Positions 1 to 64,000 of a DNA stretch of 64,000 bases are shown piece after piece. The DNA is taken from contig NW_027362762.1 of assembly GCF_046119375.1 (NCBI RefSeq), positions 639,406,001 through 639,470,000 on the forward strand. The letters run 5' to 3'. Both the position numbers and the translations under genes were made by a program. The notes beneath the pieces were generated by a model. That model had not been told where the DNA came from. It saw only the letters and a program-made list of their open reading frames with translations, and did no database searches. Within the stretch, counting starts at the first letter, position 1. Each line of letters begins with the position of its first letter. The stretch comes from Phyllobates terribilis (lineage: Eukaryota).

Positions 1-1424
1 AAGCAGAAGAGGTGTTGGGAATGTCACGAGTAGCAGAAGGCTTGCAGGGTTGTGGTCCAGCAGGCACTAAGGTGCAGCGAATCTGTTTGTGAAACTGTTT
101 AACCTCATATACCTTTGCAAAAGTTCTCAGGTCTCCTGTCTGGAGGAGTTGTAAGAATTGTCAGAAGTCTGGCCCATCCTCTAATAAGGAGCAGAGAAGA
201 TGAGATAAGACACGCAGGGCCACGTCACATGGGATTATCTCACTGAGAGGCTATGTTCACATGTTGCGTAACTTTTGCTGTGTTTTTTATTCAAATTAAA
301 AGGCTGCTTTTCACGGTATCAGCAAAGTTAAAAGATTTCAGAAATATAATTCACAGGCTTGTTTTTTTCCACAACTATATTGGAAAACTGCTGCGTTTTT
401 TAAAACTGCAGCATGTCAATTCTTTCAGCATTTTTTCATCCATATAAAGCAATCAGTTTTTGTAGTGATTTTGTTTGAAAAAAATATATACAGGTACAGC
501 AAGATGTGAAACACATTTATTTTGGGGATTTTCTTAAATTTGTGTCTTGGTATCCTCAAATGAGCATGGTTGTTAGTATTAGTACAGTTTACTTTAACAC
601 ATACCACAAATTTAATTAAACAATGTCTGACCAACTCAATGCCCTACCAATGTGTGAGTGTCCTACCAATGTCTGAAAGTAAACAATGCCCTACAAATGT
701 GTTAGGTTAAAAGTGGGCACCACACAGCCAGTACCACGTACAGTGGGAACCATGCGGATGGTAGCTTGATCCAATCACTGCTGGTTAACCATTAAATGGC
801 ACTGTAACCCCTGACAGGCATTTATGTGGCACAGTCCTGGGGCCGTCTCCGTTCCTTCCCCATGATCCGATATCGGAGAGCTGATGTGCCACCATGGCAG
901 CTGGGGCCCTGCTGATGCCACTGTTGCCGCCTTCTTGATACTCGTGTACAGCTGAGCCACAAGGGCCACATACGAGGCCGTGATCGCCACATACTGAAGT
1001 CCCGCACTATATACAACATTTCATGAGCACAGATGGAAGGGATAGAAAAGTAAGTAATAAATTCCCACCGCCTCCATTTTCCTTGTTTAAAAATCCCCAA
1101 GTTATGAAAAATAAGAAGAATATCTGGTAACACTGAGCAAAACCATTCCCAGGACCCCGGAGTAGTGGCCCGGCTACTGCCTCACTAGCTGCCGGCATCC
1201 CTGGAGCCTCTTAGGACTAGTAGGCCAGAACAGCCATTGCAGAGACCCGGGGGTGGAGCAGGTAGGGGGGCTGGCATGGAGCCTCTACAGCACGGCCCTG
1301 ACACTATTTTGCCCAATGCTAATATCTGGCATCACATATAAAGCCTCATGTAGCAGAATAACACCAGTAGGCGGTGCTGACACCCACGATTGTTTGCTGT
1401 GGATGTACAGTGTGAACGGAGCCG

Positions 1425-1780
1425 CTGAGCGCAGATCTGGGGGCGGAGTTGCGGCCGCTGCCGGGAACCACTGCTTTGTGCGCTGCAGTAACCACGGGAG
1501 GCCAGCAGAGGCCGCCACAGCCTGAGCGAGGCCCAGCAGCTCCAGTGTAAAATGACAGCTTATCTGTGAGGAGTCGGGTGGGAGTTGTAGTCCCACACGC
1601 TGCAGACCTCTGCTGCATAGAGTGGTGGGCACGTACAGGCAATCCCCCCGGTAATCCCCCCTCACCAGTCAGGACGCGTCTATCTCCTGCCGACAAGTTT
1701 CCACCTACGGCCCGCGCGCTGCTGCTTAGGAAACGGGGAGGGGCTTACATCCAGCCAATAGCTGCGGCCCATTTTTTCTC
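1425..1780. promoter_or_regulatory. CpG-rich promoter-like patch with ZNF143/THAP11 (ACTACA) motif, GC box and CCAAT box (one per unit)
   Basis: TGGGAGTTGTAGTC at 1579-1592 (reverse complement GACTACAACTCCCA, matching ACTACAnnTCCCA). GGGGCGGAG at ~1440. AGCCAATAG with CCAAT at 1755-1759. Locally high CpG density. The U2 copy (18249-18604) lies about 2 kb upstream of the copy-1 ATG on the minus strand. Confidence 0.6.
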
Positions 1781-1969
1781 TCGTCTCAATAGACTTTATT
1801 GTACAAGACAATGAGAACATTATTCTGGAAGAGGAGATACAAAAATACACTGAGCCTATGGGGGTGACTGGCAGGGCGGGGGCCCAGAGAGTTGCCTGCT
1901 GTGGCACAGGTCAGGGAAGGAAGGTGCACGCTTCTATGGGGGGCACACATTCTCCCCCAGAATGCCTCA

Positions 1970-4094
1970 GGCCTCTTTCACACGTCAGTATTTCCGGTAC
2001 GAGTGGTGACAGTTTCCACACATACCGGAGACACTGACACACGTAGACCCATTCTAATCTATGGTCTGCGCTCATGTCAGTGCGTTTCCACGGACCGTAT
2101 GTCCCACACATAGACATGTCCGTTTTTGGCCGGCAGCACGGGTCACACGGACCCATTCAAGTCAATAACTCCGTGTAAACACGTACCGCACATGGATTTC
2201 TTCTGTGTGACACGTACCGGCACCTGAGAATCAGCGTACAGTTAGCGCTGTTCCCGAGCGCTGGGTGCTGAACGCTGCCCTCATCATGGTTCCCTGCGAT
2301 CAGCACCAACAGGGACAATGATGAGAGTAGTAGTGTCTGCTCCCGCAGTGTCCAACTGTAAAAATAAGAACAAAATTTAAATTACTCACCTGTCCTAAGT
2401 GTCCCCTGCTGTAATCCATCCCTGCAGTGAGCGGGCCCCGCAGCTGTGCTCTGCGAGTGACAGGATAGCGCTCAATGAGCTCAGCGCAGCTTCGGGGTCC
2501 ACTCACTGCAGGAGTCAGTCTCCTCGGTGTGAGCGATCGTATGGATTACAGCGGGGGACACTTAGGATTTTATTCTTATTTCTACACCAGGTCACAGCGG
2601 GAGCAGAATACTTCTCTCCTCATTGTCCCTGCTGGTGCTGATTGCAGCGCAAGCAGGGGACAATGATGAGGGCAGTGTTCGGCACTTGGAAACAGCGCTA
2701 ACTGTACCACTGATTCCCAGGCGTCAATACATGTGTTCCTGATGCGGCACATGGTTGCCACGTGTATGTGTGGCGCCCCTGAGGGTACAGTCGCCACAGA
2801 GGTATTGCATCTCACCCAGAGGTGTGGTATCCCACTCTCAGGTAAGGATAGAGTGCTGCCCAGGACCCTAACACCTGCATCCAACACGTCCACTTCAGTA
2901 GGGCAGGGCGAGTTTGCTCCTAAGGGAGAGCACAGTCCCTGGTCCCTGGCTGGAGTGGAGGGGAACCAAGTGAGGGGGAACCATATAGTGGGTGTGGGTG
3001 GAGGACGTAGTTTAGGGAAGCACTTCAGTAGCTGTATAAAAAGGGGAGCCATCTTAGGCAGACAAGCCAGTCAGAGGAGGAGAAGTGAAAGGATCAGGGG
3101 CTCTGCAGGAGCTCTGCTCGGGAGGCGGGCCTAGCCCGAGAGGCCCAGGACTGAGAGAGGAGAGGGAGCAGGAGAAAGGCTCCAGGAACAGAAGGGATCC
3201 CAGGGGTAAGGGAAGTGCTGGAGGCCACTCGTACGCCCAAATCTGCCAGGCGGTGGAGGGATCGAGCCGCAGAGGGGACCGGCCCCTAAACTAGTGGAGA
3301 ACTACAAGGCTCAGCTAGGAACCGGAGGCTGCTGTACTTGTAAGGTGCAGTGGCCACATCCGCAATTATATCGCTGAAAAGGTGGCCACAGAGGGTCCAG
3401 GGGACTGCAGGTCGCCCGACAAGACCCGAGGCTACCAGATTGGGACACTGGTTGCGAGGCGCAGGGCAGGAGGGCGAGAGCCAGCGCAGGAAGACGACTG
3501 AGGAAGGCACATAGAAAGGGGTCCTGTCAGGCACTCTTGAATTACCTGAGGGATTGCTGAACCCCTGCCTGGTGAACGCAGCACGACGTGGGAGGTTGTA
3601 GTCTGGAACCTGTAACCTGAGGAACTTAATAACTGTGAATAAACTCGGAAGACTGCACCCCCCTCTCTCTGTGATTATTATGTGCGCCATCACCCCTGCA
3701 CTACAACGCCCAGCATCATCTGCATCACCTACAACATCTACACTGCCCTCGAGCTAAGCTCTGCCTGTGGAGAGCTGAACCAACCCTGCTGCACTAACAT
3801 CAGCTCCAGAGGTTCTGCACCGCAGCTGCGGCTCCACATAGCCGCATACCACAGGTGGCGTCACAAACTATATATATAAAAACTATAAATCCCCTGTAAA
3901 TATCCCGCTTTTGATTGACCGCTCTGGGTCACGGACCGGGTCACTGCGACTGTGACATCTCCCATAGCCACGACCGGCCCGGCACCGAGTACCCCACGGC
4001 CCCGGGGGCGCGTCATATGCCACACAGGTGCACCTGGATATCTTCGGTACTGTTTTTTTCCGGTACCGAAATATCAGGATGTGTGAAAGAGCCC
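1970..4094. mobile_element. Non-autonomous PIF/Harbinger-type element (foldback interior), interrupted by a solo LTR
   Basis: Terminal inverted repeats GGCCTCTTTCACAC / GTGTGAAAGAGCCC (13/14 match). 3-bp TSD TCA at 1967-1969 and 4095-4097. Internal inverted arms around 2225-2735. Copies at 18794-20918, 37269-39393, 55741-57865. Confidence 0.7.
2769..4015 (+). mobile_element. Solo LTR (1,247 bp), probably Ty3/Gypsy type
   Basis: TG...CA termini with short inverted ends (TGTGGCGCCCC / GGGGCGCGTCA). 4-bp TSD TATG at 2765-2768 and 4016-4019. TATA-like TATAAAA near 3035 and AATAAA near 3640. No internal coding region. Copies at 19593-20839, 38068-39314, 56540-57786. Confidence 0.8.
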
Positions 4095-5060
4095 TCAGTG
4101 TAATGTCTCCAATTTTCCACCAGCCATTCCAGCTCTTCATCTTCCCCACACAAATCCAGCTGCTGCCACTGCATTACATGTGGCTGCTGTGGGCCCATCA
4201 CTATCTGACAGTGTTCATCTGTGAAGATGGGAATAACCCTTTAAGGATTGTCATTCAAAGTCTATATAAAAAATGTTGCCACTTTTCATAGACGAGAATT
4301 ACTTGCCTCCAGTACTTTAGGCCACAGTTTGGATGCAGTCCCACAAAGCTACCGTCGGATGCCAGCAAATTGCAGTCAAGATCCGAAGTCACCGGAGTTG
4401 TCAGATTGATTGGTCATTATTAATGGGATTGTCCACTACTCAGACAACTCCTTCTCAATCACCATATTTTCTCATATAAAATAATAATAGCCTTTACTCA
4501 CATCCAGTGCCGGCGCCGTTAAAGTGACATCGGTGATGGTTCATAACTGATATCCAGAGGGAGTGAGAGAGTATCAGCAGCTCTCACTTATTCTGTGTGT
4601 CAGTTTCGTCTGAACTAAGTGAGCGTGAAGCGATCCATTATCAGTCGCTGATAGGCTGCTGGGCTCACGTAACATAACGTCACTATAGACCCAAGCCAGT
4701 AAGTACAGGCTGTTATTATTTTACACGGTGGAGTATTGTAATTAGGGGGGTGTTGCTAGCATCAAAGATCCGTGGCTCTGGCCCTACACTTCTTAGCCGG
4801 AACTCCGGATCACCTGTGACCGCCGCATTGAACTGTGTCAACATGATGCCTATACAGTTAAATCCCGTGATAGAGCAGGGAACAAAATATCCCTTCTCTA
4901 TTGCTGCCCATTTCCTAAGCCCCAGAGTGCTATAAGCCTGCAGCTCACGAGGCGCCACTTCTGCAGGTCCACTATAGAAGCCAGAAGCAGAGACACAGGC
5001 TGCGGTGCTGGGAGTCTGGATGAGGTGAGTATAATCTTTATTGTTTTTCATATTATTGCG

Positions 5061-5238
5061 TTGTGGGAGAACATTACCTGTATATTAGGGAGCTGTGGGA
5101 GACCATCGTCTATATACAGAGGGGGCTGTGGGAGACCATCAGTATACACAAGAGGCTGTGTGGGACCATGATAATGTATACAGAGGGGGCCATAGGAGAC
5201 CATCATCTGTATACACAGAGGGCTGTGGGAGACCATAA
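5061..5238. repeat. Degenerate ~33-35-bp minisatellite (gctgtgggagaccatcatctgtatacacagaggg-like)
   Basis: About five imperfect tandem copies of the ctgtgggagaccat core with tatacacagag spacers. Confidence 0.75.
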
Positions 5239-5904
5239 TTGTTATGCGCTTCGCAGAGGGACTCAGCAATACTGGTACAGAACCAGCAAAGGCGTGGCCA
5301 CAGATGCACTTGGCTCAAACTGCCCCGCTAGGCGAGCCCTTTAGGGTTGGGAGTACTCTTTTCCCAGCTCGCAGTAAATGGAAGAGGGACTTCGGCAGAG
5401 CCCTTCCCTAGGCCTACTGTTGCCAGACAGCTGGAATCTGGTGACGCAGCTGGTGACTAGTCAAGAACCAAGGTGAGTACCACTGCAAGAACCCGAGGAA
5501 GTAAAACCAGACGAGAAAATGAGAAAACCCCTGAAAAGTTAGCAAGACTAATGCTAGCACCACTCACCACCATGCACATAGGGAACTGAAATAAACAGCA
5601 AAGGACTGAGCAGGGAGCAGGGTTATATAGCCTGCTTAATGATCAGGTACTGAATACCTCCCAATTATCCCCAGACAACCACTTCCTGCTAGCTTCAACA
5701 GCCGACTGGACAAAATTTCACCATTGCTTAGTACAGGACAAAACAGCGTCCTGTGTTGCCTGGCAACCGGGGAAGACAGCGTCCCATCTTCCCTGGGAGA
5801 GAAATCAGGAAGAGAAAGGGATAAAAAAAAATCGGAGCATGATCTGACCACAATATATCTCCGATTGATGCCTCAGGGTGCCAGGACAAAGCATGATGAC
5901 TCAA

Positions 5905-6121
5905 AAGAAAAAAAGTCTATGCGACTGTATGAATTATTCACAGGTGAAAAATATGTATAATCCTTACTCCGAGGATTCATTATCTGCCACACATCTGTCA
6001 GTCGGAGGGAATGGAGGACCCGCTTGAGAGAACGCAGATGTCTTACTGGAACTATTCCCCTCCCAGAGGAAGAATCCTCCGGCAGATTAAAAGTGAACTT
6101 GAAGTCTCCACCTGCAATCAA
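5905..6121 (-). mobile_element. L1-clade LINE ORF2 endonuclease (APE) fragment
   Basis: Translation IAGGDF...LTDVWQIMNPRSKDYTYFSPVNNSYSRIDFF matches the L1 endonuclease motifs GGDFN and D-W...YT-F-S...YSRID. Short internal fragment only. Confidence 0.85.
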
Positions 6122-7202
6122 CGTGACGTACCCTCTGTAAAATTAGAGAGTGATGCTAGGAAGGAGCGGCAGGAAGAGATCTGACCCTTATTAGGAAGGT
6201 ACCAATTAGCTGTGGTATAAAATGAATTTGCAGTCTTTAATTTGTGAAATATGTATCTGCCTTGATCTTCTGTAAGTGTATCAATGAGAGAAAATCCTAG
6301 TGACTTATGGACTGCAATTGAAACACCATTAGATTTTTACTCTGCATTAGTACTATGGAACCAATTAGTGAAATATCTGTTCTTTATTTTAGGACTATGT
6401 TCAGATTTAAAGTGTGTCTCTTGTAATAAAAGAATATGAACCCTTTTTTATGCATAGTATAGAGGATCTGTGAGCGTTTTTGAGGAATATTAAAGCCTCG
6501 AACATTAAGTGAACTGATTTTAACAGAGGTCATATCTGGGACCAGGGAAAAAAGTAGGGAAAGTAAAAAAGGAGAGAAAAAAAGGAAAGAAGTAAGAAAA
6601 GAACAGAATCCCTAACCAATCAGGAATGACTCCCTCCAGAAACCAATGGAGAATAGTCTCCCTAACCACCAGGGAATTCCCCAAAAATGGAAAGACAATG
6701 GAGGGGAGAAAAAAAATTCCACATCCGTCCAGCACAGCATAGATCCCCTTAGCGGAAGCGAGCTTTCTAAAGAGGGTAACATCCCCCTTAGGGCCTAACC
6801 GCAGGCCCTATACAACATAAGAATAAAACACTTTAAGACGCATAAGATATTTAACTTGAATATATATATCCATATCATGTGTAGATATATACCAACCCAT
6901 ATACTGTATATCAGGGGTCTCAAACTCGGCTAAGTATATGGGCCGCACAGAAAAAATGTGAATTTGAAGGGCCACATTCATTGCAGAGTGATATTAAATT
7001 TTTAATGGTACCAAATTGTTTTTTCTATACACCTTTTGGATCATTTTTGGGCTTTTTTATTTTATTCTTTTACATGGCATTCATTTTATGGGCTATGGTA
7101 CAGTTTTACAGTTTTTACAATTTTTATTTCCCCTAATTGGTAACATACAGTGATTTGTGTTCTTACAATTTGCACCATATAGTAATTCTGACCAACTTCT
7201 CA

Positions 7203-7616
7203 TAGTAATGTCTCCATCGTGTAGTAGTTTCCCCATCTCGTGGTAATGTCCCCATCCTGGTCCCCATCTTGCAGTAATGTCCCCATCCTTGTCCGCATCT
7301 TGTAATAATGTCCTCCATCTTGGTCCCCATCTTGCAGTAATGTCCCCATCTTGTAATAATGTCCTCCATCTTGGTCCCCATCTTGTAGTAATGTGCCCAT
7401 TCTGGTCCCCATCTTGTAGTAATGTATCCATCTTGTAGTAGTTTCCCCATCTTGTAGTAATGTCCCCATCCTGGTCCCCATCTTGCAGTAATGTCCCCAT
7501 CCTTGTCCGCATCTTGTAATAATGTCCTCCATCTTGGTCCCCATCTTGTAGTAATGTGCCCATACCGGTCCCCATCTTGTAGTAATGTGCCCATACCGGT
7601 CCCCATCTTGTAGTCA
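7203..7616. repeat. Minisatellite of mixed ~19/31-bp units (ccccatcttgtagtaatgt core)
   Basis: Many tandem variants of (ggt)ccccatcttg(t/c)agtaatgt. It generates the spurious repetitive ORFs at 7093-7617. Confidence 0.9.
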
Positions 7617-8505
7617 TGTTACAACTGCCAGCAGGTTATAACAGCCCACCGAGTCCTGTGTCCTCCGGGGAAGTGATCCAGCCAACTCTCAGGTAACTTG
7701 AGTGCACTTGATCGGGACCCCATTCTTGTGTACCTTTCTCGGGTCGTCTCTCTCTGCGCTGGCTTTCGCCCTCCTGCCCTGCGCCTCACACACAGTGTCC
7801 CGAGCCAGTGGCCGCAGGCCTTGTCCTCTCTGTCCTATATGGCCACCTTTTCAGCGAATGTGTGTGGTTTTGGCTACGGCACTTAGAGATACCGCAGCCT
7901 CCGGTTTGCTAGTTGAGTCTTGCAGTCCTCCACTAGTCTGGGGCCGGTCCCCTACTGTGACCTGATCCCTTCTCCCGACTACGGTCGGTGTGAGTTCGGG
8001 CGCACGGGTGGACTCCGCACTTCCCGTGGCCCTAGGATCCCTTCTCTGTCTCTGGAGCCCTTCTCTGACTCCCTCGCTCCTCTCATTCTCTCTCCTACTG
8101 GGCCCCTCTAACTGGGTCCTCACTCTGTCTGGACCCTACTCCTCAATGGTCCTCACTCACTGGGCGCTTCTAGATGTTTCTACCTGTCTTTTTATACTGT
8201 CTGTCATGTGACCCACGTCACTAACTGTCACTCTACGTGGTCCCCTCTACCTTCAGTCATTCCTTGTGTGCTCCCTTAAACTACTTCCTCCACCCACTTC
8301 CTCTACCTAGTTCCCTCCTCCAGACAGGGACAGGGACTGTGCTCTCCCTCAAGAACAATCTCGCCCTTCCCTACTGGAGTGATGTGGTGTTGGATGTGGG
8401 TGTGTGGGTCCTGGGTAGTGCTCCCTCCTTACCCGAGAGTGGGGTACCACACCTCTGGCTGAGATGCAGTACCTCTGTGGCGACTGGACCCGCAGGGGCG
8501 CCACA
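7617..8505 (-). mobile_element. Truncated LTR of the same family as the solo LTR at 2769-4015, in inverted orientation
   Basis: The reverse complement starts tgtggcgcccctgcgggtccagtcgccacagaggtactgcatctcagccagaggtgtgg and aligns co-linearly with roughly the first 850 bp of 2769-4015. It stops at the minisatellite edge, with no clean TSD. Confidence 0.8.
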
Positions 8506-9289
8506 CTCACCTAAAGAGGGCACCAGGGCTGAAGATGATTTTAGCAACTGTATGGGAGACAAGAACCTGTTGGGCCTTATCCAATCTACCAGACTGTAAA
8601 TATTGTAATTACTCCTTTCCCCCAAGTAAAACCCCAGTTATGGTTAATAACTTTGTGTCCTCTGAAATTATGACTGCCCTGGTCCCAGAAGAGAAATGTC
8701 TGGAGACAGCCACGACCGGATGGTGTGAAGTAAGTGAAGAATGTCACATGCACTGCCACACATCAGAGGGAGGACACGAATTGTCTGCAAGGAGCCAAAA
8801 AGAGCAGGGGCCACAACTCGCCCACGACTACCTCGCTGGGGCACCTTACAGGCCAATGCTGGTCCTTAACTTGTAGAACATTCAACTGAAAAGAATCACG
8901 GATTTCGGCGGCCCTCAGAACCAGGTCGTAATCATTACGGGGGCTCCGGTGCCTGCTGGCCTCATTAAGCAGCCTCAGGGGCCGTATGCGGCCCTCGGGC
9001 CGCATATTTGAGTCCCTTGCTGTATATGAACATACATACAAGCAAACCTAGGCCTGTTACCAAACAGTGAACTTGAAACTAGATAGATGTTCTGAACTGA
9101 TTACTATAGAGGACTATCAACCTCCTATACAACATAGCTTATTCCTGTTTGAGAGGTATTGGAATGAAGAGGGAAATAAAAAATCACTCAAATACAAAAG
9201 ACCAATCAGTCGGGAGGAGAAGGGTCAGATTATCTCTAGAATTGTGACTCAATTTTTGCTGGGGACGAGGCACATCTTCCATCCCAGGG

Positions 9290-9620
9290 CCTACAGGTAG
9301 GTCTGGCCAGTCCGATGATGACACTGAAACAAGAGGCAAACCAAGTCCTGCAGTAAACGCCGTAAATCTCCCATGCAGAGCTGAACATGTAAAGTACCAG
9401 AATGACGTACTTGTAGACAGAAGGGAAAACCCCATGAATAAAGAATTTCTTGATGTCGCAATATGTCCAATAAAGGTCTCAGAGCTCTTCTCTTTTGTAG
9501 AGCGTGGTGTGATAGATCATGTTTAACATGTTCCTGGTAGGTTATAGAATCCATCCCACGGGCCTTATTAAGAATATTTTGCTTCACTTTATATCTTACA
9601 GACACGGCGATACCAATTAG
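9290..9620 (-). mobile_element. L1-clade LINE ORF1p C-terminal relic
   Basis: Translation KVKQNILNKARG...DLSHHALQKRRALRPLLDILRHQEILYSWGFPF resembles the vertebrate L1 ORF1p C-terminal domain (DLS..T..KRR..L...Y.WGFPF). Confidence 0.75.
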
Positions 9621-10980
9621 GTGTACTTTTTTGTTTAGTTTTTTTTAATTACAAACGCTGCGTTTTGAGTGCCAAAATGGTTTTTCGTGATTTGTGTACG
9701 TTTTTTTTTTTACATATTTTAACTTTTTTAAAATTTTTCCCTGTGGGACATGTATAATTTTTACTTTGATTTCTGGTCTCATACACTGCAGTGCATGAGA
9801 GCAGTCAGCGAGTCACTGACTCACCCTGTGAGACCCAGCTTATAGTTGGATCTCACAGGCCACCATACCCTGGGGTCATCACATGACCTCAGGGTAAAAT
9901 GGTAACCATTAAGATCCGCGATTCTCACTGCGAGGTTCCGACGGTTACTAAGAGGGTCTTGCAACATGCACAGCTGACACCCACAGAAACTGCAGCTGCC
10001 GGTATTTCCTTATTCCCAATCGCCGTTTTAAAATGGCGATCAGGAATAAGGCCCCTTAACAATCACCTTTTCTAATGCGTATCGGTGGTCATTAAGTCAT
10101 TAAGGTGTTAAAACCACATGTTATCTGGTTAAAGCCCTATGTCCCTAATTTATTATGGAGATTTTTGAGCCATTAGAAAATGATGTTTTTCATGCAAAAA
10201 CCACCTCAGAAAACTCCTTTTCTAGGAAGCTGTTGGAGCAGTTTCTCTCCTAAAGTATCTTTTGCAGCCTTTTGATATGACAAGGCCTAGTATGGAGCAG
10301 ATTCTGCAACAGAATGAGGGAAACAGATTAGGAAACAAGCGGTTAAGGCTCTCATAAGATGCTATTGGGTTCATGAACTTTTTTTGACTGGAGGTATAAT
10401 TTGTTGTATTGTATAATGGTACAGTAACAACTGCAACCAAAATAAGCTCTGCAGATAATGACCTCAATAAGCACAATCTGAACAAACAAAGAGGCAGTGT
10501 AAAGCATAAGGGATGGAAAGAGCAAAAGTCTGAATCACTCAGTCGGTGGATTTCACACTGTCTACTGCTCCAAAGGACAATGCAGCTAAGCTCCATTCAA
10601 TGATCACAGCTGAGTCCTAACAGACAGAAGTGTAACAACAAAGTAATAAACAAACATCCTTATTTTATTAATATACAAAACACAACTGAATAAAATAAAG
10701 CATTAAAGTGATACAAAATAACAAATAACTTTATGAACGGAACGCACCTCCCCGCATGAGTGTTAGAGCCCCCCATACACATTAGACTAACATCAGTCTT
10801 TACACCAATCCCATTAGAATTCCTCATTGCTACCAGCAAAATCTTTGGTTACAAATCACATAGCATTTACCCCCATAATAAATGGAAACATGCCAGCACC
10901 GAACTAATGCCAGAAGGGGGCACTAAAGCTGGCTTACCTTCAAACTTCTGTATTTTTATGAAACTTGGGAAAATAACGTT

Positions 10981-10986
10981 TTTATT
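10981..10986 (-). terminator. Candidate polyadenylation signal (AATAAA) of the CENP-A gene
   Basis: Plus-strand tttatt at 10981-10986 is AATAAA on the minus strand, about 60 nt past the stop codon. I saw no histone stem-loop, consistent with a polyadenylated variant histone. Confidence 0.5.
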
Positions 10987-11047
10987 CATGGGGACTTTTC
11001 ATTGGGAAGATTAACAACTTTGGAAATGATGATTGTAACATGACATA

Positions 11048-14000
11048 TTATCCCATGTCACGCGTGATGCCGCGGATTCTGCGTGCAAGCTGTATGTCCT
11101 TTGCGTAGAGAGTGACTCTCTTGGCATGGAGACTGCACTGGTAGGAGTCTTCAAGGAGCCGCACGAGGAAGGCCTCAGCTGCCTGCGGATACAGGAAAAG
11201 GTATGAGCATTAAAGCATTCTGAATAATGAATGTGTACACATGAGGATTAACACTAGTTTAGGCCATTATATAACTTTTATGCAGCATTTTCACTGGTTT
11301 CCCCTCTGAGGTTTCTCTGATTTTCAGTTTTTGCTGAGCTGGTGGGTGGAGATTAGCTGCTATGATGCCTCACATACACAGCAGATACAGACATGAGGAA
11401 TTCCTGCTCTCCTGTTTATATATACAGAACATGTTAAAAAGCATCAGCAACATGCAGGATATTAAAATGCAGTACTAAGCAGTGCAGCTGTGAATCCAGT
11501 ACTGCACTAGAAAGCAGCATCACATTCTCTGCCTCCCCTTTTTATATATTCCAAGAGTAGCTGTAATCTGATCCCTCAACAAATACATGCAGCGTGATGG
11601 CTCAGTGGTTAGCACTGCAGCCTTACAGTGCTGAGCTCCTGGGTTTAAATCCCACCAGAGACTCCATTTGCAAAGAATTTGTATGTTTGTTTCTTGTATT
11701 TGTATGTTCTTCCTGTCTTTGCGTGGGTTTCTTCTGGGTCCTCCAGTTTCCTCCGACACTCCAAAGACACAATGATAAGGGATTTAGATTGTGAGCCCCA
11801 GTGGGGACAGTGATGATGTATGTAAAGTACTGCGAAAGATGATGGCAAGGAAAAATAAATCTACATTCCTCAAAATTGAAATTGCAACACCAAAACAGAA
11901 AAGTTGTGGAATTATAGAAATGAAAGGATGGATAGACACATGACAGATATGCAGACATCTCAGTTTATTCAGTATTGAGCGCCATATCCAGAAATTCCCG
12001 AACTTACACCTATTGGCTGCTATCAATAAGGTTATTAATGGTTGTCTCAGGAATGTTCTGCCAAAGCAGAATGCTCTTCGGCAAATCATCAAAGTCCACT
12101 GCTGGCAGATCTCCTTGCAATTGTCAACTAATGATGTCTCAGATGTGCTCAATGGGAGACAAGTCTGGAGACGCTGCAGGCCAACGCAGCATTTTTGGGT
12201 TACTCCAAGCAAAATGTGGCCTGGCTTTGTAATGTTGAAAAAATGTCTCATGAGAAGCTTTATTGAGAAATGACTGTACCACTGGTTCCATAACCAAATC
12301 AATGTAACACTGAGCTGTTAGTTTACGTGTAATGAAGACTACAAGTGTCTGGATAGTGTACATTATGCCATCCCACACCATAATCCCTGAAGTAGGACCA
12401 GTGTGACCTTACACTCATGAAGGCCTCTTCCCATGAGGATATCTGCAGGTTAATAAAGTTATTAACCTGCCCTGTGCAAGCACTTAGCCGAACGCTAAGG
12501 GGAGAAATTTAACTTTATTCCCCCCACAGCATTCAGGTTTCAGTGACAGGGGTGACGCCAGTTTAGTCACAGCTCTGAGCATACAGGGAAGCGGCTGTAA
12601 CCGTGCCCTCGGCACTGCCTGACAGCCGGCCTCAATGCAGAGTGAGTGTCAGTCAGGGCCAAGAACATGATTACAGCCGCCGCTCTGTGCACTCAGAGCA
12701 GTGACTGAACCCGGAACGCTGCCGGGGGTAATAAAATCAAATTTCTCCCTGCGGTGTTCGGCCAAGTGCGGGCACCGGCAGGTTAATTAACCCCATATCT
12801 ACAGGTTAATAGCGTTTTTTTCTGGGGACAGATTCTCTTTAATAACCTCATTGAAAGCAGCCAAGGCTTTAGGAACATGGGTTCCTGTGCTCAGACTAGA
12901 TGCTGCATAAGTTGAGATGTTTTGAAACTTTTGCTTTGATTTTTTCATCATTTGCACATCAGTAACGTGTATCCATCCTGTGATTTCCATGACTCCACCA
13001 CTTTTCCTTCTTCGTGCTACAATTTCAATGTTGAGTGTATTTTATAGGATGCTTTATATGCAGTACTTAACAACCCTATTCATAAGCATATTGGTATAAT
13101 GGAGGGTGGCCCTACTCAGCCCCCAATTACTTATCGTGTCCAAGCATTAGGACGGTATACTGACCTCCTGTAGCGCTGTTAGTGCTGTGCTTTGCCAGGA
13201 GTACGGCATGCCGCAGGAATACTCCAGGCAGATCTCTCTCACCTAAAGGAATGAAAGGAAATAAGACTTTTCCTACTGATCACTAAAAACGAAAGACCCA
13301 TTACAGCAGCCACCAAGATCAAATCCACTCACCAGTTTGGCAAATGGGAGTCTCCGGATGAGCAGCTCCGTCGACTTCTGGTACTTTCTTATTTCCATCA
13401 GCGCTCGAGTTCGCTGAGAGCAGCGTCTTCTCCGTGTAGGAGCCACCTCTTCACCCCTTCCTAGTTTGTTCGAAAAGAATACATCACAGCTTTAATGCTT
13501 CTTGCAATTATCACAGGGGGGCACTTTATACAGATTCATACATGACATAGAGTTATAATCCAAAAATCGGATCAATATTAAAGTTTATTGGTACAAAAAA
13601 ATTGAAACAAAATCGGGTCAAAGACATATATCACACAATATAAAAACATTCAGAAATAGCAAGGACACAGGTGTTTGTAGCTTCTGGTCCACTTATTATA
13701 TTGGGCAGGGGTGGTATGCAACCTTAGTGTCAAAAATCGTCACATCCCCAATTAGTGGCATGAGCCGGTGATTAGATTACATCACCATTATATCACTTCG
13801 GAGTACTGACAAAAGATCAATCATCATTTAGTATATCTACAAATATCTCATTAAATTGCTCTACCCTATAAAGTGCTGGTGCATTTAAAGTAAATTAGGA
13901 CATATATCACAACACATACGCCAATAAGCTGATCCATGTAGCCCCGGCCAGGGTCACATGCAGCAGCACACAGATAGTGTTGTTCACACAATCAAATGGG

Positions 14001-16295
14001 GGAACCATAGTCACAAGTCAAGGAGGCAACCTTACCCATAATGTAACCCAGTGGACACAAGCTAACAGCTAATTTACTTTAAAGAAGTTGTCCACTACTT
14101 TATATGAACCCCCCAATGTATCCCCCCGGGGTCCAGAAGTATTTTTATAAATACCTTGCAATACCTTTTGTGCCTCTGAGCGGCGGGTCACGTGATACCT
14201 GTGAGCGGTTAGTGATAGCGCCGCTCACAGGCAGAAAAGGCACCACAAGGTATTTAGAGAAACACTTATGGGCCCTGGGGGAATACATTGGGGGATCATA
14301 TAAAGTAGTGGACAACCCCTTTAAATGCACCAGCACATTATAGGGTACTGCAATTTAATGAGATATGTGTAGATATACTGAATGATTGATTTTGTGCCAT
14401 TTCTGGCTTTTTTATATTGTGTGATATACGTCTTTGGCCCAATTTTGTTTAAAGTTTATTGGTACAAAAAAAATAATTATGATCAGATTTTTGGATTATG
14501 ACTCCATATCTCTTATCAGAACTGAAGTTTTCTAGTGGAATATCCACTACAGCCTGCATCATTTGGGCAATAGGCTGTATTAATATATTCATGACAATTG
14601 TGAATCTGTTTTGGATGATATTGATTCTAGATTCATACATGAGCTCAGGAAAGTATTAAATAATGAGAGTCCTCAGTGGTTCATACCTTTTAATGGCTAA
14701 CTAAAAAGATGGTGACAAATAGCAAAAACCGAGAGGGTTCCAGCATCCGCCAATGATTAGAAGCTTAAAACATGACTTTTCATGAAAACTAAGATTTCAC
14801 AGCTTGAAACGCATAGACCAGTGTCCTTTTTATCTTCCTCCCCCATGTCTCCCCCATCCCCTTCCCCAACTTCATTGATATGTTTTTGCAAAAAAAACCT
14901 TTTTTTGTCCTTTTTCATTAAAAGTCTTGTTTTACATTTCTAATCATTGGTGGATGCTGGAACCCTCTCGTTTTTTCCTCTGCTACTGCCCAGCTGCCGC
15001 TCTGAAGTCCGTACACCACATTCTTCATATGGAGGCTTCAAACCATCTGTACTTGAAGAGCTGAACATTTCCTTTTCCCCTCTCCCATGATTTTTTAACT
15101 CACATATTTATACACAACAGAAAACAGGGATAATGCAGAAATAAGACAAGTGATGGGAAGCAGAACTATCAATGTGAGAAACAGTTGTGGCAGTAAATAT
15201 TGAGGCAGATCATAGATAAGGAGCGTGATAGTTTTATTGTCCTCTGATTGAGGTCTGTTCCAGAGTTGTGATACCCCCAAATGGTCTGAGGGGCACATTT
15301 CTTAAACGATGTAGAAAGACATAAATTCATGCGACACATTCATGCCTGCTCTGAGTGTGTCACTTGTTGTCATAAGTTTGTACTCCCAGACTCTCTTGTC
15401 TCTCTGTGGTGGGAAATGTGAAGTTACCGTTCAATACCAGCATCTCCCTGAAGAGTCTGGGAGTAGAAACTTATAACAAATGACAAACTGAGAGCAGGAA
15501 TGAATGTGTCACATGAATTTATATCTTTCTACATCAATTAAGGAATGTGTTCCTCAAACTATTTGGGGGAATCACAACCCTGGACCAGACCACAATCAGA
15601 ACGCAATAAAACTATCACACTCCTTATCCATGATCTACTCCATTATTTACTGCCACAGCAGTATCTCTGCGTCCCACATTGGTAGTTCTGCTTCCCGTCA
15701 CTTGTCTTATTTCTGCATTATTATTGTGTCCTGCTGTGTATAAATATGTGACTCCTCAGATTTTATGTTCTACTGAGCCTGATGAAGAGACCTGAGTAAT
15801 CTAGAAAGCTGCCATTAAAAGATATTAACCACTGAGGACTCTCAATCTTTAATATTTTTCTAGCTACATGGTACAAAGTTATGTTTCCTATATACGAGCA
15901 CGGTCATCCTGCATACATCAGCACAACCTGCTCCCCCTAGTGGCTGCAGAAAAGTTTGCATCTGCGTGCATAGACATTAGGATTTAAAAAAGATGCAATT
16001 GTGTTTTACCTGGGGACAACTGAGAAGTTGAGGGCCCTTCAAATTCTGGTGCTTTACGGAAGGACAGGCGCATTTTACTCTGGGGAGATTGAGAAGTTGA
16101 GGGCCCTTCAAATTCTGGTGCTTTACGGAAGGACAGGCGCATTTTACTCTGGGGAGATTGAGAAGTTGCAGAACTCTTTCTCTGAGGAGACTGAGAGGTT
16201 GAAGGCCTTGTACTTTGGGAGGATGGAGAAGCTGCAGTCCTCTTTTGTGGCTGCTTCAACTTTCTGCGGTGTTGAGGGCTCTGCTGATTTTTCAT
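11048..16295 (-). CDS. cenpa: CENP-A (cenH3) centromeric histone H3 variant, copy 1; 4 coding exons, 208 aa, intact
   Basis: Exons on the minus strand: 16295-16010 (286 nt), 13460-13333 (128), 13242-13165 (78), 11182-11048 (135 including TAA). Total 627 nt. All introns are GT-AG with phases 1,0,0. As I recall them, the phases and the 78/135-nt exons match human CENPA. Protein: [208 protein letters not shown]. The cenH3 diagnostics versus H3 are present: Q68->A, F84->W, T107->S and a loop 1 two residues longer. Confidence 0.95.
11589..11850 (+). mobile_element. tRNA-derived SINE (V-SINE-like, L2-type tail) in CENP-A intron 3
   Basis: Box A TGGCTCAGTGG at 11598-11608 and box B GGTTTAAATCC at 11642-11652. 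V-domain-like core gcgtgggtttc...ctccagtttcctcc...ctccaaagac, and 3' part tagattgtgagccccagtggggacag. Confidence 0.8.
11930..12390 (-). pseudogene. Old degenerate Tc1 transposase relic in CENP-A intron 3
   Basis: The ORF at 12139-12381 retains MVW.GI, LTAQ.YID.V.EPVV and [14 protein letters not shown]. The FQQDNARPH motif has decayed to FQHYKARPH. Confidence 0.85.
13546..14628. mobile_element. Insertion with inverted arms, flanked by a 14-bp direct repeat (retroelement relic, possibly Penelope-like), in CENP-A intron 1
   Basis: AGATTCATACATGA at 13532-13545 and 14629-14642. Arms ~13548-13890 and ~14320-14500 are reverse complements in blocks. The family assignment is inference. Confidence 0.5.
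14083..14320. mobile_element. TTAA-flanked foldback MITE (T2/Kolobok type), 238 bp
   Basis: TTAA at 14079-14082 and 14321-14324. TIRs AG(aa/gg)GTTGTCCACTACTTTATATGA. The interior is palindromic. Confidence 0.8.
14724..14976. mobile_element. Foldback MITE-like element with ~65-bp inverted arms
   Basis: aaaaaccgagagggttccagcatccgccaatgattagaa... pairs with ...ttctaatcattggtggatgctggaaccctctcgtttttt. Confidence 0.65.
15098..15855. mobile_element. ~650-bp hairpin (15098-15753) followed by a hammerhead-like core; probable Penelope-like element relic
   Basis: 15098-15345 is the reverse complement of ~15502-15753, with inner arms also pairing. CTGATGA at 15779-15785 and GAAA at 15804-15807. 15809-15853 is an inverted copy of 14654-14698. 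Confidence 0.6.
16021..16168 (-). repeat. Perfect 69-bp (23-aa) in-frame tandem duplication inside CENP-A coding exon 1
   Basis: 16021-16089 equals 16090-16158, followed by a 10-bp partial third copy. It encodes [23 protein letters not shown] twice. Also at 34496-34643 and 52968-53115. Confidence 0.95.
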
Positions 16296-16354
16296 GATGT
16301 AAAATGTTGAGACACAATCAAAGCTGCAAACAAGACAATTCAACAGGATCATAA

Positions 16355-16710
16355 ATTATTATTATTATTTATTATTATAAGCGCCATGGAATAAATGGCG
16401 CTTACATGTGAAAAAGGGGTATACGTAATAAAAACACTTCCAATAATATTGAAAAAAAGAGTCAGCGACTGGTACAGGAGGAGAGAGGACCCTGCCCGCG
16501 AGGGCTCACAATCTACAAGGGATGGGAGAGGATACAGTAGATGAGGGTAGAGTTGGTAGTGCAGCGTTATGGTGGAGCGGTGGTTACAGCAGGTTGTACG
16601 CTTGTCGGAAGTGGGTCTTCAGGTTCCTTTTGTAGGTTTCCATGGTAGGCGAGAGTCTGATATGTTGGGGTAGAGTGTTCCAGAGTAAGGGAGATACACG
16701 GAAGAAATCT
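16355..16710 (-). mobile_element. L2-clade LINE 3' end with (AAT)n tail, ~60 bp upstream of the CENP-A ATG
   Basis: Translation RDFFRVSPLLWNTLPQHIRLSPTMETYKRNLKTHF matches the L2 ORF C-terminal motif (R.F...P.LWN.LP..IR......FK..LKT). It is followed by a 3' UTR and an (att)n tail on the plus strand. Confidence 0.8.
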
Positions 16711-19700
16711 CGGTAATCAGTGGCCACTAGACCAGAGTCCTGTGAACTACCTCTTCTAATTAGTAGGCCCTGTGGGGTAATTACATTGTGTCGCAATGTA
16801 GGCATGATGTTGAGGGGGACTCCTAAGCAGAAGAGGTGTTGGGAATGTCACGAGTAGCAGAAGGCTTGCAGGGTTGTGGTCCAGCAGGCACTAAGGTGCA
16901 GCGAATCTGTTTGTGAAACTGTTTAACCTCATATACCTTTGCAAAAGTTCTCAGGTCTCCTGTCTGGAGGAGTTGTAAGAATTGTCAGAAGTCTGGCCCA
17001 TCCTCTAATAAGGAGCAGAGAAGATGAGATAAGACACGCAGGGCCACGTCACATGGGATTATCTCACTGAGAGGCTATGTTCACATGTTGCGTAACTTTT
17101 GCTGTGTTTTTTATTCAAATTAAAAGGCTGCTTTTCACGGTATCAGCAAAGTTAAAAGATTTCAGAAATATAATTCACAGGCTTGTTTTTTTCCACAACT
17201 ATATTGGAAAACTGCTGCGTTTTTTAAAACTGCAGCATGTCAATTCTTTCAGCATTTTTTCATCCATATAAAGCAATCAGTTTTTGTAGTGATTTTGTTT
17301 GAAAAAAATATATACAGGTACAGCAAGATGTGAAACACATTTATTTTGGGGATTTTCTTAAATTTGTGTCTTGGTATCCTCAAATGAGCATGGTTGTTAG
17401 TATTAGTACAGTTTACTTTAACACATACCACAAATTTAATTAAACAATGTCTGACCAACTCAATGCCCTACCAATGTGTGAGTGTCCTACCAATGTCTGA
17501 AAGTAAACAATGCCCTACAAATGTGTTAGGTTAAAAGTGGGCACCACACAGCCAGCACCACGTACAGTGGGAACCATGCGGATGGTAGCTTGATCCAATC
17601 ACTGCTGGTTAACCATTAAATGGCACTGTAACCCCTGACAGGCATTTATGTGGCACAGTCCTGGGGCCGTCTCCGTTCCTTCCCCATGATCCGATATCGG
17701 AGAGCTGATGTGCCACCATGGCAGCTGGGGCCCTGCTGATGCCACTGTTGCCGCCTTCTTGATACTCGTGTACAGCTGAGCCACAAGGGCCACATACGAG
17801 GCCGTGATCGCCACATACTGAAGTCCCGCACTATATACAACATTTCATGAGCACAGATGGAAGGGATAGAAAAGTAAGTAATAAATTCCCACCGCCTCCA
17901 TTTTCCTTGTTTAAAAATCCCCAAGTTATGAAAAATAAGAAGAATATCTGGTAACACTGAGCAAAACCATTCCCAGGACCCCGGAGTAGTGGCCCGGCTA
18001 CTGCCTCACTAGCTGCCGGCATCCCTGGAGCCTCTTAGGACTAGTAGGCCAGAACAGCCATTGCAGAGACCCGGGGGTGGAGCAGGTAGGGGGGCTGGCA
18101 TGGAGCCTCTACAGCACGGCCCTGACACTATTTTGCCCAATGCTAATATCTGGCATCACATATAAAGCCTCATGTAGCAGAATAACACCAGTAGGCGGTG
18201 CTGACACCCACGATTGTTTGCTGTGGATGTACAGTGTGAACGGAGCCGCTGAGCGCAGATCTGGGGGCGGAGTTGCGGCCGCTGCCGGGAACCACTGCTT
18301 TGTGCGCTGCAGTAACCACGGGAGGCCAGCAGAGGCCGCCACAGCCTGAGCGAGGCCCAGCAGCTCCAGTGTAAAATGACAGCTTATCTGTGAGGAGTCG
18401 GGTGGGAGTTGTAGTCCCACACGCTGCAGACCTCTGCTGCATAGAGTGGTGGGCACGTACAGGCAATCCCCCCGGTAATCCCCCCTCACCAGTCAGGACG
18501 CGTCTATCTCCTGCCGACAAGTTTCCACCTACGGCCCGCGCGCTGCTGCTTAGGAAACGGGGAGGGGCTTACATCCAGCCAATAGCTGCGGCCCATTTTT
18601 TCTCTCGTCTCAATAGACTTTATTGTACAAGACAATGAGAACATTATTCTGGAAGAGGAGATACAAAAATACACTGAGCCTATGGGGGTGACTGGCAGGG
18701 CGGGGGCCCAGAGAGTTGCCTGCTGTGGCACAGGTCAGGGAAGGAAGGTGCACGCTTCTATGGGGGGCACACATTCTCCCCCAGAATGCCTCAGGCCTCT
18801 TTCACACGTCAGTATTTCCGGTACGAGTGGTGACAGTTTCCACACATACCGGAGACACTGACACACGTAGACCCATTCTAATCTATGGTCTGCGCTCATG
18901 TCAGTGCGTTTCCACGGACCGTATGTCCCACACATAGACATGTCCGTTTTTGGCCGGCAGCACGGGTCACACGGACCCATTCAAGTCAATAACTCCGTGT
19001 AAACACGTACCGCACATGGATTTCTTCTGTGTGACACGTACCGGCACCTGAGAATCAGCGTACAGTTAGCGCTGTTCCCGAGCGCTGGGTGCTGAACGCT
19101 GCCCTCATCATGGTTCCCTGCGATCAGCACCAACAGGGACAATGATGAGAGTAGTAGTGTCTGCTCCCGCAGTGTCCAACTGTAAAAATAAGAACAAAAT
19201 TTAAATTACTCACCTGTCCTAAGTGTCCCCTGCTGTAATCCATCCCTGCAGTGAGCGGGCCCCGCAGCTGTGCTCTGCGAGTGACAGGATAGCGCTCAAT
19301 GAGCTCAGCGCAGCTTCGGGGTCCACTCACTGCAGGAGTCAGTCTCCTCGGTGTGAGCGATCGTATGGATTACAGCGGGGGACACTTAGGATTTTATTCT
19401 TATTTCTACACCAGGTCACAGCGGGAGCAGAATACTTCTCTCCTCATTGTCCCTGCTGGTGCTGATTGCAGCGCAAGCAGGGGACAATGATGAGGGCAGT
19501 GTTCGGCACTTGGAAACAGCGCTAACTGTACCACTGATTCCCAGGCGTCAATACATGTGTTCCTGATGCGGCACATGGTTGCCACGTGTATGTGTGGCGC
19601 CCCTGAGGGTACAGTCGCCACAGAGGTATTGCATCTCACCCAGAGGTGTGGTATCCCACTCTCAGGTAAGGATAGAGTGCTGCCCAGGACCCTAACACCT

Positions 19701-22700
19701 GCATCCAACACGTCCACTTCAGTAGGGCAGGGCGAGTTTGCTCCTAAGGGAGAGCACAGTCCCTGGTCCCTGGCTGGAGTGGAGGGGAACCAAGTGAGGG
19801 GGAACCATATAGTGGGTGTGGGTGGAGGACGTAGTTTAGGGAAGCACTTCAGTAGCTGTATAAAAAGGGGAGCCATCTTAGGCAGACAAGCCAGTCAGAG
19901 GAGGAGAAGTGAAAGGATCAGGGGCTCTGCAGGAGCTCTGCTCGGGAGGCGGGCCTAGCCCGAGAGGCCCAGGACTGAGAGAGGAGAGGGAGCAGGAGAA
20001 AGGCTCCAGGAACAGAAGGGATCCCAGGGGTAAGGGAAGTGCTGGAGGCCACTCGTACGCCCAAATCTGCCAGGCGGTGGAGGGATCGAGCCGCAGAGGG
20101 GACCGGCCCCTAAACTAGTGGAGAACTACAAGGCTCAGCTAGGAACCGGAGGCTGCTGTACTTGTAAGGTGCAGTGGCCACATCCGCAATTATATCGCTG
20201 AAAAGGTGGCCACAGAGGGTCCAGGGGACTGCAGGTCGCCCGACAAGACCCGAGGCTACCAGATTGGGACACTGGTTGCGAGGCGCAGGGCAGGAGGGCG
20301 AGAGCCAGCGCAGGAAGACGACTGAGGAAGGCACATAGAAAGGGGTCCTGTCAGGCACTCTTGAATTACCTGAGGGATTGCTGAACCCCTGCCTGGTGAA
20401 CGCAGCACGACGTGGGAGGTTGTAGTCTGGAACCTGTAACCTGAGGAACTTAATAACTGTGAATAAACTCGGAAGACTGCACCCCCCTCTCTCTGTGATT
20501 ATTATGTGCGCCATCACCCCTGCACTACAACGCCCAGCATCATCTGCATCACCTACAACATCTACACTGCCCTCGAGCTAAGCTCTGCCTGTGGAGAGCT
20601 GAACCAACCCTGCTGCACTAACATCAGCTCCAGAGGTTCTGCACCGCAGCTGCGGCTCCACATAGCCGCATACCACAGGTGGCGTCACAAACTATATATA
20701 TAAAAACTATAAATCCCCTGTAAATATCCCGCTTTTGATTGACCGCTCTGGGTCACGGACCGGGTCACTGCGACTGTGACATCTCCCATAGCCACGACCG
20801 GCCCGGCACCGAGTACCCCACGGCCCCGGGGGCGCGTCATATGCCACACAGGTGCACCTGGATATCTTCGGTACTGTTTTTTTCCGGTACCGAAATATCA
20901 GGATGTGTGAAAGAGCCCTCAGTGTAATGTCTCCAATTTTCCACCAGCCATTCCAGCTCTTCATCTTCCCCACACAAATCCAGCTGCTGCCACTGCATTA
21001 CATGTGGCTGCTGTGGGCCCATCACTATCTGACAGTGTTCATCTGTGAAGATGGGAATAACCCTTTAAGGATTGTCATTCAAAGTCTATATAAAAAATGT
21101 TGCCACTTTTCATAGACGAGAATTACTTGCCTCCAGTACTTTAGGCCACAGTTTGGATGCAGTCCCACAAAGCTACCGTCGGATGCCAGCAAATTGCAGT
21201 CAAGATCCGAAGTCACCGGAGTTGTCAGATTGATTGGTCATTATTAATGGGATTGTCCACTACTCAGACAACTCCTTCTCAATCACCATATTTTCTCATA
21301 TAAAATAATAATAGCCTTTACTCACATCCAGTGCCGGCGCCGTTAAAGTGACATCGGTGATGGTTCATAACTGATATCCAGAGGGAGTGAGAGAGTATCA
21401 GCAGCTCTCACTTATTCTGTGTGTCAGTTTCGTCTGAACTAAGTGAGCGTGAAGCGATCCATTATCAGTCGCTGATAGGCTGCTGGGCTCACGTAACATA
21501 ACGTCACTATAGACCCAAGCCAGTAAGTACAGGCTGTTATTATTTTACACGGTGGAGTATTGTAATTAGGGGGGTGTTGCTAGCATCAAAGATCCGTGGC
21601 TCTGGCCCTACACTTCTTAGCCGGAACTCCGGATTACCTGTGACCGCCGCATTGAACTGTGTCAACATGATGCCTATACAGTTAAATCCCGTGATAGAGC
21701 AGGGAACAAAATATCCCTTCTCTATTGCTGCCCATTTCCTAAGCCCCAGAGTGCTATAAGCCTGCAGCTCACGAGGCGCCACTTCTGCAGGTCCACTATA
21801 GAAGCCAGAAGCAGAGACACAGGCTGCGGTGCTGGGAGTCTGGATGAGGTGAGTATAATCTTTATTGTTTTTCATATTATTGCGTTGTGGGAGAACATTA
21901 CCTGTATATTAGGGAGCTGTGGGAGACCATCGTCTATATACAGAGGGGGCTGTGGGAGACCATCAGTATACACAAGAGGCTGTGTGGGACCATGATAATG
22001 TATACAGAGGGGGCCATAGGAGACCATCATCTGTATACACAGAGGGCTGTGGGAGACCATAATTGTTATGCGCTTCGCAGAGGGACTCAGCAATACTGGT
22101 ACAGAACCAGCAAAGGCGTGGCCACAGATGCACTTGGCTCAAACTGCCCCGCTAGGCGAGCCCTTTAGGGTTGGGAGTACTCTTTTCCCAGCTCGCAGTA
22201 AATGGAAGAGGGACTTCGGCAGAGCCCTTCCCTAGGCCTACTGTTGCCAGACAGCTGGAATCTGGTGACGCAGCTGGTGACTAGTCAAGAACCAAGGTGA
22301 GTACCACTGCAAGAACCCGAGGAAGTAAAACCAGACGAGAAAATGAGAAAACCCCTGAAAAGTTAGCAAGACTAATGCTAGCACCACTCACCACCATGCA
22401 CATAGGGAACTGAAATAAACAGCAAAGGACTGAGCAGGGAGCAGGGTTATATAGCCTGCTTAATGATCAGGTACTGAATACCTCCCAATTATCCCCAGAC
22501 AACCACTTCCTGCTAGCTTCAACAGCCGACTGGACAAAATTTCACCATTGCTTAGTACAGGACAAAACAGCGTCCTGTGTTGCCTGGCAACCGGGGAAGA
22601 CAGCGTCCCATCTTCCCTGGGAGAGAAATCAGGAAGAGAAAGGGATAAAAAAAAATCGGAGCATGATCTGACCACAATATATCTCCGATTGATGCCTCAG

Positions 22701-23688
22701 GGTGCCAGGACAAAGCATGATGACTCAAAAGAAAAAAAGTCTATGCGACTGTATGAATTATTCACAGGTGAAAAATATGTATAATCCTTACTCCGAGGAT
22801 TCATTATCTGCCACACATCTGTCAGTCGGAGGGAATGGAGGACCCGCTTGAGAGAACGCAGATGTCTTACTGGAACTATTCCCCTCCCAGAGGAAGAATC
22901 CTCCGGCAGATTAAAAGTGAACTTGAAGTCTCCACCTGCAATCAACGTGACGTACCCTCTGTAAAATTAGAGAGTGATGCTAGGAAGGAGCGGCAGGAAG
23001 AGATCTGACCCTTATTAGGAAGGTACCAATTAGCTGTGGTATAAAATGAATTTGCAGTCTTTAATTTGTGAAATATGTATCTGCCTTGATCTTCTGTAAG
23101 TGTATCAATGAGAGAAAATCCTAGTGACTTATGGACTGCAATTGAAACACCATTAGATTTTTACTCTGCATTAGTACTATGGAACCAATTAGTGAAATAT
23201 CTGTTCTTTATTTTAGGACTATGTTCAGATTTAAAGTGTGTCTCTTGTAATAAAAGAATATGAACCCTTTTTTATGCATAGTATAGAGGATCTGTGAGCG
23301 TTTTTGAGGAATATTAAAGCCTCGAACATTAAGTGAACTGATTTTAACAGAGGTCATATCTGGGACCAGGGAAAAAAGTAGGGAAAGTAAAAAAGGAGAG
23401 AAAAAAAGGAAAGAAGTAAGAAAAGAACAGAATCCCTAACCAATCAGGAATGACTCCCTCCAGAAACCAATGGAGAATAGTCTCCCTAACCACCAGGGAA
23501 TTCCCCAAAAATGGAAAGACAATGGAGGGGAGAAAAAAAATTCCACATCCGTCCAGCACAGCATAGATCCCCTTAGCGGAAGCGAGCTTTCTAAAGAGGG
23601 TAACATCCCCCTTAGGGCCTAACCACAGGCCCTATACAGCATAAGAATAAAACACTTTAAGACGCATAAGATATTTAACTTGAATATA

Positions 23689-25337
23689 CAGTCATATGAA
23701 AAAGTTTGGGCACCCCTATTAATCTTAAGCTTAATGTTTTATAAAAATTGGTGTTTTTGCAACAGCTATTTCAGTTTGATATATGTAATAACTGTTGGAC
23801 ACAGTAATGTTTCTGCCTTGAAATGAGGTTTATTGTACTAACAGAAAATGTGCAATCTGCATTCAAACAAAATTTGACAGGTGCATAAGTATGGGCACCC
23901 TTATCATTTTCTTGTATTAAATACTCCTACCTACTTTTTACTGACTTACTAAAGCACTTTTTGGGGTTTTGTAACCTCATTGAGCTTTGAACTTCATAGC
24001 CAGGTGTATGCAATCATGAGAAAAGCTACTTAAAGTGGCCACTTGCAAGTTGTTCTCCTGTTTGAATCTCCTCTGAAGAGTGGCATCATGGGCTCCTCAA
24101 AACAACTGTCAAATGATCTGAAAACAAAGATTATTCAACATAGTTGTTCAGGTGAAGGATACAAAAACTGTCTCAGAGATTTAACCTGTCAGTTTCCACT
24201 GTAAGGAACATAGTAAGTAAATGGAAGAACACAGGCACAGTTCTTGTTAAGGCCAGAAGTGGCAGGCCAAGAAAAACATCAGAAAGGCAGAGAAGAAGAA
24301 TGGTGAGATCAGTCAAGGACAATCCTCAGACCATCTCCAGAGAGCTGCAGCATCAACTTGCTGCAGATGGTGTCACTGTACATCGGTCAACTATACAACG
24401 CACTTTGCACAAGGAGAAGCTGTATGGGAGAGTGATGCGAAAGAAGCCGTTTCTGCAAGCACGCCACAAACAGAGTCGGCTGAGGTATGCAAAAGCACAA
24501 TTGGAGAAGCCAATTTTTTTTTGGAAGAAGGTCCTGTGGACTGATGAAACCAAGATTGAGTTGTTTGGTCATACAAAAAGGAGTTATGCATGGCGGCAAA
24601 AAAACACAGCATTCCAAGAAAAACACTTGCTACCCACAGTAAAATTTGGTGGAGGTTCCATCATGCTTTGGGGCTGTGTGGCCAATGCCGGCACCGGGAA
24701 TCTTGTTAAAGTTGAGGGACGCATGGATTCCACTCAGTATCAGCAGATTCTTGACAATAATGTTCAAGAATCAGTGATAAAGTTGAAGTTACGCAGGGGA
24801 TGGATCTTTCAGCAAGACAATGATCCAAAACACCGCTCAAAATCTACTCAGGCATTCATGCAGAGGAACAATTACAATGTTCTGGAATGGCCATTCCAGT
24901 CCCCAGACCTGAATATCATTGAACATCTGTGGGATCATTTGAAGAGGGCTGTCCATGCTCGGCGACCATCAAACTTAACTGAACTGGAATTGTTTTGTAA
25001 AGAGAAATGGTCAAAAATACCTTCATCCAGGATCCAGGAACTCATTAAAAGCTACAGGAAGCGACCAGAGGCTGCTATTTTTGCAAAAGGAGGATCTACT
25101 AAATATTAATGTCACTTTTCTGGTGAGGTGCCCATACTTATGCACCTGTCAAATTTTGTTTGAATGCAGAGTGCACATTTTCTGTTAGTACAATAAACCT
25201 CATTTCAAGGCAGAAACATTACTGTGTCCAACAGTTATTACATATATCAAACTGAAATAGCTGTTGCAAAAACACCAATTTTTATAAAACATTAAGCTTA
25301 AGATTAATAGGGGTGCCCAAACTTTTTCATATAACTG
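23689..25337 (+). mobile_element. Full-length Tc1 DNA transposon, IR/DR type (1,649 bp), in U2
   Basis: TA TSD at 23687-23688 and 25338-25339. 211-bp TIRs (23689-23899 and 25127-25337, 2 mismatches) with outer and inner TGGGCACC direct repeats. U1 (~6861-6870) and U4 show the empty site. Confidence 0.97.
24088..25109 (+). pseudogene. Tc1 DD34E transposase with a single -1 frameshift
   Basis: ATG at 24088 gives MGSSKQLSNDLKTKIIQH...GEGYK. The reading frame is lost at the A-run near 24162-24167 and continues LSQRF...GRPRK into the 269-aa ORF (WTDETK, QQDNDPKH, SPDLNIIE; exactly 34 residues between the second D and the E). Restoring one base gives 340 aa. Confidence 0.93.
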
Positions 25338-28300
25338 TATATATCCATATCATGTGTAGATATATACCAACCCATATACTGTATATCAGGGGTCTCAAAC
25401 TCGGCTAAGTATATGGGCCGCACAGAAAAAATGTGAATTTGAAGGGCCACATTCATTGCAGAGTGATATTAAATTTTTAATGGTACCAAATTGTTTTTTC
25501 TATACACCTTTTGGATCATTTTTGGGCTTTTTTATTTTATTCTTTTACATGGCATTCATTTTATGGGCTATGGTACAGTTTTACAGTTTTTACAATTTTT
25601 ATTTCCCCTAATTGGTAACATACAGTGATTTGTGTTCTTACAATTTGCACCATATAGTAATTCTGACCAACTTCTCATAGTAATGTCTCCATCGTGTAGT
25701 AGTTTTCCCATCTCGTGGTAATGTCCCCATCCTGGTCCCCATCTTGCAGTAATGTCCCCATCCTTGTCCGCATCTTGTAATAATGTCCTCCATCTTGGTC
25801 CCCATCTTGCAGTAATGTCCCCATCTTGTAATAATGTCCTCCATCTTGGTCCCCATCTTGTAGTAATGTGCCCATTCTGGTCCCCATCTTGTAGTAATGT
25901 ATCCATCTTGTAGTAGTTTCCCCATCTTGTAGTAATGTCCCCATCCTGGTCCCCATCTTGCAGTAATGTCCCCATCCTTGTCCGCATCTTGTAATAATGT
26001 CCTCCATCTTGGTCCCCATCTTGTAGTAATGTGCCCATACCGGTCCCCATCTTGTAGTAATGTGCCCATACCGGTCCCCATCTTGTAGTCATGTTACAAC
26101 TGCCAGCAGGTTATAACAGCCCACCGAGTCCTGTGTCCTCCGGGGAAGTGATCCAGCCAACTCTCAGGTAACTTGAGTGCACTTGATCGGGACCCCATTC
26201 TTGTGTACCTTTCTCGGGTCGTCTCTCTCTGCGCTGGCTTTCGCCCTCCTGCCCTGCGCCTCACACACAGTGTCCCGAGCCAGTGGCCGCAGGCCTTGTC
26301 CTCTCTGTCCTATATGGCCACCTTTTCAGCGAATGTGTGTGGTTTTGGCTACGGCACTTAGAGATACCGCAGCCTCCGGTTTGCTAGTTGAGTCTTGCAG
26401 TCCTCCACTAGTCTGGGGCCGGTCCCCTACTGTGACCTGATCCCTTCTCCCGACTACGGTCGGTGTGAGTTCGGGCGCACGGGTGGACTCCGCACTTCCC
26501 GTGGCCCTAGGATCCCTTCTCTGTCTCTGGAGCCCTTCTCTGACTCCCTCGCTCCTCTCATTCTCTCTCCTACTGGGCCCCTCTAACTGGGTCCTCACTC
26601 TGTCTGGACTCTACTCCTCAATGGTCCTCACTCACTGGGCGCTTCTAGATGTTTCTACCTGTCTTTTTATACTGTCTGTCATGTGACCCACGTCACTAAC
26701 TGTCACTCTACGTGGTCCCCTCTACCTTCAGTCATTCCTTGTGTGCTCCCTTAAACTACTTCCTCCACCCACTTCCTCTACCTAGTTCCCTCCTCCAGAC
26801 AGGGACAGGGACTGTGCTCTCCCTCAAGAACAATCTCGCCCTTCCCTACTGGAGTGATGTGGTGTTGGATGTGGGTGTGTGGGTCCTGGGTAGTGCTCCC
26901 TCCTTACCCGAGAGTGGGGTACCACACCTCTGGCTGAGATGCAGTACCTCTGTGGCGACTGGACCCGCAGGGGCGCCACACTCACCTAAAGAGGGCACCA
27001 GGGCTGAAGATGATTTTAGCAACTGTATGGGAGACAAGAACCTGTTGGGCCTTATCCAATCTACCAGACTGTAAATATTGTAATTACTCCTTTCCCCCAA
27101 GTAAAACCCCAGTTATGGTTAATAACTTTGTGTCCTCTGAAATTATGACTGCCCTGGTCCCAGAAGAGAAATGTTTGGAGACAGCCACGACCGGATGGTG
27201 TGAAGTAAGTGAAGAATGTCACATGCACTGCCACACATCAGAGGGAGGACACGAATTGTCTGCAAGGAGCCAAAAAGAGCAGGGGCCACAACTCGCCCAC
27301 GACTACCTCGCTGGGGCACCTTACAGGCCAATGCTGGTCCTTAACTTGTAGAACATTCAACTGAAAAGAATCACGGATTTCGGCGGCCCTCAGAACCAGG
27401 TCGTAATCATTACGGGGGCTCCGGTGCCTGCTGGCCTCATTAAGCAGCCTCAGGGGCCGTATGCGGCCCTCGGGCCGCATATTTGAGTCCCTTGCTGTAT
27501 ATGAACATACATACAAGCAAACCTAGGCCTGTTACCAAACAGTGAACTTGAAACTAGATAGATGTTCTGAACTGATTACTATAGAGGACTATCAACCTCC
27601 TATACAACATAGCTTATTCCTGTTTGAGAGGTATTGGAATGAAGAGGGAAATAAAAAATCACTCAAATACAAAAGACCAATCAGTCTGGAGGAGAAGGGT
27701 CAGATTATCTCTAGAATTGTGACTCAATTTTTGCTGGGGACGAGGCACATCTTCCATCCCAGGGCCTACAGGTAGGTCTGGCCAGTCCGATGATGACACT
27801 GAAACAAGAGGCAAACCAAGTCCTGCAGTAAACGCCGTAAATCTCCCATGCAGAGCTGAACATGTAAAGTACCAGAATGACGTACTTGTAGACAGAAGGG
27901 AAAACCCCATGAATAAAGAATTTCTTGATGTCGCAATATGTCCAATAAAGGTCTCAGAGCTCTTCTCTTTTGTAGAGCGTGGTGTGATAGATCATGTTTA
28001 ACATGTTCCTGGTAGGTTATAGAATCCATCCCACGGGCCTTATTAAGAATATTTTGCTTCACTTTATATCTTACAGACACGGCGATACCAATTAGGTGTA
28101 CTTTTTTGTTTAGTTTTTTTTAATTACAAACGCTGCGTTTTGAGTGCCAAAATGGTTTTTCGTGATTTGTGTACGTTTTTTTTTTTACATATTTTAACTT
28201 TTTTAAAATTTTTCCCTGTGGGACATGTATAATTTTTACTTTGATTTCTGGTCTCATACACTGCAGTGCATGAGAGCAGTCAGCGAGTCACTGACTCACC

Positions 28301-29522
28301 CTGTGAGACCCAGCTTATAGTTGGATCTCACAGGCCACCATACCCTGGGGTCATCACATGACCTCAGGGTAAAATGGTAACCATTAAGATCCGCGATTCT
28401 CACTGCGAGGTTCCGACGGTTACTAAGAGGGTCTTGCAACATGCACAGCTGACACCCACAGAAACTGCAGCTGCCGGTATTTCCTTATTCCCAATCGCCG
28501 TTTTAAAATGGCGATCAGGAATAAGGCCCCTTAACAATCACCTTTTCTAATGCGTATCGGTGGTCATTAAGTCATTAAGGTGTTAAAACCACATGTTATC
28601 TGGTTAAAGCCCTATGTCCCTAATTTATTATGGAGATTTTTGAGCCATTAGAAAATGATGTTTTTCATGCAAAAACCACCTCAGAAAACTCCTTTTCTAG
28701 GAAGCTGTTGGAGCAGTTTCTCTCCTAAAGTATCTTTTGCAGCCTTTTGATATGACAAGGCCTAGTATGGAGCAGATTCTGCAACAGAATGAGGGAAACA
28801 GATTAGGAAACAAGCGGTTAAGGCTCTCATAAGATGCTATTGGGTTCATGAACTTTTTTTGACTGGAGGTATAATTTGTTGTATTGTATAATGGTACAGT
28901 AACAACTGCAACCAAAATAAGCTCTGCAGATAATGACCTCAATAAGCACAATCTGAACAAACAAAGAGGCAGTGTAAAGCATAAGGGATGGAAAGAGCAA
29001 AAGTCTGAATCACTCAGTCGGTGGATTTCACACTGTCTACTGCTCCAAAGGACAATGCAGCTAAGCTCCATTCAATGATCACAGCTGAGTCCTAACAGAC
29101 AGAAGTGTAACAACAAAGTAATAAACAAACATCCTTATTTTATTAATATACAAAACACAACTGAATAAAATAAAGCATTAAAGTGATACAAAATAACAAA
29201 TAACTTTATGAACGGAACGCACCTCCCCGCATGAGTGTTAGAGCCCCCCATACACATTAGACTAACATCAGTCTTTACACCAATCCCATTAGAATTCCTC
29301 ATTGCTACCAGCAAAATCTTTGGTTACAAATCACATAGCATTTACCCCCATAATAAATGGAAACATGCCAGCACCGAACTAATGCCAGAAGGGGGCACTA
29401 AAGCTGGCTTACCTTCAAACTTCTGTATTTTTATGAAACTTGGGAAAATAACGTTTTTATTCATGGGGACTTTTCATTGGGAAGATTAACAACTTTGGAA
29501 ATGATGATTGTAACATGACATA

Positions 29523-32500
29523 TTATCCCATGTCACGCGTGATGCCGCGGATTCTGCGTGCAAGCTGTATGTCCTTTGCGTAGAGAGTGACTCTCTTGGC
29601 ATGGAGACTGCACTGGTAGGAGTCTTCAAGGAGCCGCACGAGGAAGGCCTCAGCTGCCTGCGGATACAGGAAAAGGTATGAGCATTAAAGCATTCTGAAT
29701 AATGAATGTGTACACATGAGGATTAACACTAGTTTAGGCCATTATATAACTTTTATGCAGCATTTTCACTGGTTTCCCCTCTGAGGTTTCTCTGATTTTC
29801 AGTTTTTGCTGAGCTGGTGGGTGGAGATTAGCTGCTATGATGCCTCACATACACAGCAGATACAGACATGAGGAATTCCTGCTCTCCTGTTTATATATAC
29901 AGAACATGTTAAAAAGCATCAGCAACATGCAGGATATTAAAATGCAGTACTAAGCAGTGCAGCTGTGAATCCAGTACTGCACTAGAAAGCAGCATCACAT
30001 TCTCTGCCTCCCCTTTTTATATATTCCAAGAGTAGCTGTAATCTGATCCCTCAACAAATACATGCAGCGTGATGGCTCAGTGGTTAGCACTGCAGCCTTA
30101 CAGTGCTGAGCTCCTGGGTTTAAATCCCACCAGAGACTCCATTTGCAAAGAATTTGTATGTTTGTTTCTTGTATTTGTATGTTCTTCCTGTCTTTGCGTG
30201 GGTTTCTTCTGGGTCCTCCAGTTTCCTCCGACACTCCAAAGACACAATGATAAGGGATTTAGATTGTGAGCCCCAGTGGGGACAGTGATGATGTATGTAA
30301 AGTACTGCGAAAGATGATGGCAAGGAAAAATAAATCTACATTCCTCAAAATTGAAATTGCAACACCAAAACAGAAAAGTTGTGGAATTATAGAAATGAAA
30401 GGATGGATAGACACATGACAGATATGCAGACATCTCAGTTTATTCAGTATTGAGCGCCATATCCAGAAATTCCCGAACTTACACCTATTGGCTGCTATCA
30501 ATAAGGTTATTAATAGTTGTCTCAGGAATGTTCTGCCAAAGCAGAATGCTCTTCGGCAAATCATCAAAGTCCACTGCTGGCAGATCTCCTTGCAATTGTC
30601 AACTAATGATGTCTCAGATGTGCTCAATGGGAGACAAGTCTGGAGACGCTGCAGGCCAACGCAGCATTTTTGGGTTACTCCAAGCAAAATGTGGCCTGGC
30701 TTTGTAATGTTGAAAAAATGTCTCATGAGAAGCTTTATTGAGAAATGACTGTACCACTGGTTCCATAACCAAATCAATGTAACACTGAGCTGTTAGTTTA
30801 CGTGTAATGAAGACTACAAGTGTCTGGATAGTGTACATTATGCCATCCCACACCATAATCCCTGAAGTAGGACCAGTGTGACCTTACACTCATGAAGGCC
30901 TCTTCCCATGAGGATATCTGCAGGTTAATAAAGTTATTAACCTGCCCTGTGCAAGCACTTAGCCGAACGCTAAGGGGAGAAATTTAACTTTATTCCCCCC
31001 ACAGCATTCAGGTTTCAGTGACAGGGGTGACGCCAGTTTAGTCACAGCTCTGAGCATACAGGGAAGCGGCTGTAACCGTGCCCTCGGCACTGCCTGACAG
31101 CCGGCCTCAATGCAGAGTGAGTGTCAGTCAGGGCCAAGAACATGATTACAGCCGCCGCTCTGTGCACTCAGAGCAGTGACTGAACCCGGAACGCTGCCGG
31201 GGGTAATAAAATCAAATTTCTCCCTGCGGTGTTCGGCCAAGTGCGGGCACCGGCAGGTTAATTAACCCCATATCTACAGGTTAATAGCGTTTTTTTCTGG
31301 GGACAGATTCTCTTTAATAACCTCATTGAAAGCAGCCAAGGCTTTAGGAACATGGGTTCCTGTGCTCAGACTAGATGCTGCATAAGTTGAGATGTTTTGA
31401 AACTTTTGCTTTGATTTTTTCATCATTTGCACATCAGTAACGTGTATCCATCCTGTGATTTCCATGACTCCACCACTTTTCCTTCTTCGTGCTACAATTT
31501 CAATGTTGAGTGTATTTTATAGGATGCTTTATATGCAGTACTTAACAACCCTATTCATAAGCATATTGGTATAATGGAGGGTGGCCCTACTCAGCCCCCA
31601 ATTACTTATCGTGTCCAAGCATTAGGACGGTATACTGACCTGCTGTAGCGCTGTTAGTGCTGTGCTTTGCCAGGAGTACGGCATGCCGCAGGAATACTCC
31701 AGGCAGATCTCTCTCACCTAAAGGAATGAAAGGAAATAAGACTTTTCCTACTGATCACTAAAAACGAAAGACCCATTACAGCAGCCACCAAGATCAAATC
31801 CACTCACCAGTTTGGCAAATGGGAGTCTCCGGATGAGCAGCTCCGTCGACTTCTGGTACTTTCTTATTTCCATCAGCGCTCGAGTTCGCTGAGAGCAGCG
31901 TCTTCTCCGTGTAGGAGCCACCTCTTCACCCCTTCCTAGTTTGTTCGAAAAGAATACATCACAGCTTTAATGCTTCTTGCAATTATCACAGGGGGGCACT
32001 TTATACAGATTCATACATGACATAGAGTTATAATCCAAAAATCGGATCAATATTAAAGTTTATTGGTACAAAAAAATTGAAACAAAATCGGGTCAAAGAC
32101 ATATATCACACAATATAAAAACATTCAGAAATAGCAAGGACACAGGTGTTTGTAGCTTCTGGTCCACTTATTATATTGGGCAGGGGTGGTATGCAACCTT
32201 AGTGTCAAAAATCGTCACATCCCCAATTAGTGGCATGAGCCGGTGATTAGATTACATCACCATTATATCACTTCGGAGTACTGACAAAAGATCAATCATC
32301 ATTTAGTATATCTACAAATATCTCATTAAATTGCTCTACCCTATAAAGTGCTGGTGCATTTAAAGTAAATTAGGACATATATCACAACACATACGCCAAT
32401 AAGCTGATCCATGTAGCCCCGGCCAGGGTCACATGCAGCAGCACACAGATAGTGTTGTTCACACAATCAAATGGGGGAACCATAGTCACAAGTCAAGGAG

Positions 32501-34770
32501 GCAACCTTACCCATAATGTAACCCAGTGGACACAAGCTAACAGCTAATTTACTTTAAAGAAGTTGTCCACTACTTTATATGAACCCCCCAATGTATCCCC
32601 CCGGGGTCCAGAAGTATTTTTATAAATACCTTGCAATACCTTTTGTGCCTCTGAGCGGCGGGTCACGTGATACCTGTGAGCGGTTAGTGATAGCGCCGCT
32701 CACAGGCAGAAAAGGCACCACAAGGTATTTAGAGAAACACTTATGGGCCCTGGGGGAATACATTGGGGGATCATATAAAGTAGTGGACAACCCCTTTAAA
32801 TGCACCAGCACATTATAGGGTACTGCAATTTAATGAGATATGTGTAGATATACTGAATGATTGATTTTGTGCCATTTCTGGCTTTTTTATATTGTGTGAT
32901 ATACGTCTTTGGCCCAATTTTGTTTAAAGTTTATTGGTACAAAAAAAATAATTATGATCAGATTTTTGGATTATGACTCCATATCTCTTATCAGAACTGA
33001 AGTTTTCTAGTGGAATATCTACTACAGCCTGCATCATTTGGGCAATAGGCTGTATTAATATATTCATGACAATTGTGAATCTGTTTTGGATGATATTGAT
33101 TCTAGATTCATACATGAGCTCAGGAAAGTATTAAATAATGAGAGTCCTCAGTGGTTCATACCTTTTAATGGCTAACTAAAAAGATGGTGACAAATAGCAA
33201 AAACCGAGAGGGTTCCAGCATCCGCCAATGATTAGAAGCTTAAAACATGACTTTTCATGAAAACTAAGATTTCACAGCTTGAAACGCATAGACCAGTGTC
33301 CTTTTTATCTTCCTCCCCCATGTCTCCCCCATCCCCTTCCCCAACTTCATTGATATGTTTTTGCAAAAAAAACCTTTTTTTGTCCTTTTTCATTAAAAGT
33401 CTTGTTTTACATTTCTAATCATTGGTGGATGCTGGAACCCTCTCGTTTTTTCCTCTGCTACTGCCCAGCTGCCGCTCTGAAGTCCGTACACCACATTCTT
33501 CATATGGAGGCTTCAAACCATCTGTACTTGAAGAGCTGAACATTTCCTTTTCCCCTCTCCCATGATTTTTTAACTCACATATTTATACACAACAGAAAAC
33601 AGGGATAATGCAGAAATAAGACAAGTGATGGGAAGCAGAACTATCAATGTGAGAAACAGTTGTGGCAGTAAATATTGAGGCAGATCATAGATAAGGAGCG
33701 TGATAGTTTTATTGTCCTCTGATTGAGGTCTGTTCCAGAGTTGTGATACCCCCAAATGGTCTGAGGGGCACATTTCTTAAACGATGTAGAAAGACATAAA
33801 TTCATGCGACACATTCATGCCTGCTCTGAGTGTGTCACTTGTTGTCATAAGTTTGTACTCCCAGACTCTCTTGTCTCTCTGTGGTGGGAAATGTGAAGTT
33901 ACCGTTCAATACCAGCATCTCCCTGAAGAGTCTGGGAGTAGAAACTTATAACAAATGACAAACTGAGAGCAGGAATGAATGTGTCACATGAATTTATATC
34001 TTTCTACATCAATTAAGGAATGTGTTCCTCAAACTATTTGGGGGAATCACAACCCTGGACCAGACCACAATCAGAACGCAATAAAACTATCACACTCCTT
34101 ATCCATGATCTACTCCATTATTTACTGCCACAGCAGTATCTCTGCGTCCCACATTGGTAGTTCTGCTTCCCGTCACTTGTCTTATTTCTGCATTATTATT
34201 GTGTCCTGCTGTGTATAAATATGTGACTCCTCAGATTTTATGTTCTACTGAGCCTGATGAAGAGACCTGAGTAATCTAGAAAGCTGCCATTAAAAGATAT
34301 TAACCACTGAGGACTCTCAATCTTTAATATTTTTCTAGCTACATGGTACAAAGTTATGTTTCCTATATACGAGCACGGTCATCCTGCATACATCAGCACA
34401 ACCTGCTCCCCCTAGTGGCTGCAGAAAAGTTTGCATCTGCGTGCATAGACATTAGGATTTAAAAAAGATGCAATTGTGTTTTACCTGGGGACAACTGAGA
34501 AGTTGAGGGCCCTTCAAATTCTGGTGCTTTACGGAAGGACAGGCGCATTTTACTCTGGGGAGATTGAGAAGTTGAGGGCCCTTCAAATTCTGGTGCTTTA
34601 CGGAAGGACAGGCGCATTTTACTCTGGGGAGATTGAGAAGTTGCAGAACTCTTTCTCTGAGGAGACTGAGAGGTTGAAGGCCTTGTACTTTGGGAGGATG
34701 GAGAAGCTGCAGTCCTCTTTTGTGGCTGCTTCAACTTTCTGCGGTGTTGAGGGCTCTGCTGATTTTTCAT
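29523..34770 (-). CDS. cenpa: CENP-A (cenH3), copy 2; intact, with one E->Q substitution
   Basis: Exons 34770-34485, 31935-31808, 31717-31640, 29657-29523. Coding sequence reads identical to copy 1 except position 31642 (c->g on the plus strand), which changes the last codon of exon 3 from GAG to CAG (LQE->LQQ). Confidence 0.94.
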
Positions 34771-37700
34771 GATGTAAAATGTTGAGACACAATCAAAGCT
34801 GCAAACAAGACAATTCAACAGGATCATAAATTATTATTATTATTTATTATTATAAGCGCCATGGAATAAATGGCGCTTACATGTGAAAAAGGGGTATACG
34901 TAATAAAAACACTTCCAATAATATTGAAAAAAAGAGTCAGCGACTGGTACAGGAGGAGAGAGGACCCTGCCCGCGAGGGCTCACAATCTACAAGGGATGG
35001 GAGAGGATACAGTAGATGAGGGTAGAGTTGGTAGTGCAGCGTTATGGTGGAGCGGTGGTTACAGCAGGTTGTACGCTTGTCGGAAGTGGGTCTTCAGGTT
35101 CCTTTTGTAGGTTTCCATGGTAGGCGAGAGTCTGATATGTTGGGGTAGAGTGTTCCAGAGTAAGGGAGATACACGGAAGAAATCTCGGTAATCAGTGGCC
35201 ACTAGACCAGAGTCCTGTGAACTACCTCTTCTAATTAGTAGGCCCTGTGGGGTAATTACATTGTGTCGCAATGTAGGCATGATGTTGAGGGGGACTCCTA
35301 AGCAGAAGAGGTGTTGGGAATGTCACGAGTAGCAGAAGGCTTGCAGGGTTGTGGTCCAGCAGGCACTAAGGTGCAGCGAATCTGTTTGTGAAACTGTTTA
35401 ACCTCATATACCTTTGCAAAAGTTCTCAGGTCTCCTGTCTGGAGGAGTTGTAAGAATTGTCAGAAGTCTGGCCCATCCTCTAATAAGGAGCAGAGAAGAT
35501 GAGATAAGACACGCAGGGCCACGTCACATGGGATTATCTCACTGAGAGGCTATGTTCACATGTTGCGTAACTTTTGCTGTGTTTTTTATTCAAATTAAAA
35601 GGCTGCTTTTCACGGTATCAGCAAAGTTAAAAGATTTCAGAAATATAATTCACAGGCTTGTTTTTTTCCACAACTATATTGGAAAACTGCTGCGTTTTTT
35701 AAAACTGCAGCATGTCAATTCTTTCAGCATTTTTTCATCCATATAAAGCAATCAGTTTTTGTAGTGATTTTGTTTGAAAAAAATATATACAGGTACAGCA
35801 AGATGTGAAACACATTTATTTTGGGGATTTTCTTAAATTTGTGTCTTGGTATCCTCAAATGAGCATGGTTGTTAGTATTAGTACAGTTTACTTTAACACA
35901 TACCACAAATTTAATTAAACAATGTCTGACCAACTCAATGCCCTACCAATGTGTGAGTGTCCTACCAATGTCTGAAAGTAAACAATGCCCTACAAATGTG
36001 TTAGGTTAAAAGTGGGCACCACACAGCCAGCACCACGTACAGTGGGAACCATGCGGATGGTAGCTTGATCCAATCACTGCTGGTTAACCATTAAATGGCA
36101 CTGTAACCCCTGACAGGCATTTATGTGGCACAGTCCTGGGGCCGTCTCCGTTCCTTCCCCATGATCCGATATCGGAGAGCTGATGTGCCACCATGGCAGC
36201 TGGGGCCCTGCTGATGCCACTGTTGCCGCCTTCTTGATACTCGTGTACAGCTGAGCCACAAGGGCCACATACGAGGCCGTGATCGCCACATACTGAAGTC
36301 CCGCACTATATACAACATTTCATGAGCACAGATGGAAGGGATAGAAAAGTAAGTAATAAATTCCCACCGCCTCCATTTTCCTTGTTTAAAAATCCCCAAG
36401 TTATGAAAAATAAGAAGAATATCTGGTAACACTGAGCAAAACCATTCCCAGGACCCCGGAGTAGTGGCCCGGCTACTGCCTCACTAGCTGCCGGCATCCC
36501 TGGAGCCTCTTAGGACTAGTAGGCCAGAACAGCCATTGCAGAGACCCGGGGGTGGAGCAGGTAGGGGGGCTGGCATGGAGCCTCTACAGCACGGCCCTGA
36601 CACTATTTTGCCCAATGCTAATATCTGGCATCACATATAAAGCCTCATGTAGCAGAATAACACCAGTAGGCGGTGCTGACACCCACGATTGTTTGCTGTG
36701 GATGTACAGTGTGAACGGAGCCGCTGAGCGCAGATCTGGGGGCGGAGTTGCGGCCGCTGCCGGGAACCACTGCTTTGTGCGCTGCAGTAACCACGGGAGG
36801 CCAGCAGAGGCCGCCACAGCCTGAGCGAGGCCCAGCAGCTCCAGTGTAAAATGACAGCTTATCTGTGAGGAGTCGGGTGGGAGTTGTAGTCCCACACGCT
36901 GCAGACCTCTGCTGCATAGAGTGGTGGGCACGTACAGGCAATCCCCCCGGTAATCCCCCCTCACCAGTCAGGACGCGTCTATCTCCTGCCGACAAGTTTC
37001 CACCTACGGCCCGCGCGCTGCTGCTTAGGAAACGGGGAGGGGCTTACATCCAGCCAATAGCTGCGGCCCATTTTTTCTCTCGTCTCAATAGACTTTATTG
37101 TACAAGACAATGAGAACATTATTCTGGAAGAGGAGATACAAAAATACACTGAGCCTATGGGGGTGACTGGCAGGGCGGGGGCCCAGAGAGTTGCCTGCTG
37201 TGGCACAGGTCAGGGAAGGAAGGTGCACGCTTCTATGGGGGGCACACATTCTCCCCCAGAATGCCTCAGGCCTCTTTCACACGTCAGTATTTCCGGTACG
37301 AGTGGTGACAGTTTCCACACATACCGGAGACACTGACACACGTAGACCCATTCTAATCTATGGTCTGCGCTCATGTCAGTGCGTTTCCACGGACCGTATG
37401 TCCCACACATAGACATGTCCGTTTTTGGCCGGCAGCACGGGTCACACGGACCCATTCAAGTCAATAACTCCGTGTAAACACGTACCGCACATGGATTTCT
37501 TCTGTGTGACACGTACCGGCACCTGAGAATCAGCGTACAGTTAGCGCTGTTCCCGAGCGCTGGGTGCTGAACGCTGCCCTCATCATGGTTCCCTGCGATC
37601 AGCACCAACAGGGACAATGATGAGAGTAGTAGTGTCTGCTCCCGCAGTGTCCAACTGTAAAAATAAGAACAAAATTTAAATTACTCACCTGTCCTAAGTG

Positions 37701-40700
37701 TCCCCTGCTGTAATCCATCCCTGCAGTGAGCGGGCCCCGCAGCTGTGCTCTGCGAGTGACAGGATAGCGCTCAATGAGCTCAGCGCAGCTTCGGGGTCCA
37801 CTCACTGCAGGAGTCAGTCTCCTCGGTGTGAGCGATCGTATGGATTACAGCGGGGGACACTTAGGATTTTATTCTTATTTCTACACCAGGTCACAGCGGG
37901 AGCAGAATACTTCTCTCCTCATTGTCCCTGCTGGTGCTGATTGCAGCGCAAGCAGGGGACAATGATGAGGGCAGTGTTCGGCACTTGGAAACAGCGCTAA
38001 CTGTACCACTGATTCCCAGGCGTCAATACATGTGTTCCTGATGCGGCACATGGTTGCCACGTGTATGTGTGGCGCCCCTGAGGGTACAGTCGCCACAGAG
38101 GTATTGCATCTCACCCAGAGGTGTGGTATCCCACTCTCAGGTAAGGATAGAGTGCTGCCCAGGACCCTAACACCTGCATCCAACACGTCCACTTCAGTAG
38201 GGCAGGGCGAGTTTGCTCCTAAGGGAGAGCACAGTCCCTGGTCCCTGGCTGGAGTGGAGGGGAACCAAGTGAGGGGGAACCATATAGTGGGTGTGGGTGG
38301 AGGACGTAGTTTAGGGAAGCACTTCAGTAGCTGTATAAAAAGGGGAGCCATCTTAGGCAGACAAGCCAGTCAGAGGAGGAGAAGTGAAAGGATCAGGGGC
38401 TCTGCAGGAGCTCTGCTCGGGAGGCGGGCCTAGCCCGAGAGGCCCAGGACTGAGAGAGGAGAGGGAGCAGGAGAAAGGCTCCAGGAACAGAAGGGATCCC
38501 AGGGGTAAGGGAAGTGCTGGAGGCCACTCGTACGCCCAAATCTGCCAGGCGGTGGAGGGATCGAGCCGCAGAGGGGACCGGCCCCTAAACTAGTGGAGAA
38601 CTACAAGGCTCAGCTAGGAACCGGAGGCTGCTGTACTTGTAAGGTGCAGTGGCCACATCCGCAATTATATCGCTGAAAAGGTGGCCACAGAGGGTCCAGG
38701 GGACTGCAGGTCGCCCGACAAGACCCGAGGCTACCAGATTGGGACACTGGTTGCGAGGCGCAGGGCAGGAGGGCGAGAGCCAGCGCAGGAAGACGACTGA
38801 GGAAGGCACATAGAAAGGGGTCCTGTCAGGCACTCTTGAATTACCTGAGGGATTGCTGAACCCCTGCCTGGTGAACGCAGCACGACGTGGGAGGTTGTAG
38901 TCTGGAACCTGTAACCTGAGGAACTTAATAACTGTGAATAAACTCGGAAGACTGCACCCCCCTCTCTCTGTGATTATTATGTGCGCCATCACCCCTGCAC
39001 TACAACGCCCAGCATCATCTGCATCACCTACAACATCTACACTGCCCTCGAGCTAAGCTCTGCCTGTGGAGAGCTGAACCAACCCTGCTGCACTAACATC
39101 AGCTCCAGAGGTTCTGCACCGCAGCTGCGGCTCCACATAGCCGCATACCACAGGTGGCGCCACAAACTATATATATAAAAACTATAAATCCCCTGTAAAT
39201 ATCCCGCTTTTGATTGACCGCTCTGGGTCACGGACCGGGTCACTGCGACTGTGACATCTCCCATAGCCACGACCGGCCCGGCACCGAGTACCCCACGGCC
39301 CCGGGGGCGCGTCATATGCCACACAGGTGCACCTGGATATCTTCGGTACTGTTTTTTTCCGGTACCGAAATATCAGGATGTGTGAAAGAGCCCTCAGTGT
39401 AATGTCTCCAATTTTCCACCAGCCATTCCAGCTCTTCATCTTCCCCACACAAATCCAGCTGCTGCCACTGCATTACATGTGGCTGCTGTGGGCCCATCAC
39501 TATCTGACAGTGTTCATCTGTGAAGATGGGAATAACCCTTTAAGGATTGTCATTCAAAGTCTATATAAAAAATGTTGCCACTTTTCATAGACGAGAATTA
39601 CTTGCCTCCAGTACTTTAGGCCACAGTTTGGATGCAGTCCCACAAAGCTACCGTTGGATGCCAGCAAATTGCAGTCAAGATCCGAAGTCACCGGAGTTGT
39701 CAGATTGATTGGTCATTATTAATGGGATTGTCCACTACTCAGACAACTCCTTCTCAATCACCATATTTTCTCATATAAAATAATAATAGCCTTTACTCAC
39801 ATCCAGTGCCGGCGCCGTTAAAGTGACATCGGTGATGGTTCATAACTGATATCCAGAGGGAGTGAGAGAGTATCAGCAGCTCTCACTTATTCTGTGTGTC
39901 AGTTTCGTCTGAACTAAGTGAGCGTGAAGCGATCCATTATCAGTCGCTGATAGGCTGCTGGGCTCACGTAACATAACGTCACTATAGACCCAAGCCAGTA
40001 AGTACAGGCTGTTATTATTTTACACGGTGGAGTATTGTAATTAGGGGGGTGTTGCTAGCATCAAAGATCCGTGGCTCTGGCCCTACACTTCTTAGCCGGA
40101 ACTCCGGATCACCTGTGACCGCCGCATTGAACTGTGTCAACATGATGCCTATACAGTTGAATCCCGTGATAGAGCAGGGAACAAAATATCCCTTCTCTAT
40201 TGCTGCCCATTTCCTAAGCCCCAGAGTGCTATAAGCCTGCAGCTCACGAGGCGCCACTTCTGCAGGTCCACTATAGAAGCCAGAAGCAGAGACACAGGCT
40301 GCGGTGCTGGGAGTCTGGATGAGGTGAGTATAATCTTTATTGTTTTTCATATTATTGCGTTGTGGGAGAACATTACCTGTATATTAGGGAGCTGTGGGAG
40401 ACCATCGTCTATATACAGAGGGGGCTGTGGGAGACCATCAGTATACACAAGAGGCTGTGTGGGACCATGATAATGTATACAGAGGGGGCCATAGGAGACC
40501 ATCATCTGTATACACAGAGGGCTGTGGGAGACCATAATTGTTATGCGCTTCGCAGAGGGACTCAGCAATACTGGTACAGAACCAGCAAAGGCGTGGCCAC
40601 AGATGCACTTGGCTCAAACTGCCCCGCTAGGCGAGCCCTTTAGGGTTGGGAGTACTCTTTTCCCAGCTCGCAGTAAATGGAAGAGGGACTTCGGCAGAGC

Positions 40701-42163
40701 CCTTCCCTAGGCCTACTGTTGCCAGACAGCTGGAATCTGGTGACGCAGCTGGTGACTAGTCAAGAACCAAGGTGAGTACCACTGCAAGAACCCGAGGAAG
40801 TAAAACCAGACGAGAAAATGAGAAAACCCCTGAAAAGTTAGCAAGACTAATGCTAGCACCACTCACCACCATGCACATAGGGAACTGAAATAAACAGCAA
40901 AGGACTGAGCAGGGAGCAGGGTTATATAGCCTGCTTAATGATCAGGTACTGAATACCTCCCAATTATCCCCAGACAACCACTTCCTGCTAGCTTCAACAG
41001 CCGACTGGACAAAATTTCACCATTGCTTAGTACAGGACAAAACAGCGTCCTGTGTTGCCTGGCAACCGGGGAAGACAGCGTCCCATCTTCCCTGGGAGAG
41101 AAATCAGGAAGAGAAAGGGATAAAAAAAAATCGGAGCATGATCTGACCACAATATATCTCCGATTGATGCCTCAGGGTGCCAGGACAAAGCATGATGACT
41201 CAAAAGAAAAAAAGTCTATGCGACTGTATGAATTATTCACAGGTGAAAAATATGTATAATCCTTACTCCGAGGATTCATTATCTGCCACACATCTGTCAG
41301 TCGGAGGGAATGGAGGACCCGCTTGAGAGAACGCAGATGTCTTACTGGAACTATTCCCCTCCCAGAGGAAGAATCCTCCGGCAGATTAAAAGTGAACTTG
41401 AAGTCTCCACCTGCAATCAACGTGACGTACCCTCTGTAAAATTAGAGAGTGATGCTAGGAAGGAGCGGCAGGAAGAGATCTGACCCTTATTAGGAAGGTA
41501 CCAATTAGCTGTGGTATAAAATGAATTTGCAGTCTTTAATTTGTGAAATATGTATCTGCCTTGATCTTCTGTAAGTGTATCAATGAGAGAAAATCCTAGT
41601 GACTTATGGACTGCAATTGAAACACCATTAGATTTTTACTCTGCATTAGTACTATGGAACCAATTAGTGAAATATCTGTTCTTTATTTTAGGACTATGTT
41701 CAGATTTAAAGTGTGTCTCTTGTAATAAAAGAATATGAACCCTTTTTTATGCATAGTATAGAGGATCTGTGAGCGTTTTTGAGGAATATTAAAGCCTCGA
41801 ACATTAAGTGAACTGATTTTAACAGAGGTCATATCTGGGACCAGGGAAAAAAGTAGGGAAAGTAAAAAAGGAGAGAAAAAAAGGAAAGAAGTAAGAAAAG
41901 AACAGAATCCCTAACCAATCAGGAATGACTCCCTCCAGAAACCAATGGAGAATAGTCTCCCTAACCACCAGGGAATTCCCCAAAAATGGAAAGACAATGG
42001 AGGGGAGAAAAAAAATTCCACATCCGTCCAGCACAGCATAGATCCCCTTAGCGGAAGCGAGCTTTCTAAAGAGGGTAACATCCCCCTTAGGGCCTAACCA
42101 CAGGCCCTATACAGCATAAGAATAAAACACTTTAAGACGCATAAGATATTTAACTTGAATATA

Positions 42164-43812
42164 CAGTCATATGAAAAAGTTTGGGCACCCCTATTAATCT
42201 TAAGCTTAATGTTTTATAAAAATTGGTGTTTATGCAACAGCTATTTCAGTTTGATATATGTAATAACTGTTGGACACAGTAATGTTTCTGCCTTGAAATG
42301 AGGTTTATTGTACTAACAGAAAATGTGCAATCTGCATTCAAACAAAATTTGACAGGTGCATAAGTATGGGCACCCTTATCATTTTCTTGTATTAAATACT
42401 CCTACCTACTTTTTACTGACTTACTAAAGCACTTTTTGGGGTTTTGTAACCTCATTGAGCTTTGAACTTCATAGCCAGGTGTATGCAATCATGAGAAAAG
42501 CTACTTAAAGTGGCCACTTGCAAGTTGTTCTCCTGTTTGAATCTCCTCTGAAGAGTGGCATCATGGGCTCCTCAAAACAACTGTCAAATGATCTGAAAAC
42601 AAAGATTATTCAACATAGTTGTTCAGGTGAAGGATACAAAAACTGTCTCAGAGATTTAACCTGTCAGTTTCCACTGTAAGGAACATAGTAAGTAAATGGA
42701 AGAACACAGGCACAGTTCTTGTTAAGGCCAGAAGTGGCAGGCCAAGAAAAACATCAGAAAGGCAGAGAAGAAGAATGGTGAGATCAGTCAAGGACAATCC
42801 TCAGACCATCTCCAGAGAGCTGCAGCATCAACTTGCTGCAGATGGTGTCACTGTGCATCGGTCAACTATACAACGCACTTTGCACAAGGAGAAGCTGTAT
42901 GGGAGAGTGATGCGAAAGAAGCCGTTTCTGCAAGCACGCCACAAACAGAGTCGGCTGAGGTATGCAAAAGCACAATTGGAGAAGCCAATTTTTTTTTGGA
43001 AGAAGGTCCTGTGGACTGATGAAACCAAGATTGAGTTGTTTGGTCATACAAAAAGGAGTTATGCATGGCGGCAAAAAAACACAGCATTCCAAGAAAAACA
43101 CTTGCTACCCACAGTAAAATTTGGTGGAGGTTCCATCATGCTTTGGGGCTGTGTGGCCAATGCCGGCACCGGGAATCTTGTTAAAGTTGAGGGACGCATG
43201 GATTCCACTCAGTATCAGCAGATTCTTGACAATAATGTTCAAGAATCAGTGATAAAGTTGAAGTTACGCAGGGGATGGATCTTTCAGCAAGACAATGATC
43301 CAAAACACCGCTCAAAATCTACTCAGGCATTCATGCAGAGGAACAATTACAATGTTCTGGAATGGCCATTCCAGTCCCCAGACCTGAATATCATTGAACA
43401 TCTGTGGGATCATTTGAAGAGGGCTGTCCATGCTCGGCGACCATCAAACTTAACTGAACTGGAATTGTTTTGTAAAGAGAAATGGTCAAAAATACCTTCA
43501 TCCAGGATCCAGGAACTCATTAAAAGCTACAGGAAGCGACCAGAGGCTGCTATTTTTGCAAAAGGAGGATCTACTAAATATTAATGTCACTTTTCTGGTG
43601 AGGTGCCCATACTTATGCACCTGTCAAATTTTGTTTGAATGCAGAGTGCACATTTTCTGTTAGTACAATAAACCTCATTTCAAGGCAGCAACATTACTGT
43701 GTCCAACAGTTATTACATATATCAAACTGAAATAGCTGTTGCAAAAACACCAATTTTTATAAAACATTAAGCTTAAGATTAATAGGGGTGCCCAAACTTT
43801 TTCATATAACTG
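42164..43812 (+). mobile_element. Full-length Tc1 DNA transposon, IR/DR type, in U3 (same insertion site as U2)
   Basis: Same termini, TA TSD and flanks as the U2 copy. I found 3 substitutions relative to it. Confidence 0.97.
42563..43584 (+). pseudogene. Tc1 DD34E transposase with the same -1 frameshift
   Basis: Identical ggatacaaaaactgtctc frameshift and the same 269-aa downstream ORF (42775-43584). Confidence 0.93.
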
Positions 43813-46800
43813 TATATATCCATATCATGTGTAGATATATACCAACCCATATACTGTATATCAGGGGTCTCAAACTCGGCTAAGTATATGGGCCGCACAG
43901 AAAAAATGTGAATTTGAAGGGCCACATTCATTGCAGAGTGATATTAAATTTTTAATGGTACCAAATTGTTTTTTCTATACACCTTTTGGATCATTTTTGG
44001 GCTTTTTTATTTTATTCTTTTACATGGCATTCATTTTATGGGCTATGGTACAGTTTTACAGTTTTTACAATTTTTATTTCCCCTAATTGGTAACATACAG
44101 TGATTTGTGTTCTTACAATTTGCACCATATAGTAATTCTGACCAACTTCTCATAGTAATGTCTCCATCGTGTAGTAGTTTCCCCATCTCGTGGTAATGTC
44201 CCCATCCTGGTCCCCATCTTGCAGTAATGTCCCCATCCTTGTCCGCATCTTGTAATAATGTCCTCCATCTTGGTCCCCATCTTGCAGTAATGTCCCCATC
44301 TTGTAATAATGTCCTCCATCTTGGTCCCCATCTTGTAGTAATGTGCCCATTCTGGTCCCCATCTTGTAGTAATGTATCCATCTTGTAGTAGTTTCCCCAT
44401 CTTGTAGTAATGTCCCCATCCTGGTCCCCATCTTGCAGTAATGTCCCCATCCTTGTCCGCATCTTGTAATAATGTCCTCCATCTTGGTCCCCATCTTGTA
44501 GTAATGTGCCCATACCGGTCCCCATCTTGTAGTAATGTGCCCATACCGGTCCCCATCTTGTAGTCATGTTACAACTGCCAGCAGGTTATAACAGCCCACC
44601 GAGTCCTGTGTCCTCCGGGGAAGTGATCCAGCCAACTCTCAGGTAACTTGAGTGCACTTGATCGGGACCCCATTCTTGTGTACCTTTCTCGGGTCGTCTC
44701 TCTCTGCGCTGGCTTTCGCCCTCCTGCCCTGCGCCTCACACACAGTGTCCCGAGCCAGTGGCCGCAGGCCTTGTCCTCTCTGTCCTATATGGCCACCTTT
44801 TCAGCGAATGTGTGTGGTTTTGGCTACGGCACTTAGAGATACCGCAGCCTCCGGTTTGCTAGTTGAGTCTTGCAGTCCTCCACTAGTCTGGGGCCGGTCC
44901 CCTACTGTGACCTGATCCCTTCTCCCGACTACGGTCGGTGTGAGTTCGGGCGCACAGGTGGACTCCGCACTTCCCGTGGCCCTAGGATCCCTTCTCTGTC
45001 TCTGGAGCCCTTCTCTGACTCCCTCGCTCCTCTCATTCTCTCTCCTACTGGGCCCCTCTAACTGGGTCCTCACTCTGTCTGGACCCTACTCCTCAATGGT
45101 CCTCACTCACTGGGCGCTTCTAGATGTTTCTACCTGTCTTTTTATACTGTCTGTCATGTGACCCACGTCACTAACTGTCACTCTACGTGGTCCCCTCTAC
45201 CTTCAGTCATTCCTTGTGTGCTCCCTTAAACTACTTCCTCCACCCACTTCCTCTACCTAGTTCCCTCCTCCAGACAGGGACAGGGACTGTGCTCTCCCTC
45301 AAGAACAATCTCGCCCTTCCCTACTGGAGTGATGTGGTGTTGGATGTGGGTGTGTGGGTCCTGGGTAGTGCTCCCTCCTTACCCGAGAGTGGGGTACCAC
45401 ACCTCTGGCTGAGATGCAGTACCTCTGTGGCGACTGGACCCGCAGGGGCGCCACACTCACCTAAAGAGGGCACCAGGGCTGAAGATGATTTTAGCAACTG
45501 TATGGGAGACAAGAACCTGTTGGGCCTTATCCAATCTACCAGACTGTAAATATTGTAATTACTCCTTTCCCCCAAGTAAAACCCCAGTTATGGTTAATAA
45601 CTTTGTGTCCTCTGAAATTATGACTGCCCTGGTCCCAGAAGAGAAATGTCTGGAGACAGCCACGACCGGATGGTGTGAAGTAAGTGAAGAATGTCACATG
45701 CACTGCCACACATCAGAGGGAGGACACGAATTGTCTGCAAGGAGCCAAAAAGAGCAGGGGCCACAACTCGCCCACGACTACCTCGCTGGGGCACCTTACA
45801 GGCCAATGCTGGTCCTTAACTTGTAGAACATTCAACTGAAAAGAATCACGGATTTCGGCGGCCCTCAGAACCAGGTCGTAATCATTACGGGGGCTCCGGT
45901 GCCTGCTGGCCTCATTAAGCAGCCTCAGGGGCCGTATGCGGCCCTCGGGCCGCATATTTGAGTCCCTTGCTGTATATGAACATACATACAAGCAAACCTA
46001 GGCCTGTTACCAAACAGTGAACTTGAAACTAGATAGATGTTCTGAACTGATTACTATAGAGGACTATCAACCTCCTATACAACATAGCTTATTCCTGTTT
46101 GAGAGGTATTGGAATGAAGAGGGAAATAAAAAATCACTCAAATACAAAAGACCAATCAGTCTGGAGGAGAAGGGTCAGATTATCTCTAGAATTGTGACTC
46201 AATTTTTGCTGGGGACGAGGCACATCTTCCATCCCAGGGCCTACAGGTAGGTCTGGCCAGTCCGATGATGACACTGAAACAAGAGGCAAACCAAGTCCTG
46301 CAGTAAACGCCGTAAATCTCCCATGCAGAGCTGAACATGTAAAGTACCAGAATGACGTACTTGTAGACAGAAGGGAAAACCCCATGAATAAAGAATTTCT
46401 TGATGTCGCAATATGTCCAATAAAGGTCTCAGAGCTCTTCTCTTTTGTAGAGCGTGGTGTGATAGATCATGTTTAACATGTTCCTGGTAGGTTATAGAAT
46501 CCATCCCACGGGCCTTATTAAGAATATTTTGCTTCACTTTATATCTTACAGACACGGCGATACCAATTAGGTGTACTTTTTTGTTTAGTTTTTTTTAATT
46601 ACAAACGCTGCGTTTTGAGTGCCAAAATGGTTTTTCGTGATTTGTGTACGTTTTTTTTTTTACATATTTTAACTTTTTTAAAATTTTTCCCTGTGGGACA
46701 TGTATAATTTTTACTTTGATTTCTGGTCTCATACACTGCAGTGCATGAGAGCAGTCAGCGAGTCACTGACTCACCCTGTGAGACCCAGCTTATAGTTGGA

Positions 46801-47997
46801 TCTCACAGGCCACCATACCCTGGGGTCATCACATGACCTCAGGGTAAAATGGTAACCATTAAGATCCGCGATTCTCACTGCGAGGTTCCAACGGTTACTA
46901 AGAGGGTCTTGCAACATGCACAGCTGACACCCACAGAAACTGCAGCTGCCGGTATTTCCTTATTCCCAATCGCCGTTTTAAAATGGCGATCAGGAATAAG
47001 GCCCCTTAACAATCACCTTTTCTAATGCGTATCGGTGGTCATTAAGTCATTAAGGTGTTAAAACCACATGTTATCTGGTTAAAGCCCTATGTCCCTAATT
47101 TATTATGGAGATTTTTGAGCCATTAGAAAATGATGTTTTTCATGCAAAAACCACCTCAGAAAACTCCTTTTCTAGGAAGCTGTTGGAGCAGTTTCTCTCC
47201 TAAAGTATCTTTTGCAGCCTTTTGATATGACAAGGCCTAGTATGGAGCAGATTCTGCAACAGAATGAGGGAAACAGATTAGGAAACAAGCGGTTAAGGCT
47301 CTCATAAGATGCTATTGGGTTCATGAACTTTTTTTGACTGGAGGTATAATTTGTTGTATTGTATAATGGTACAGTAACAACTGCAACCAAAATAAGCTCT
47401 GCAGATAATGACCTCAATAAGCACAATCTGAACAAACAAAGAGGCAGTGTAAAGCATAAGGGATGGAAAGAGCAAAAGTCTGAATCACTCAGTCGGTGGA
47501 TTTCACACTGTCTACTGCTCCAAAGGACAATGCAGCTAAGCTCCATTCAATGATCACAGCTGAGTCCTAACAGACAGAAGTGTAACAACAAAGTAATAAA
47601 CAAACATCCTTATTTTATTAATATACAAAACACAACTGAATAAAATAAAGCATTAAAGTGATACAAAATAACAAATAACTTTATGAACGGAACGCACCTC
47701 CCCGCATGAGTGTTAGAGCCCCCCATACACATTAGACTAACATCAGTCTTTACACCAATCCCATTAGAATTCCTCATTGCTACCAGCAAAATCTTTGGTT
47801 ACAAATCACATAGCATTTACCCCCATAATAAATGGAAACATGCCAGCACCGAACTAATGCCAGAAGGGGGCACTAAAGCTGGCTTACCTTCAAACTTCTG
47901 TATTTTTATGAAACTTGGGAAAATAACGTTTTTATTCATGGGGACTTTTCATTGGGAAGATTAACAACTTTGGAAATGATGATTGTAACATGACATA

Positions 47998-50900
47998 TTA
48001 TCCCATGTCACGCGTGATGCCGCGGATTCTGCGTGCAAGCTGTATGTCCTTTGCGTAGAGAGTGACTCTCTTGGCATGGAGACTGCACTGGTAGGAGTCT
48101 TCAAGGAGCCGCACGAGGAAGGCCTCAGCTGCCTGCGGATACAGGAAAAGGTATGAGCATTAAAGCATTCTGAATAATGAATGTGTACACATGAGGATTA
48201 ACACTAGTTTAGGCCATTATATAACTTTTATGCAGCATTTTCACTGGTTTCCCCTCTGAGGTTTCTCTGATTTTCAGTTTTTGCTGAGCTGGTGGGTGGA
48301 GATTAGCTGCTATGATGCCTCACATACACAGCAGATACAGACATGAGGAATTCCTGCTCTCCTGTTTATATATACAGAACATGTTAAAAAGCATCAGCAA
48401 CATGCAGGATATTAAAATGCAGTACTAAGCAGTGCAGCTGTGAATCCAGTACTGCACTAGAAAGCAGCATCACATTCTCTGCCTCCCCTTTTTATATATT
48501 CCAAGAGTAGCTGTAATCTGATCCCTCAACAAATACATGCAGCGTGATGGCTCAGTGGTTAGCACTGCAGCCTTACAGTGCTGAGCTCCTGGGTTTAAAT
48601 CCCACCAGAGACTCCATTTGCAAAGAATTTGTATGTTTGTTTCTTGTATTTGTATGTTCTTCCTGTCTTTGCGTGGGTTTCTTCTGGGTCCTCCAGTTTC
48701 CTCCGACACTCCAAAGACACAATGATAAGGGATTTAGATTGTGAGCCCCAGTGGGGACAGTGATGATGTATGTAAAGTACTGCGAAAGATGATGGCAAGG
48801 AAAAATAAATCTACATTCCTCAAAATTGAAATTGCAACACCAAAACAGAAAAGTTGTGGAATTATAGAAATGAAAGGATGGATAGACACATGACAGATAT
48901 GCAGACATCTCAGTTTATTCAGTATTGAGCGCCATATCCAGAAATTCCCGAACTTACACCTATTGGCTGCTATCAATAAGGTTATTAATGGTTGTCTCAG
49001 GAATGTTCTGCCAAAGCAGAATGCTCTTCGGCAAATCATCAAAGTCCACTGCTGGCAGATCTCCTTGCAATTGTCAACTAATGATGTCTCAGATGTGCTC
49101 AATGGGAGACAAGTCTGGAGACGCTGCAGGCCAACGCAGCATTTTTGGGTTACTCCAAGCAAAATGTGGCCTGGCTTTGTAATGTTGAAAAAATGTCTCA
49201 TGAGAAGCTTTATTGAGAAATGACTGTACCACTGGTTCCATAACCAAATCAATGTAACACTGAGCTGTTAGTTTACGTGTAATGAAGACTACAAGTGTCT
49301 GGATAGTGTACATTATGCCATCCCACACCATAATCCCTGAAGTAGGACCAGTGTGACCTTACACTCATGAAGGCCTCTTCCCATGAGGATATCTGCAGGT
49401 TAATAAAGTTATTAACCTGCCCTGTGCAAGCACTTAGCCGAACGCTAAGGGGAGAAATTTAACTTTATTCCCCCCACAGCATTCAGGTTTCAGTGACAGG
49501 GGTGACGCCAGTTTAGTCACAGCTCTGAGCATACAGGGAAGCGGCTGTAACCGTGCCCTCGGCACTGCCTGACAGCCGGCCTCAATGCAGAGTGAGTGTC
49601 AGTCAGGGCCAAGAACATGATTACAGCCGCCGCTCTGTGCACTCAGAGCAGTGACTGAACCCGGAACGCTGCCGGGGGTAATAAAATCAAATTTCTCCCT
49701 GCGGTGTTCGGCCAAGTGCGGGCACCGGCAGGTTAATTAACCCCATATCTACAGGTTAATAGCGTTTTTTTCTGGGGACAGATTCTCTTTAATAACCTCA
49801 TTGAAAGCAGCCAAGGCTTTAGGAACATGGGTTCCTGTGCTCAGACTAGATGCTGCATAAGTTGAGATGTTTTGAAACTTTTGCTTTGATTTTTTCATCA
49901 TTTGCACATCAGTAACGTGTATCCATCCTGTGATTTCCATGACTCCACCACTTTTCCTTCTTCGTGCTACAATTTCAATGTTGAGTGTATTTTATAGGAT
50001 GCTTTATATGCAGTACTTAACAACCCTATTCATAAGCATATTGGTATAATGGAGGGTGGCCCTACTCAGCCCCCAATTACTTATCGTGTCCAAGCATTAG
50101 GACGGTATACTGACCTCCTGTAGCGCTGTTAGTGCTGTGCTTTGCCAGGAGTACGGCATGCCGCAGGAATACTCCAGGCAGATCTCTCTCACCTAAAGGA
50201 ATGAAAGGAAATAAGACTTTTCCTACTGATCACTAAAAACGAAAGACCCATTACAGCAGCCACCAAGATCAAATCCACTCACCAGTTTGGCAAATGGGAG
50301 TCTCCGGATGAGCAGCTCCGTCGACTTCTGGTACTTTCTTATTTCCATCAGCGCTCGAGTTCGCTGAGAGCAGCGTCTTCTCCGTGTAGGAGCCACCTCT
50401 TCACCCCTTCCTAGTTTGTTCGAAAAGAATACATCACAGCTTTAATGCTTCTTGCAATTATCACAGGGGGGCACTTTATACAGATTCATACATGACATAG
50501 AGTTATAATCCAAAAATCGGATCAATATTAAAGTTTATTGGTACAAAAAAATTGAAACAAAATCGGGTCAAAGACATATATCACACAATATAAAAACATT
50601 CAGAAATAGCAAGGACACAGGTGTTTGTAGCTTCTGGTCCACTTATTATATTGGGCAGGGGTGGTATGCAACCTTAGTGTCAAAAATCGTCACATCCCCA
50701 ATTAGTGGCATGAGCCGGTGATTAGATTACATCACCATTATATCACTTCGGAGTACTGACAAAAGATCAATCATCATTTAGTATATCTACAAATATCTCA
50801 TTAAATTGCTCTACCCTATAAAGTGCTGGTGCATTTAAAGTAAATTAGGACATATATCACAACACATACGCCAATAAGCTGATCCATGTAGCCCCGGCCA

Positions 50901-53242
50901 GGGTCACATGCAGCAGCACACAGATAGTGTTGTTCACACAATCAAATGGGGGAACCATAGTCACAAGTCAAGGAGGCAACCTTACCCATAATGTAACCCA
51001 GTGGACACAAGCTAACAGCTAATTTACTTTAAAGAAGTTGTCCACTACTTTATATGAACCCCCCAATGTATCCCCCCGGGGTCCAGAAGTATTTTTATAA
51101 ATACCTTGCAATACCTTTTGTGCCTCTGAGCGGCGGGTCACGTGATACCTGTGAGCGGTTAGTGATAGCGCCGCTCACAGGCAGAAAAGGCACCACAAGG
51201 TATTTAGAGAAACACTTATGGGCCCTGGGGGAATACATTGGGGGATCATATAAAGTAGTGGACAACCCCTTTAAATGCACCAGCACATAGGGTACTGCAA
51301 TTTAATGAGATATGTGTAGATATACTGAATGATTGATTTTGTGCCATTTCTGGCTTTTTTATATTGTGTGATATACGTCTTTGGCCCAATTTTGTTTAAA
51401 GTTTATTGGTACAAAAAAAATAATTATGATCAGATTTTTGGATTATGACTCCATATCTCTTATCAGAACTGAAGTTTTCTAGTGGAATATCCACTACAGC
51501 CTGCATCATTTGGGCAATAGGCTGTATTAATATATTCATGACAATTGTGAATCTGTTTTGGATGATATTGATTCTAGATTCATACATGAGCTCAGGAAAG
51601 TATTAAATAATGAGAGTCCTCAGTGGTTCATACCTTTTAATGGCTAACTAAAAAGATGGTGACAAATAGCAAAAACCGAGAGGGTTCCAGCATCCGCCAA
51701 TGATTAGAAGCTTAAAACATGACTTTTCATGAAAACTAAGATTTCACAGCTTGAAACGCATAGACCAGTGTCCTTTTTATCTTCCTCCCCCATGTCTCCC
51801 CCATCCCCTTCCCCAACTTCATTGATATGTTTTTGCAAAAAAAACCTTTTTTTGTCCTTTTTCATTAAAAGTCTTGTTTTACATTTCTAATCATTGGTGG
51901 ATGCTGGAACCCTCTCGTTTTTTCCTCTGCTACTGCCCAGCTGCCGCTCTGAAGTCCGTACACCACATTCTTCATATGGAGGCTTCAAACCATCTGTACT
52001 TGAAGAGCTGAACATTTCCTTTTCCCCTCTCCCATGATTTTTTAACTCACATATTTATACACAACAGAAAACAGGGATAATGCAGAAATAAGACAAGTGA
52101 TGGGAAGCAGAACTATCAATGTGAGAAACAGTTGTGGCAGTAAATATTGAGGCAGATCATAGATAAGGAGCGTGATAGTTTTATTGTCCTCTGATTGAGG
52201 TCTGTTCCAGAGTTGTGATACCCCCAAATGGTCTGAGGGGCACATTTCTTAAACGATGTAGAAAGACATAAATTCATGCGACACATTCATGCCTGCTCTG
52301 AGTGTGTCACTTGTTGTCATAAGTTTGTACTCCCAGACTCTCTTGTCTCTCTGTGGTGGGAAATGTGAAGTTACCGTTCAATACCAGCATCTCCCTGAAG
52401 AGTCTGGGAGTAGAAACTTATAACAAATGACAAACTGAGAGCAGGAATGAATGTGTCACATGAATTTATATCTTTCTACATCAATTAAGGAATGTGTTCC
52501 TCAAACTATTTGGGGGAATCACAACCCTGGACCAGACCACAATCAGAACGCAATAAAACTATCACACTCCTTATCCATGATCTACTCCATTATTTACTGC
52601 CACAGCAGTATCTCTGCGTCCCACATTGGTAGTTCTGCTTCCCGTCACTTGTCTTATTTCTGCATTATTATTGTGTCCTGCTGTGTATAAATATGTGACT
52701 CCTCAGATTTTATGTTCTACTGAGCCTGATGAAGAGACCTGAGTAATCTAGAAAGCTGCCATTAAAAGATATTAACCACTGAGGACTCTCAATCTTTAAT
52801 ATTTTTCTAGCTACATGGTACAAAGTTATGTTTCCTATATACGAGCACGGTCATCCTGCATACATCAGCACAACCTGCTCCCCCTAGTGGCTGCAGAAAA
52901 GTTTGCATCTGCGTGCATAGACATTAGGATTTAAAAAAGATGCAATTGTGTTTTACCTGGGGACAACTGAGAAGTTGAGGGCCCTTCAAATTCTGGTGCT
53001 TTACGGAAGGACAGGCGCATTTTACTCTGGGGAGATTGAGAAGTTGAGGGCCCTTCAAATTCTGGTGCTTTACGGAAGGACAGGCGCATTTTACTCTGGG
53101 GAGATTGAGAAGTTGCAGAACTCTTTCTCTGAGGAGACTGAGAGGTTGAAGGCCTTGTACTTTGGGAGGATGGAGAAGCTGCAGTCCTCTTTTGTGGCTG
53201 CTTCAACTTTCTGCGGTGTTGAGGGCTCTGCTGATTTTTCAT
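47998..53242 (-). CDS. cenpa: CENP-A (cenH3), copy 3; intact
   Basis: Exons 53242-52957, 50410-50283, 50192-50115, 48132-47998. Same protein as copy 1. Intron 1 is 3 bp shorter. Confidence 0.94.
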
Positions 53243-56200
53243 GATGTAAAATGTTGAGACACAATCAAAGCTGCAAACAAGACAATTCAACAGGATCATA
53301 AATTATTATTATTATTTATTATTATAAGCGCCATGGAATAAATGGCGCTTACATGTGAAAAAGGGGTATACGTAATAAAAACACTTCCAATAATATTGAA
53401 AAAAAGAGTCAGCGACTGGTACAGGAGGAGAGAGGACCCTGCCCGCGAGGGCTCACAATCTACAAGGGATGGGAGAGGATACAGTAGATGAGGGTAGAGT
53501 TGGTAGTGCAGCGTTATGGTGGAGCGGTGGTTACAGCAGGTTGTACGCTTGTCGGAAGTGGGTCTTCAGGTTCCTTTTGTAGGTTTCCATGGTAGGCGAG
53601 AGTCTGATATGTTGGGGTAGAGTGTTCCAGAGTAAGGGAGATACACGGAAGAAATCTCGGTAATCAGTGGCCACTAGACCAGAGTCCTGTGAACTACCTC
53701 TTCTAATTAGTAGGCCCTGTGGGGTAATTACATTGTGTCGCAATGTAGGCATGATGTTGAGGGGGACTCCTAAGCAGAAGAGGTGTTGGGAATGTCACGA
53801 GTAGCAGAAGGCTTGCAGGGTTGTGGTCCAGCAGGCACTAAGGTGCAGCGAATCTGTTTGTGAAACTGTTTAACCTCATATACCTTTGCAAAAGTTCTCA
53901 GGTCTCCTGTCTGGAGGAGTTGTAAGAATTGTCAGAAGTCTGGCCCATCCTCTAATAAGGAGCAGAGAAGATGAGATAAGACACGCAGGGCCACGTCACA
54001 TGGGATTATCTCACTGAGAGGCTATGTTCACATGTTGCGTAACTTTTGCTGTGTTTTTTATTCAAATTAAAAGGCTGCTTTTCACGGTATCAGCAAAGTT
54101 AAAAGATTTCAGAAATATAATTCACAGGCTTGTTTTTTTCCACAACTATATTGGAAAACTGCTGCGTTTTTTAAAACTGCAGCATGTCAATTCTTTCAGC
54201 ATTTTTTCATCCATATAAAGCAATCAGTTTTTGTAGTGATTTTGTTTGAAAAAAATATATACAGGTACAGCAAGATGTGAAACACATTTATTTTGGGGAT
54301 TTTCTTAAATTTGTGTCTTGGTATCCTCAAATGAGCATGGTTGTTAGTATTAGTACAGTTTACTTTAACACATACCACAAATTTAATTAAACAATGTCTG
54401 ACCAACTCAATGCCCTACCAATGTGTGAGTGTCCTACCAATGTCTGAAAGTAAACAATGCCCTACAAATGTGTTAGGTTAAAAGTGGGCACCACACAGCC
54501 AGCACCACGTACAGTGGGAACCATGCGGATGGTAGCTTGATCCAATCACTGCTGGTTAACCATTAAATGGCACTGTAACCCCTGACAGGCATTTATGTGG
54601 CACAGTCCTGGGGCCGTCTCCGTTCCTTCCCCATGATCCGATATCGGAGAGCTGATGTGCCACCATGGCAGCTGGGGCCCTGCTGATGCCACTGTTGCCG
54701 CCTTCTTGATACTCGTGTACAGCTGAGCCACAAGGGCCACATACGAGGCCGTGATCGCCACATACTGAAGTCCCGCACTATATACAACATTTCATGAGCA
54801 CAGATGGAAGGGATAGAAAAGTAAGTAATAAATTCCCACCGCCTCCATTTTCCTTGTTTAAAAATCCCCAAGTTATGAAAAATAAGAAGAATATCTGGTA
54901 ACACTGAGCAAAACCATTCCCAGGACCCCGGAGTAGTGGCCCGGCTACTGCCTCACTAGCTGCCGGCATCCCTGGAGCCTCTTAGGACTAGTAGGCCAGA
55001 ACAGCCATTGCAGAGACCCGGGGGTGGAGCAGGTAGGGGGGCTGGCATGGAGCCTCTACAGCACGGCCCTGACACTATTTTGCCCAATGCTAATATCTGG
55101 CATCACATATAAAGCCTCATGTAGCAGAATAACACCAGTAGGCGGTGCTGACACCCACGATTGTTTGCTGTGGATGTACAGTGTGAACGGAGCCGCTGAG
55201 CGCAGATCTGGGGGCGGAGTTGCGGCCGCTGCTGGGAACCACTGCTTTGTGCGCTGCAGTAACCACGGGAGGCCAGCAGAGGCCGCCACAGCCTGAGCGA
55301 GGCCCAGCAGCTCCAGTGTAAAATGACAGCTTATCTGTGAGGAGTCGGGTGGGAGTTGTAGTCCCACACGCTGCAGACCTCTGCTGCATAGAGTGGTGGG
55401 CACGTACAGGCAATCCCCCCGGTAATCCCCCCTCACCAGTCAGGACGCGTCTATCTCCTGCCGACAAGTTTCCACCTACGGCCCGCGCGCTGCTGCTTAG
55501 GAAACGGGGAGGGGCTTACATCCAGCCAATAGCTGCGGCCCATTTTTTCTCTCGTCTCAATAGACTTTATTGTACAAGACAATGAGAACATTATTCTGGA
55601 AGAGGAGATACAAAAATACACTGAGCCTATGGGGGTGACTGGCAGGGCGGGGGCCCAGAGAGTTGCCTGCTGTGGCACAGGTCAGGGAAGGAAGGTGCAC
55701 GCTTCTATGGGGGGCACACATTCTCCCCCAGAATGCCTCAGGCCTCTTTCACACGTCAGTATTTCCGGTACGAGTGGTGACAGTTTCCACACATACCGGA
55801 GACACTGACACACGTAGACCCATTCTAATCTATGGTCTGCGCTCATGTCAGTGCGTTTCCACGGACCGTATGTCCCACACATAGACATGTCCGTTTTTGG
55901 CCGGCAGCACGGGTCACACGGACCCATTCAAGTCAATAACTCCGTGTAAACACGTACCGCACATGGATTTCTTCTGTGTGACACGTACCGGCACCTGAGA
56001 ATCAGCGTACAGTTAGCGCTGTTCCCGAGCGCTGGGTGCTGAACGCTGCCCTCATCATGGTTCCCTGCGATCAGCACCAACAGGGACAATGATGAGAGTA
56101 GTAGTGTCTGCTCCCGCAGTGTCCAACTGTAAAAATAAGAACAAAATTTAAATTACTCACCTGTCCTAAGTGTCCCCTGCTGTAATCCATCCCTGCAGTG

Positions 56201-59200
56201 AGCGGGCCCCGCAGCTGTGCTCTGCGAGTGACAGGATAGCGCTCAATGAGCTCAGCGCAGCTTCGGGGTCCACTCACTGCAGGAGTCAGTCTCCTCGGTG
56301 TGAGCGATCGTATGGATTACAGCGGGGGACACTTAGGATTTTATTCTTATTTCTACACCAGGTCACAGCGGGAGCAGAATACTTCTCTCCTCATTGTCCC
56401 TGCTGGTGCTGATTGCAGCGCAAGCAGGGGACAATGATGAGGGCAGTGTTCGGCACTTGGAAACAGCGCTAACTGTACCACTGATTCCCAGGCGTCAATA
56501 CATGTGTTCCTGATGCGGCACATGGTTGCCACGTGTATGTGTGGCGCCCCTGAGGGTACAGTCGCCACAGAGGTATTGCATCTCACCCAGAGGTGTGGTA
56601 TCCCACTCTCAGGTAAGGATAGAGTGCTGCCCAGGACCCTAACACCTGCATCCAACACGTCCACTTCAGTAGGGCAGGGCGAGTTTGCTCCTAAGGGAGA
56701 GCACAGTCCCTGGTCCCTGGCTGGAGTGGAGGGGAACCAAGTGAGGGGGAACCATATAGTGGGTGTGGGTGGAGGACGTAGTTTAGGGAAGCACTTCAGT
56801 AGCTGTATAAAAAGGGGAGCCATCTTAGGCAGACAAGCCAGTCAGAGGAGGAGAAGTGAAAGGATCAGGGGCTCTGCAGGAGCTCTGCTCGGGAGGCGGG
56901 CCTAGCCCGAGAGGCCCAGGACTGAGAGAGGAGAGGGAGCAGGAGAAAGGCTCCAGGAACAGAAGGGATCCCAGGGGTAAGGGAAGTGCTGGAGGCCACT
57001 CGTACGCCCAAATCTGCCAGGCGGTGGAGGGATCGAGCCGCAGAGGGGACCGGCCCCTAAACTAGTGGAGAACTACAAGGCTCAGCTAGGAACCGGAGGC
57101 TGCTGTACTTGTAAGGTGCAGTGGCCACATCCGCAATTATATCGCTGAAAAGGTGGCCACAGAGGGTCCAGGGGACTGCAGGTCGCCCGACAAGACCCGA
57201 GGCTACCAGATTGGGACACTGGTTGCGAGGCGCAGGGCAGGAGGGCGAGAGCCAGCGCAGGAAGACGACTGAGGAAGGCACATAGAAAGGGGTCCTGTCA
57301 GGCACTCTTGAATTACCTGAGGGATTGCTGAACCCCTGCCTGGTGAACGCAGCACGACGTGGGAGGTTGTAGTCTGGAACCTGTAACCTGAGGAACTTAA
57401 TAACTGTGAATAAACTCGGAAGACTGCACCCCCCTCTCTCTGTGATTATTATGTGCGCCATCACCCCTGCACTACAACGCCCAGCATCATCTGCATCACC
57501 TACAACATCTACACTGCCCTCGAGCTAAGCTCTGCCTGTGGAGAGCTGAACCAACCCTGCTGCACTAACATCAGCTCCAGAGGTTCTGCACCGCAGCTGC
57601 GGCTCCACATAGCCGCATACCACAGGTGGCGTCACAAACTATATATATAAAAACTATAAATCCCCTGTAAATATCCCGCTTTTGATTGACCGCTCTGGGT
57701 CACGGACCGGGTCACTGCGACTGTGACATCTCCCATAGCCACGACCGGCCCGGCACCGAGTACCCCACGGCCCCGGGGGCGCGTCATATGCCACACAGGT
57801 GCACCTGGATATCTTCGGTACTGTTTTTTTCCGGTACCGAAATATCAGGATGTGTGAAAGAGCCCTCAGTGTAATGTCTCCAATTTTCCACCAGCCATTC
57901 CAGCTCTTCATCTTCCCCACACAAATCCAGCTGCTGCCACTGCATTACATGTGGCTGCTGTGGGCCCATCACTATCTGACAGTGTTCATCTGTGAAGATG
58001 GGAATAACCCTTTAAGGATTGTCATTCAAAGTCTATATAAAAAATGTTGCCACTTTTCATAGACGAGAATTACTTGCCTCCAGTACTTTAGGCCACAGTT
58101 TGGATGCAGTCCCACAAAGCTACCGTCGGATGCCAGCAAATTGCAGTCAAGATCCGAAGTCACCGGAGTTGTCAGATTGATTGGTCATTATTAATGGGAT
58201 TGTCCACTACTCAGACAACTCCTTCTCAATCACCATATTTTCTCATATAAAATAATAATAGCCTTTACTCACATCCAGTGCCGGCGCCGTTAAAGTGACA
58301 TCGGTGATGGTTCATAACTGATATCCAGAGGGAGTGAGAGAGTATCAGCAGCTCTCACTTATTCTGTGTGTCAGTTTCGTCTGAACTAAGTGAGCGTGAA
58401 GCGATCCATTATCAGTCGCTGATAGGCTGCTGGGCTCACGTAACATAACGTCACTATAGACCCAAGCCAGTAAGTACAGGCTGTTATTATTTTACACGGT
58501 GGAGTATTGTAATTAGGGGGGTGTTGCTAGCATCAAAGATCCGTGGCTCTGGCCCTACACTTCTTAGCCGGAACTCCGGATTACCTGTGACCGCCGCATT
58601 GAACTGTGTCAACATGATGCCTATACAGTTAAATCCCGTGATAGAGCAGGGAACAAAATATCCCTTCTCTATTGCTGCCCATTTCCTAAGCCCCAGAGTG
58701 CTATAAGCCTGCAGCTCACGAGGCGCCACTTCTGCAGGTCCACTATAGAAGCCAGAAGCAGAGACACAGGCTGCGGTGCTGGGAGTCTGGATGAGGTGAG
58801 TATAATCTTTATTGTTTTTCATATTATTGCGTTGTGGGAGAACATTACCTGTATATTAGGGAGCTGTGGGAGACCATCGTCTATATACAGAGGGGGCTGT
58901 GGGAGACCATCAGTATACACAAGAGGCTGTGTGGGACCATGATAATGTATACAGAGGGGGCCATAGGAGACCATCATCTGTATACACAGAGGGCTGTGGG
59001 AGACCATAATTGTTATGCGCTTCGCAGAGGGACTCAGCAATACTGGTACAGAACCAGCAAAGGCGTGGCCACAGATGCACTTGGCTCAAACTGCCCCGCT
59101 AGGCGAGCCCTTTAGGGTTGGGAGTACTCTTTTCCCAGCTCGCAGTAAATGGAAGAGGGACTTCGGCAGAGCCCTTCCCTAGGCCTACTGTTGCCAGACA

Positions 59201-62200
59201 GCTGGAATCTGGTGACGCAGCTGGTGACTAGTCAAGAACCAAGGTGAGTACCACTGCAAGAACCCGAGGAAGTAAAACCAGACGAGAAAATGAGAAAACC
59301 CCTGAAAAGTTAGCAAGACTAATGCTAGCACCACTCACCACCATGCACATAGGGAACTGAAATAAACAGCAAAGGACTGAGCAGGGAGCAGGGTTATATA
59401 GCCTGCTTAATGATCAGGTACTGAATACCTCCCAATTATCCCCAGACAACCACTTCCTGCTAGCTTCAACAGCCGACTGGACAAAATTTCACCATTGCTT
59501 AGTACAGGACAAAACAGCGTCCTGTGTTGCCTGGCAACCGGGGAAGACAGCGTCCCATCTTCCCTGGGAGAGAAATCAGGAAGAGAAAGGGATAAAAAAA
59601 AATCGGAGCATGATCTGACCACAATATATCTCCGATTGATGCCTCAGGGTGCCAGGACAAAGCATGATGACTCAAAAGAAAAAAAGTCTATGCGACTGTA
59701 TGAATTATTCACAGGTGAAAAATATGTATAATCCTTACTCCGAGGATTCATTATCTGCCACACATCTGTCAGTCGGAGGGAATGGAGGACCCGCTTGAGA
59801 GAACGCAGATGTCTTACTGGAACTATTCCCCTCCCAGAGGAAGAATCCTCCGGCAGATTAAAAGTGAACTTGAAGTCTCCACCTGCAATCAACGTGACGT
59901 ACCCTCTGTAAAATTAGAGAGTGATGCTAGGAAGGAGCGGCAGGAAGAGATCTGACCCTTATTAGGAAGGTACCAATTAGCTGTGGTATAAAATGAATTT
60001 GCAGTCTTTAATTTGTGAAATATGTATCTGCCTTGATCTTCTGTAAGTGTATCAATGAGAGAAAATCCTAGTGACTTATGGACTGCAATTGAAACACCAT
60101 TAGATTTTTACTCTGCATTAGTACTATGGAACCAATTAGTGAAATATCTGTTCTTTATTTTAGGACTATGTTCAGATTTAAAGTGTGTCTCTTGTAATAA
60201 AAGAATATGAACCCTTTTTTATGCATAGTATAGAGGATCTGTGAGCGTTTTTGAGGAATATTAAAGCCTCGAACATTAAGTGAACTGATTTTAACAGAGG
60301 TCATATCTGGGACCAGGGAAAAAAGTAGGGAAAGTAAAAAAGGAGAGAAAAAAAGGAAAGAAGTAAGAAAAGAACAGAATCCCTAACCAATCAGGAATGA
60401 CTCCCTCCAGAAACCAATGGAGAATAGTCTCCCTAACCACCAGGGAATTCCCCAAAAATGGAAAGACAATGGAGGGGAGAAAAAAAATTCCACATCCGTC
60501 CAGCACAGCATAGATCCCCTTAGCGGAAGCGAGCTTTCTAAAGAGGGTAACATCCCCCTTAGGGCCTAACCGCAGGCCCTATACAACATAAGAATAAAAC
60601 ACTTTAAGACGCATAAGATATTTAACTTGAATATATATATCCATATCATGTGTAGATATATACCAACCCATATACTGTATATCAGGGGTCTCAAACTCGG
60701 CTAAGTATATGGGCCGCACAGAAAAAATGTGAATTTGAAGGGCCACATTCATTGCAGAGTGATATTAAATTTTTAATGGTACCAAATTGTTTTTTCTATA
60801 CACCTTTTGGATCATTTTTGGGCTTTTTTATTTTATTCTTTTACATGGCATTCATTTTATGGGCTATGGTACAGTTTTACAGTTTTTACAATTTTTATTT
60901 CCCCTAATTGGTAACATACAGTGATTTGTGTTCTTACAATTTGCACCATATAGTAATTCTGACCAACTTCTCATAGTAATGTCTCCATCGTGTAGTAGTT
61001 TTCCCATCTCGTGGTAATGTCCCCATCCTGGTCCCCATCTTGCAGTAATGTCCCCATCCTTGTCCGCATCTTGTAATAATGTCCTCCATCTTGGTCCCCA
61101 TCTTGCAGTAATGTCCCCATCTTGTAATAATGTCCTCCATCTTGGTCCCCATCTTGTAGTAATGTGCCCATTCTGGTCCCCATCTTGTAGTAATGTATCC
61201 ATCTTGTAGTAGTTTCCCCATCTTGTAGTAATGTCCCCATCCTGGTCCCCATCTTGCAGTAATGTCCCCATCCTTGTCCGCATCTTGTAATAATGTCCTC
61301 CATCTTGGTCCCCATCTTGTAGTAATGTGCCCATACCGGTCCCCATCTTGTAGTAATGTGCCCATACCGGTCCCCATCTTGTAGTCATGTTACAACTGCC
61401 AGCAGGTTATAACAGCCCACCGAGTCCTGTGTCCTCCGGGGAAGTGATCCAGCCAACTCTCAGGTAACTTGAGTGCACTTGATCGGGACCCCATTCTTGT
61501 GTACCTTTCTCGGGTCGTCTCTCTCTGCGCTGGCTTTCACCCTCCTGCCCTGCGCCTCACACACAGTGTCCCGAGCCAGTGGCCGCAGGCCTTGTCCTCT
61601 GTGTCCTATATGGCCACCTTTTCAGCGAATGTGTGTGGTTTTGGCTACGGCACTTAGAGATACCGCAGCCTCCGGTTTGCTAGTTGAGTCTTGCAGTCCT
61701 CCACTAGTCTGGGGCCGGTCCCCTACTGTGACCTGATCCCTTCTCCCGACTACGGTCGGTGTGAGTTCGGGCGCACGGGTGGACTCCGCACTTCCCGTGG
61801 CCCTAGGATCCCTTCTCTGTCTCTGGAGCCCTTCTCTGACTCCCTCGCTCCTCTCATTCTCTCTCCTACTGGGCCCCTCTAACTGGGTCCTCACTCTGTC
61901 TGGACCCTACTCCTCAATGGTCCTCACTCACTGGGCGCTTCTAGATGTTTCTACCTGTCTTTTTATACTGTCTGTCATGTGACCCACGTCACTAACTGTC
62001 ACTCTACGTGGTCCCCTCTACCTTCAGTCATTCCTTGTGTGCTCCCTTAAACTACTTCCTCCACCCACTTCCTCTACCTAGTTCCCTCCTCCAGACAGGG
62101 ACAGGGACTGTGCTCTCCCTCAAGAACAATCTCGCCCTTCCCTACTGGAGTGATGTGGTGTTGGATGTGGGTGTGTGGGTCCTGGGTAGTGCTCCCTCCT

Positions 62201-64000
62201 TACCCGAGAGTGGGGTACCACACCTCTGGCTGAGATGCAGTACCTCTGTGGCGACTGGACCCGCAGGGGCGCCACACTCACCTAAAGAGGGCACCAGGGC
62301 TGAAGATGATTTTAGCAACTGTATGGGAGACAAGAACCTGTTGGGCCTTATCCAATCTACCAGACTGTAAATATTGTAATTACTCCTTTCCCCCCAAGTA
62401 AAACCCCAGTTATGGTTAATAACTTTGTGTCCTCTGAAATTATGACTGCCCTGGTCCCAGAAGAGAAATGTCTGGAGACAGCCACGACCGGATGGTGTGA
62501 AGTAAGTGAAGAATGTCACATGCACTGCCACACATCAGAGGGAGGACACGAATTGTCTGCAAGGAGCCAAAAAGAGCAGGGGCCACAACTCGCCCACGAC
62601 TACCTCGCTGGGGCACCTTACAGGCCAATGCTGGTCCTTAACTTGTAGAACATTCAACTGAAAAGAATCACGGATTTCGGCGGCCCTCAGAACCAGGTCG
62701 TAATCATTACGGGGGCTCCGGTGCCTGCTGGCCTCATTAAGCAGCCTCAGGGGCCGTATGCGGCCCTCGGGCCGCATATTTGAGTCCCTTGCTGTATATG
62801 AACATACATACAAGCAAACCTAGGCCTGTTACCAAACAGTGAACTTGAAACTAGATAGATGTTCTGAACTGATTACTATAGAGGACTATCAACCTCCTAT
62901 ACAACATAGCTTATTCCTGTTTGAGAGGTATTGGAATGAAGAGGGAAATAAAAAATCACTCAAATACAAAAGACCAATCAGTCTGGAGGAGAAGGGTCAG
63001 ATTATCTCTAGAATTGTGACTCAATTTTTGCTGGGGACGAGGCACATCTTCCATCCCAGGGCCTACAGGTAGGTCTGGCCAGTCCGATGATGACACTGAA
63101 ACAAGAGGCAAACCAAGTCCTGCAGTAAACGCCGTAAATCTCCCATGCAGAGCTGAACATGTAAAGTACCAGAATGACGTACTTGTAGACAGAAGGGAAA
63201 ACCCCATGAATAAAGAATTTCTTGATGTCGCAATATGTCCAATAAAGGTCTCAGAGCTCTTCTCTTTTGTAGAGCGTGGTGTGATAGATCATGTTTAACA
63301 TGTTCCTGGTAGGTTATAGAATCCATCCCACGGGCCTTATTAAGAATATTTTGCTTCACTTTATATCTTACAGACACGGCGATACCAATTAGGTGTACTT
63401 TTTTGTTTAGTTTTTTTTAATTACAAACGCTGCGTTTTGAGTGCCAAAATGGTTTTTCGTGATTTGTGTACGTTTTTTTTTTTACATATTTTAACTTTTT
63501 TAAAATTTTTCCCTGTGGGACATGTATAATTTTTACTTTGATTTCTGGTCTCATACACTGCAGTGCATGAGAGCAGTCAGCGAGTCACTGACTCACCCTG
63601 TGAGACCCAGCTTATAGTTGGATCTCACAGGCCACCATACCCTGGGGTCATCACATGACCTCAGGGTAAAATGGTAACCATTAAGATCCGCGATTCTCAC
63701 TGCGAGGTTCCAACGGTTACTAAGAGGGTCTTGCAACATGCACAGCTGACACCCACAGAAACTGCAGCTGCCGGTATTTCCTTATTCCCAATCGCCGTTT
63801 TAAAATGGCGATCAGGAATAAGGCCCCTTAACAATCACCTTTTCTAATGCGTATCGGTGGTCATTAAGTCATTAAGGTGTTAAAACCACGTTATCTGGTT
63901 AAAGCCCTATGTCCCTAATTTATTATGGAGATTTTTGAGCCATTAGAAAATGATGTTTTTCATGCAAAAACCACCTCAGAAAACTCCTTTTCTAGGAAGC

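Follow-up and report, generated by a model that had tools for sequence, protein, structure and literature searches.

The sites of kinetochores are set by CENP-A, whose dosage cells normally keep under tight control, and the cenH3 paralogs retained in flies, mosquitoes, worms and plants are the main evidence for a division of centromere function between soma and germline, or for its shaping by drive. A 64,000-nucleotide stretch of the Phyllobates terribilis genome (GCA_046119375.1, scaffold JBJBSG010000002.1, ~639.406-639.470 Mb; hereafter the window), read in an initial annotation as a tandem family of intact, intron-containing CENP-A-type genes, raises the question of what these genes are, where they came from and what explains their number in an anuran.

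Organisation of the array

Self-BLAST resolved the window into head-to-tail units of 18,475, 18,475 and 16,822 bp with a mutual identity of 99.89-99.95%, all on the minus strand. Unit A (6863-25338) carries gene copy 1, unit B (25338-43813) carries gene copy 2, and unit C (43813-60635), which is without a 1.65-kb Tc1-like element, carries gene copy 3; positions 6863-42163 match 25338-60635 at 99.91% identity. The CENP-A-type gene models of the window were rebuilt by hand, giving four coding exons on the minus strand in copy 1 (11048-16295; exons 16295-16010, 13460-13333, 13242-13165 and 11182-11048; 208 aa, P0006), copy 2 (29523-34770; exons 34770-34485, 31935-31808, 31717-31640 and 29657-29523; 208 aa) and copy 3 (47998-53242; exons 53242-52957, 50410-50283, 50192-50115 and 48132-47998; 208 aa), the last with a 3-bp deletion in intron 1. 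All introns are GT-AG. The units and the rebuilt models bear out the tandem family as well as the three full copies that had been described in 16.8/18.5-kb units with an uninterrupted 208-aa frame and canonical splice sites, and the end points given for them were exact, 11048 being the last base of the copy 1 stop codon and 53242 the A of the copy 3 ATG. The coding sequences of copies 1 and 3 are identical, and copy 2 (RefSeq XP_073525237.1, P0001) differs by a single non-synonymous change, E164Q, at a residue that does not vary among the eight further dendrobatid CENP-A-type sequences in the alignment and that H3 shares.

RefSeq array proteins were retrieved with a 122-aa genomic ORF containing exon 1 as the query. 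RefSeq models six 'histone H3-like centromeric protein A' genes across ~113 kb of array, of which three lie inside the window, one to its left (copy 0) and two to its right, at spacings of 21,210, 18,475, 18,475, 16,820 and 22,791 bp. The array runs off both ends of the window, as had been proposed, but it is not open-ended, with one more copy on the left and two on the right. A fourth gene does start at the predicted ~64.8 kb, but it encodes a shorter protein of 185 aa, a variant from which one 23-aa repeat is missing. Homology to the unit ends ~1.4 kb past the leftmost gene and ~3 kb upstream of the rightmost, and as far as the fetched flanks show the array is finite. With at least three head-to-tail units that are >99% identical and an intact gene in each, it is ampliconic.

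The difference in protein length lies in a 69-bp (23-aa) tandem repeat in exon 1 (16004-16168, minus strand, 2.4 copies by TRF; also 34479-34643 and 52951-53115), two or three copies of which lengthen the N-terminal tail of the array protein; both 185-aa copies to the right of the window have one 69-bp repeat fewer, as seen in the proteins and as a 69-bp indel. Pfam and Rfam searches of the unit agreed with the earlier observation that the CENP-A-type gene is its only recognisable host gene. The sole other recognisable coding sequence is a 269-aa transposase ORF (24300-25109; HTH_Tnp_Tc3_2 and DDE_3 by Pfam) in the 1.65-kb Tc1-like transposon (23688-25338, plus strand), which recurs in unit B (42163-43813) and has no counterpart in unit C or in the partial unit with which the window opens. 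Of the remaining ORFs of the unit, the ten longest, nine of them outside the gene, were without a Pfam match, as was a Tc1-like-looking intron fragment, and no Rfam family matched anywhere in the unit.

The six copies differ at 11 SNP columns in ~7 kb, with incompatible sharing patterns. A 4.4-kb LINE insertion is common to copies 0 and 4, the Tc1-like insertion is common to units A and B, and a 6-kb insertion lies upstream of copy 5. Each of the four possible pairings of LINE and 69-bp states is found among the copies, although recurrent mutation or repeat slippage could also give incompatible sharing. Taken with the 99.9% identity and the shared transposon insertions, these mosaic variants suggest ongoing unequal crossing-over and gene conversion among the units. 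Intact frames in six copies that are 99.9% identical are not independent evidence of constraint.

Identity of the array protein

Pfam Histone (PF00125) was matched by exon 2 (E 1e-8) and exon 4 (E 1e-13), and the best matches among solved structures were CENP-A or CENP-A chimeras (128-137 bits) as compared with 105-118 bits for H3. Only residues 113-202 can be aligned to H3, while the N-terminal tail aligns to dendrobatid CENP-A tails. A BLASTP alignment with an H3.3-like protein has a 2-residue gap in H3 at loop 1, the array loop exceeding that of H3 by two residues; this CENP-A-type loop-1 length is retained along with most of helix alpha2 and the hydrophobic C-terminal tail. At the level of its predicted sequence, the array protein is shown to keep the hallmarks of CENP-A.

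Differences from the conserved copy found elsewhere in the genome (see below) include loop-1 'RG' to 'CG', C-terminal DGLG to RDMG and, before helix alphaN, replacement of the 'YRPG' motif with a gain of acidic residues. The loop-1 and C-terminal differences concern residues tied to kinetochore contacts. Loop-1 'CG' is also present in all three recovered D. tinctorius CENP-A proteins (P0003, P0004 and P0007).

Promoter and transcripts

The promoter core and non-coding first exon of copy 1 were placed at 18490-18583 (minus strand) from a four-way alignment and the sequence, with a putative exon start. The promoter contains an inverted CCAAT box, ATTGG (18583-18579), and a GC box; the exon ends at 18490, has a GT donor at 18489-18488 and is spliced to the acceptor before 16324. 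Exact matches to the promoter core are present on the same strand at 1716-1759 for copy 0 (locus L006; its coding exons fall outside the window, to the left), at 37015-37058 for copy 2 and at 55487-55530 for copy 3. In the four-way alignment, a 24-nt CHR-like element is absent from the array promoter and present in the scaffold-7 copy and in Ranitomeya; the label CHR-like presumes TTTAAA / TTCAAA as the motif.

The array genes are transcribed and correctly spliced. Contigs from three or four runs, of a type presumed to be RNA and with a low depth over exons (~4-10), join all three coding introns, with junctions on copy 1 coordinates at 11181/13164, 13237/13328 and 13459/16009 and without mismatches. 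Contigs that end at the 16324 acceptor carry ~97 nt of unaligned upstream sequence (97 nt in X1) that does not come from the adjacent DNA, and from these an upstream 5′UTR exon is inferred. The exon 1 sequence occurs in many runs of two RNA-type studies and, for a second species label, at a share of 0.70.

Origin of the array gene

A separate, conserved CENP-A of 180 aa (P0005), of the kind that the initial annotation had suggested looking for, is located on another chromosome (JBJBSG010000007.1, scaffold 7), and the array protein is 64% identical to it. The two loci are collinear through an upstream element, exon 1, exons 2-3, and exon 4 with the 3′UTR and ~1 kb beyond, in blocks of 67-80% identity (~72% over the larger blocks). 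The whole gene is shown to have been copied at the DNA level, from the promoter with its CCAAT and GC boxes through the non-coding first exon and the four coding exons to the 3′UTR, with every ancestral intron position kept. Across six dendrobatoid genes the last three coding exons measure 125-128, 78 and 135 nt (171 nt in Anomaloglossus), with matching sizes and phases, and some of the dendrobatoid gene models have an extra upstream or internal coding exon. The structure of the array gene is common to Ranitomeya, Dendrobates and the scaffold-7 gene, and Anomaloglossus shares the first two exons of the three.

In a protein tree of 40 amphibian CENP-As, which held no H3 sequence, the array copy fell inside the dendrobatid CENP-A clade (support 96/91). 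In a DNA tree of 1,599 columns, Dendrobates and Ranitomeya grouped to the exclusion of both P. terribilis copies (99/99), and a sister relation of the array and scaffold-7 paralogs was not rejected (AU p 0.18). In age the duplication is comparable to the divergence between Phyllobates on one side and Ranitomeya and Dendrobates on the other. The protein tree also joined the array copy to D. tinctorius (95/84), an arrangement rejected by the DNA alignment with introns and UTRs (AU p 0.0016) and treated here as long-branch or convergent signal.

Both Ranitomeya species have CENP-A head-to-head with a gene matching Mg_trans_NIPA and EamA, which we take to be SLC35F6-like. In a comparison aimed at the ancestral locus, coding exons of this neighbour were not found by blastn, tblastx or tblastn in the window, the scaffold-7 locus or the array edges (10-kb flanks, too short for the purpose), and searches with the Ranitomeya flanks against the same three regions recovered the shared promoter block only.

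Selection on the histone fold

The array and scaffold-7 copies are separated by a pairwise dS of 0.315 with a dN/dS of 0.27, and pairwise omega over the histone fold is 0.18-0.30. In 89 codons, the array branch has 10 synonymous and 11 non-synonymous changes (omega ~0.35; binomial p 0.015 for omega < 1), compared with 5 and 2 on the scaffold-7 branch (omega ~0.13), so that the array copy has ~5x the amino-acid changes of the scaffold-7 copy. Positive selection was not found on the histone fold (array-branch omega ~0.35). On these 89 codons, the array histone fold shows relaxed purifying selection, a pattern also compatible with partial relaxation towards redundancy, and the fold of the scaffold-7 copy has evolved slowly.

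Alternative explanations for the array

The array probably represents a lineage-specific second CENP-A gene of P. terribilis that was amplified into a homogenised six-copy tandem array. Its protein would still form CENP-A-type nucleosomes, and the promoter of the array copy has lost the 24-nt block that holds the CHR-like cell-cycle motif. Multiple copies together with an altered promoter may change the supply of the variant centromeric histone, probably raising it or uncoupling it from the cell cycle, and the germline or early embryo would be the most plausible setting by analogy with insect cenH3 paralogs. The initial annotation had named germline specialisation and centromere drive as candidate causes. 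The altered residues tied to kinetochore contacts count against this reading. The trees, dS and omega indicate that the conserved and divergent paralogs were kept together over a long time, as with Cid-type paralogs.

The amplification could instead have been neutral or nearly neutral, a redundant copy having been multiplied as a side effect of unequal crossing-over where transposons are dense, without serving dosage or any special role, and transcription following merely from the co-copied promoter. Such a history fits an omega higher than in the conserved copy, the change of an otherwise invariant residue in copy 2 and units too similar for their intact ORFs to inform on selection on copy number. 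We nevertheless consider it rather unlikely, since the open frame, all splice sites and an omega below 1 were kept across a divergence as deep as the inter-genus split, and since several other frogs have multi-copy CENP-A of independent origin, a hint of a recurrent cause. The array-specific changes ahead of helix alphaN, the loop-1 replacement of R by C and the altered C-terminal tail, together with the lost promoter block, would also suit a neofunctionalised, non-centromeric H3-like variant serving bulk or specialised chromatin, for example in gamete packaging. This is still less probable given the retained loop-1 length, most of helix alpha2 and the hydrophobic tail, the CENP-A structures as nearest solved matches, and the loop-1 C in all three D. 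tinctorius proteins. Least probable is an assembly artefact, in which mis-joined haplotypes or repeat mis-assembly falsely expanded one or two real copies. The assembled units are 99.9% identical, but all six copies are structurally distinct in the presence or absence of the Tc1-like element and the LINE, in the 6-kb insertion, in two as against three 69-bp repeats, and in the 3-bp intron indel, E164Q and private SNPs; six different units cannot have two haplotypes as their source.

Comparison with other frogs and with known systems

Amplification of CENP-A as a lineage-specific second gene can be set beside other frogs. The initial annotation took CENP-A to be normally single-copy in vertebrates, a premise that fails for annotated frog genomes, as several annotated loci are present in Rhinoderma, Anomaloglossus, Mixophyes, Pseudophryne, Nanorana and Rhinophrynus. 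Like the Phyllobates array, Rhinoderma darwinii has several RefSeq CENP-A genes on one chromosome, with two loci 37 kb apart that are 99.89% identical over 8.4 kb; its duplication differs in being independent (its own copies group in the tree), and its proteins have 143-144 aa and no tail expansion. CENP-A appears to have undergone independent, repeated duplication in Phyllobates, Rhinoderma, Anomaloglossus, Mixophyes and other frogs, and homogenised tandem copies would have resulted at least twice. It is possible, and we propose it tentatively, that frog CENP-A was repeatedly amplified and that the Phyllobates paralog was rewired, through the lost cell-cycle promoter element and the longer tail, into a germline or early-embryo variant pool answering centromere drive or the demands of gigabase chromosomes; were this so, frogs would be the first vertebrate system for cenH3 paralog specialisation. 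Xenopus egg extracts are a strong centromere-assembly assay system in frogs.

The initial annotation had also raised the possibility that the array was already annotated and described. It is annotated, as six RefSeq genes, but a literature search on CENP-A/cenH3 in amphibians, paralogs, tandem duplication and the P. terribilis genome found no description of it, and a 2025 P. terribilis draft-genome paper, describing an older assembly, leaves histones unmentioned. For the arrangement of a conserved CENP-A plus a six-copy divergent array, no paper was found for any vertebrate. An old, constrained, transcribed second CENP-A in six copies would extend the picture of cenH3 paralogs to vertebrates, the more strongly because a conserved copy is present in the same genome and similar expansions occur in other frogs. 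This one locus links gene copy number, promoter rewiring through loss of the CHR-like block, and tail-repeat expansion, each directly testable.

Canonical CENP-A genes (human CENPA, Xenopus cenpa and the scaffold-7 gene) share with the array gene the histone fold, longer loop 1, non-H3 tail, intron positions, CCAAT/GC-box promoter, non-coding first exon and CENP-A structure matches, whereas the array gene differs in its six tandem copies, its 23-aa tail repeats, the missing CHR-like block, the loop-1 change of R to C and a C-terminal tail of altered sequence. Drosophila Cid1-Cid5 and mosquito cenH3 paralogs (Kursel & Malik 2017; Kursel et al. 2020, 2021; cited in PMC12321929 and PMC12031959) resemble Phyllobates in having an old, retained, divergent paralog beside a conserved one, with diverged N-terminal tails, and the hypothesis of germline specialisation is drawn from this analogy. 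The insect paralogs are single-copy and dispersed with tissue specificity shown, in contrast to a homogenised multi-copy array in a vertebrate. One copy of Mimulus CENH3A/B (cited in PMC12321929) is implicated in suppressing centromere drive. The Caenorhabditis hcp-3/cpar-1 and plant CENH3 duplicates likewise retain two cenH3 genes per genome, but are low-copy rather than a tandem array at 99.9% identity.

Near-identical tandem chromatin genes homogenised by exchange, as is probably the case in the array, occur among mammalian sex-chromosome ampliconic families and multi-copy short H2A variants, for which expression in the germline and a tie to genetic conflict are common; these differ from the array in histone class and in lying on sex chromosomes. 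In replication-dependent histone clusters, the tandem repetition of genes presumably serves dosage. Rfam matched no histone 3′ stem-loop in the array unit, and unlike the genes of those clusters the array genes have three coding introns and a 5′UTR intron, an AATAAA signal and a long 3′UTR.

Gene structure and extent of the CENP-A array

The gene was rebuilt from a single repeat unit by reading the minus strand in three frames and inspecting the junctions. In copy 1 (copies are numbered 0 to 5, with copies 1–3 in the window, copy 0 to the left and copies 4 and 5 to the right), reading frames and junctions place the minus-strand coding exons at 16295-16010, 13460-13333, 13242-13165 and 11182-11048, and the same four-exon model gives minus-strand coding regions at 34770-29523 for copy 2 and 53242-47998 for copy 3. 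Each intron is bounded by GT-AG, the phases are 1, 0 and 0, the ATG has an A at position -3, the open-reading frame encodes 208 aa, and an AATAAA lies close behind the stop codon. Exons 2 and 4 match Pfam Histone. This hand-built model reproduces both the gene description and the end coordinates of the initial annotation, which had been made from sequence alone. The coding sequences of copies 1 and 3 are identical, and copy 2 carries one non-synonymous change, E164Q (31642, equivalent to 13167 in copy 1), which alters the glutamate of an 'ALQE' motif, a residue that H3 also has and that does not vary in the other eight aligned dendrobatid CENP-A-type sequences.

A protein database query with a 122-aa genomic ORF containing exon 1 returned P. 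terribilis RefSeq proteins named 'histone H3-like centromeric protein A'. One of these (P0001, XP_073525237.1) is identical to the product of copy 2, another (P0006, XP_073526764/5/6) to the products of copies 1 and 3 and of one more gene, and two further genes encode a 185-aa form with one 23-aa repeat fewer (P0002, XP_073526767/8). All six genes are on GCA_046119375.1 scaffold JBJBSG010000002.1 (985 Mb), with coding-region starts at 639,395,838, 639,417,048, 639,435,523, 639,453,998, 639,470,818 and 639,493,609, so that the window (~639,406,001-639,470,000) contains copies 1–3 of the six. At the left edge, unit homology ends 1.37 kb past the copy 0 stop codon, and the next 8.6 kb hold no weaker unit match and are filled by other transposon fragments. 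At the right edge, upstream of copy 5, identity falls from 99.8% to 97.8% to 85.7% at ~3 kb above the ATG. Given this loss of homology at both edges, the array spans about 113 kb with six annotated genes, as examined with 10-kb flanks, and further units are possible behind a large insertion.

Within the window, Tandem Repeats Finder and self-BLAST showed one long repeat tiling all 64 kb, with self-BLAST delimiting units A (6863-25338, 18,475 bp), B (25338-43813, 18,475 bp) and C (43813-60635, 16,822 bp), which are 99.89–99.95% identical to one another, and partial units at both window ends. Units A and B owe their extra 1.65 kb (23688-25338 and 42163-43813) to a Tc1-like transposon, whose 269-aa transposase ORF matches HTH_Tnp_Tc3_2 and DDE_3. 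Outside the window, the non-adjacent copies 0 and 4 both contain a 4.38-kb LINE inside the 5′UTR intron (5157-9536 of the fetched copy 0 locus, L006, and 5158-9536 of the copy 4 locus, L002), which has a 953-aa ORF with endonuclease and reverse-transcriptase domains and a second ORF of 362 aa; copy 5 has a ~6-kb insertion upstream of its promoter. Each unit also carries, downstream of the gene, a 31-bp minisatellite of ~9 copies (7230-7619, 25707-26094, 44180-44569 and 61003-61390), scored also at 63- and 82-bp periods, that yields long spurious minus-strand ORFs.

Similarity among the copies and transcription of the array genes

Over ~7 kb of gene and flanks, the six copies show only 11 SNP columns, with 1–8 differences per pair. 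Variants of copy 4 are shared with copy 5, copy 2 and copy 3 at different sites, a 3-bp deletion is common to copies 3 and 5, and all four combinations of LINE presence and repeat number occur. Such conflicting sharing of variants is the pattern that exchange between units would produce, with recurrent mutation also possible. All six copies are structurally distinct: they vary in whether they have the Tc1-like element, the LINE and the 6-kb insertion and in having either two or three 69-bp repeats, with private SNPs, E164Q and a 3-bp indel in an intron as further differences. Six distinct units could not arise from two mis-joined haplotypes, which makes an assembly artefact very unlikely.

Transcription was assessed with contigs from four runs of one 2024 study, of a run type guessed as RNA, that were aligned to 10750-16700. 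These four runs contain 10–17% of the sampled words of the 5.5-kb gene, which is approximately the exonic share. Joints at 11181/13164, at 13237/13328 (equivalent to 13242/13333) and at 13459/16009, all with CT..AC ends that read GT..AG on the minus strand, were seen without a mismatch in three or four runs, so that all three coding introns are removed exactly in contigs from these presumed RNA runs. The contigs carry the E form at codon 164 and run through the 3′UTR to at least 10750. Those covering 16139-16324 end exactly at the acceptor before 16324 and carry extra sequence absent from the adjacent DNA (~97 nt in run X1), which fits the predicted non-coding first exon. Exon 1 alone was represented at a share of 0.74–0.85 in at least 12 small runs of two studies, also in DNA runs of the same organism, and at 0.70 in one run whose label gives a second species. 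The joined form is unlikely to stem from a genomic retrocopy, and spliced transcription of the array genes is the reading adopted here. Very high contig depth (hundreds to ~20,000) was seen in RNA-type runs at 11546-12142, 12740-12938, 14133-14729 and 16322-16700; these intron and upstream segments are taken to be transcribed dispersed repeats rather than the array gene.

A second, conserved CENP-A and the origin of the duplication

The separate CENP-A locus whose existence the initial annotation had left to be checked was found at 185.25 Mb of scaffold JBJBSG010000007.1 (scaffold 7), where it encodes a 180-aa protein (P0005, XP_073495690/1) with 64% identity to the array protein. Collinear segments of the two loci cover an upstream block, exon 1, exons 2-3, and exon 4 plus the 3′UTR and ~1 kb downstream, at 67–80% identity (~72% over the larger blocks). 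This collinearity across the upstream block, exons and 3′UTR rules out retrocopying and shows that the duplication was DNA-based and took the promoter along. The last three coding exons have the sizes and phases of CENP-A in Ranitomeya imitator, R. variabilis and Dendrobates tinctorius; in Anomaloglossus baeobatrachus, the first two of these exons match and the modelled last exon is 171 nt as compared to 135.

The array, scaffold 7 and both Ranitomeya loci share a conserved block that lies ~2.2 kb upstream of the ATG exon. Its elements are an inverted CCAAT box (ATTGG, 18583-18579), a GC box and, likewise conserved, a donor of the CAG|GTGAG type; the predicted non-coding first exon of the array gene ends at 18490. 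Four promoter cores lie in the window (1716-1759, 18540-18583, 37015-37058 and 55487-55530). A 24-nt stretch with TTTAAATTCAAA lies between GC box and donor in both scaffold 7 and Ranitomeya and is wholly absent from the array promoter when the loci are aligned. DREAM and MMB-FOXM1 act through CHR elements, which include TTTAAA and TTTGAA, to set the cell-cycle timing of G2/M genes such as CENPA. Without the 24-nt CHR-like element, the array genes would presumably escape cell-cycle control by DREAM and MMB-FOXM1.

Protein changes, age and selection

Loop 1 of the array protein is of the CENP-A type, two residues longer than that of H3, and the nearest solved structures are CENP-A or CENP-A chimeras. 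Array-specific changes are concentrated just ahead of helix alphaN: the usual 'YRPG' is replaced there, and two glutamates are gained. Additional substitutions affect the loop 1 and alpha2 region, among them an R to C change in the loop-1 'RG' that D. tinctorius also has; the C-terminal tail reads RDMG vs DGLG. The N-terminal tail keeps a block found in Ranitomeya (roughly S-RK-PE-EGPSTS-LSPG), duplicated as a 23-aa unit that occurs three times in the 208-aa genes and twice in the 185-aa genes. The scaffold-7 protein has lost this block and repeats an 11-aa unit instead.

The array copy falls inside the dendrobatid clade (support 96/91) in a protein tree built from 40 amphibian CENP-As. Coding blocks and flanking non-coding blocks, aligned as DNA over 1,599 columns, gave the tree (Anomaloglossus,(array,(scaffold 7,(Dendrobates,(R. 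imitator, R. variabilis))))), in which Dendrobates plus Ranitomeya had support of 99/99 and the placement of scaffold 7 with them 78/84. The grouping of the array with Dendrobates, suggested by the protein tree, was rejected by this alignment (AU p = 0.0016), and the two P. terribilis paralogs as sisters were not (AU p = 0.18). Together, the DNA tree and AU tests date the duplication to roughly the divergence of Phyllobates from the other Dendrobatinae. The paralog is old, and the array is young or continuously homogenized.

Selection estimates used 89 histone-fold codons free of gaps. The array and scaffold-7 pair gave a dS of 0.315 and a dN/dS of 0.27, and scaffold 7 compared with Ranitomeya gave a dN/dS of 0.10–0.12. 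Unique changes on the array branch numbered 10 synonymous and 11 non-synonymous (omega ~0.35; binomial p = 0.015 against neutrality), as compared to five and two on the scaffold-7 branch (omega ~0.13). By these values, the array paralog is the faster-evolving of the two, yet has long been constrained. Structure, age, constraint and transcription all support the ampliconic CENP-A family proposed in the initial annotation, for which dosage, specialization to the germline and drive are candidate roles.

CENP-A loci in other frogs

Several CENP-A loci are annotated in other frogs in RefSeq and GenBank, and the premise that CENP-A is single-copy in vertebrates is therefore weak for this group. Rhinoderma darwinii has at least nine distinct CENP-A proteins on two chromosomes, with the same 144-aa protein encoded twice on CM116781.1 (L012 and L013, 73.43 and 73.47 Mb) by loci 37 kb apart and 99.89% identical over 8.4 kb, in what looks like an independent expansion. 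Anomaloglossus baeobatrachus has five or six annotated CENP-A-like loci on three chromosomes, and more than one locus is present in Mixophyes fleayi, Pseudophryne corroboree, Nanorana parkeri and Rhinophrynus dorsalis. Duplicates cluster by species in the tree of 40 proteins, indicating independent duplication events. As to novelty, the array is already annotated by an automatic pipeline, and the literature searched yielded no account of duplicated or arrayed CENP-A in amphibians: recent reviews give cenH3 paralogs for flies, mosquitoes, worms and plants only, and the 2025 P. terribilis draft-genome paper used an older assembly and does not mention histones. As far as this search found, the array is thus annotated but undescribed, and among frogs it seems to be the most clear-cut example of a broader pattern that is itself undescribed.

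Several features of the comparison loci were also observed. The 237-aa Anomaloglossus model (P0147; locus L011, CM109170.1) has its N-terminal tail present twice, and the locus has an internal duplication (7951-11445 vs 16018-19507, 94% identity). Two D. tinctorius proteins of 166 and 167 aa (P0003 and P0007), both attributed to contig JAYMGB010000060.1, differ by one extra P in the tail and an A to S change in 'PFARL', and may represent two genes or two alleles. In both Ranitomeya species, a kilobase-scale, short-period tandem repeat (L008 1532-4126 and L009 1-7537) fills the gap from a transporter-like neighbour gene, whose annotated first exons look doubtful, to the CENP-A promoter block.

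What the first reader, a model, noticed from the sequence alone, without database searches (positions are those of the whole stretch)
16010..16295. Greatly extended N-terminal tail built by internal duplication, with an SQ/SP cluster
Seen in sequence: exon 1 codes 95 aa, giving ~110 aa before the histone fold. It holds a perfect 69-bp/23-aa duplication plus older TSQSPQ-like repeats, with 5 SQ and 6 SP dipeptides. All expansions keep the frame and the phase-1 junction. Established: vertebrate CENP-A tails are typically ~45-55 aa; SQ is the ATM/ATR consensus and SP the CDK/MAPK consensus; cenH3 tails evolve fast. Inference: the tail may be a new phospho-regulated or DNA-packaging module. The duplication predates the array amplification because all three copies share it.
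Basis: partly seen in the sequence, partly recalled or inferred. Interest (0 to 1): 0.72.

Follow-up and report, generated by a model that had tools for sequence, protein, structure and literature searches.

The report
Recently lengthened CENP-A paralogue tail
The stretch is the first coding exon of a transcribed extra copy of the centromere histone CENP-A in the golden poison frog; most of its long tail is inherited from poison-frog ancestors, and only the last 23 residues come from a very recent 69-bp repeat that four of the six neighbouring gene copies carry.

Summary
Window 16295-16010 (minus strand) is a 286-nt coding exon of 95 codons plus one base. It holds a perfect 69-bp tandem duplication, 5 SQ and 6 SP. 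Identical copies lie at 34485-34770 and 52957-53242. Contigs from four runs that look like RNA splice this exon to exon 2 exactly as predicted.

- **What the gene is.** It is a divergent CENP-A paralogue of Phyllobates terribilis, already annotated in RefSeq. It sits in a six-copy tandem array, apart from the syntenic canonical gene.
- **Most of the tail is inherited.** Ordinary frogs have 50-56 residues before the histone fold. Ranitomeya canonical CENP-A already has 92, including one copy of the 23-residue unit. Only the step from 92 to 115 is specific to this gene.
- **The duplication does not predate the array.** The two array copies just beyond the window (185 aa) lack it, and two intron SNPs co-segregate with it.
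- **How it arose.** The duplicated unit is bounded by a 10-bp direct repeat supplied by the older STSQ motifs, which points to slippage or unequal exchange.
- **The kinase-site argument is weak.** SQ density is no more than composition predicts, and SQ is absent in R. variabilis. The tail is predicted to be disordered.

Nothing supports a new phospho-regulated or DNA-packaging module. This is a new instance of fast cenH3 tail evolution, of moderate interest.

The parts
16010..16295 (-). Coding part of the first coding exon of array gene 1: 95 codons plus 1 base, phase-1 donor CAG|GT at 16010/16009. This is the finding itself.
   Evidence: The splice joint 16010 to 13460 is seen in contigs of 4 runs.
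16100..16168 (-). 69-bp unit, copy A (23 codons)
   Evidence: perfect identity to copy B; period 69.
16031..16099 (-). 69-bp unit, copy B
   Evidence: It is absent from array copies g4 and g5.
16021..16030 (-). 10-bp direct repeat (CAACTTCTCA) that also begins each unit. It is the microhomology that bounds the duplication.
   Evidence: 79 matching positions, that is 69 plus 10.
16296..16323 (-). 5' untranslated part of the same exon. An AG acceptor lies at 16325-16324, so a non-coding exon lies further upstream.
   Evidence: RNA contigs stop aligning at 16324 with 29-97 further letters. The canonical genes have the same acceptor context.
13333..13460 (-). Coding exon 2: end of the tail and the alpha-N/alpha-1 start.
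   Evidence: Pfam Histone, E=1.1e-8; joints.
13165..13242 (-). Coding exon 3: 26 codons, alpha-1/L1 with the CENP-A-type longer loop and Trp.
11048..11182 (-). Coding exon 4: alpha-2 end, alpha-3, C-terminal tail, and the stop codon at 11050-11048.
34485..34770 (-). Identical exon 1 of array gene 2 (CDS 29523-34770). This copy carries an E to Q change at 31642.
52957..53242 (-). Identical exon 1 of array gene 3 (CDS 47998-53242).

Best explanation
The stretch encodes most of the intrinsically disordered N-terminal tail of a divergent, transcribed CENP-A (cenH3) paralogue of Phyllobates terribilis. The gene lies in a six-copy head-to-tail array. The units are 16.8-22.8 kb long and about 99.9% identical. 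The array is on scaffold JBJBSG010000002.1, whereas the syntenic canonical CENP-A lies on JBJBSG010000007.1. The array founder was a DNA-level segmental copy of the CENP-A locus and kept its introns.

The tail was built in layers.
1. Expansion of [K/R][K/R]-x-S-T-S-Q-S-P-Q-like modules, plus an R-K-x-P-E-[F/Y]-E-G-P-S-T segment, in the common ancestors of poison frogs. This took the tail from about 52 to about 92 residues. It is shared with Ranitomeya canonical CENP-A and with the 185-aa array copies.
2. One very recent in-frame 69-bp tandem duplication, taking the tail from 92 to 115 residues. It is bounded by a 10-bp direct repeat supplied by two of the older STSQ motifs, so replication slippage or unequal exchange is the likely cause. 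It happened in one array member after the array already had at least two lineages. It then spread to four adjacent copies (g0-g3) by further unit duplication or conversion.

**Shown:** the anatomy, the copy distribution, the splicing, the homology and the predicted disorder.

**Inferred:** the direction of the change (gain rather than loss), the slippage mechanism, and that the extra unit is neutral or at most a modest increase in dosage of a short linear motif, not a new functional module.
For: - **Gene identity.** Pfam Histone, E=9.5e-36. The best solved relatives are CENP-A (6e-39 to 4e-36) ahead of H3 (4e-33 or weaker). RefSeq proteins XP_073526764-6 and XP_073525237 (208 aa) and XP_073526767-8 (185 aa) are all named histone H3-like centromeric protein A.
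- **Placement.** The window maps at 100% identity onto the assembly.
- **Array.** Six gene places were found. The array ends 1.4 kb 3' of g0 and 2.6 kb 5' of g5.
- **Differences between copies.** Over 6 kb the copies differ by 7 substitutions, a 3-bp indel and the 69-bp duplication. The duplication is in g0-g3 only, and 2 linked intron SNPs go with it.
- **Outgroup state.** The unit is single in Ranitomeya, and the unit's sequence is recognisable in Anomaloglossus exon 1.
- **Tail lengths.**
- **Canonical locus.** L007 is collinear with R. variabilis L008. The array unit is collinear with both, from about 2.3 kb upstream to at least 0.7 kb downstream of the stop.
- **Age of the paralogue.** dS is 0.30 and 0.31 to the two canonical genes, against 0.198 between them. 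On the array branch dN/dS is about 0.5, against 0.11-0.15 on the canonical branches.
- **Transcription.** Spliced contigs in 4 runs carry all three introns removed at my predicted sites. Contigs break exactly at the edges of the 79-nt repeat. One 99-nt contig (16021-16119) carries the copy A/copy B junction.
- **Disorder.** Residues 1-105 (apart from 11-16 and 31) have pLDDT below 50 and there is no secondary structure before residue 111.
- **Restricted tail homology.** Only dendrobatoid CENP-As match the tail.
Against: - Direction is inferred by parsimony. A deletion through the same 10-bp repeat in the ancestor of g4 and g5 would give the same pattern.
- Exon 1 is not evolving neutrally: dN/dS is 0.37 against Ranitomeya. 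The PE[F/Y]EGPST segment is conserved across dS of about 0.4. Doubling it could therefore matter.
- The runs are only guessed to be RNA and come from one study. Tissue is unknown. Contigs cannot show whether the 185-aa form is also expressed, or how expression compares with the canonical gene.
- The junction contig has only 20 letters on one side, fewer than the 31 the tool asks for.
Confidence: 0.72

Rival explanations
1. One reading: the lengthened tail is a newly evolved functional module. The SQ/SP cluster would be regulated by ATM/ATR and CDK/MAPK, or the tail would be a DNA-packaging extension, and the duplication was fixed because it adds sites.
For: - 5 SQ in 95 residues formally meets the usual SQ/TQ-cluster density.
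- SP is slightly enriched (p=0.03).
- Each unit adds one R-x-S, one SQ and one SP. That these are kinase consensus sites is my own knowledge.
- Exon 1 dN/dS is 0.37, which shows constraint.
- The duplicated form is transcribed.
- cenH3 paralogues elsewhere differ mainly in their tails and are often germline-specific (PMC7475650).
Against: - SQ is not above composition (p=0.14). It is not conserved: R. variabilis 0, R. imitator 2, while canonical P. terribilis has 5 without the duplication.
- Two of the six otherwise near-identical copies lack the extra unit, so it is not fixed in the array.
- The two units show zero divergence, so there has been no time for selection to be visible.
- K+R is 22%, lower than in most of the other frog CENP-A tails compared (20-33%; ten of sixteen at 29-33%). 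The unit has a net charge of only +2. This does not resemble a protamine.
- The tail is predicted to be disordered.
Confidence: 0.13
2. The two-unit form is ancestral to the whole array. Copies g4 and g5 then lost one unit secondarily, by deletion between the 10-bp repeats.
For: - The same microhomology allows deletion as easily as duplication.
- Array units clearly exchange or rearrange. The Tc1 element is present or absent in a pattern that does not nest with the duplication.
Against: - It needs two events rather than one.
- The outgroup state is a single unit.
- g4 and g5 share two further private SNPs in intron 1 and sit together at one end of the array. This fits a simple split into two lineages, one of which gained the unit.
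Confidence: 0.12
3. Assembly artefact or dead gene: the duplication or the extra copies are mis-assembly, or the paralogue is a decaying pseudogene.
For: - The copies are about 99.9% identical, which is typical of regions where assemblers err.
- dN/dS on the array branch is raised, to about 0.5.
- The conserved RYRPG motif before alpha-N is replaced, and the C-terminal DGLG has become RDMG.
Against: - All six copies have intact frames and canonical splice sites.
- The copies are told apart by SNPs, a 1.65-kb Tc1 element and 4.3-kb insertions.
- Spliced transcripts exist with zero mismatches, and the contig break pattern is specific to the duplication.
- dN/dS is still below 1. By my rough count, about 22 non-synonymous against 14 synonymous changes lie on the array branch, where about 27 against 9 would be expected if neutral.
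Confidence: 0.03

Closest known systems
Canonical CENP-A of Ranitomeya variabilis and R. imitator (XP_077139496, XP_069604733; 185 aa)
   Same: - Same four coding exons and the same phase-1 exon 1.
- Exon 1 has 73 codons and holds one copy of the unit (R-K-S-P-E-Y-E-G-P-S-T).
- The tail is 92 residues.
   Different: - The unit is present once, not twice.
- The histone fold is conserved (dN 0.024 to the P. terribilis canonical gene), whereas the array gene has dN of about 0.11.
- The gene is single and sits at the syntenic locus, next to a 375-aa EamA/NIPA-type gene.
Canonical P. terribilis CENP-A (XP_073495690; 180 aa; locus L007)
   Same: - Same species, same exon structure and the same donor and acceptor contexts.
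- It has its own in-frame tandem repeats of the [10 protein letters not shown] module (about 33 bp, three copies) in exon 1.
- It has 5 SQ.
   Different: - It lacks the [10 protein letters not shown] segment.
- It is single-copy, on another scaffold.
- It keeps RYRPG and the IQDGLG C-terminus.
Cid/CenH3 paralogues of Drosophila and mosquitoes; HCP-3/CPAR-1 of C. elegans
   Same: Duplicated centromeric histones whose main differences lie in a modular, fast-evolving N-terminal tail. One copy evolves faster (PMC7475650; PMC7306699).
   Different: - Those are dispersed single paralogues in invertebrates, with shown germline-biased expression and centromere localisation.
- Here the paralogue is a six-copy tandem array in a vertebrate, with tail length differing between array members.
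- Tissue specificity and localisation are untested here.
Bovid CENP-A duplicates (Li and Huang 2008, as cited in PMC7306699)
   Same: Extra CENP-A copies in a vertebrate.
   Different: Those are reported to be mostly pseudogenised. Here all copies are intact, contain introns and are transcribed.
Human CENP-A tail phosphorylation (Ser7 by Aurora kinases, Ser16/Ser18; my own knowledge, not tested here)
   Same: A short basic tail with R-x-S and S-P sites. The frog modules contain the same kinds of minimal motif.
   Different: There is no sequence homology between the tails. No phosphorylation data exist for the frog protein.

Membership tests
CENP-A / cenH3 | H3-type histone fold | tested here: met
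   Pfam PF00125 at E=9.5e-36 for the RefSeq protein identical to the window's product. Exons 2 and 4 taken alone give 1.1e-8 and 1.1e-13. AlphaFold predicts helices 111-131, 134-146, 152-183 and 191-201.
CENP-A / cenH3 | Closer to CENP-A than to canonical H3 or H3.3 | tested here: met
   PDB search: CENP-A chains score 6e-39 to 4e-36 and align to the very C-terminus. The best H3 scores 4e-33 and most score about 3e-29. The tree places the protein inside the frog CENP-A clade.
CENP-A / cenH3 | Loop 1 longer than in H3 and containing Trp (part of the CATD) | tested here: met
   Exon 3 has 26 codons with G-M-P-Y-S-W-Q. It aligns without gaps to the CENP-A L1. H3 chains cover 111 query residues with 106 of their own.
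CENP-A / cenH3 | N-terminal tail unrelated to the H3 tail and fast-evolving | tested here: met
   The tail finds only dendrobatoid CENP-A proteins, both in the exhaustive search and in the word search.
CENP-A / cenH3 | Descent from the CENPA locus | tested here: met
   The array unit is collinear with the canonical loci L007 and L008 in promoter, exons, introns and 3' flank. It is a paralogue, not the syntenic orthologue.
CENP-A / cenH3 | Hydrophobic C-terminal tail that binds CENP-C (frog consensus G-I-Q-D-G-L-G) | tested here: inconclusive
   The array protein ends G-I-T-R-D-M-G. The length and the I/M hydrophobic positions are kept, but D-G-L is changed.
CENP-A / cenH3 | Centromere localisation and HJURP-dependent loading | not testable with these tools
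   This needs cytology or chromatin profiling.
SQ/TQ cluster domain (ATM/ATR substrate region) | At least 3 SQ/TQ within about 100 residues (definition from my own knowledge) | tested here: met
   5 SQ in 95 residues. This is no more than the composition gives (shuffle p=0.14).
SQ/TQ cluster domain (ATM/ATR substrate region) | Conservation of the sites among orthologues | tested here: not met
   SQ counts in tails: R. variabilis 0, R. imitator 2, D. tinctorius 3, canonical P. terribilis 5.
Protamine-like or DNA-packaging basic tail | Strong enrichment of Arg/Lys | tested here: not met
   K+R is 22% of the tail, against 29-33% in the ordinary frog CENP-A tails compared. The added unit has 4 basic and 2 acidic residues.

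The most novel reading that the evidence does not exclude
The array encodes a specialised cenH3, for example one biased to the germline or meiosis, retained since before the Phyllobates-Ranitomeya split. Under this reading, tail modules (R-x-S, SQ, SP and the conserved PE[F/Y]EGP motif) are being tuned in number by in-frame unit duplication. One locus would then supply two tail isoforms (185 and 208 aa). This would be a vertebrate counterpart of the Drosophila Cid paralogues, with copy-number amplification added.
Probability: 0.2. Interest if true: 0.65.

Novelty: new member of a known kind. Interest (0 to 1): 0.4.

Why it matters
CENP-A is usually treated as a single-copy gene in vertebrates, and its tail as short. 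This case shows stepwise growth of the tail within one frog superfamily, from about 52 to 69-73, then 87-92, then 115 residues. The latest step is caught in progress: near-identical neighbouring gene copies differ by exactly one 23-residue unit, and the microhomology that produced it is still visible.

That gives a natural pair of isoforms for testing what cenH3 tail length and its short motifs do. It also corrects the order of events: the array came first and the duplication followed. The feature adds no new mechanism. The proteins are already in RefSeq, though I found no paper on CENP-A in poison frogs.

Tried and rejected
- **Resemblance to bacterial cadherin repeats.** The exhaustive search with exon 1 gave weak hits (E about 1e-5) of [12 protein letters not shown] to repeats in long bacterial proteins. 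Pfam shows these are cadherin/RTX-type repeats, and the match is a 12-15-residue motif. I rejected it as chance.
- **Lookups that found nothing.** The look-up of encoding contigs returned nothing for the D. tinctorius X2 isoforms or for R. variabilis X2. I could therefore not test whether R. variabilis X2 is the orthologue of the array gene.
- **Tree resolution.** The protein tree cannot place the array gene within Dendrobatidae. A species-specific duplication is only borderline disfavoured (AU p=0.054). A clade with R. variabilis X2 is not rejected (p=0.49).
- **Neighbour gene.** I tried to read the neighbour gene's first exon from L008 to see whether the array unit keeps a coding piece of it. 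No clear exon was found and I dropped it.
- **Earlier findings.** The search of earlier findings near the place gave nothing.
- **Limits of the read data.** No DNA run and no raw-read RNA run was available. Strand, transcript starts, expression level, tissue and expression of the 185-aa form are all untested.
- **Joined model.** I did not build or search a joined spliced model from the window's letters. Searches were exon by exon, or used the RefSeq proteins returned by the tools (P0122, P0011, P0013). dN/dS was counted on per-exon codon lists with the split codon left out.
Full report
**1.

On the minus strand an ATG at 16295 opens a frame of 95 codons. One further base (G at 16010) follows, then a CAG|GTAAAA donor. 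The exon is 286 nt, so the junction is phase 1. A script found a perfect 69-bp tandem duplication at 16168-16100 and 16099-16031. Ten more identical bases follow at 16030-21. Tandem Repeats Finder agrees, with period 69 and 2.4 copies. The 95 residues hold 5 SQ and 6 SP. The whole exon recurs exactly at 34485-34770 and 52957-53242.

**2. The gene**

Three further coding exons lie downstream on the same strand. They are 13460-13333, 13242-13165 and 11182-11051, with the stop codon at 11050-11048. All have canonical AG and GT sites.

- Exons 2 and 4 match Pfam Histone.
- Exon 4 matches solved CENP-A best.
- The predicted product has 208 residues.

**3. Identity and place**

Searching with exon 1 alone found CENP-A of Dendrobates tinctorius. 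Searching with that protein returned three Phyllobates terribilis proteins:

- a 208-aa protein identical to the window's product (P0122, three RefSeq accessions), plus a one-residue variant of it (P0011);
- a 185-aa protein that is the same except for having only one 23-residue unit (P0013);
- a 180-aa protein on another scaffold (P0004).

Locus L003 matches window 44770-19523 at 100% identity. The window is therefore JBJBSG010000002.1:639406001-639470000 of assembly GCA_046119375.1.

**4. The array**

Six gene places exist, at spacings of 21.2, 18.5, 18.5, 16.8 and 22.8 kb:

| Copy | Position | Product |
|---|---|---|
| g0 | before the window | 208 aa |
| g1-g3 | in the window | 208 aa (g2 carries E to Q at 31642) |
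| g4, g5 | just after the window | 185 aa |

Unit homology stops 1.4 kb 3' of g0 and 2.6 kb 5' of g5, so six is the full count in this assembly.

Over a 6-kb gene alignment the copies differ by 7 substitutions, one 3-bp indel and the 69-bp duplication. The duplication is present in g0-g3 and absent in g4 and g5. Two intron-1 substitutions show the same split. The array already had two lineages when one of them gained the unit, or, less parsimoniously, when the other lost it.

The unit starts with the same 10 bases that follow the second copy. Those bases come from two of the older S-T-S-Q motifs. This is the signature of slippage or unequal exchange between short direct repeats. I infer that from the sequence.

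**5. Transcription**

Four runs from one study hold contigs with zero mismatches. The runs are guessed to be RNA and are kept as contigs. Their joints are 11181/13164, 13237/13328 and 13459/16009. After the tool's stated cut shifts, these are exactly my three introns, with GT..AG on the minus strand. Non-repeat intron bins are empty, which fits cDNA.

Exon 1 is fully covered. Contigs break exactly at the edges of the 79-nt repeat: the pieces are 16139-16324, 16090-16168, and 42 letters at the joint. A k-mer assembly does this only if the tandem junction is present in the reads. One 99-nt contig (16021-16119) carries that junction, although with only 20 letters on one side.

The single-unit form has no k-mer of its own, so its expression cannot be judged from contigs. 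Contigs also stop aligning at 16324, just after an AG, with 29-97 letters left over.

**6. Related frogs**

An alignment of 14 frog CENP-As and a count of residues before the L.EIR.YQ motif give these tail lengths:

| Group | Tail length (residues) |
|---|---|
| Bufo, Rhinoderma, Mixophyes, Spea, Pelobates, Pyxicephalus, Nanorana | 50-56 |
| Anomaloglossus | 69 |
| D. tinctorius | 73 |
| P. terribilis canonical | 87 |
| Ranitomeya variabilis and R. imitator canonical | 92 |
| Array, 185-aa form | 92 |
| Array, 208-aa form | 115 |

Ranitomeya exon 1 has 73 codons, is phase 1, and contains the unit once. The unit's sequence is even recognisable in Anomaloglossus exon-1 DNA. About four fifths of the 'greatly extended tail' is therefore ancestral to poison frogs.

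The tail has no relatives outside Dendrobatoidea, in either the exhaustive search or the word search.

**7. Origin and age of the paralogue**

L007 (the P. terribilis 180-aa gene) is collinear with the R. variabilis locus L008, including the upstream flank next to a 375-aa EamA/NIPA-type gene. It is therefore the syntenic orthologue. The array unit is collinear with both loci, from about 2.3 kb upstream to at least 0.7 kb downstream of the stop. The array founder was thus a DNA-level segmental copy.

Over the 95 histone-fold codons:

| Comparison | dS | dN |
|---|---|---|
| Array vs P. terribilis canonical | 0.30 | 0.115 |
| Array vs R. variabilis canonical | 0.31 | 0.112 |
| The two canonical genes | 0.198 | 0.024 |

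Three-point branch estimates give dN/dS of about 0.5 on the array branch, against 0.11-0.15 on the canonical branches. The paralogue lineage is therefore probably older than the Phyllobates-Ranitomeya split. It evolves faster but not neutrally. The array amplification itself, at about 0.1% divergence, is very recent or homogenised.

The protein tree is consistent with this but weak. A species-specific duplication gives AU p=0.054. A clade with R. variabilis X2 is not rejected.

Exon 1 also shows constraint. dN/dS is 0.37 for the single-unit array form against Ranitomeya.

**8. The functional claims**

- SQ is not enriched beyond composition (p=0.14). SP is marginal (p=0.03). Both come from the iterated T-S-Q-S-P-Q motif.
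- R. variabilis has no SQ at all, while the canonical P. terribilis tail has 5 without the duplication.
- Basic content is 22%, below that of other frog tails.
- AlphaFold gives pLDDT below 50 for nearly all of residues 1-105 (only 11-16 and 31 are above) and no secondary structure before residue 111.

Nothing points to a new module. Each unit does add one R-x-S, one SQ, one SP and the conserved P-E-F-E-G-P patch. A dosage effect on short motifs therefore remains possible, but it is inference.

**9. Comparison with what is known**

CenH3 paralogues that differ mostly in their tails are described in Drosophila, mosquitoes and nematodes. In Bovidae the extra copies are mostly dead. I found no paper that links CENP-A with poison frogs, and none of the frog papers returned by the paralogue search was about CENP-A duplication. 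The P. terribilis genome paper does not mention centromere proteins.

The feature is a new vertebrate instance of a known kind of evolution, already present as RefSeq models.

**10. Verdict**

The best reading is a recent slippage-type in-frame duplication in the disordered tail of an expressed, amplified CENP-A paralogue. It arose during the growth of the array, not before it.

Noticed in passing
window 23684-25342 (also about 42160-43815); absent at 6863/6864 and 60634/60635: A 1.66-kb Tc1/mariner-type element with 216-bp terminal inverted repeats (99% complementary). It has a 269-aa ORF (24300-25109) matching HTH_Tnp_Tc3_2 and DDE_3. It is present in some array units and missing in others, which explains the 16.8-kb and 18.5-kb unit lengths. 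Its pattern does not nest with the 69-bp duplication, so units have exchanged or the element has moved.
   Followed up: partly
window 31642 (gene 2, last codon of exon 3): The only coding substitution among the six array copies is GAG to CAG (E to Q), in A-L-Q-E-A-A-E-A-F. It gives RefSeq XP_073525237.
   Followed up: yes
window 16324-16400 and upstream: RNA contigs stop matching at 16324, after an AG acceptor, and carry 29-97 further letters. A non-coding 5' exon therefore lies upstream. The frame stays open upstream of the ATG, and R. imitator isoform X1 (233 aa) reads in from such an exon.
   Followed up: partly
window 18013-18636: Each array unit keeps about 600 bp homologous to the region upstream of canonical CENP-A, next to the EamA/NIPA-type neighbour gene in R. 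variabilis. The original duplicated segment therefore included the promoter region.
   Followed up: partly
window 12142-12408 (intron 3 of gene 1): A Tc1-like transposase remnant (D-D-E region motif) lies inside the intron. Several intron bins show very high depth in the RNA-like runs, typical of repeats.
   Followed up: no
L007:10100-10205 (canonical P. terribilis CENP-A exon 1): The canonical gene has its own in-frame tandem repeats of about 33 bp, coding [10 protein letters not shown] three times. Tail expansion by slippage has thus happened independently in both paralogues.
   Followed up: partly
L010:10001-10280 and 18036-18340 (Anomaloglossus baeobatrachus): Two near-identical exon-1 copies lie 8 kb apart. 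RefSeq models of 227-237 aa splice one into the other, doubling the whole tail. The species also has 162-aa CENP-A genes on two other chromosomes. The models are unverified.
   Followed up: partly
protein hits: Other frogs also show multiple CENP-A proteins. Rhinoderma darwinii has clusters with 9, 11 and 32 member sequences. Mixophyes fleayi, Nanorana parkeri and Pseudophryne corroboree have two each, and D. tinctorius has two genes on one contig. CENP-A amplification may be recurrent in large frog genomes.
   Followed up: no
L005:5157-9539 and L001:5158-10000 (outside the window): Insertions of about 4.3 kb lie upstream of array genes g0 and g4. They explain the 21.2-kb and 22.8-kb spacings. 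Their content was not examined.
   Followed up: no
window 25568-26092: Overlapping minus-strand ORFs are made of a tandem peptide repeat (G-D-Q-D-G-D-I-T-T-R-W-G-P-like). This is probably a minisatellite in the spacer, not a gene.
   Followed up: no
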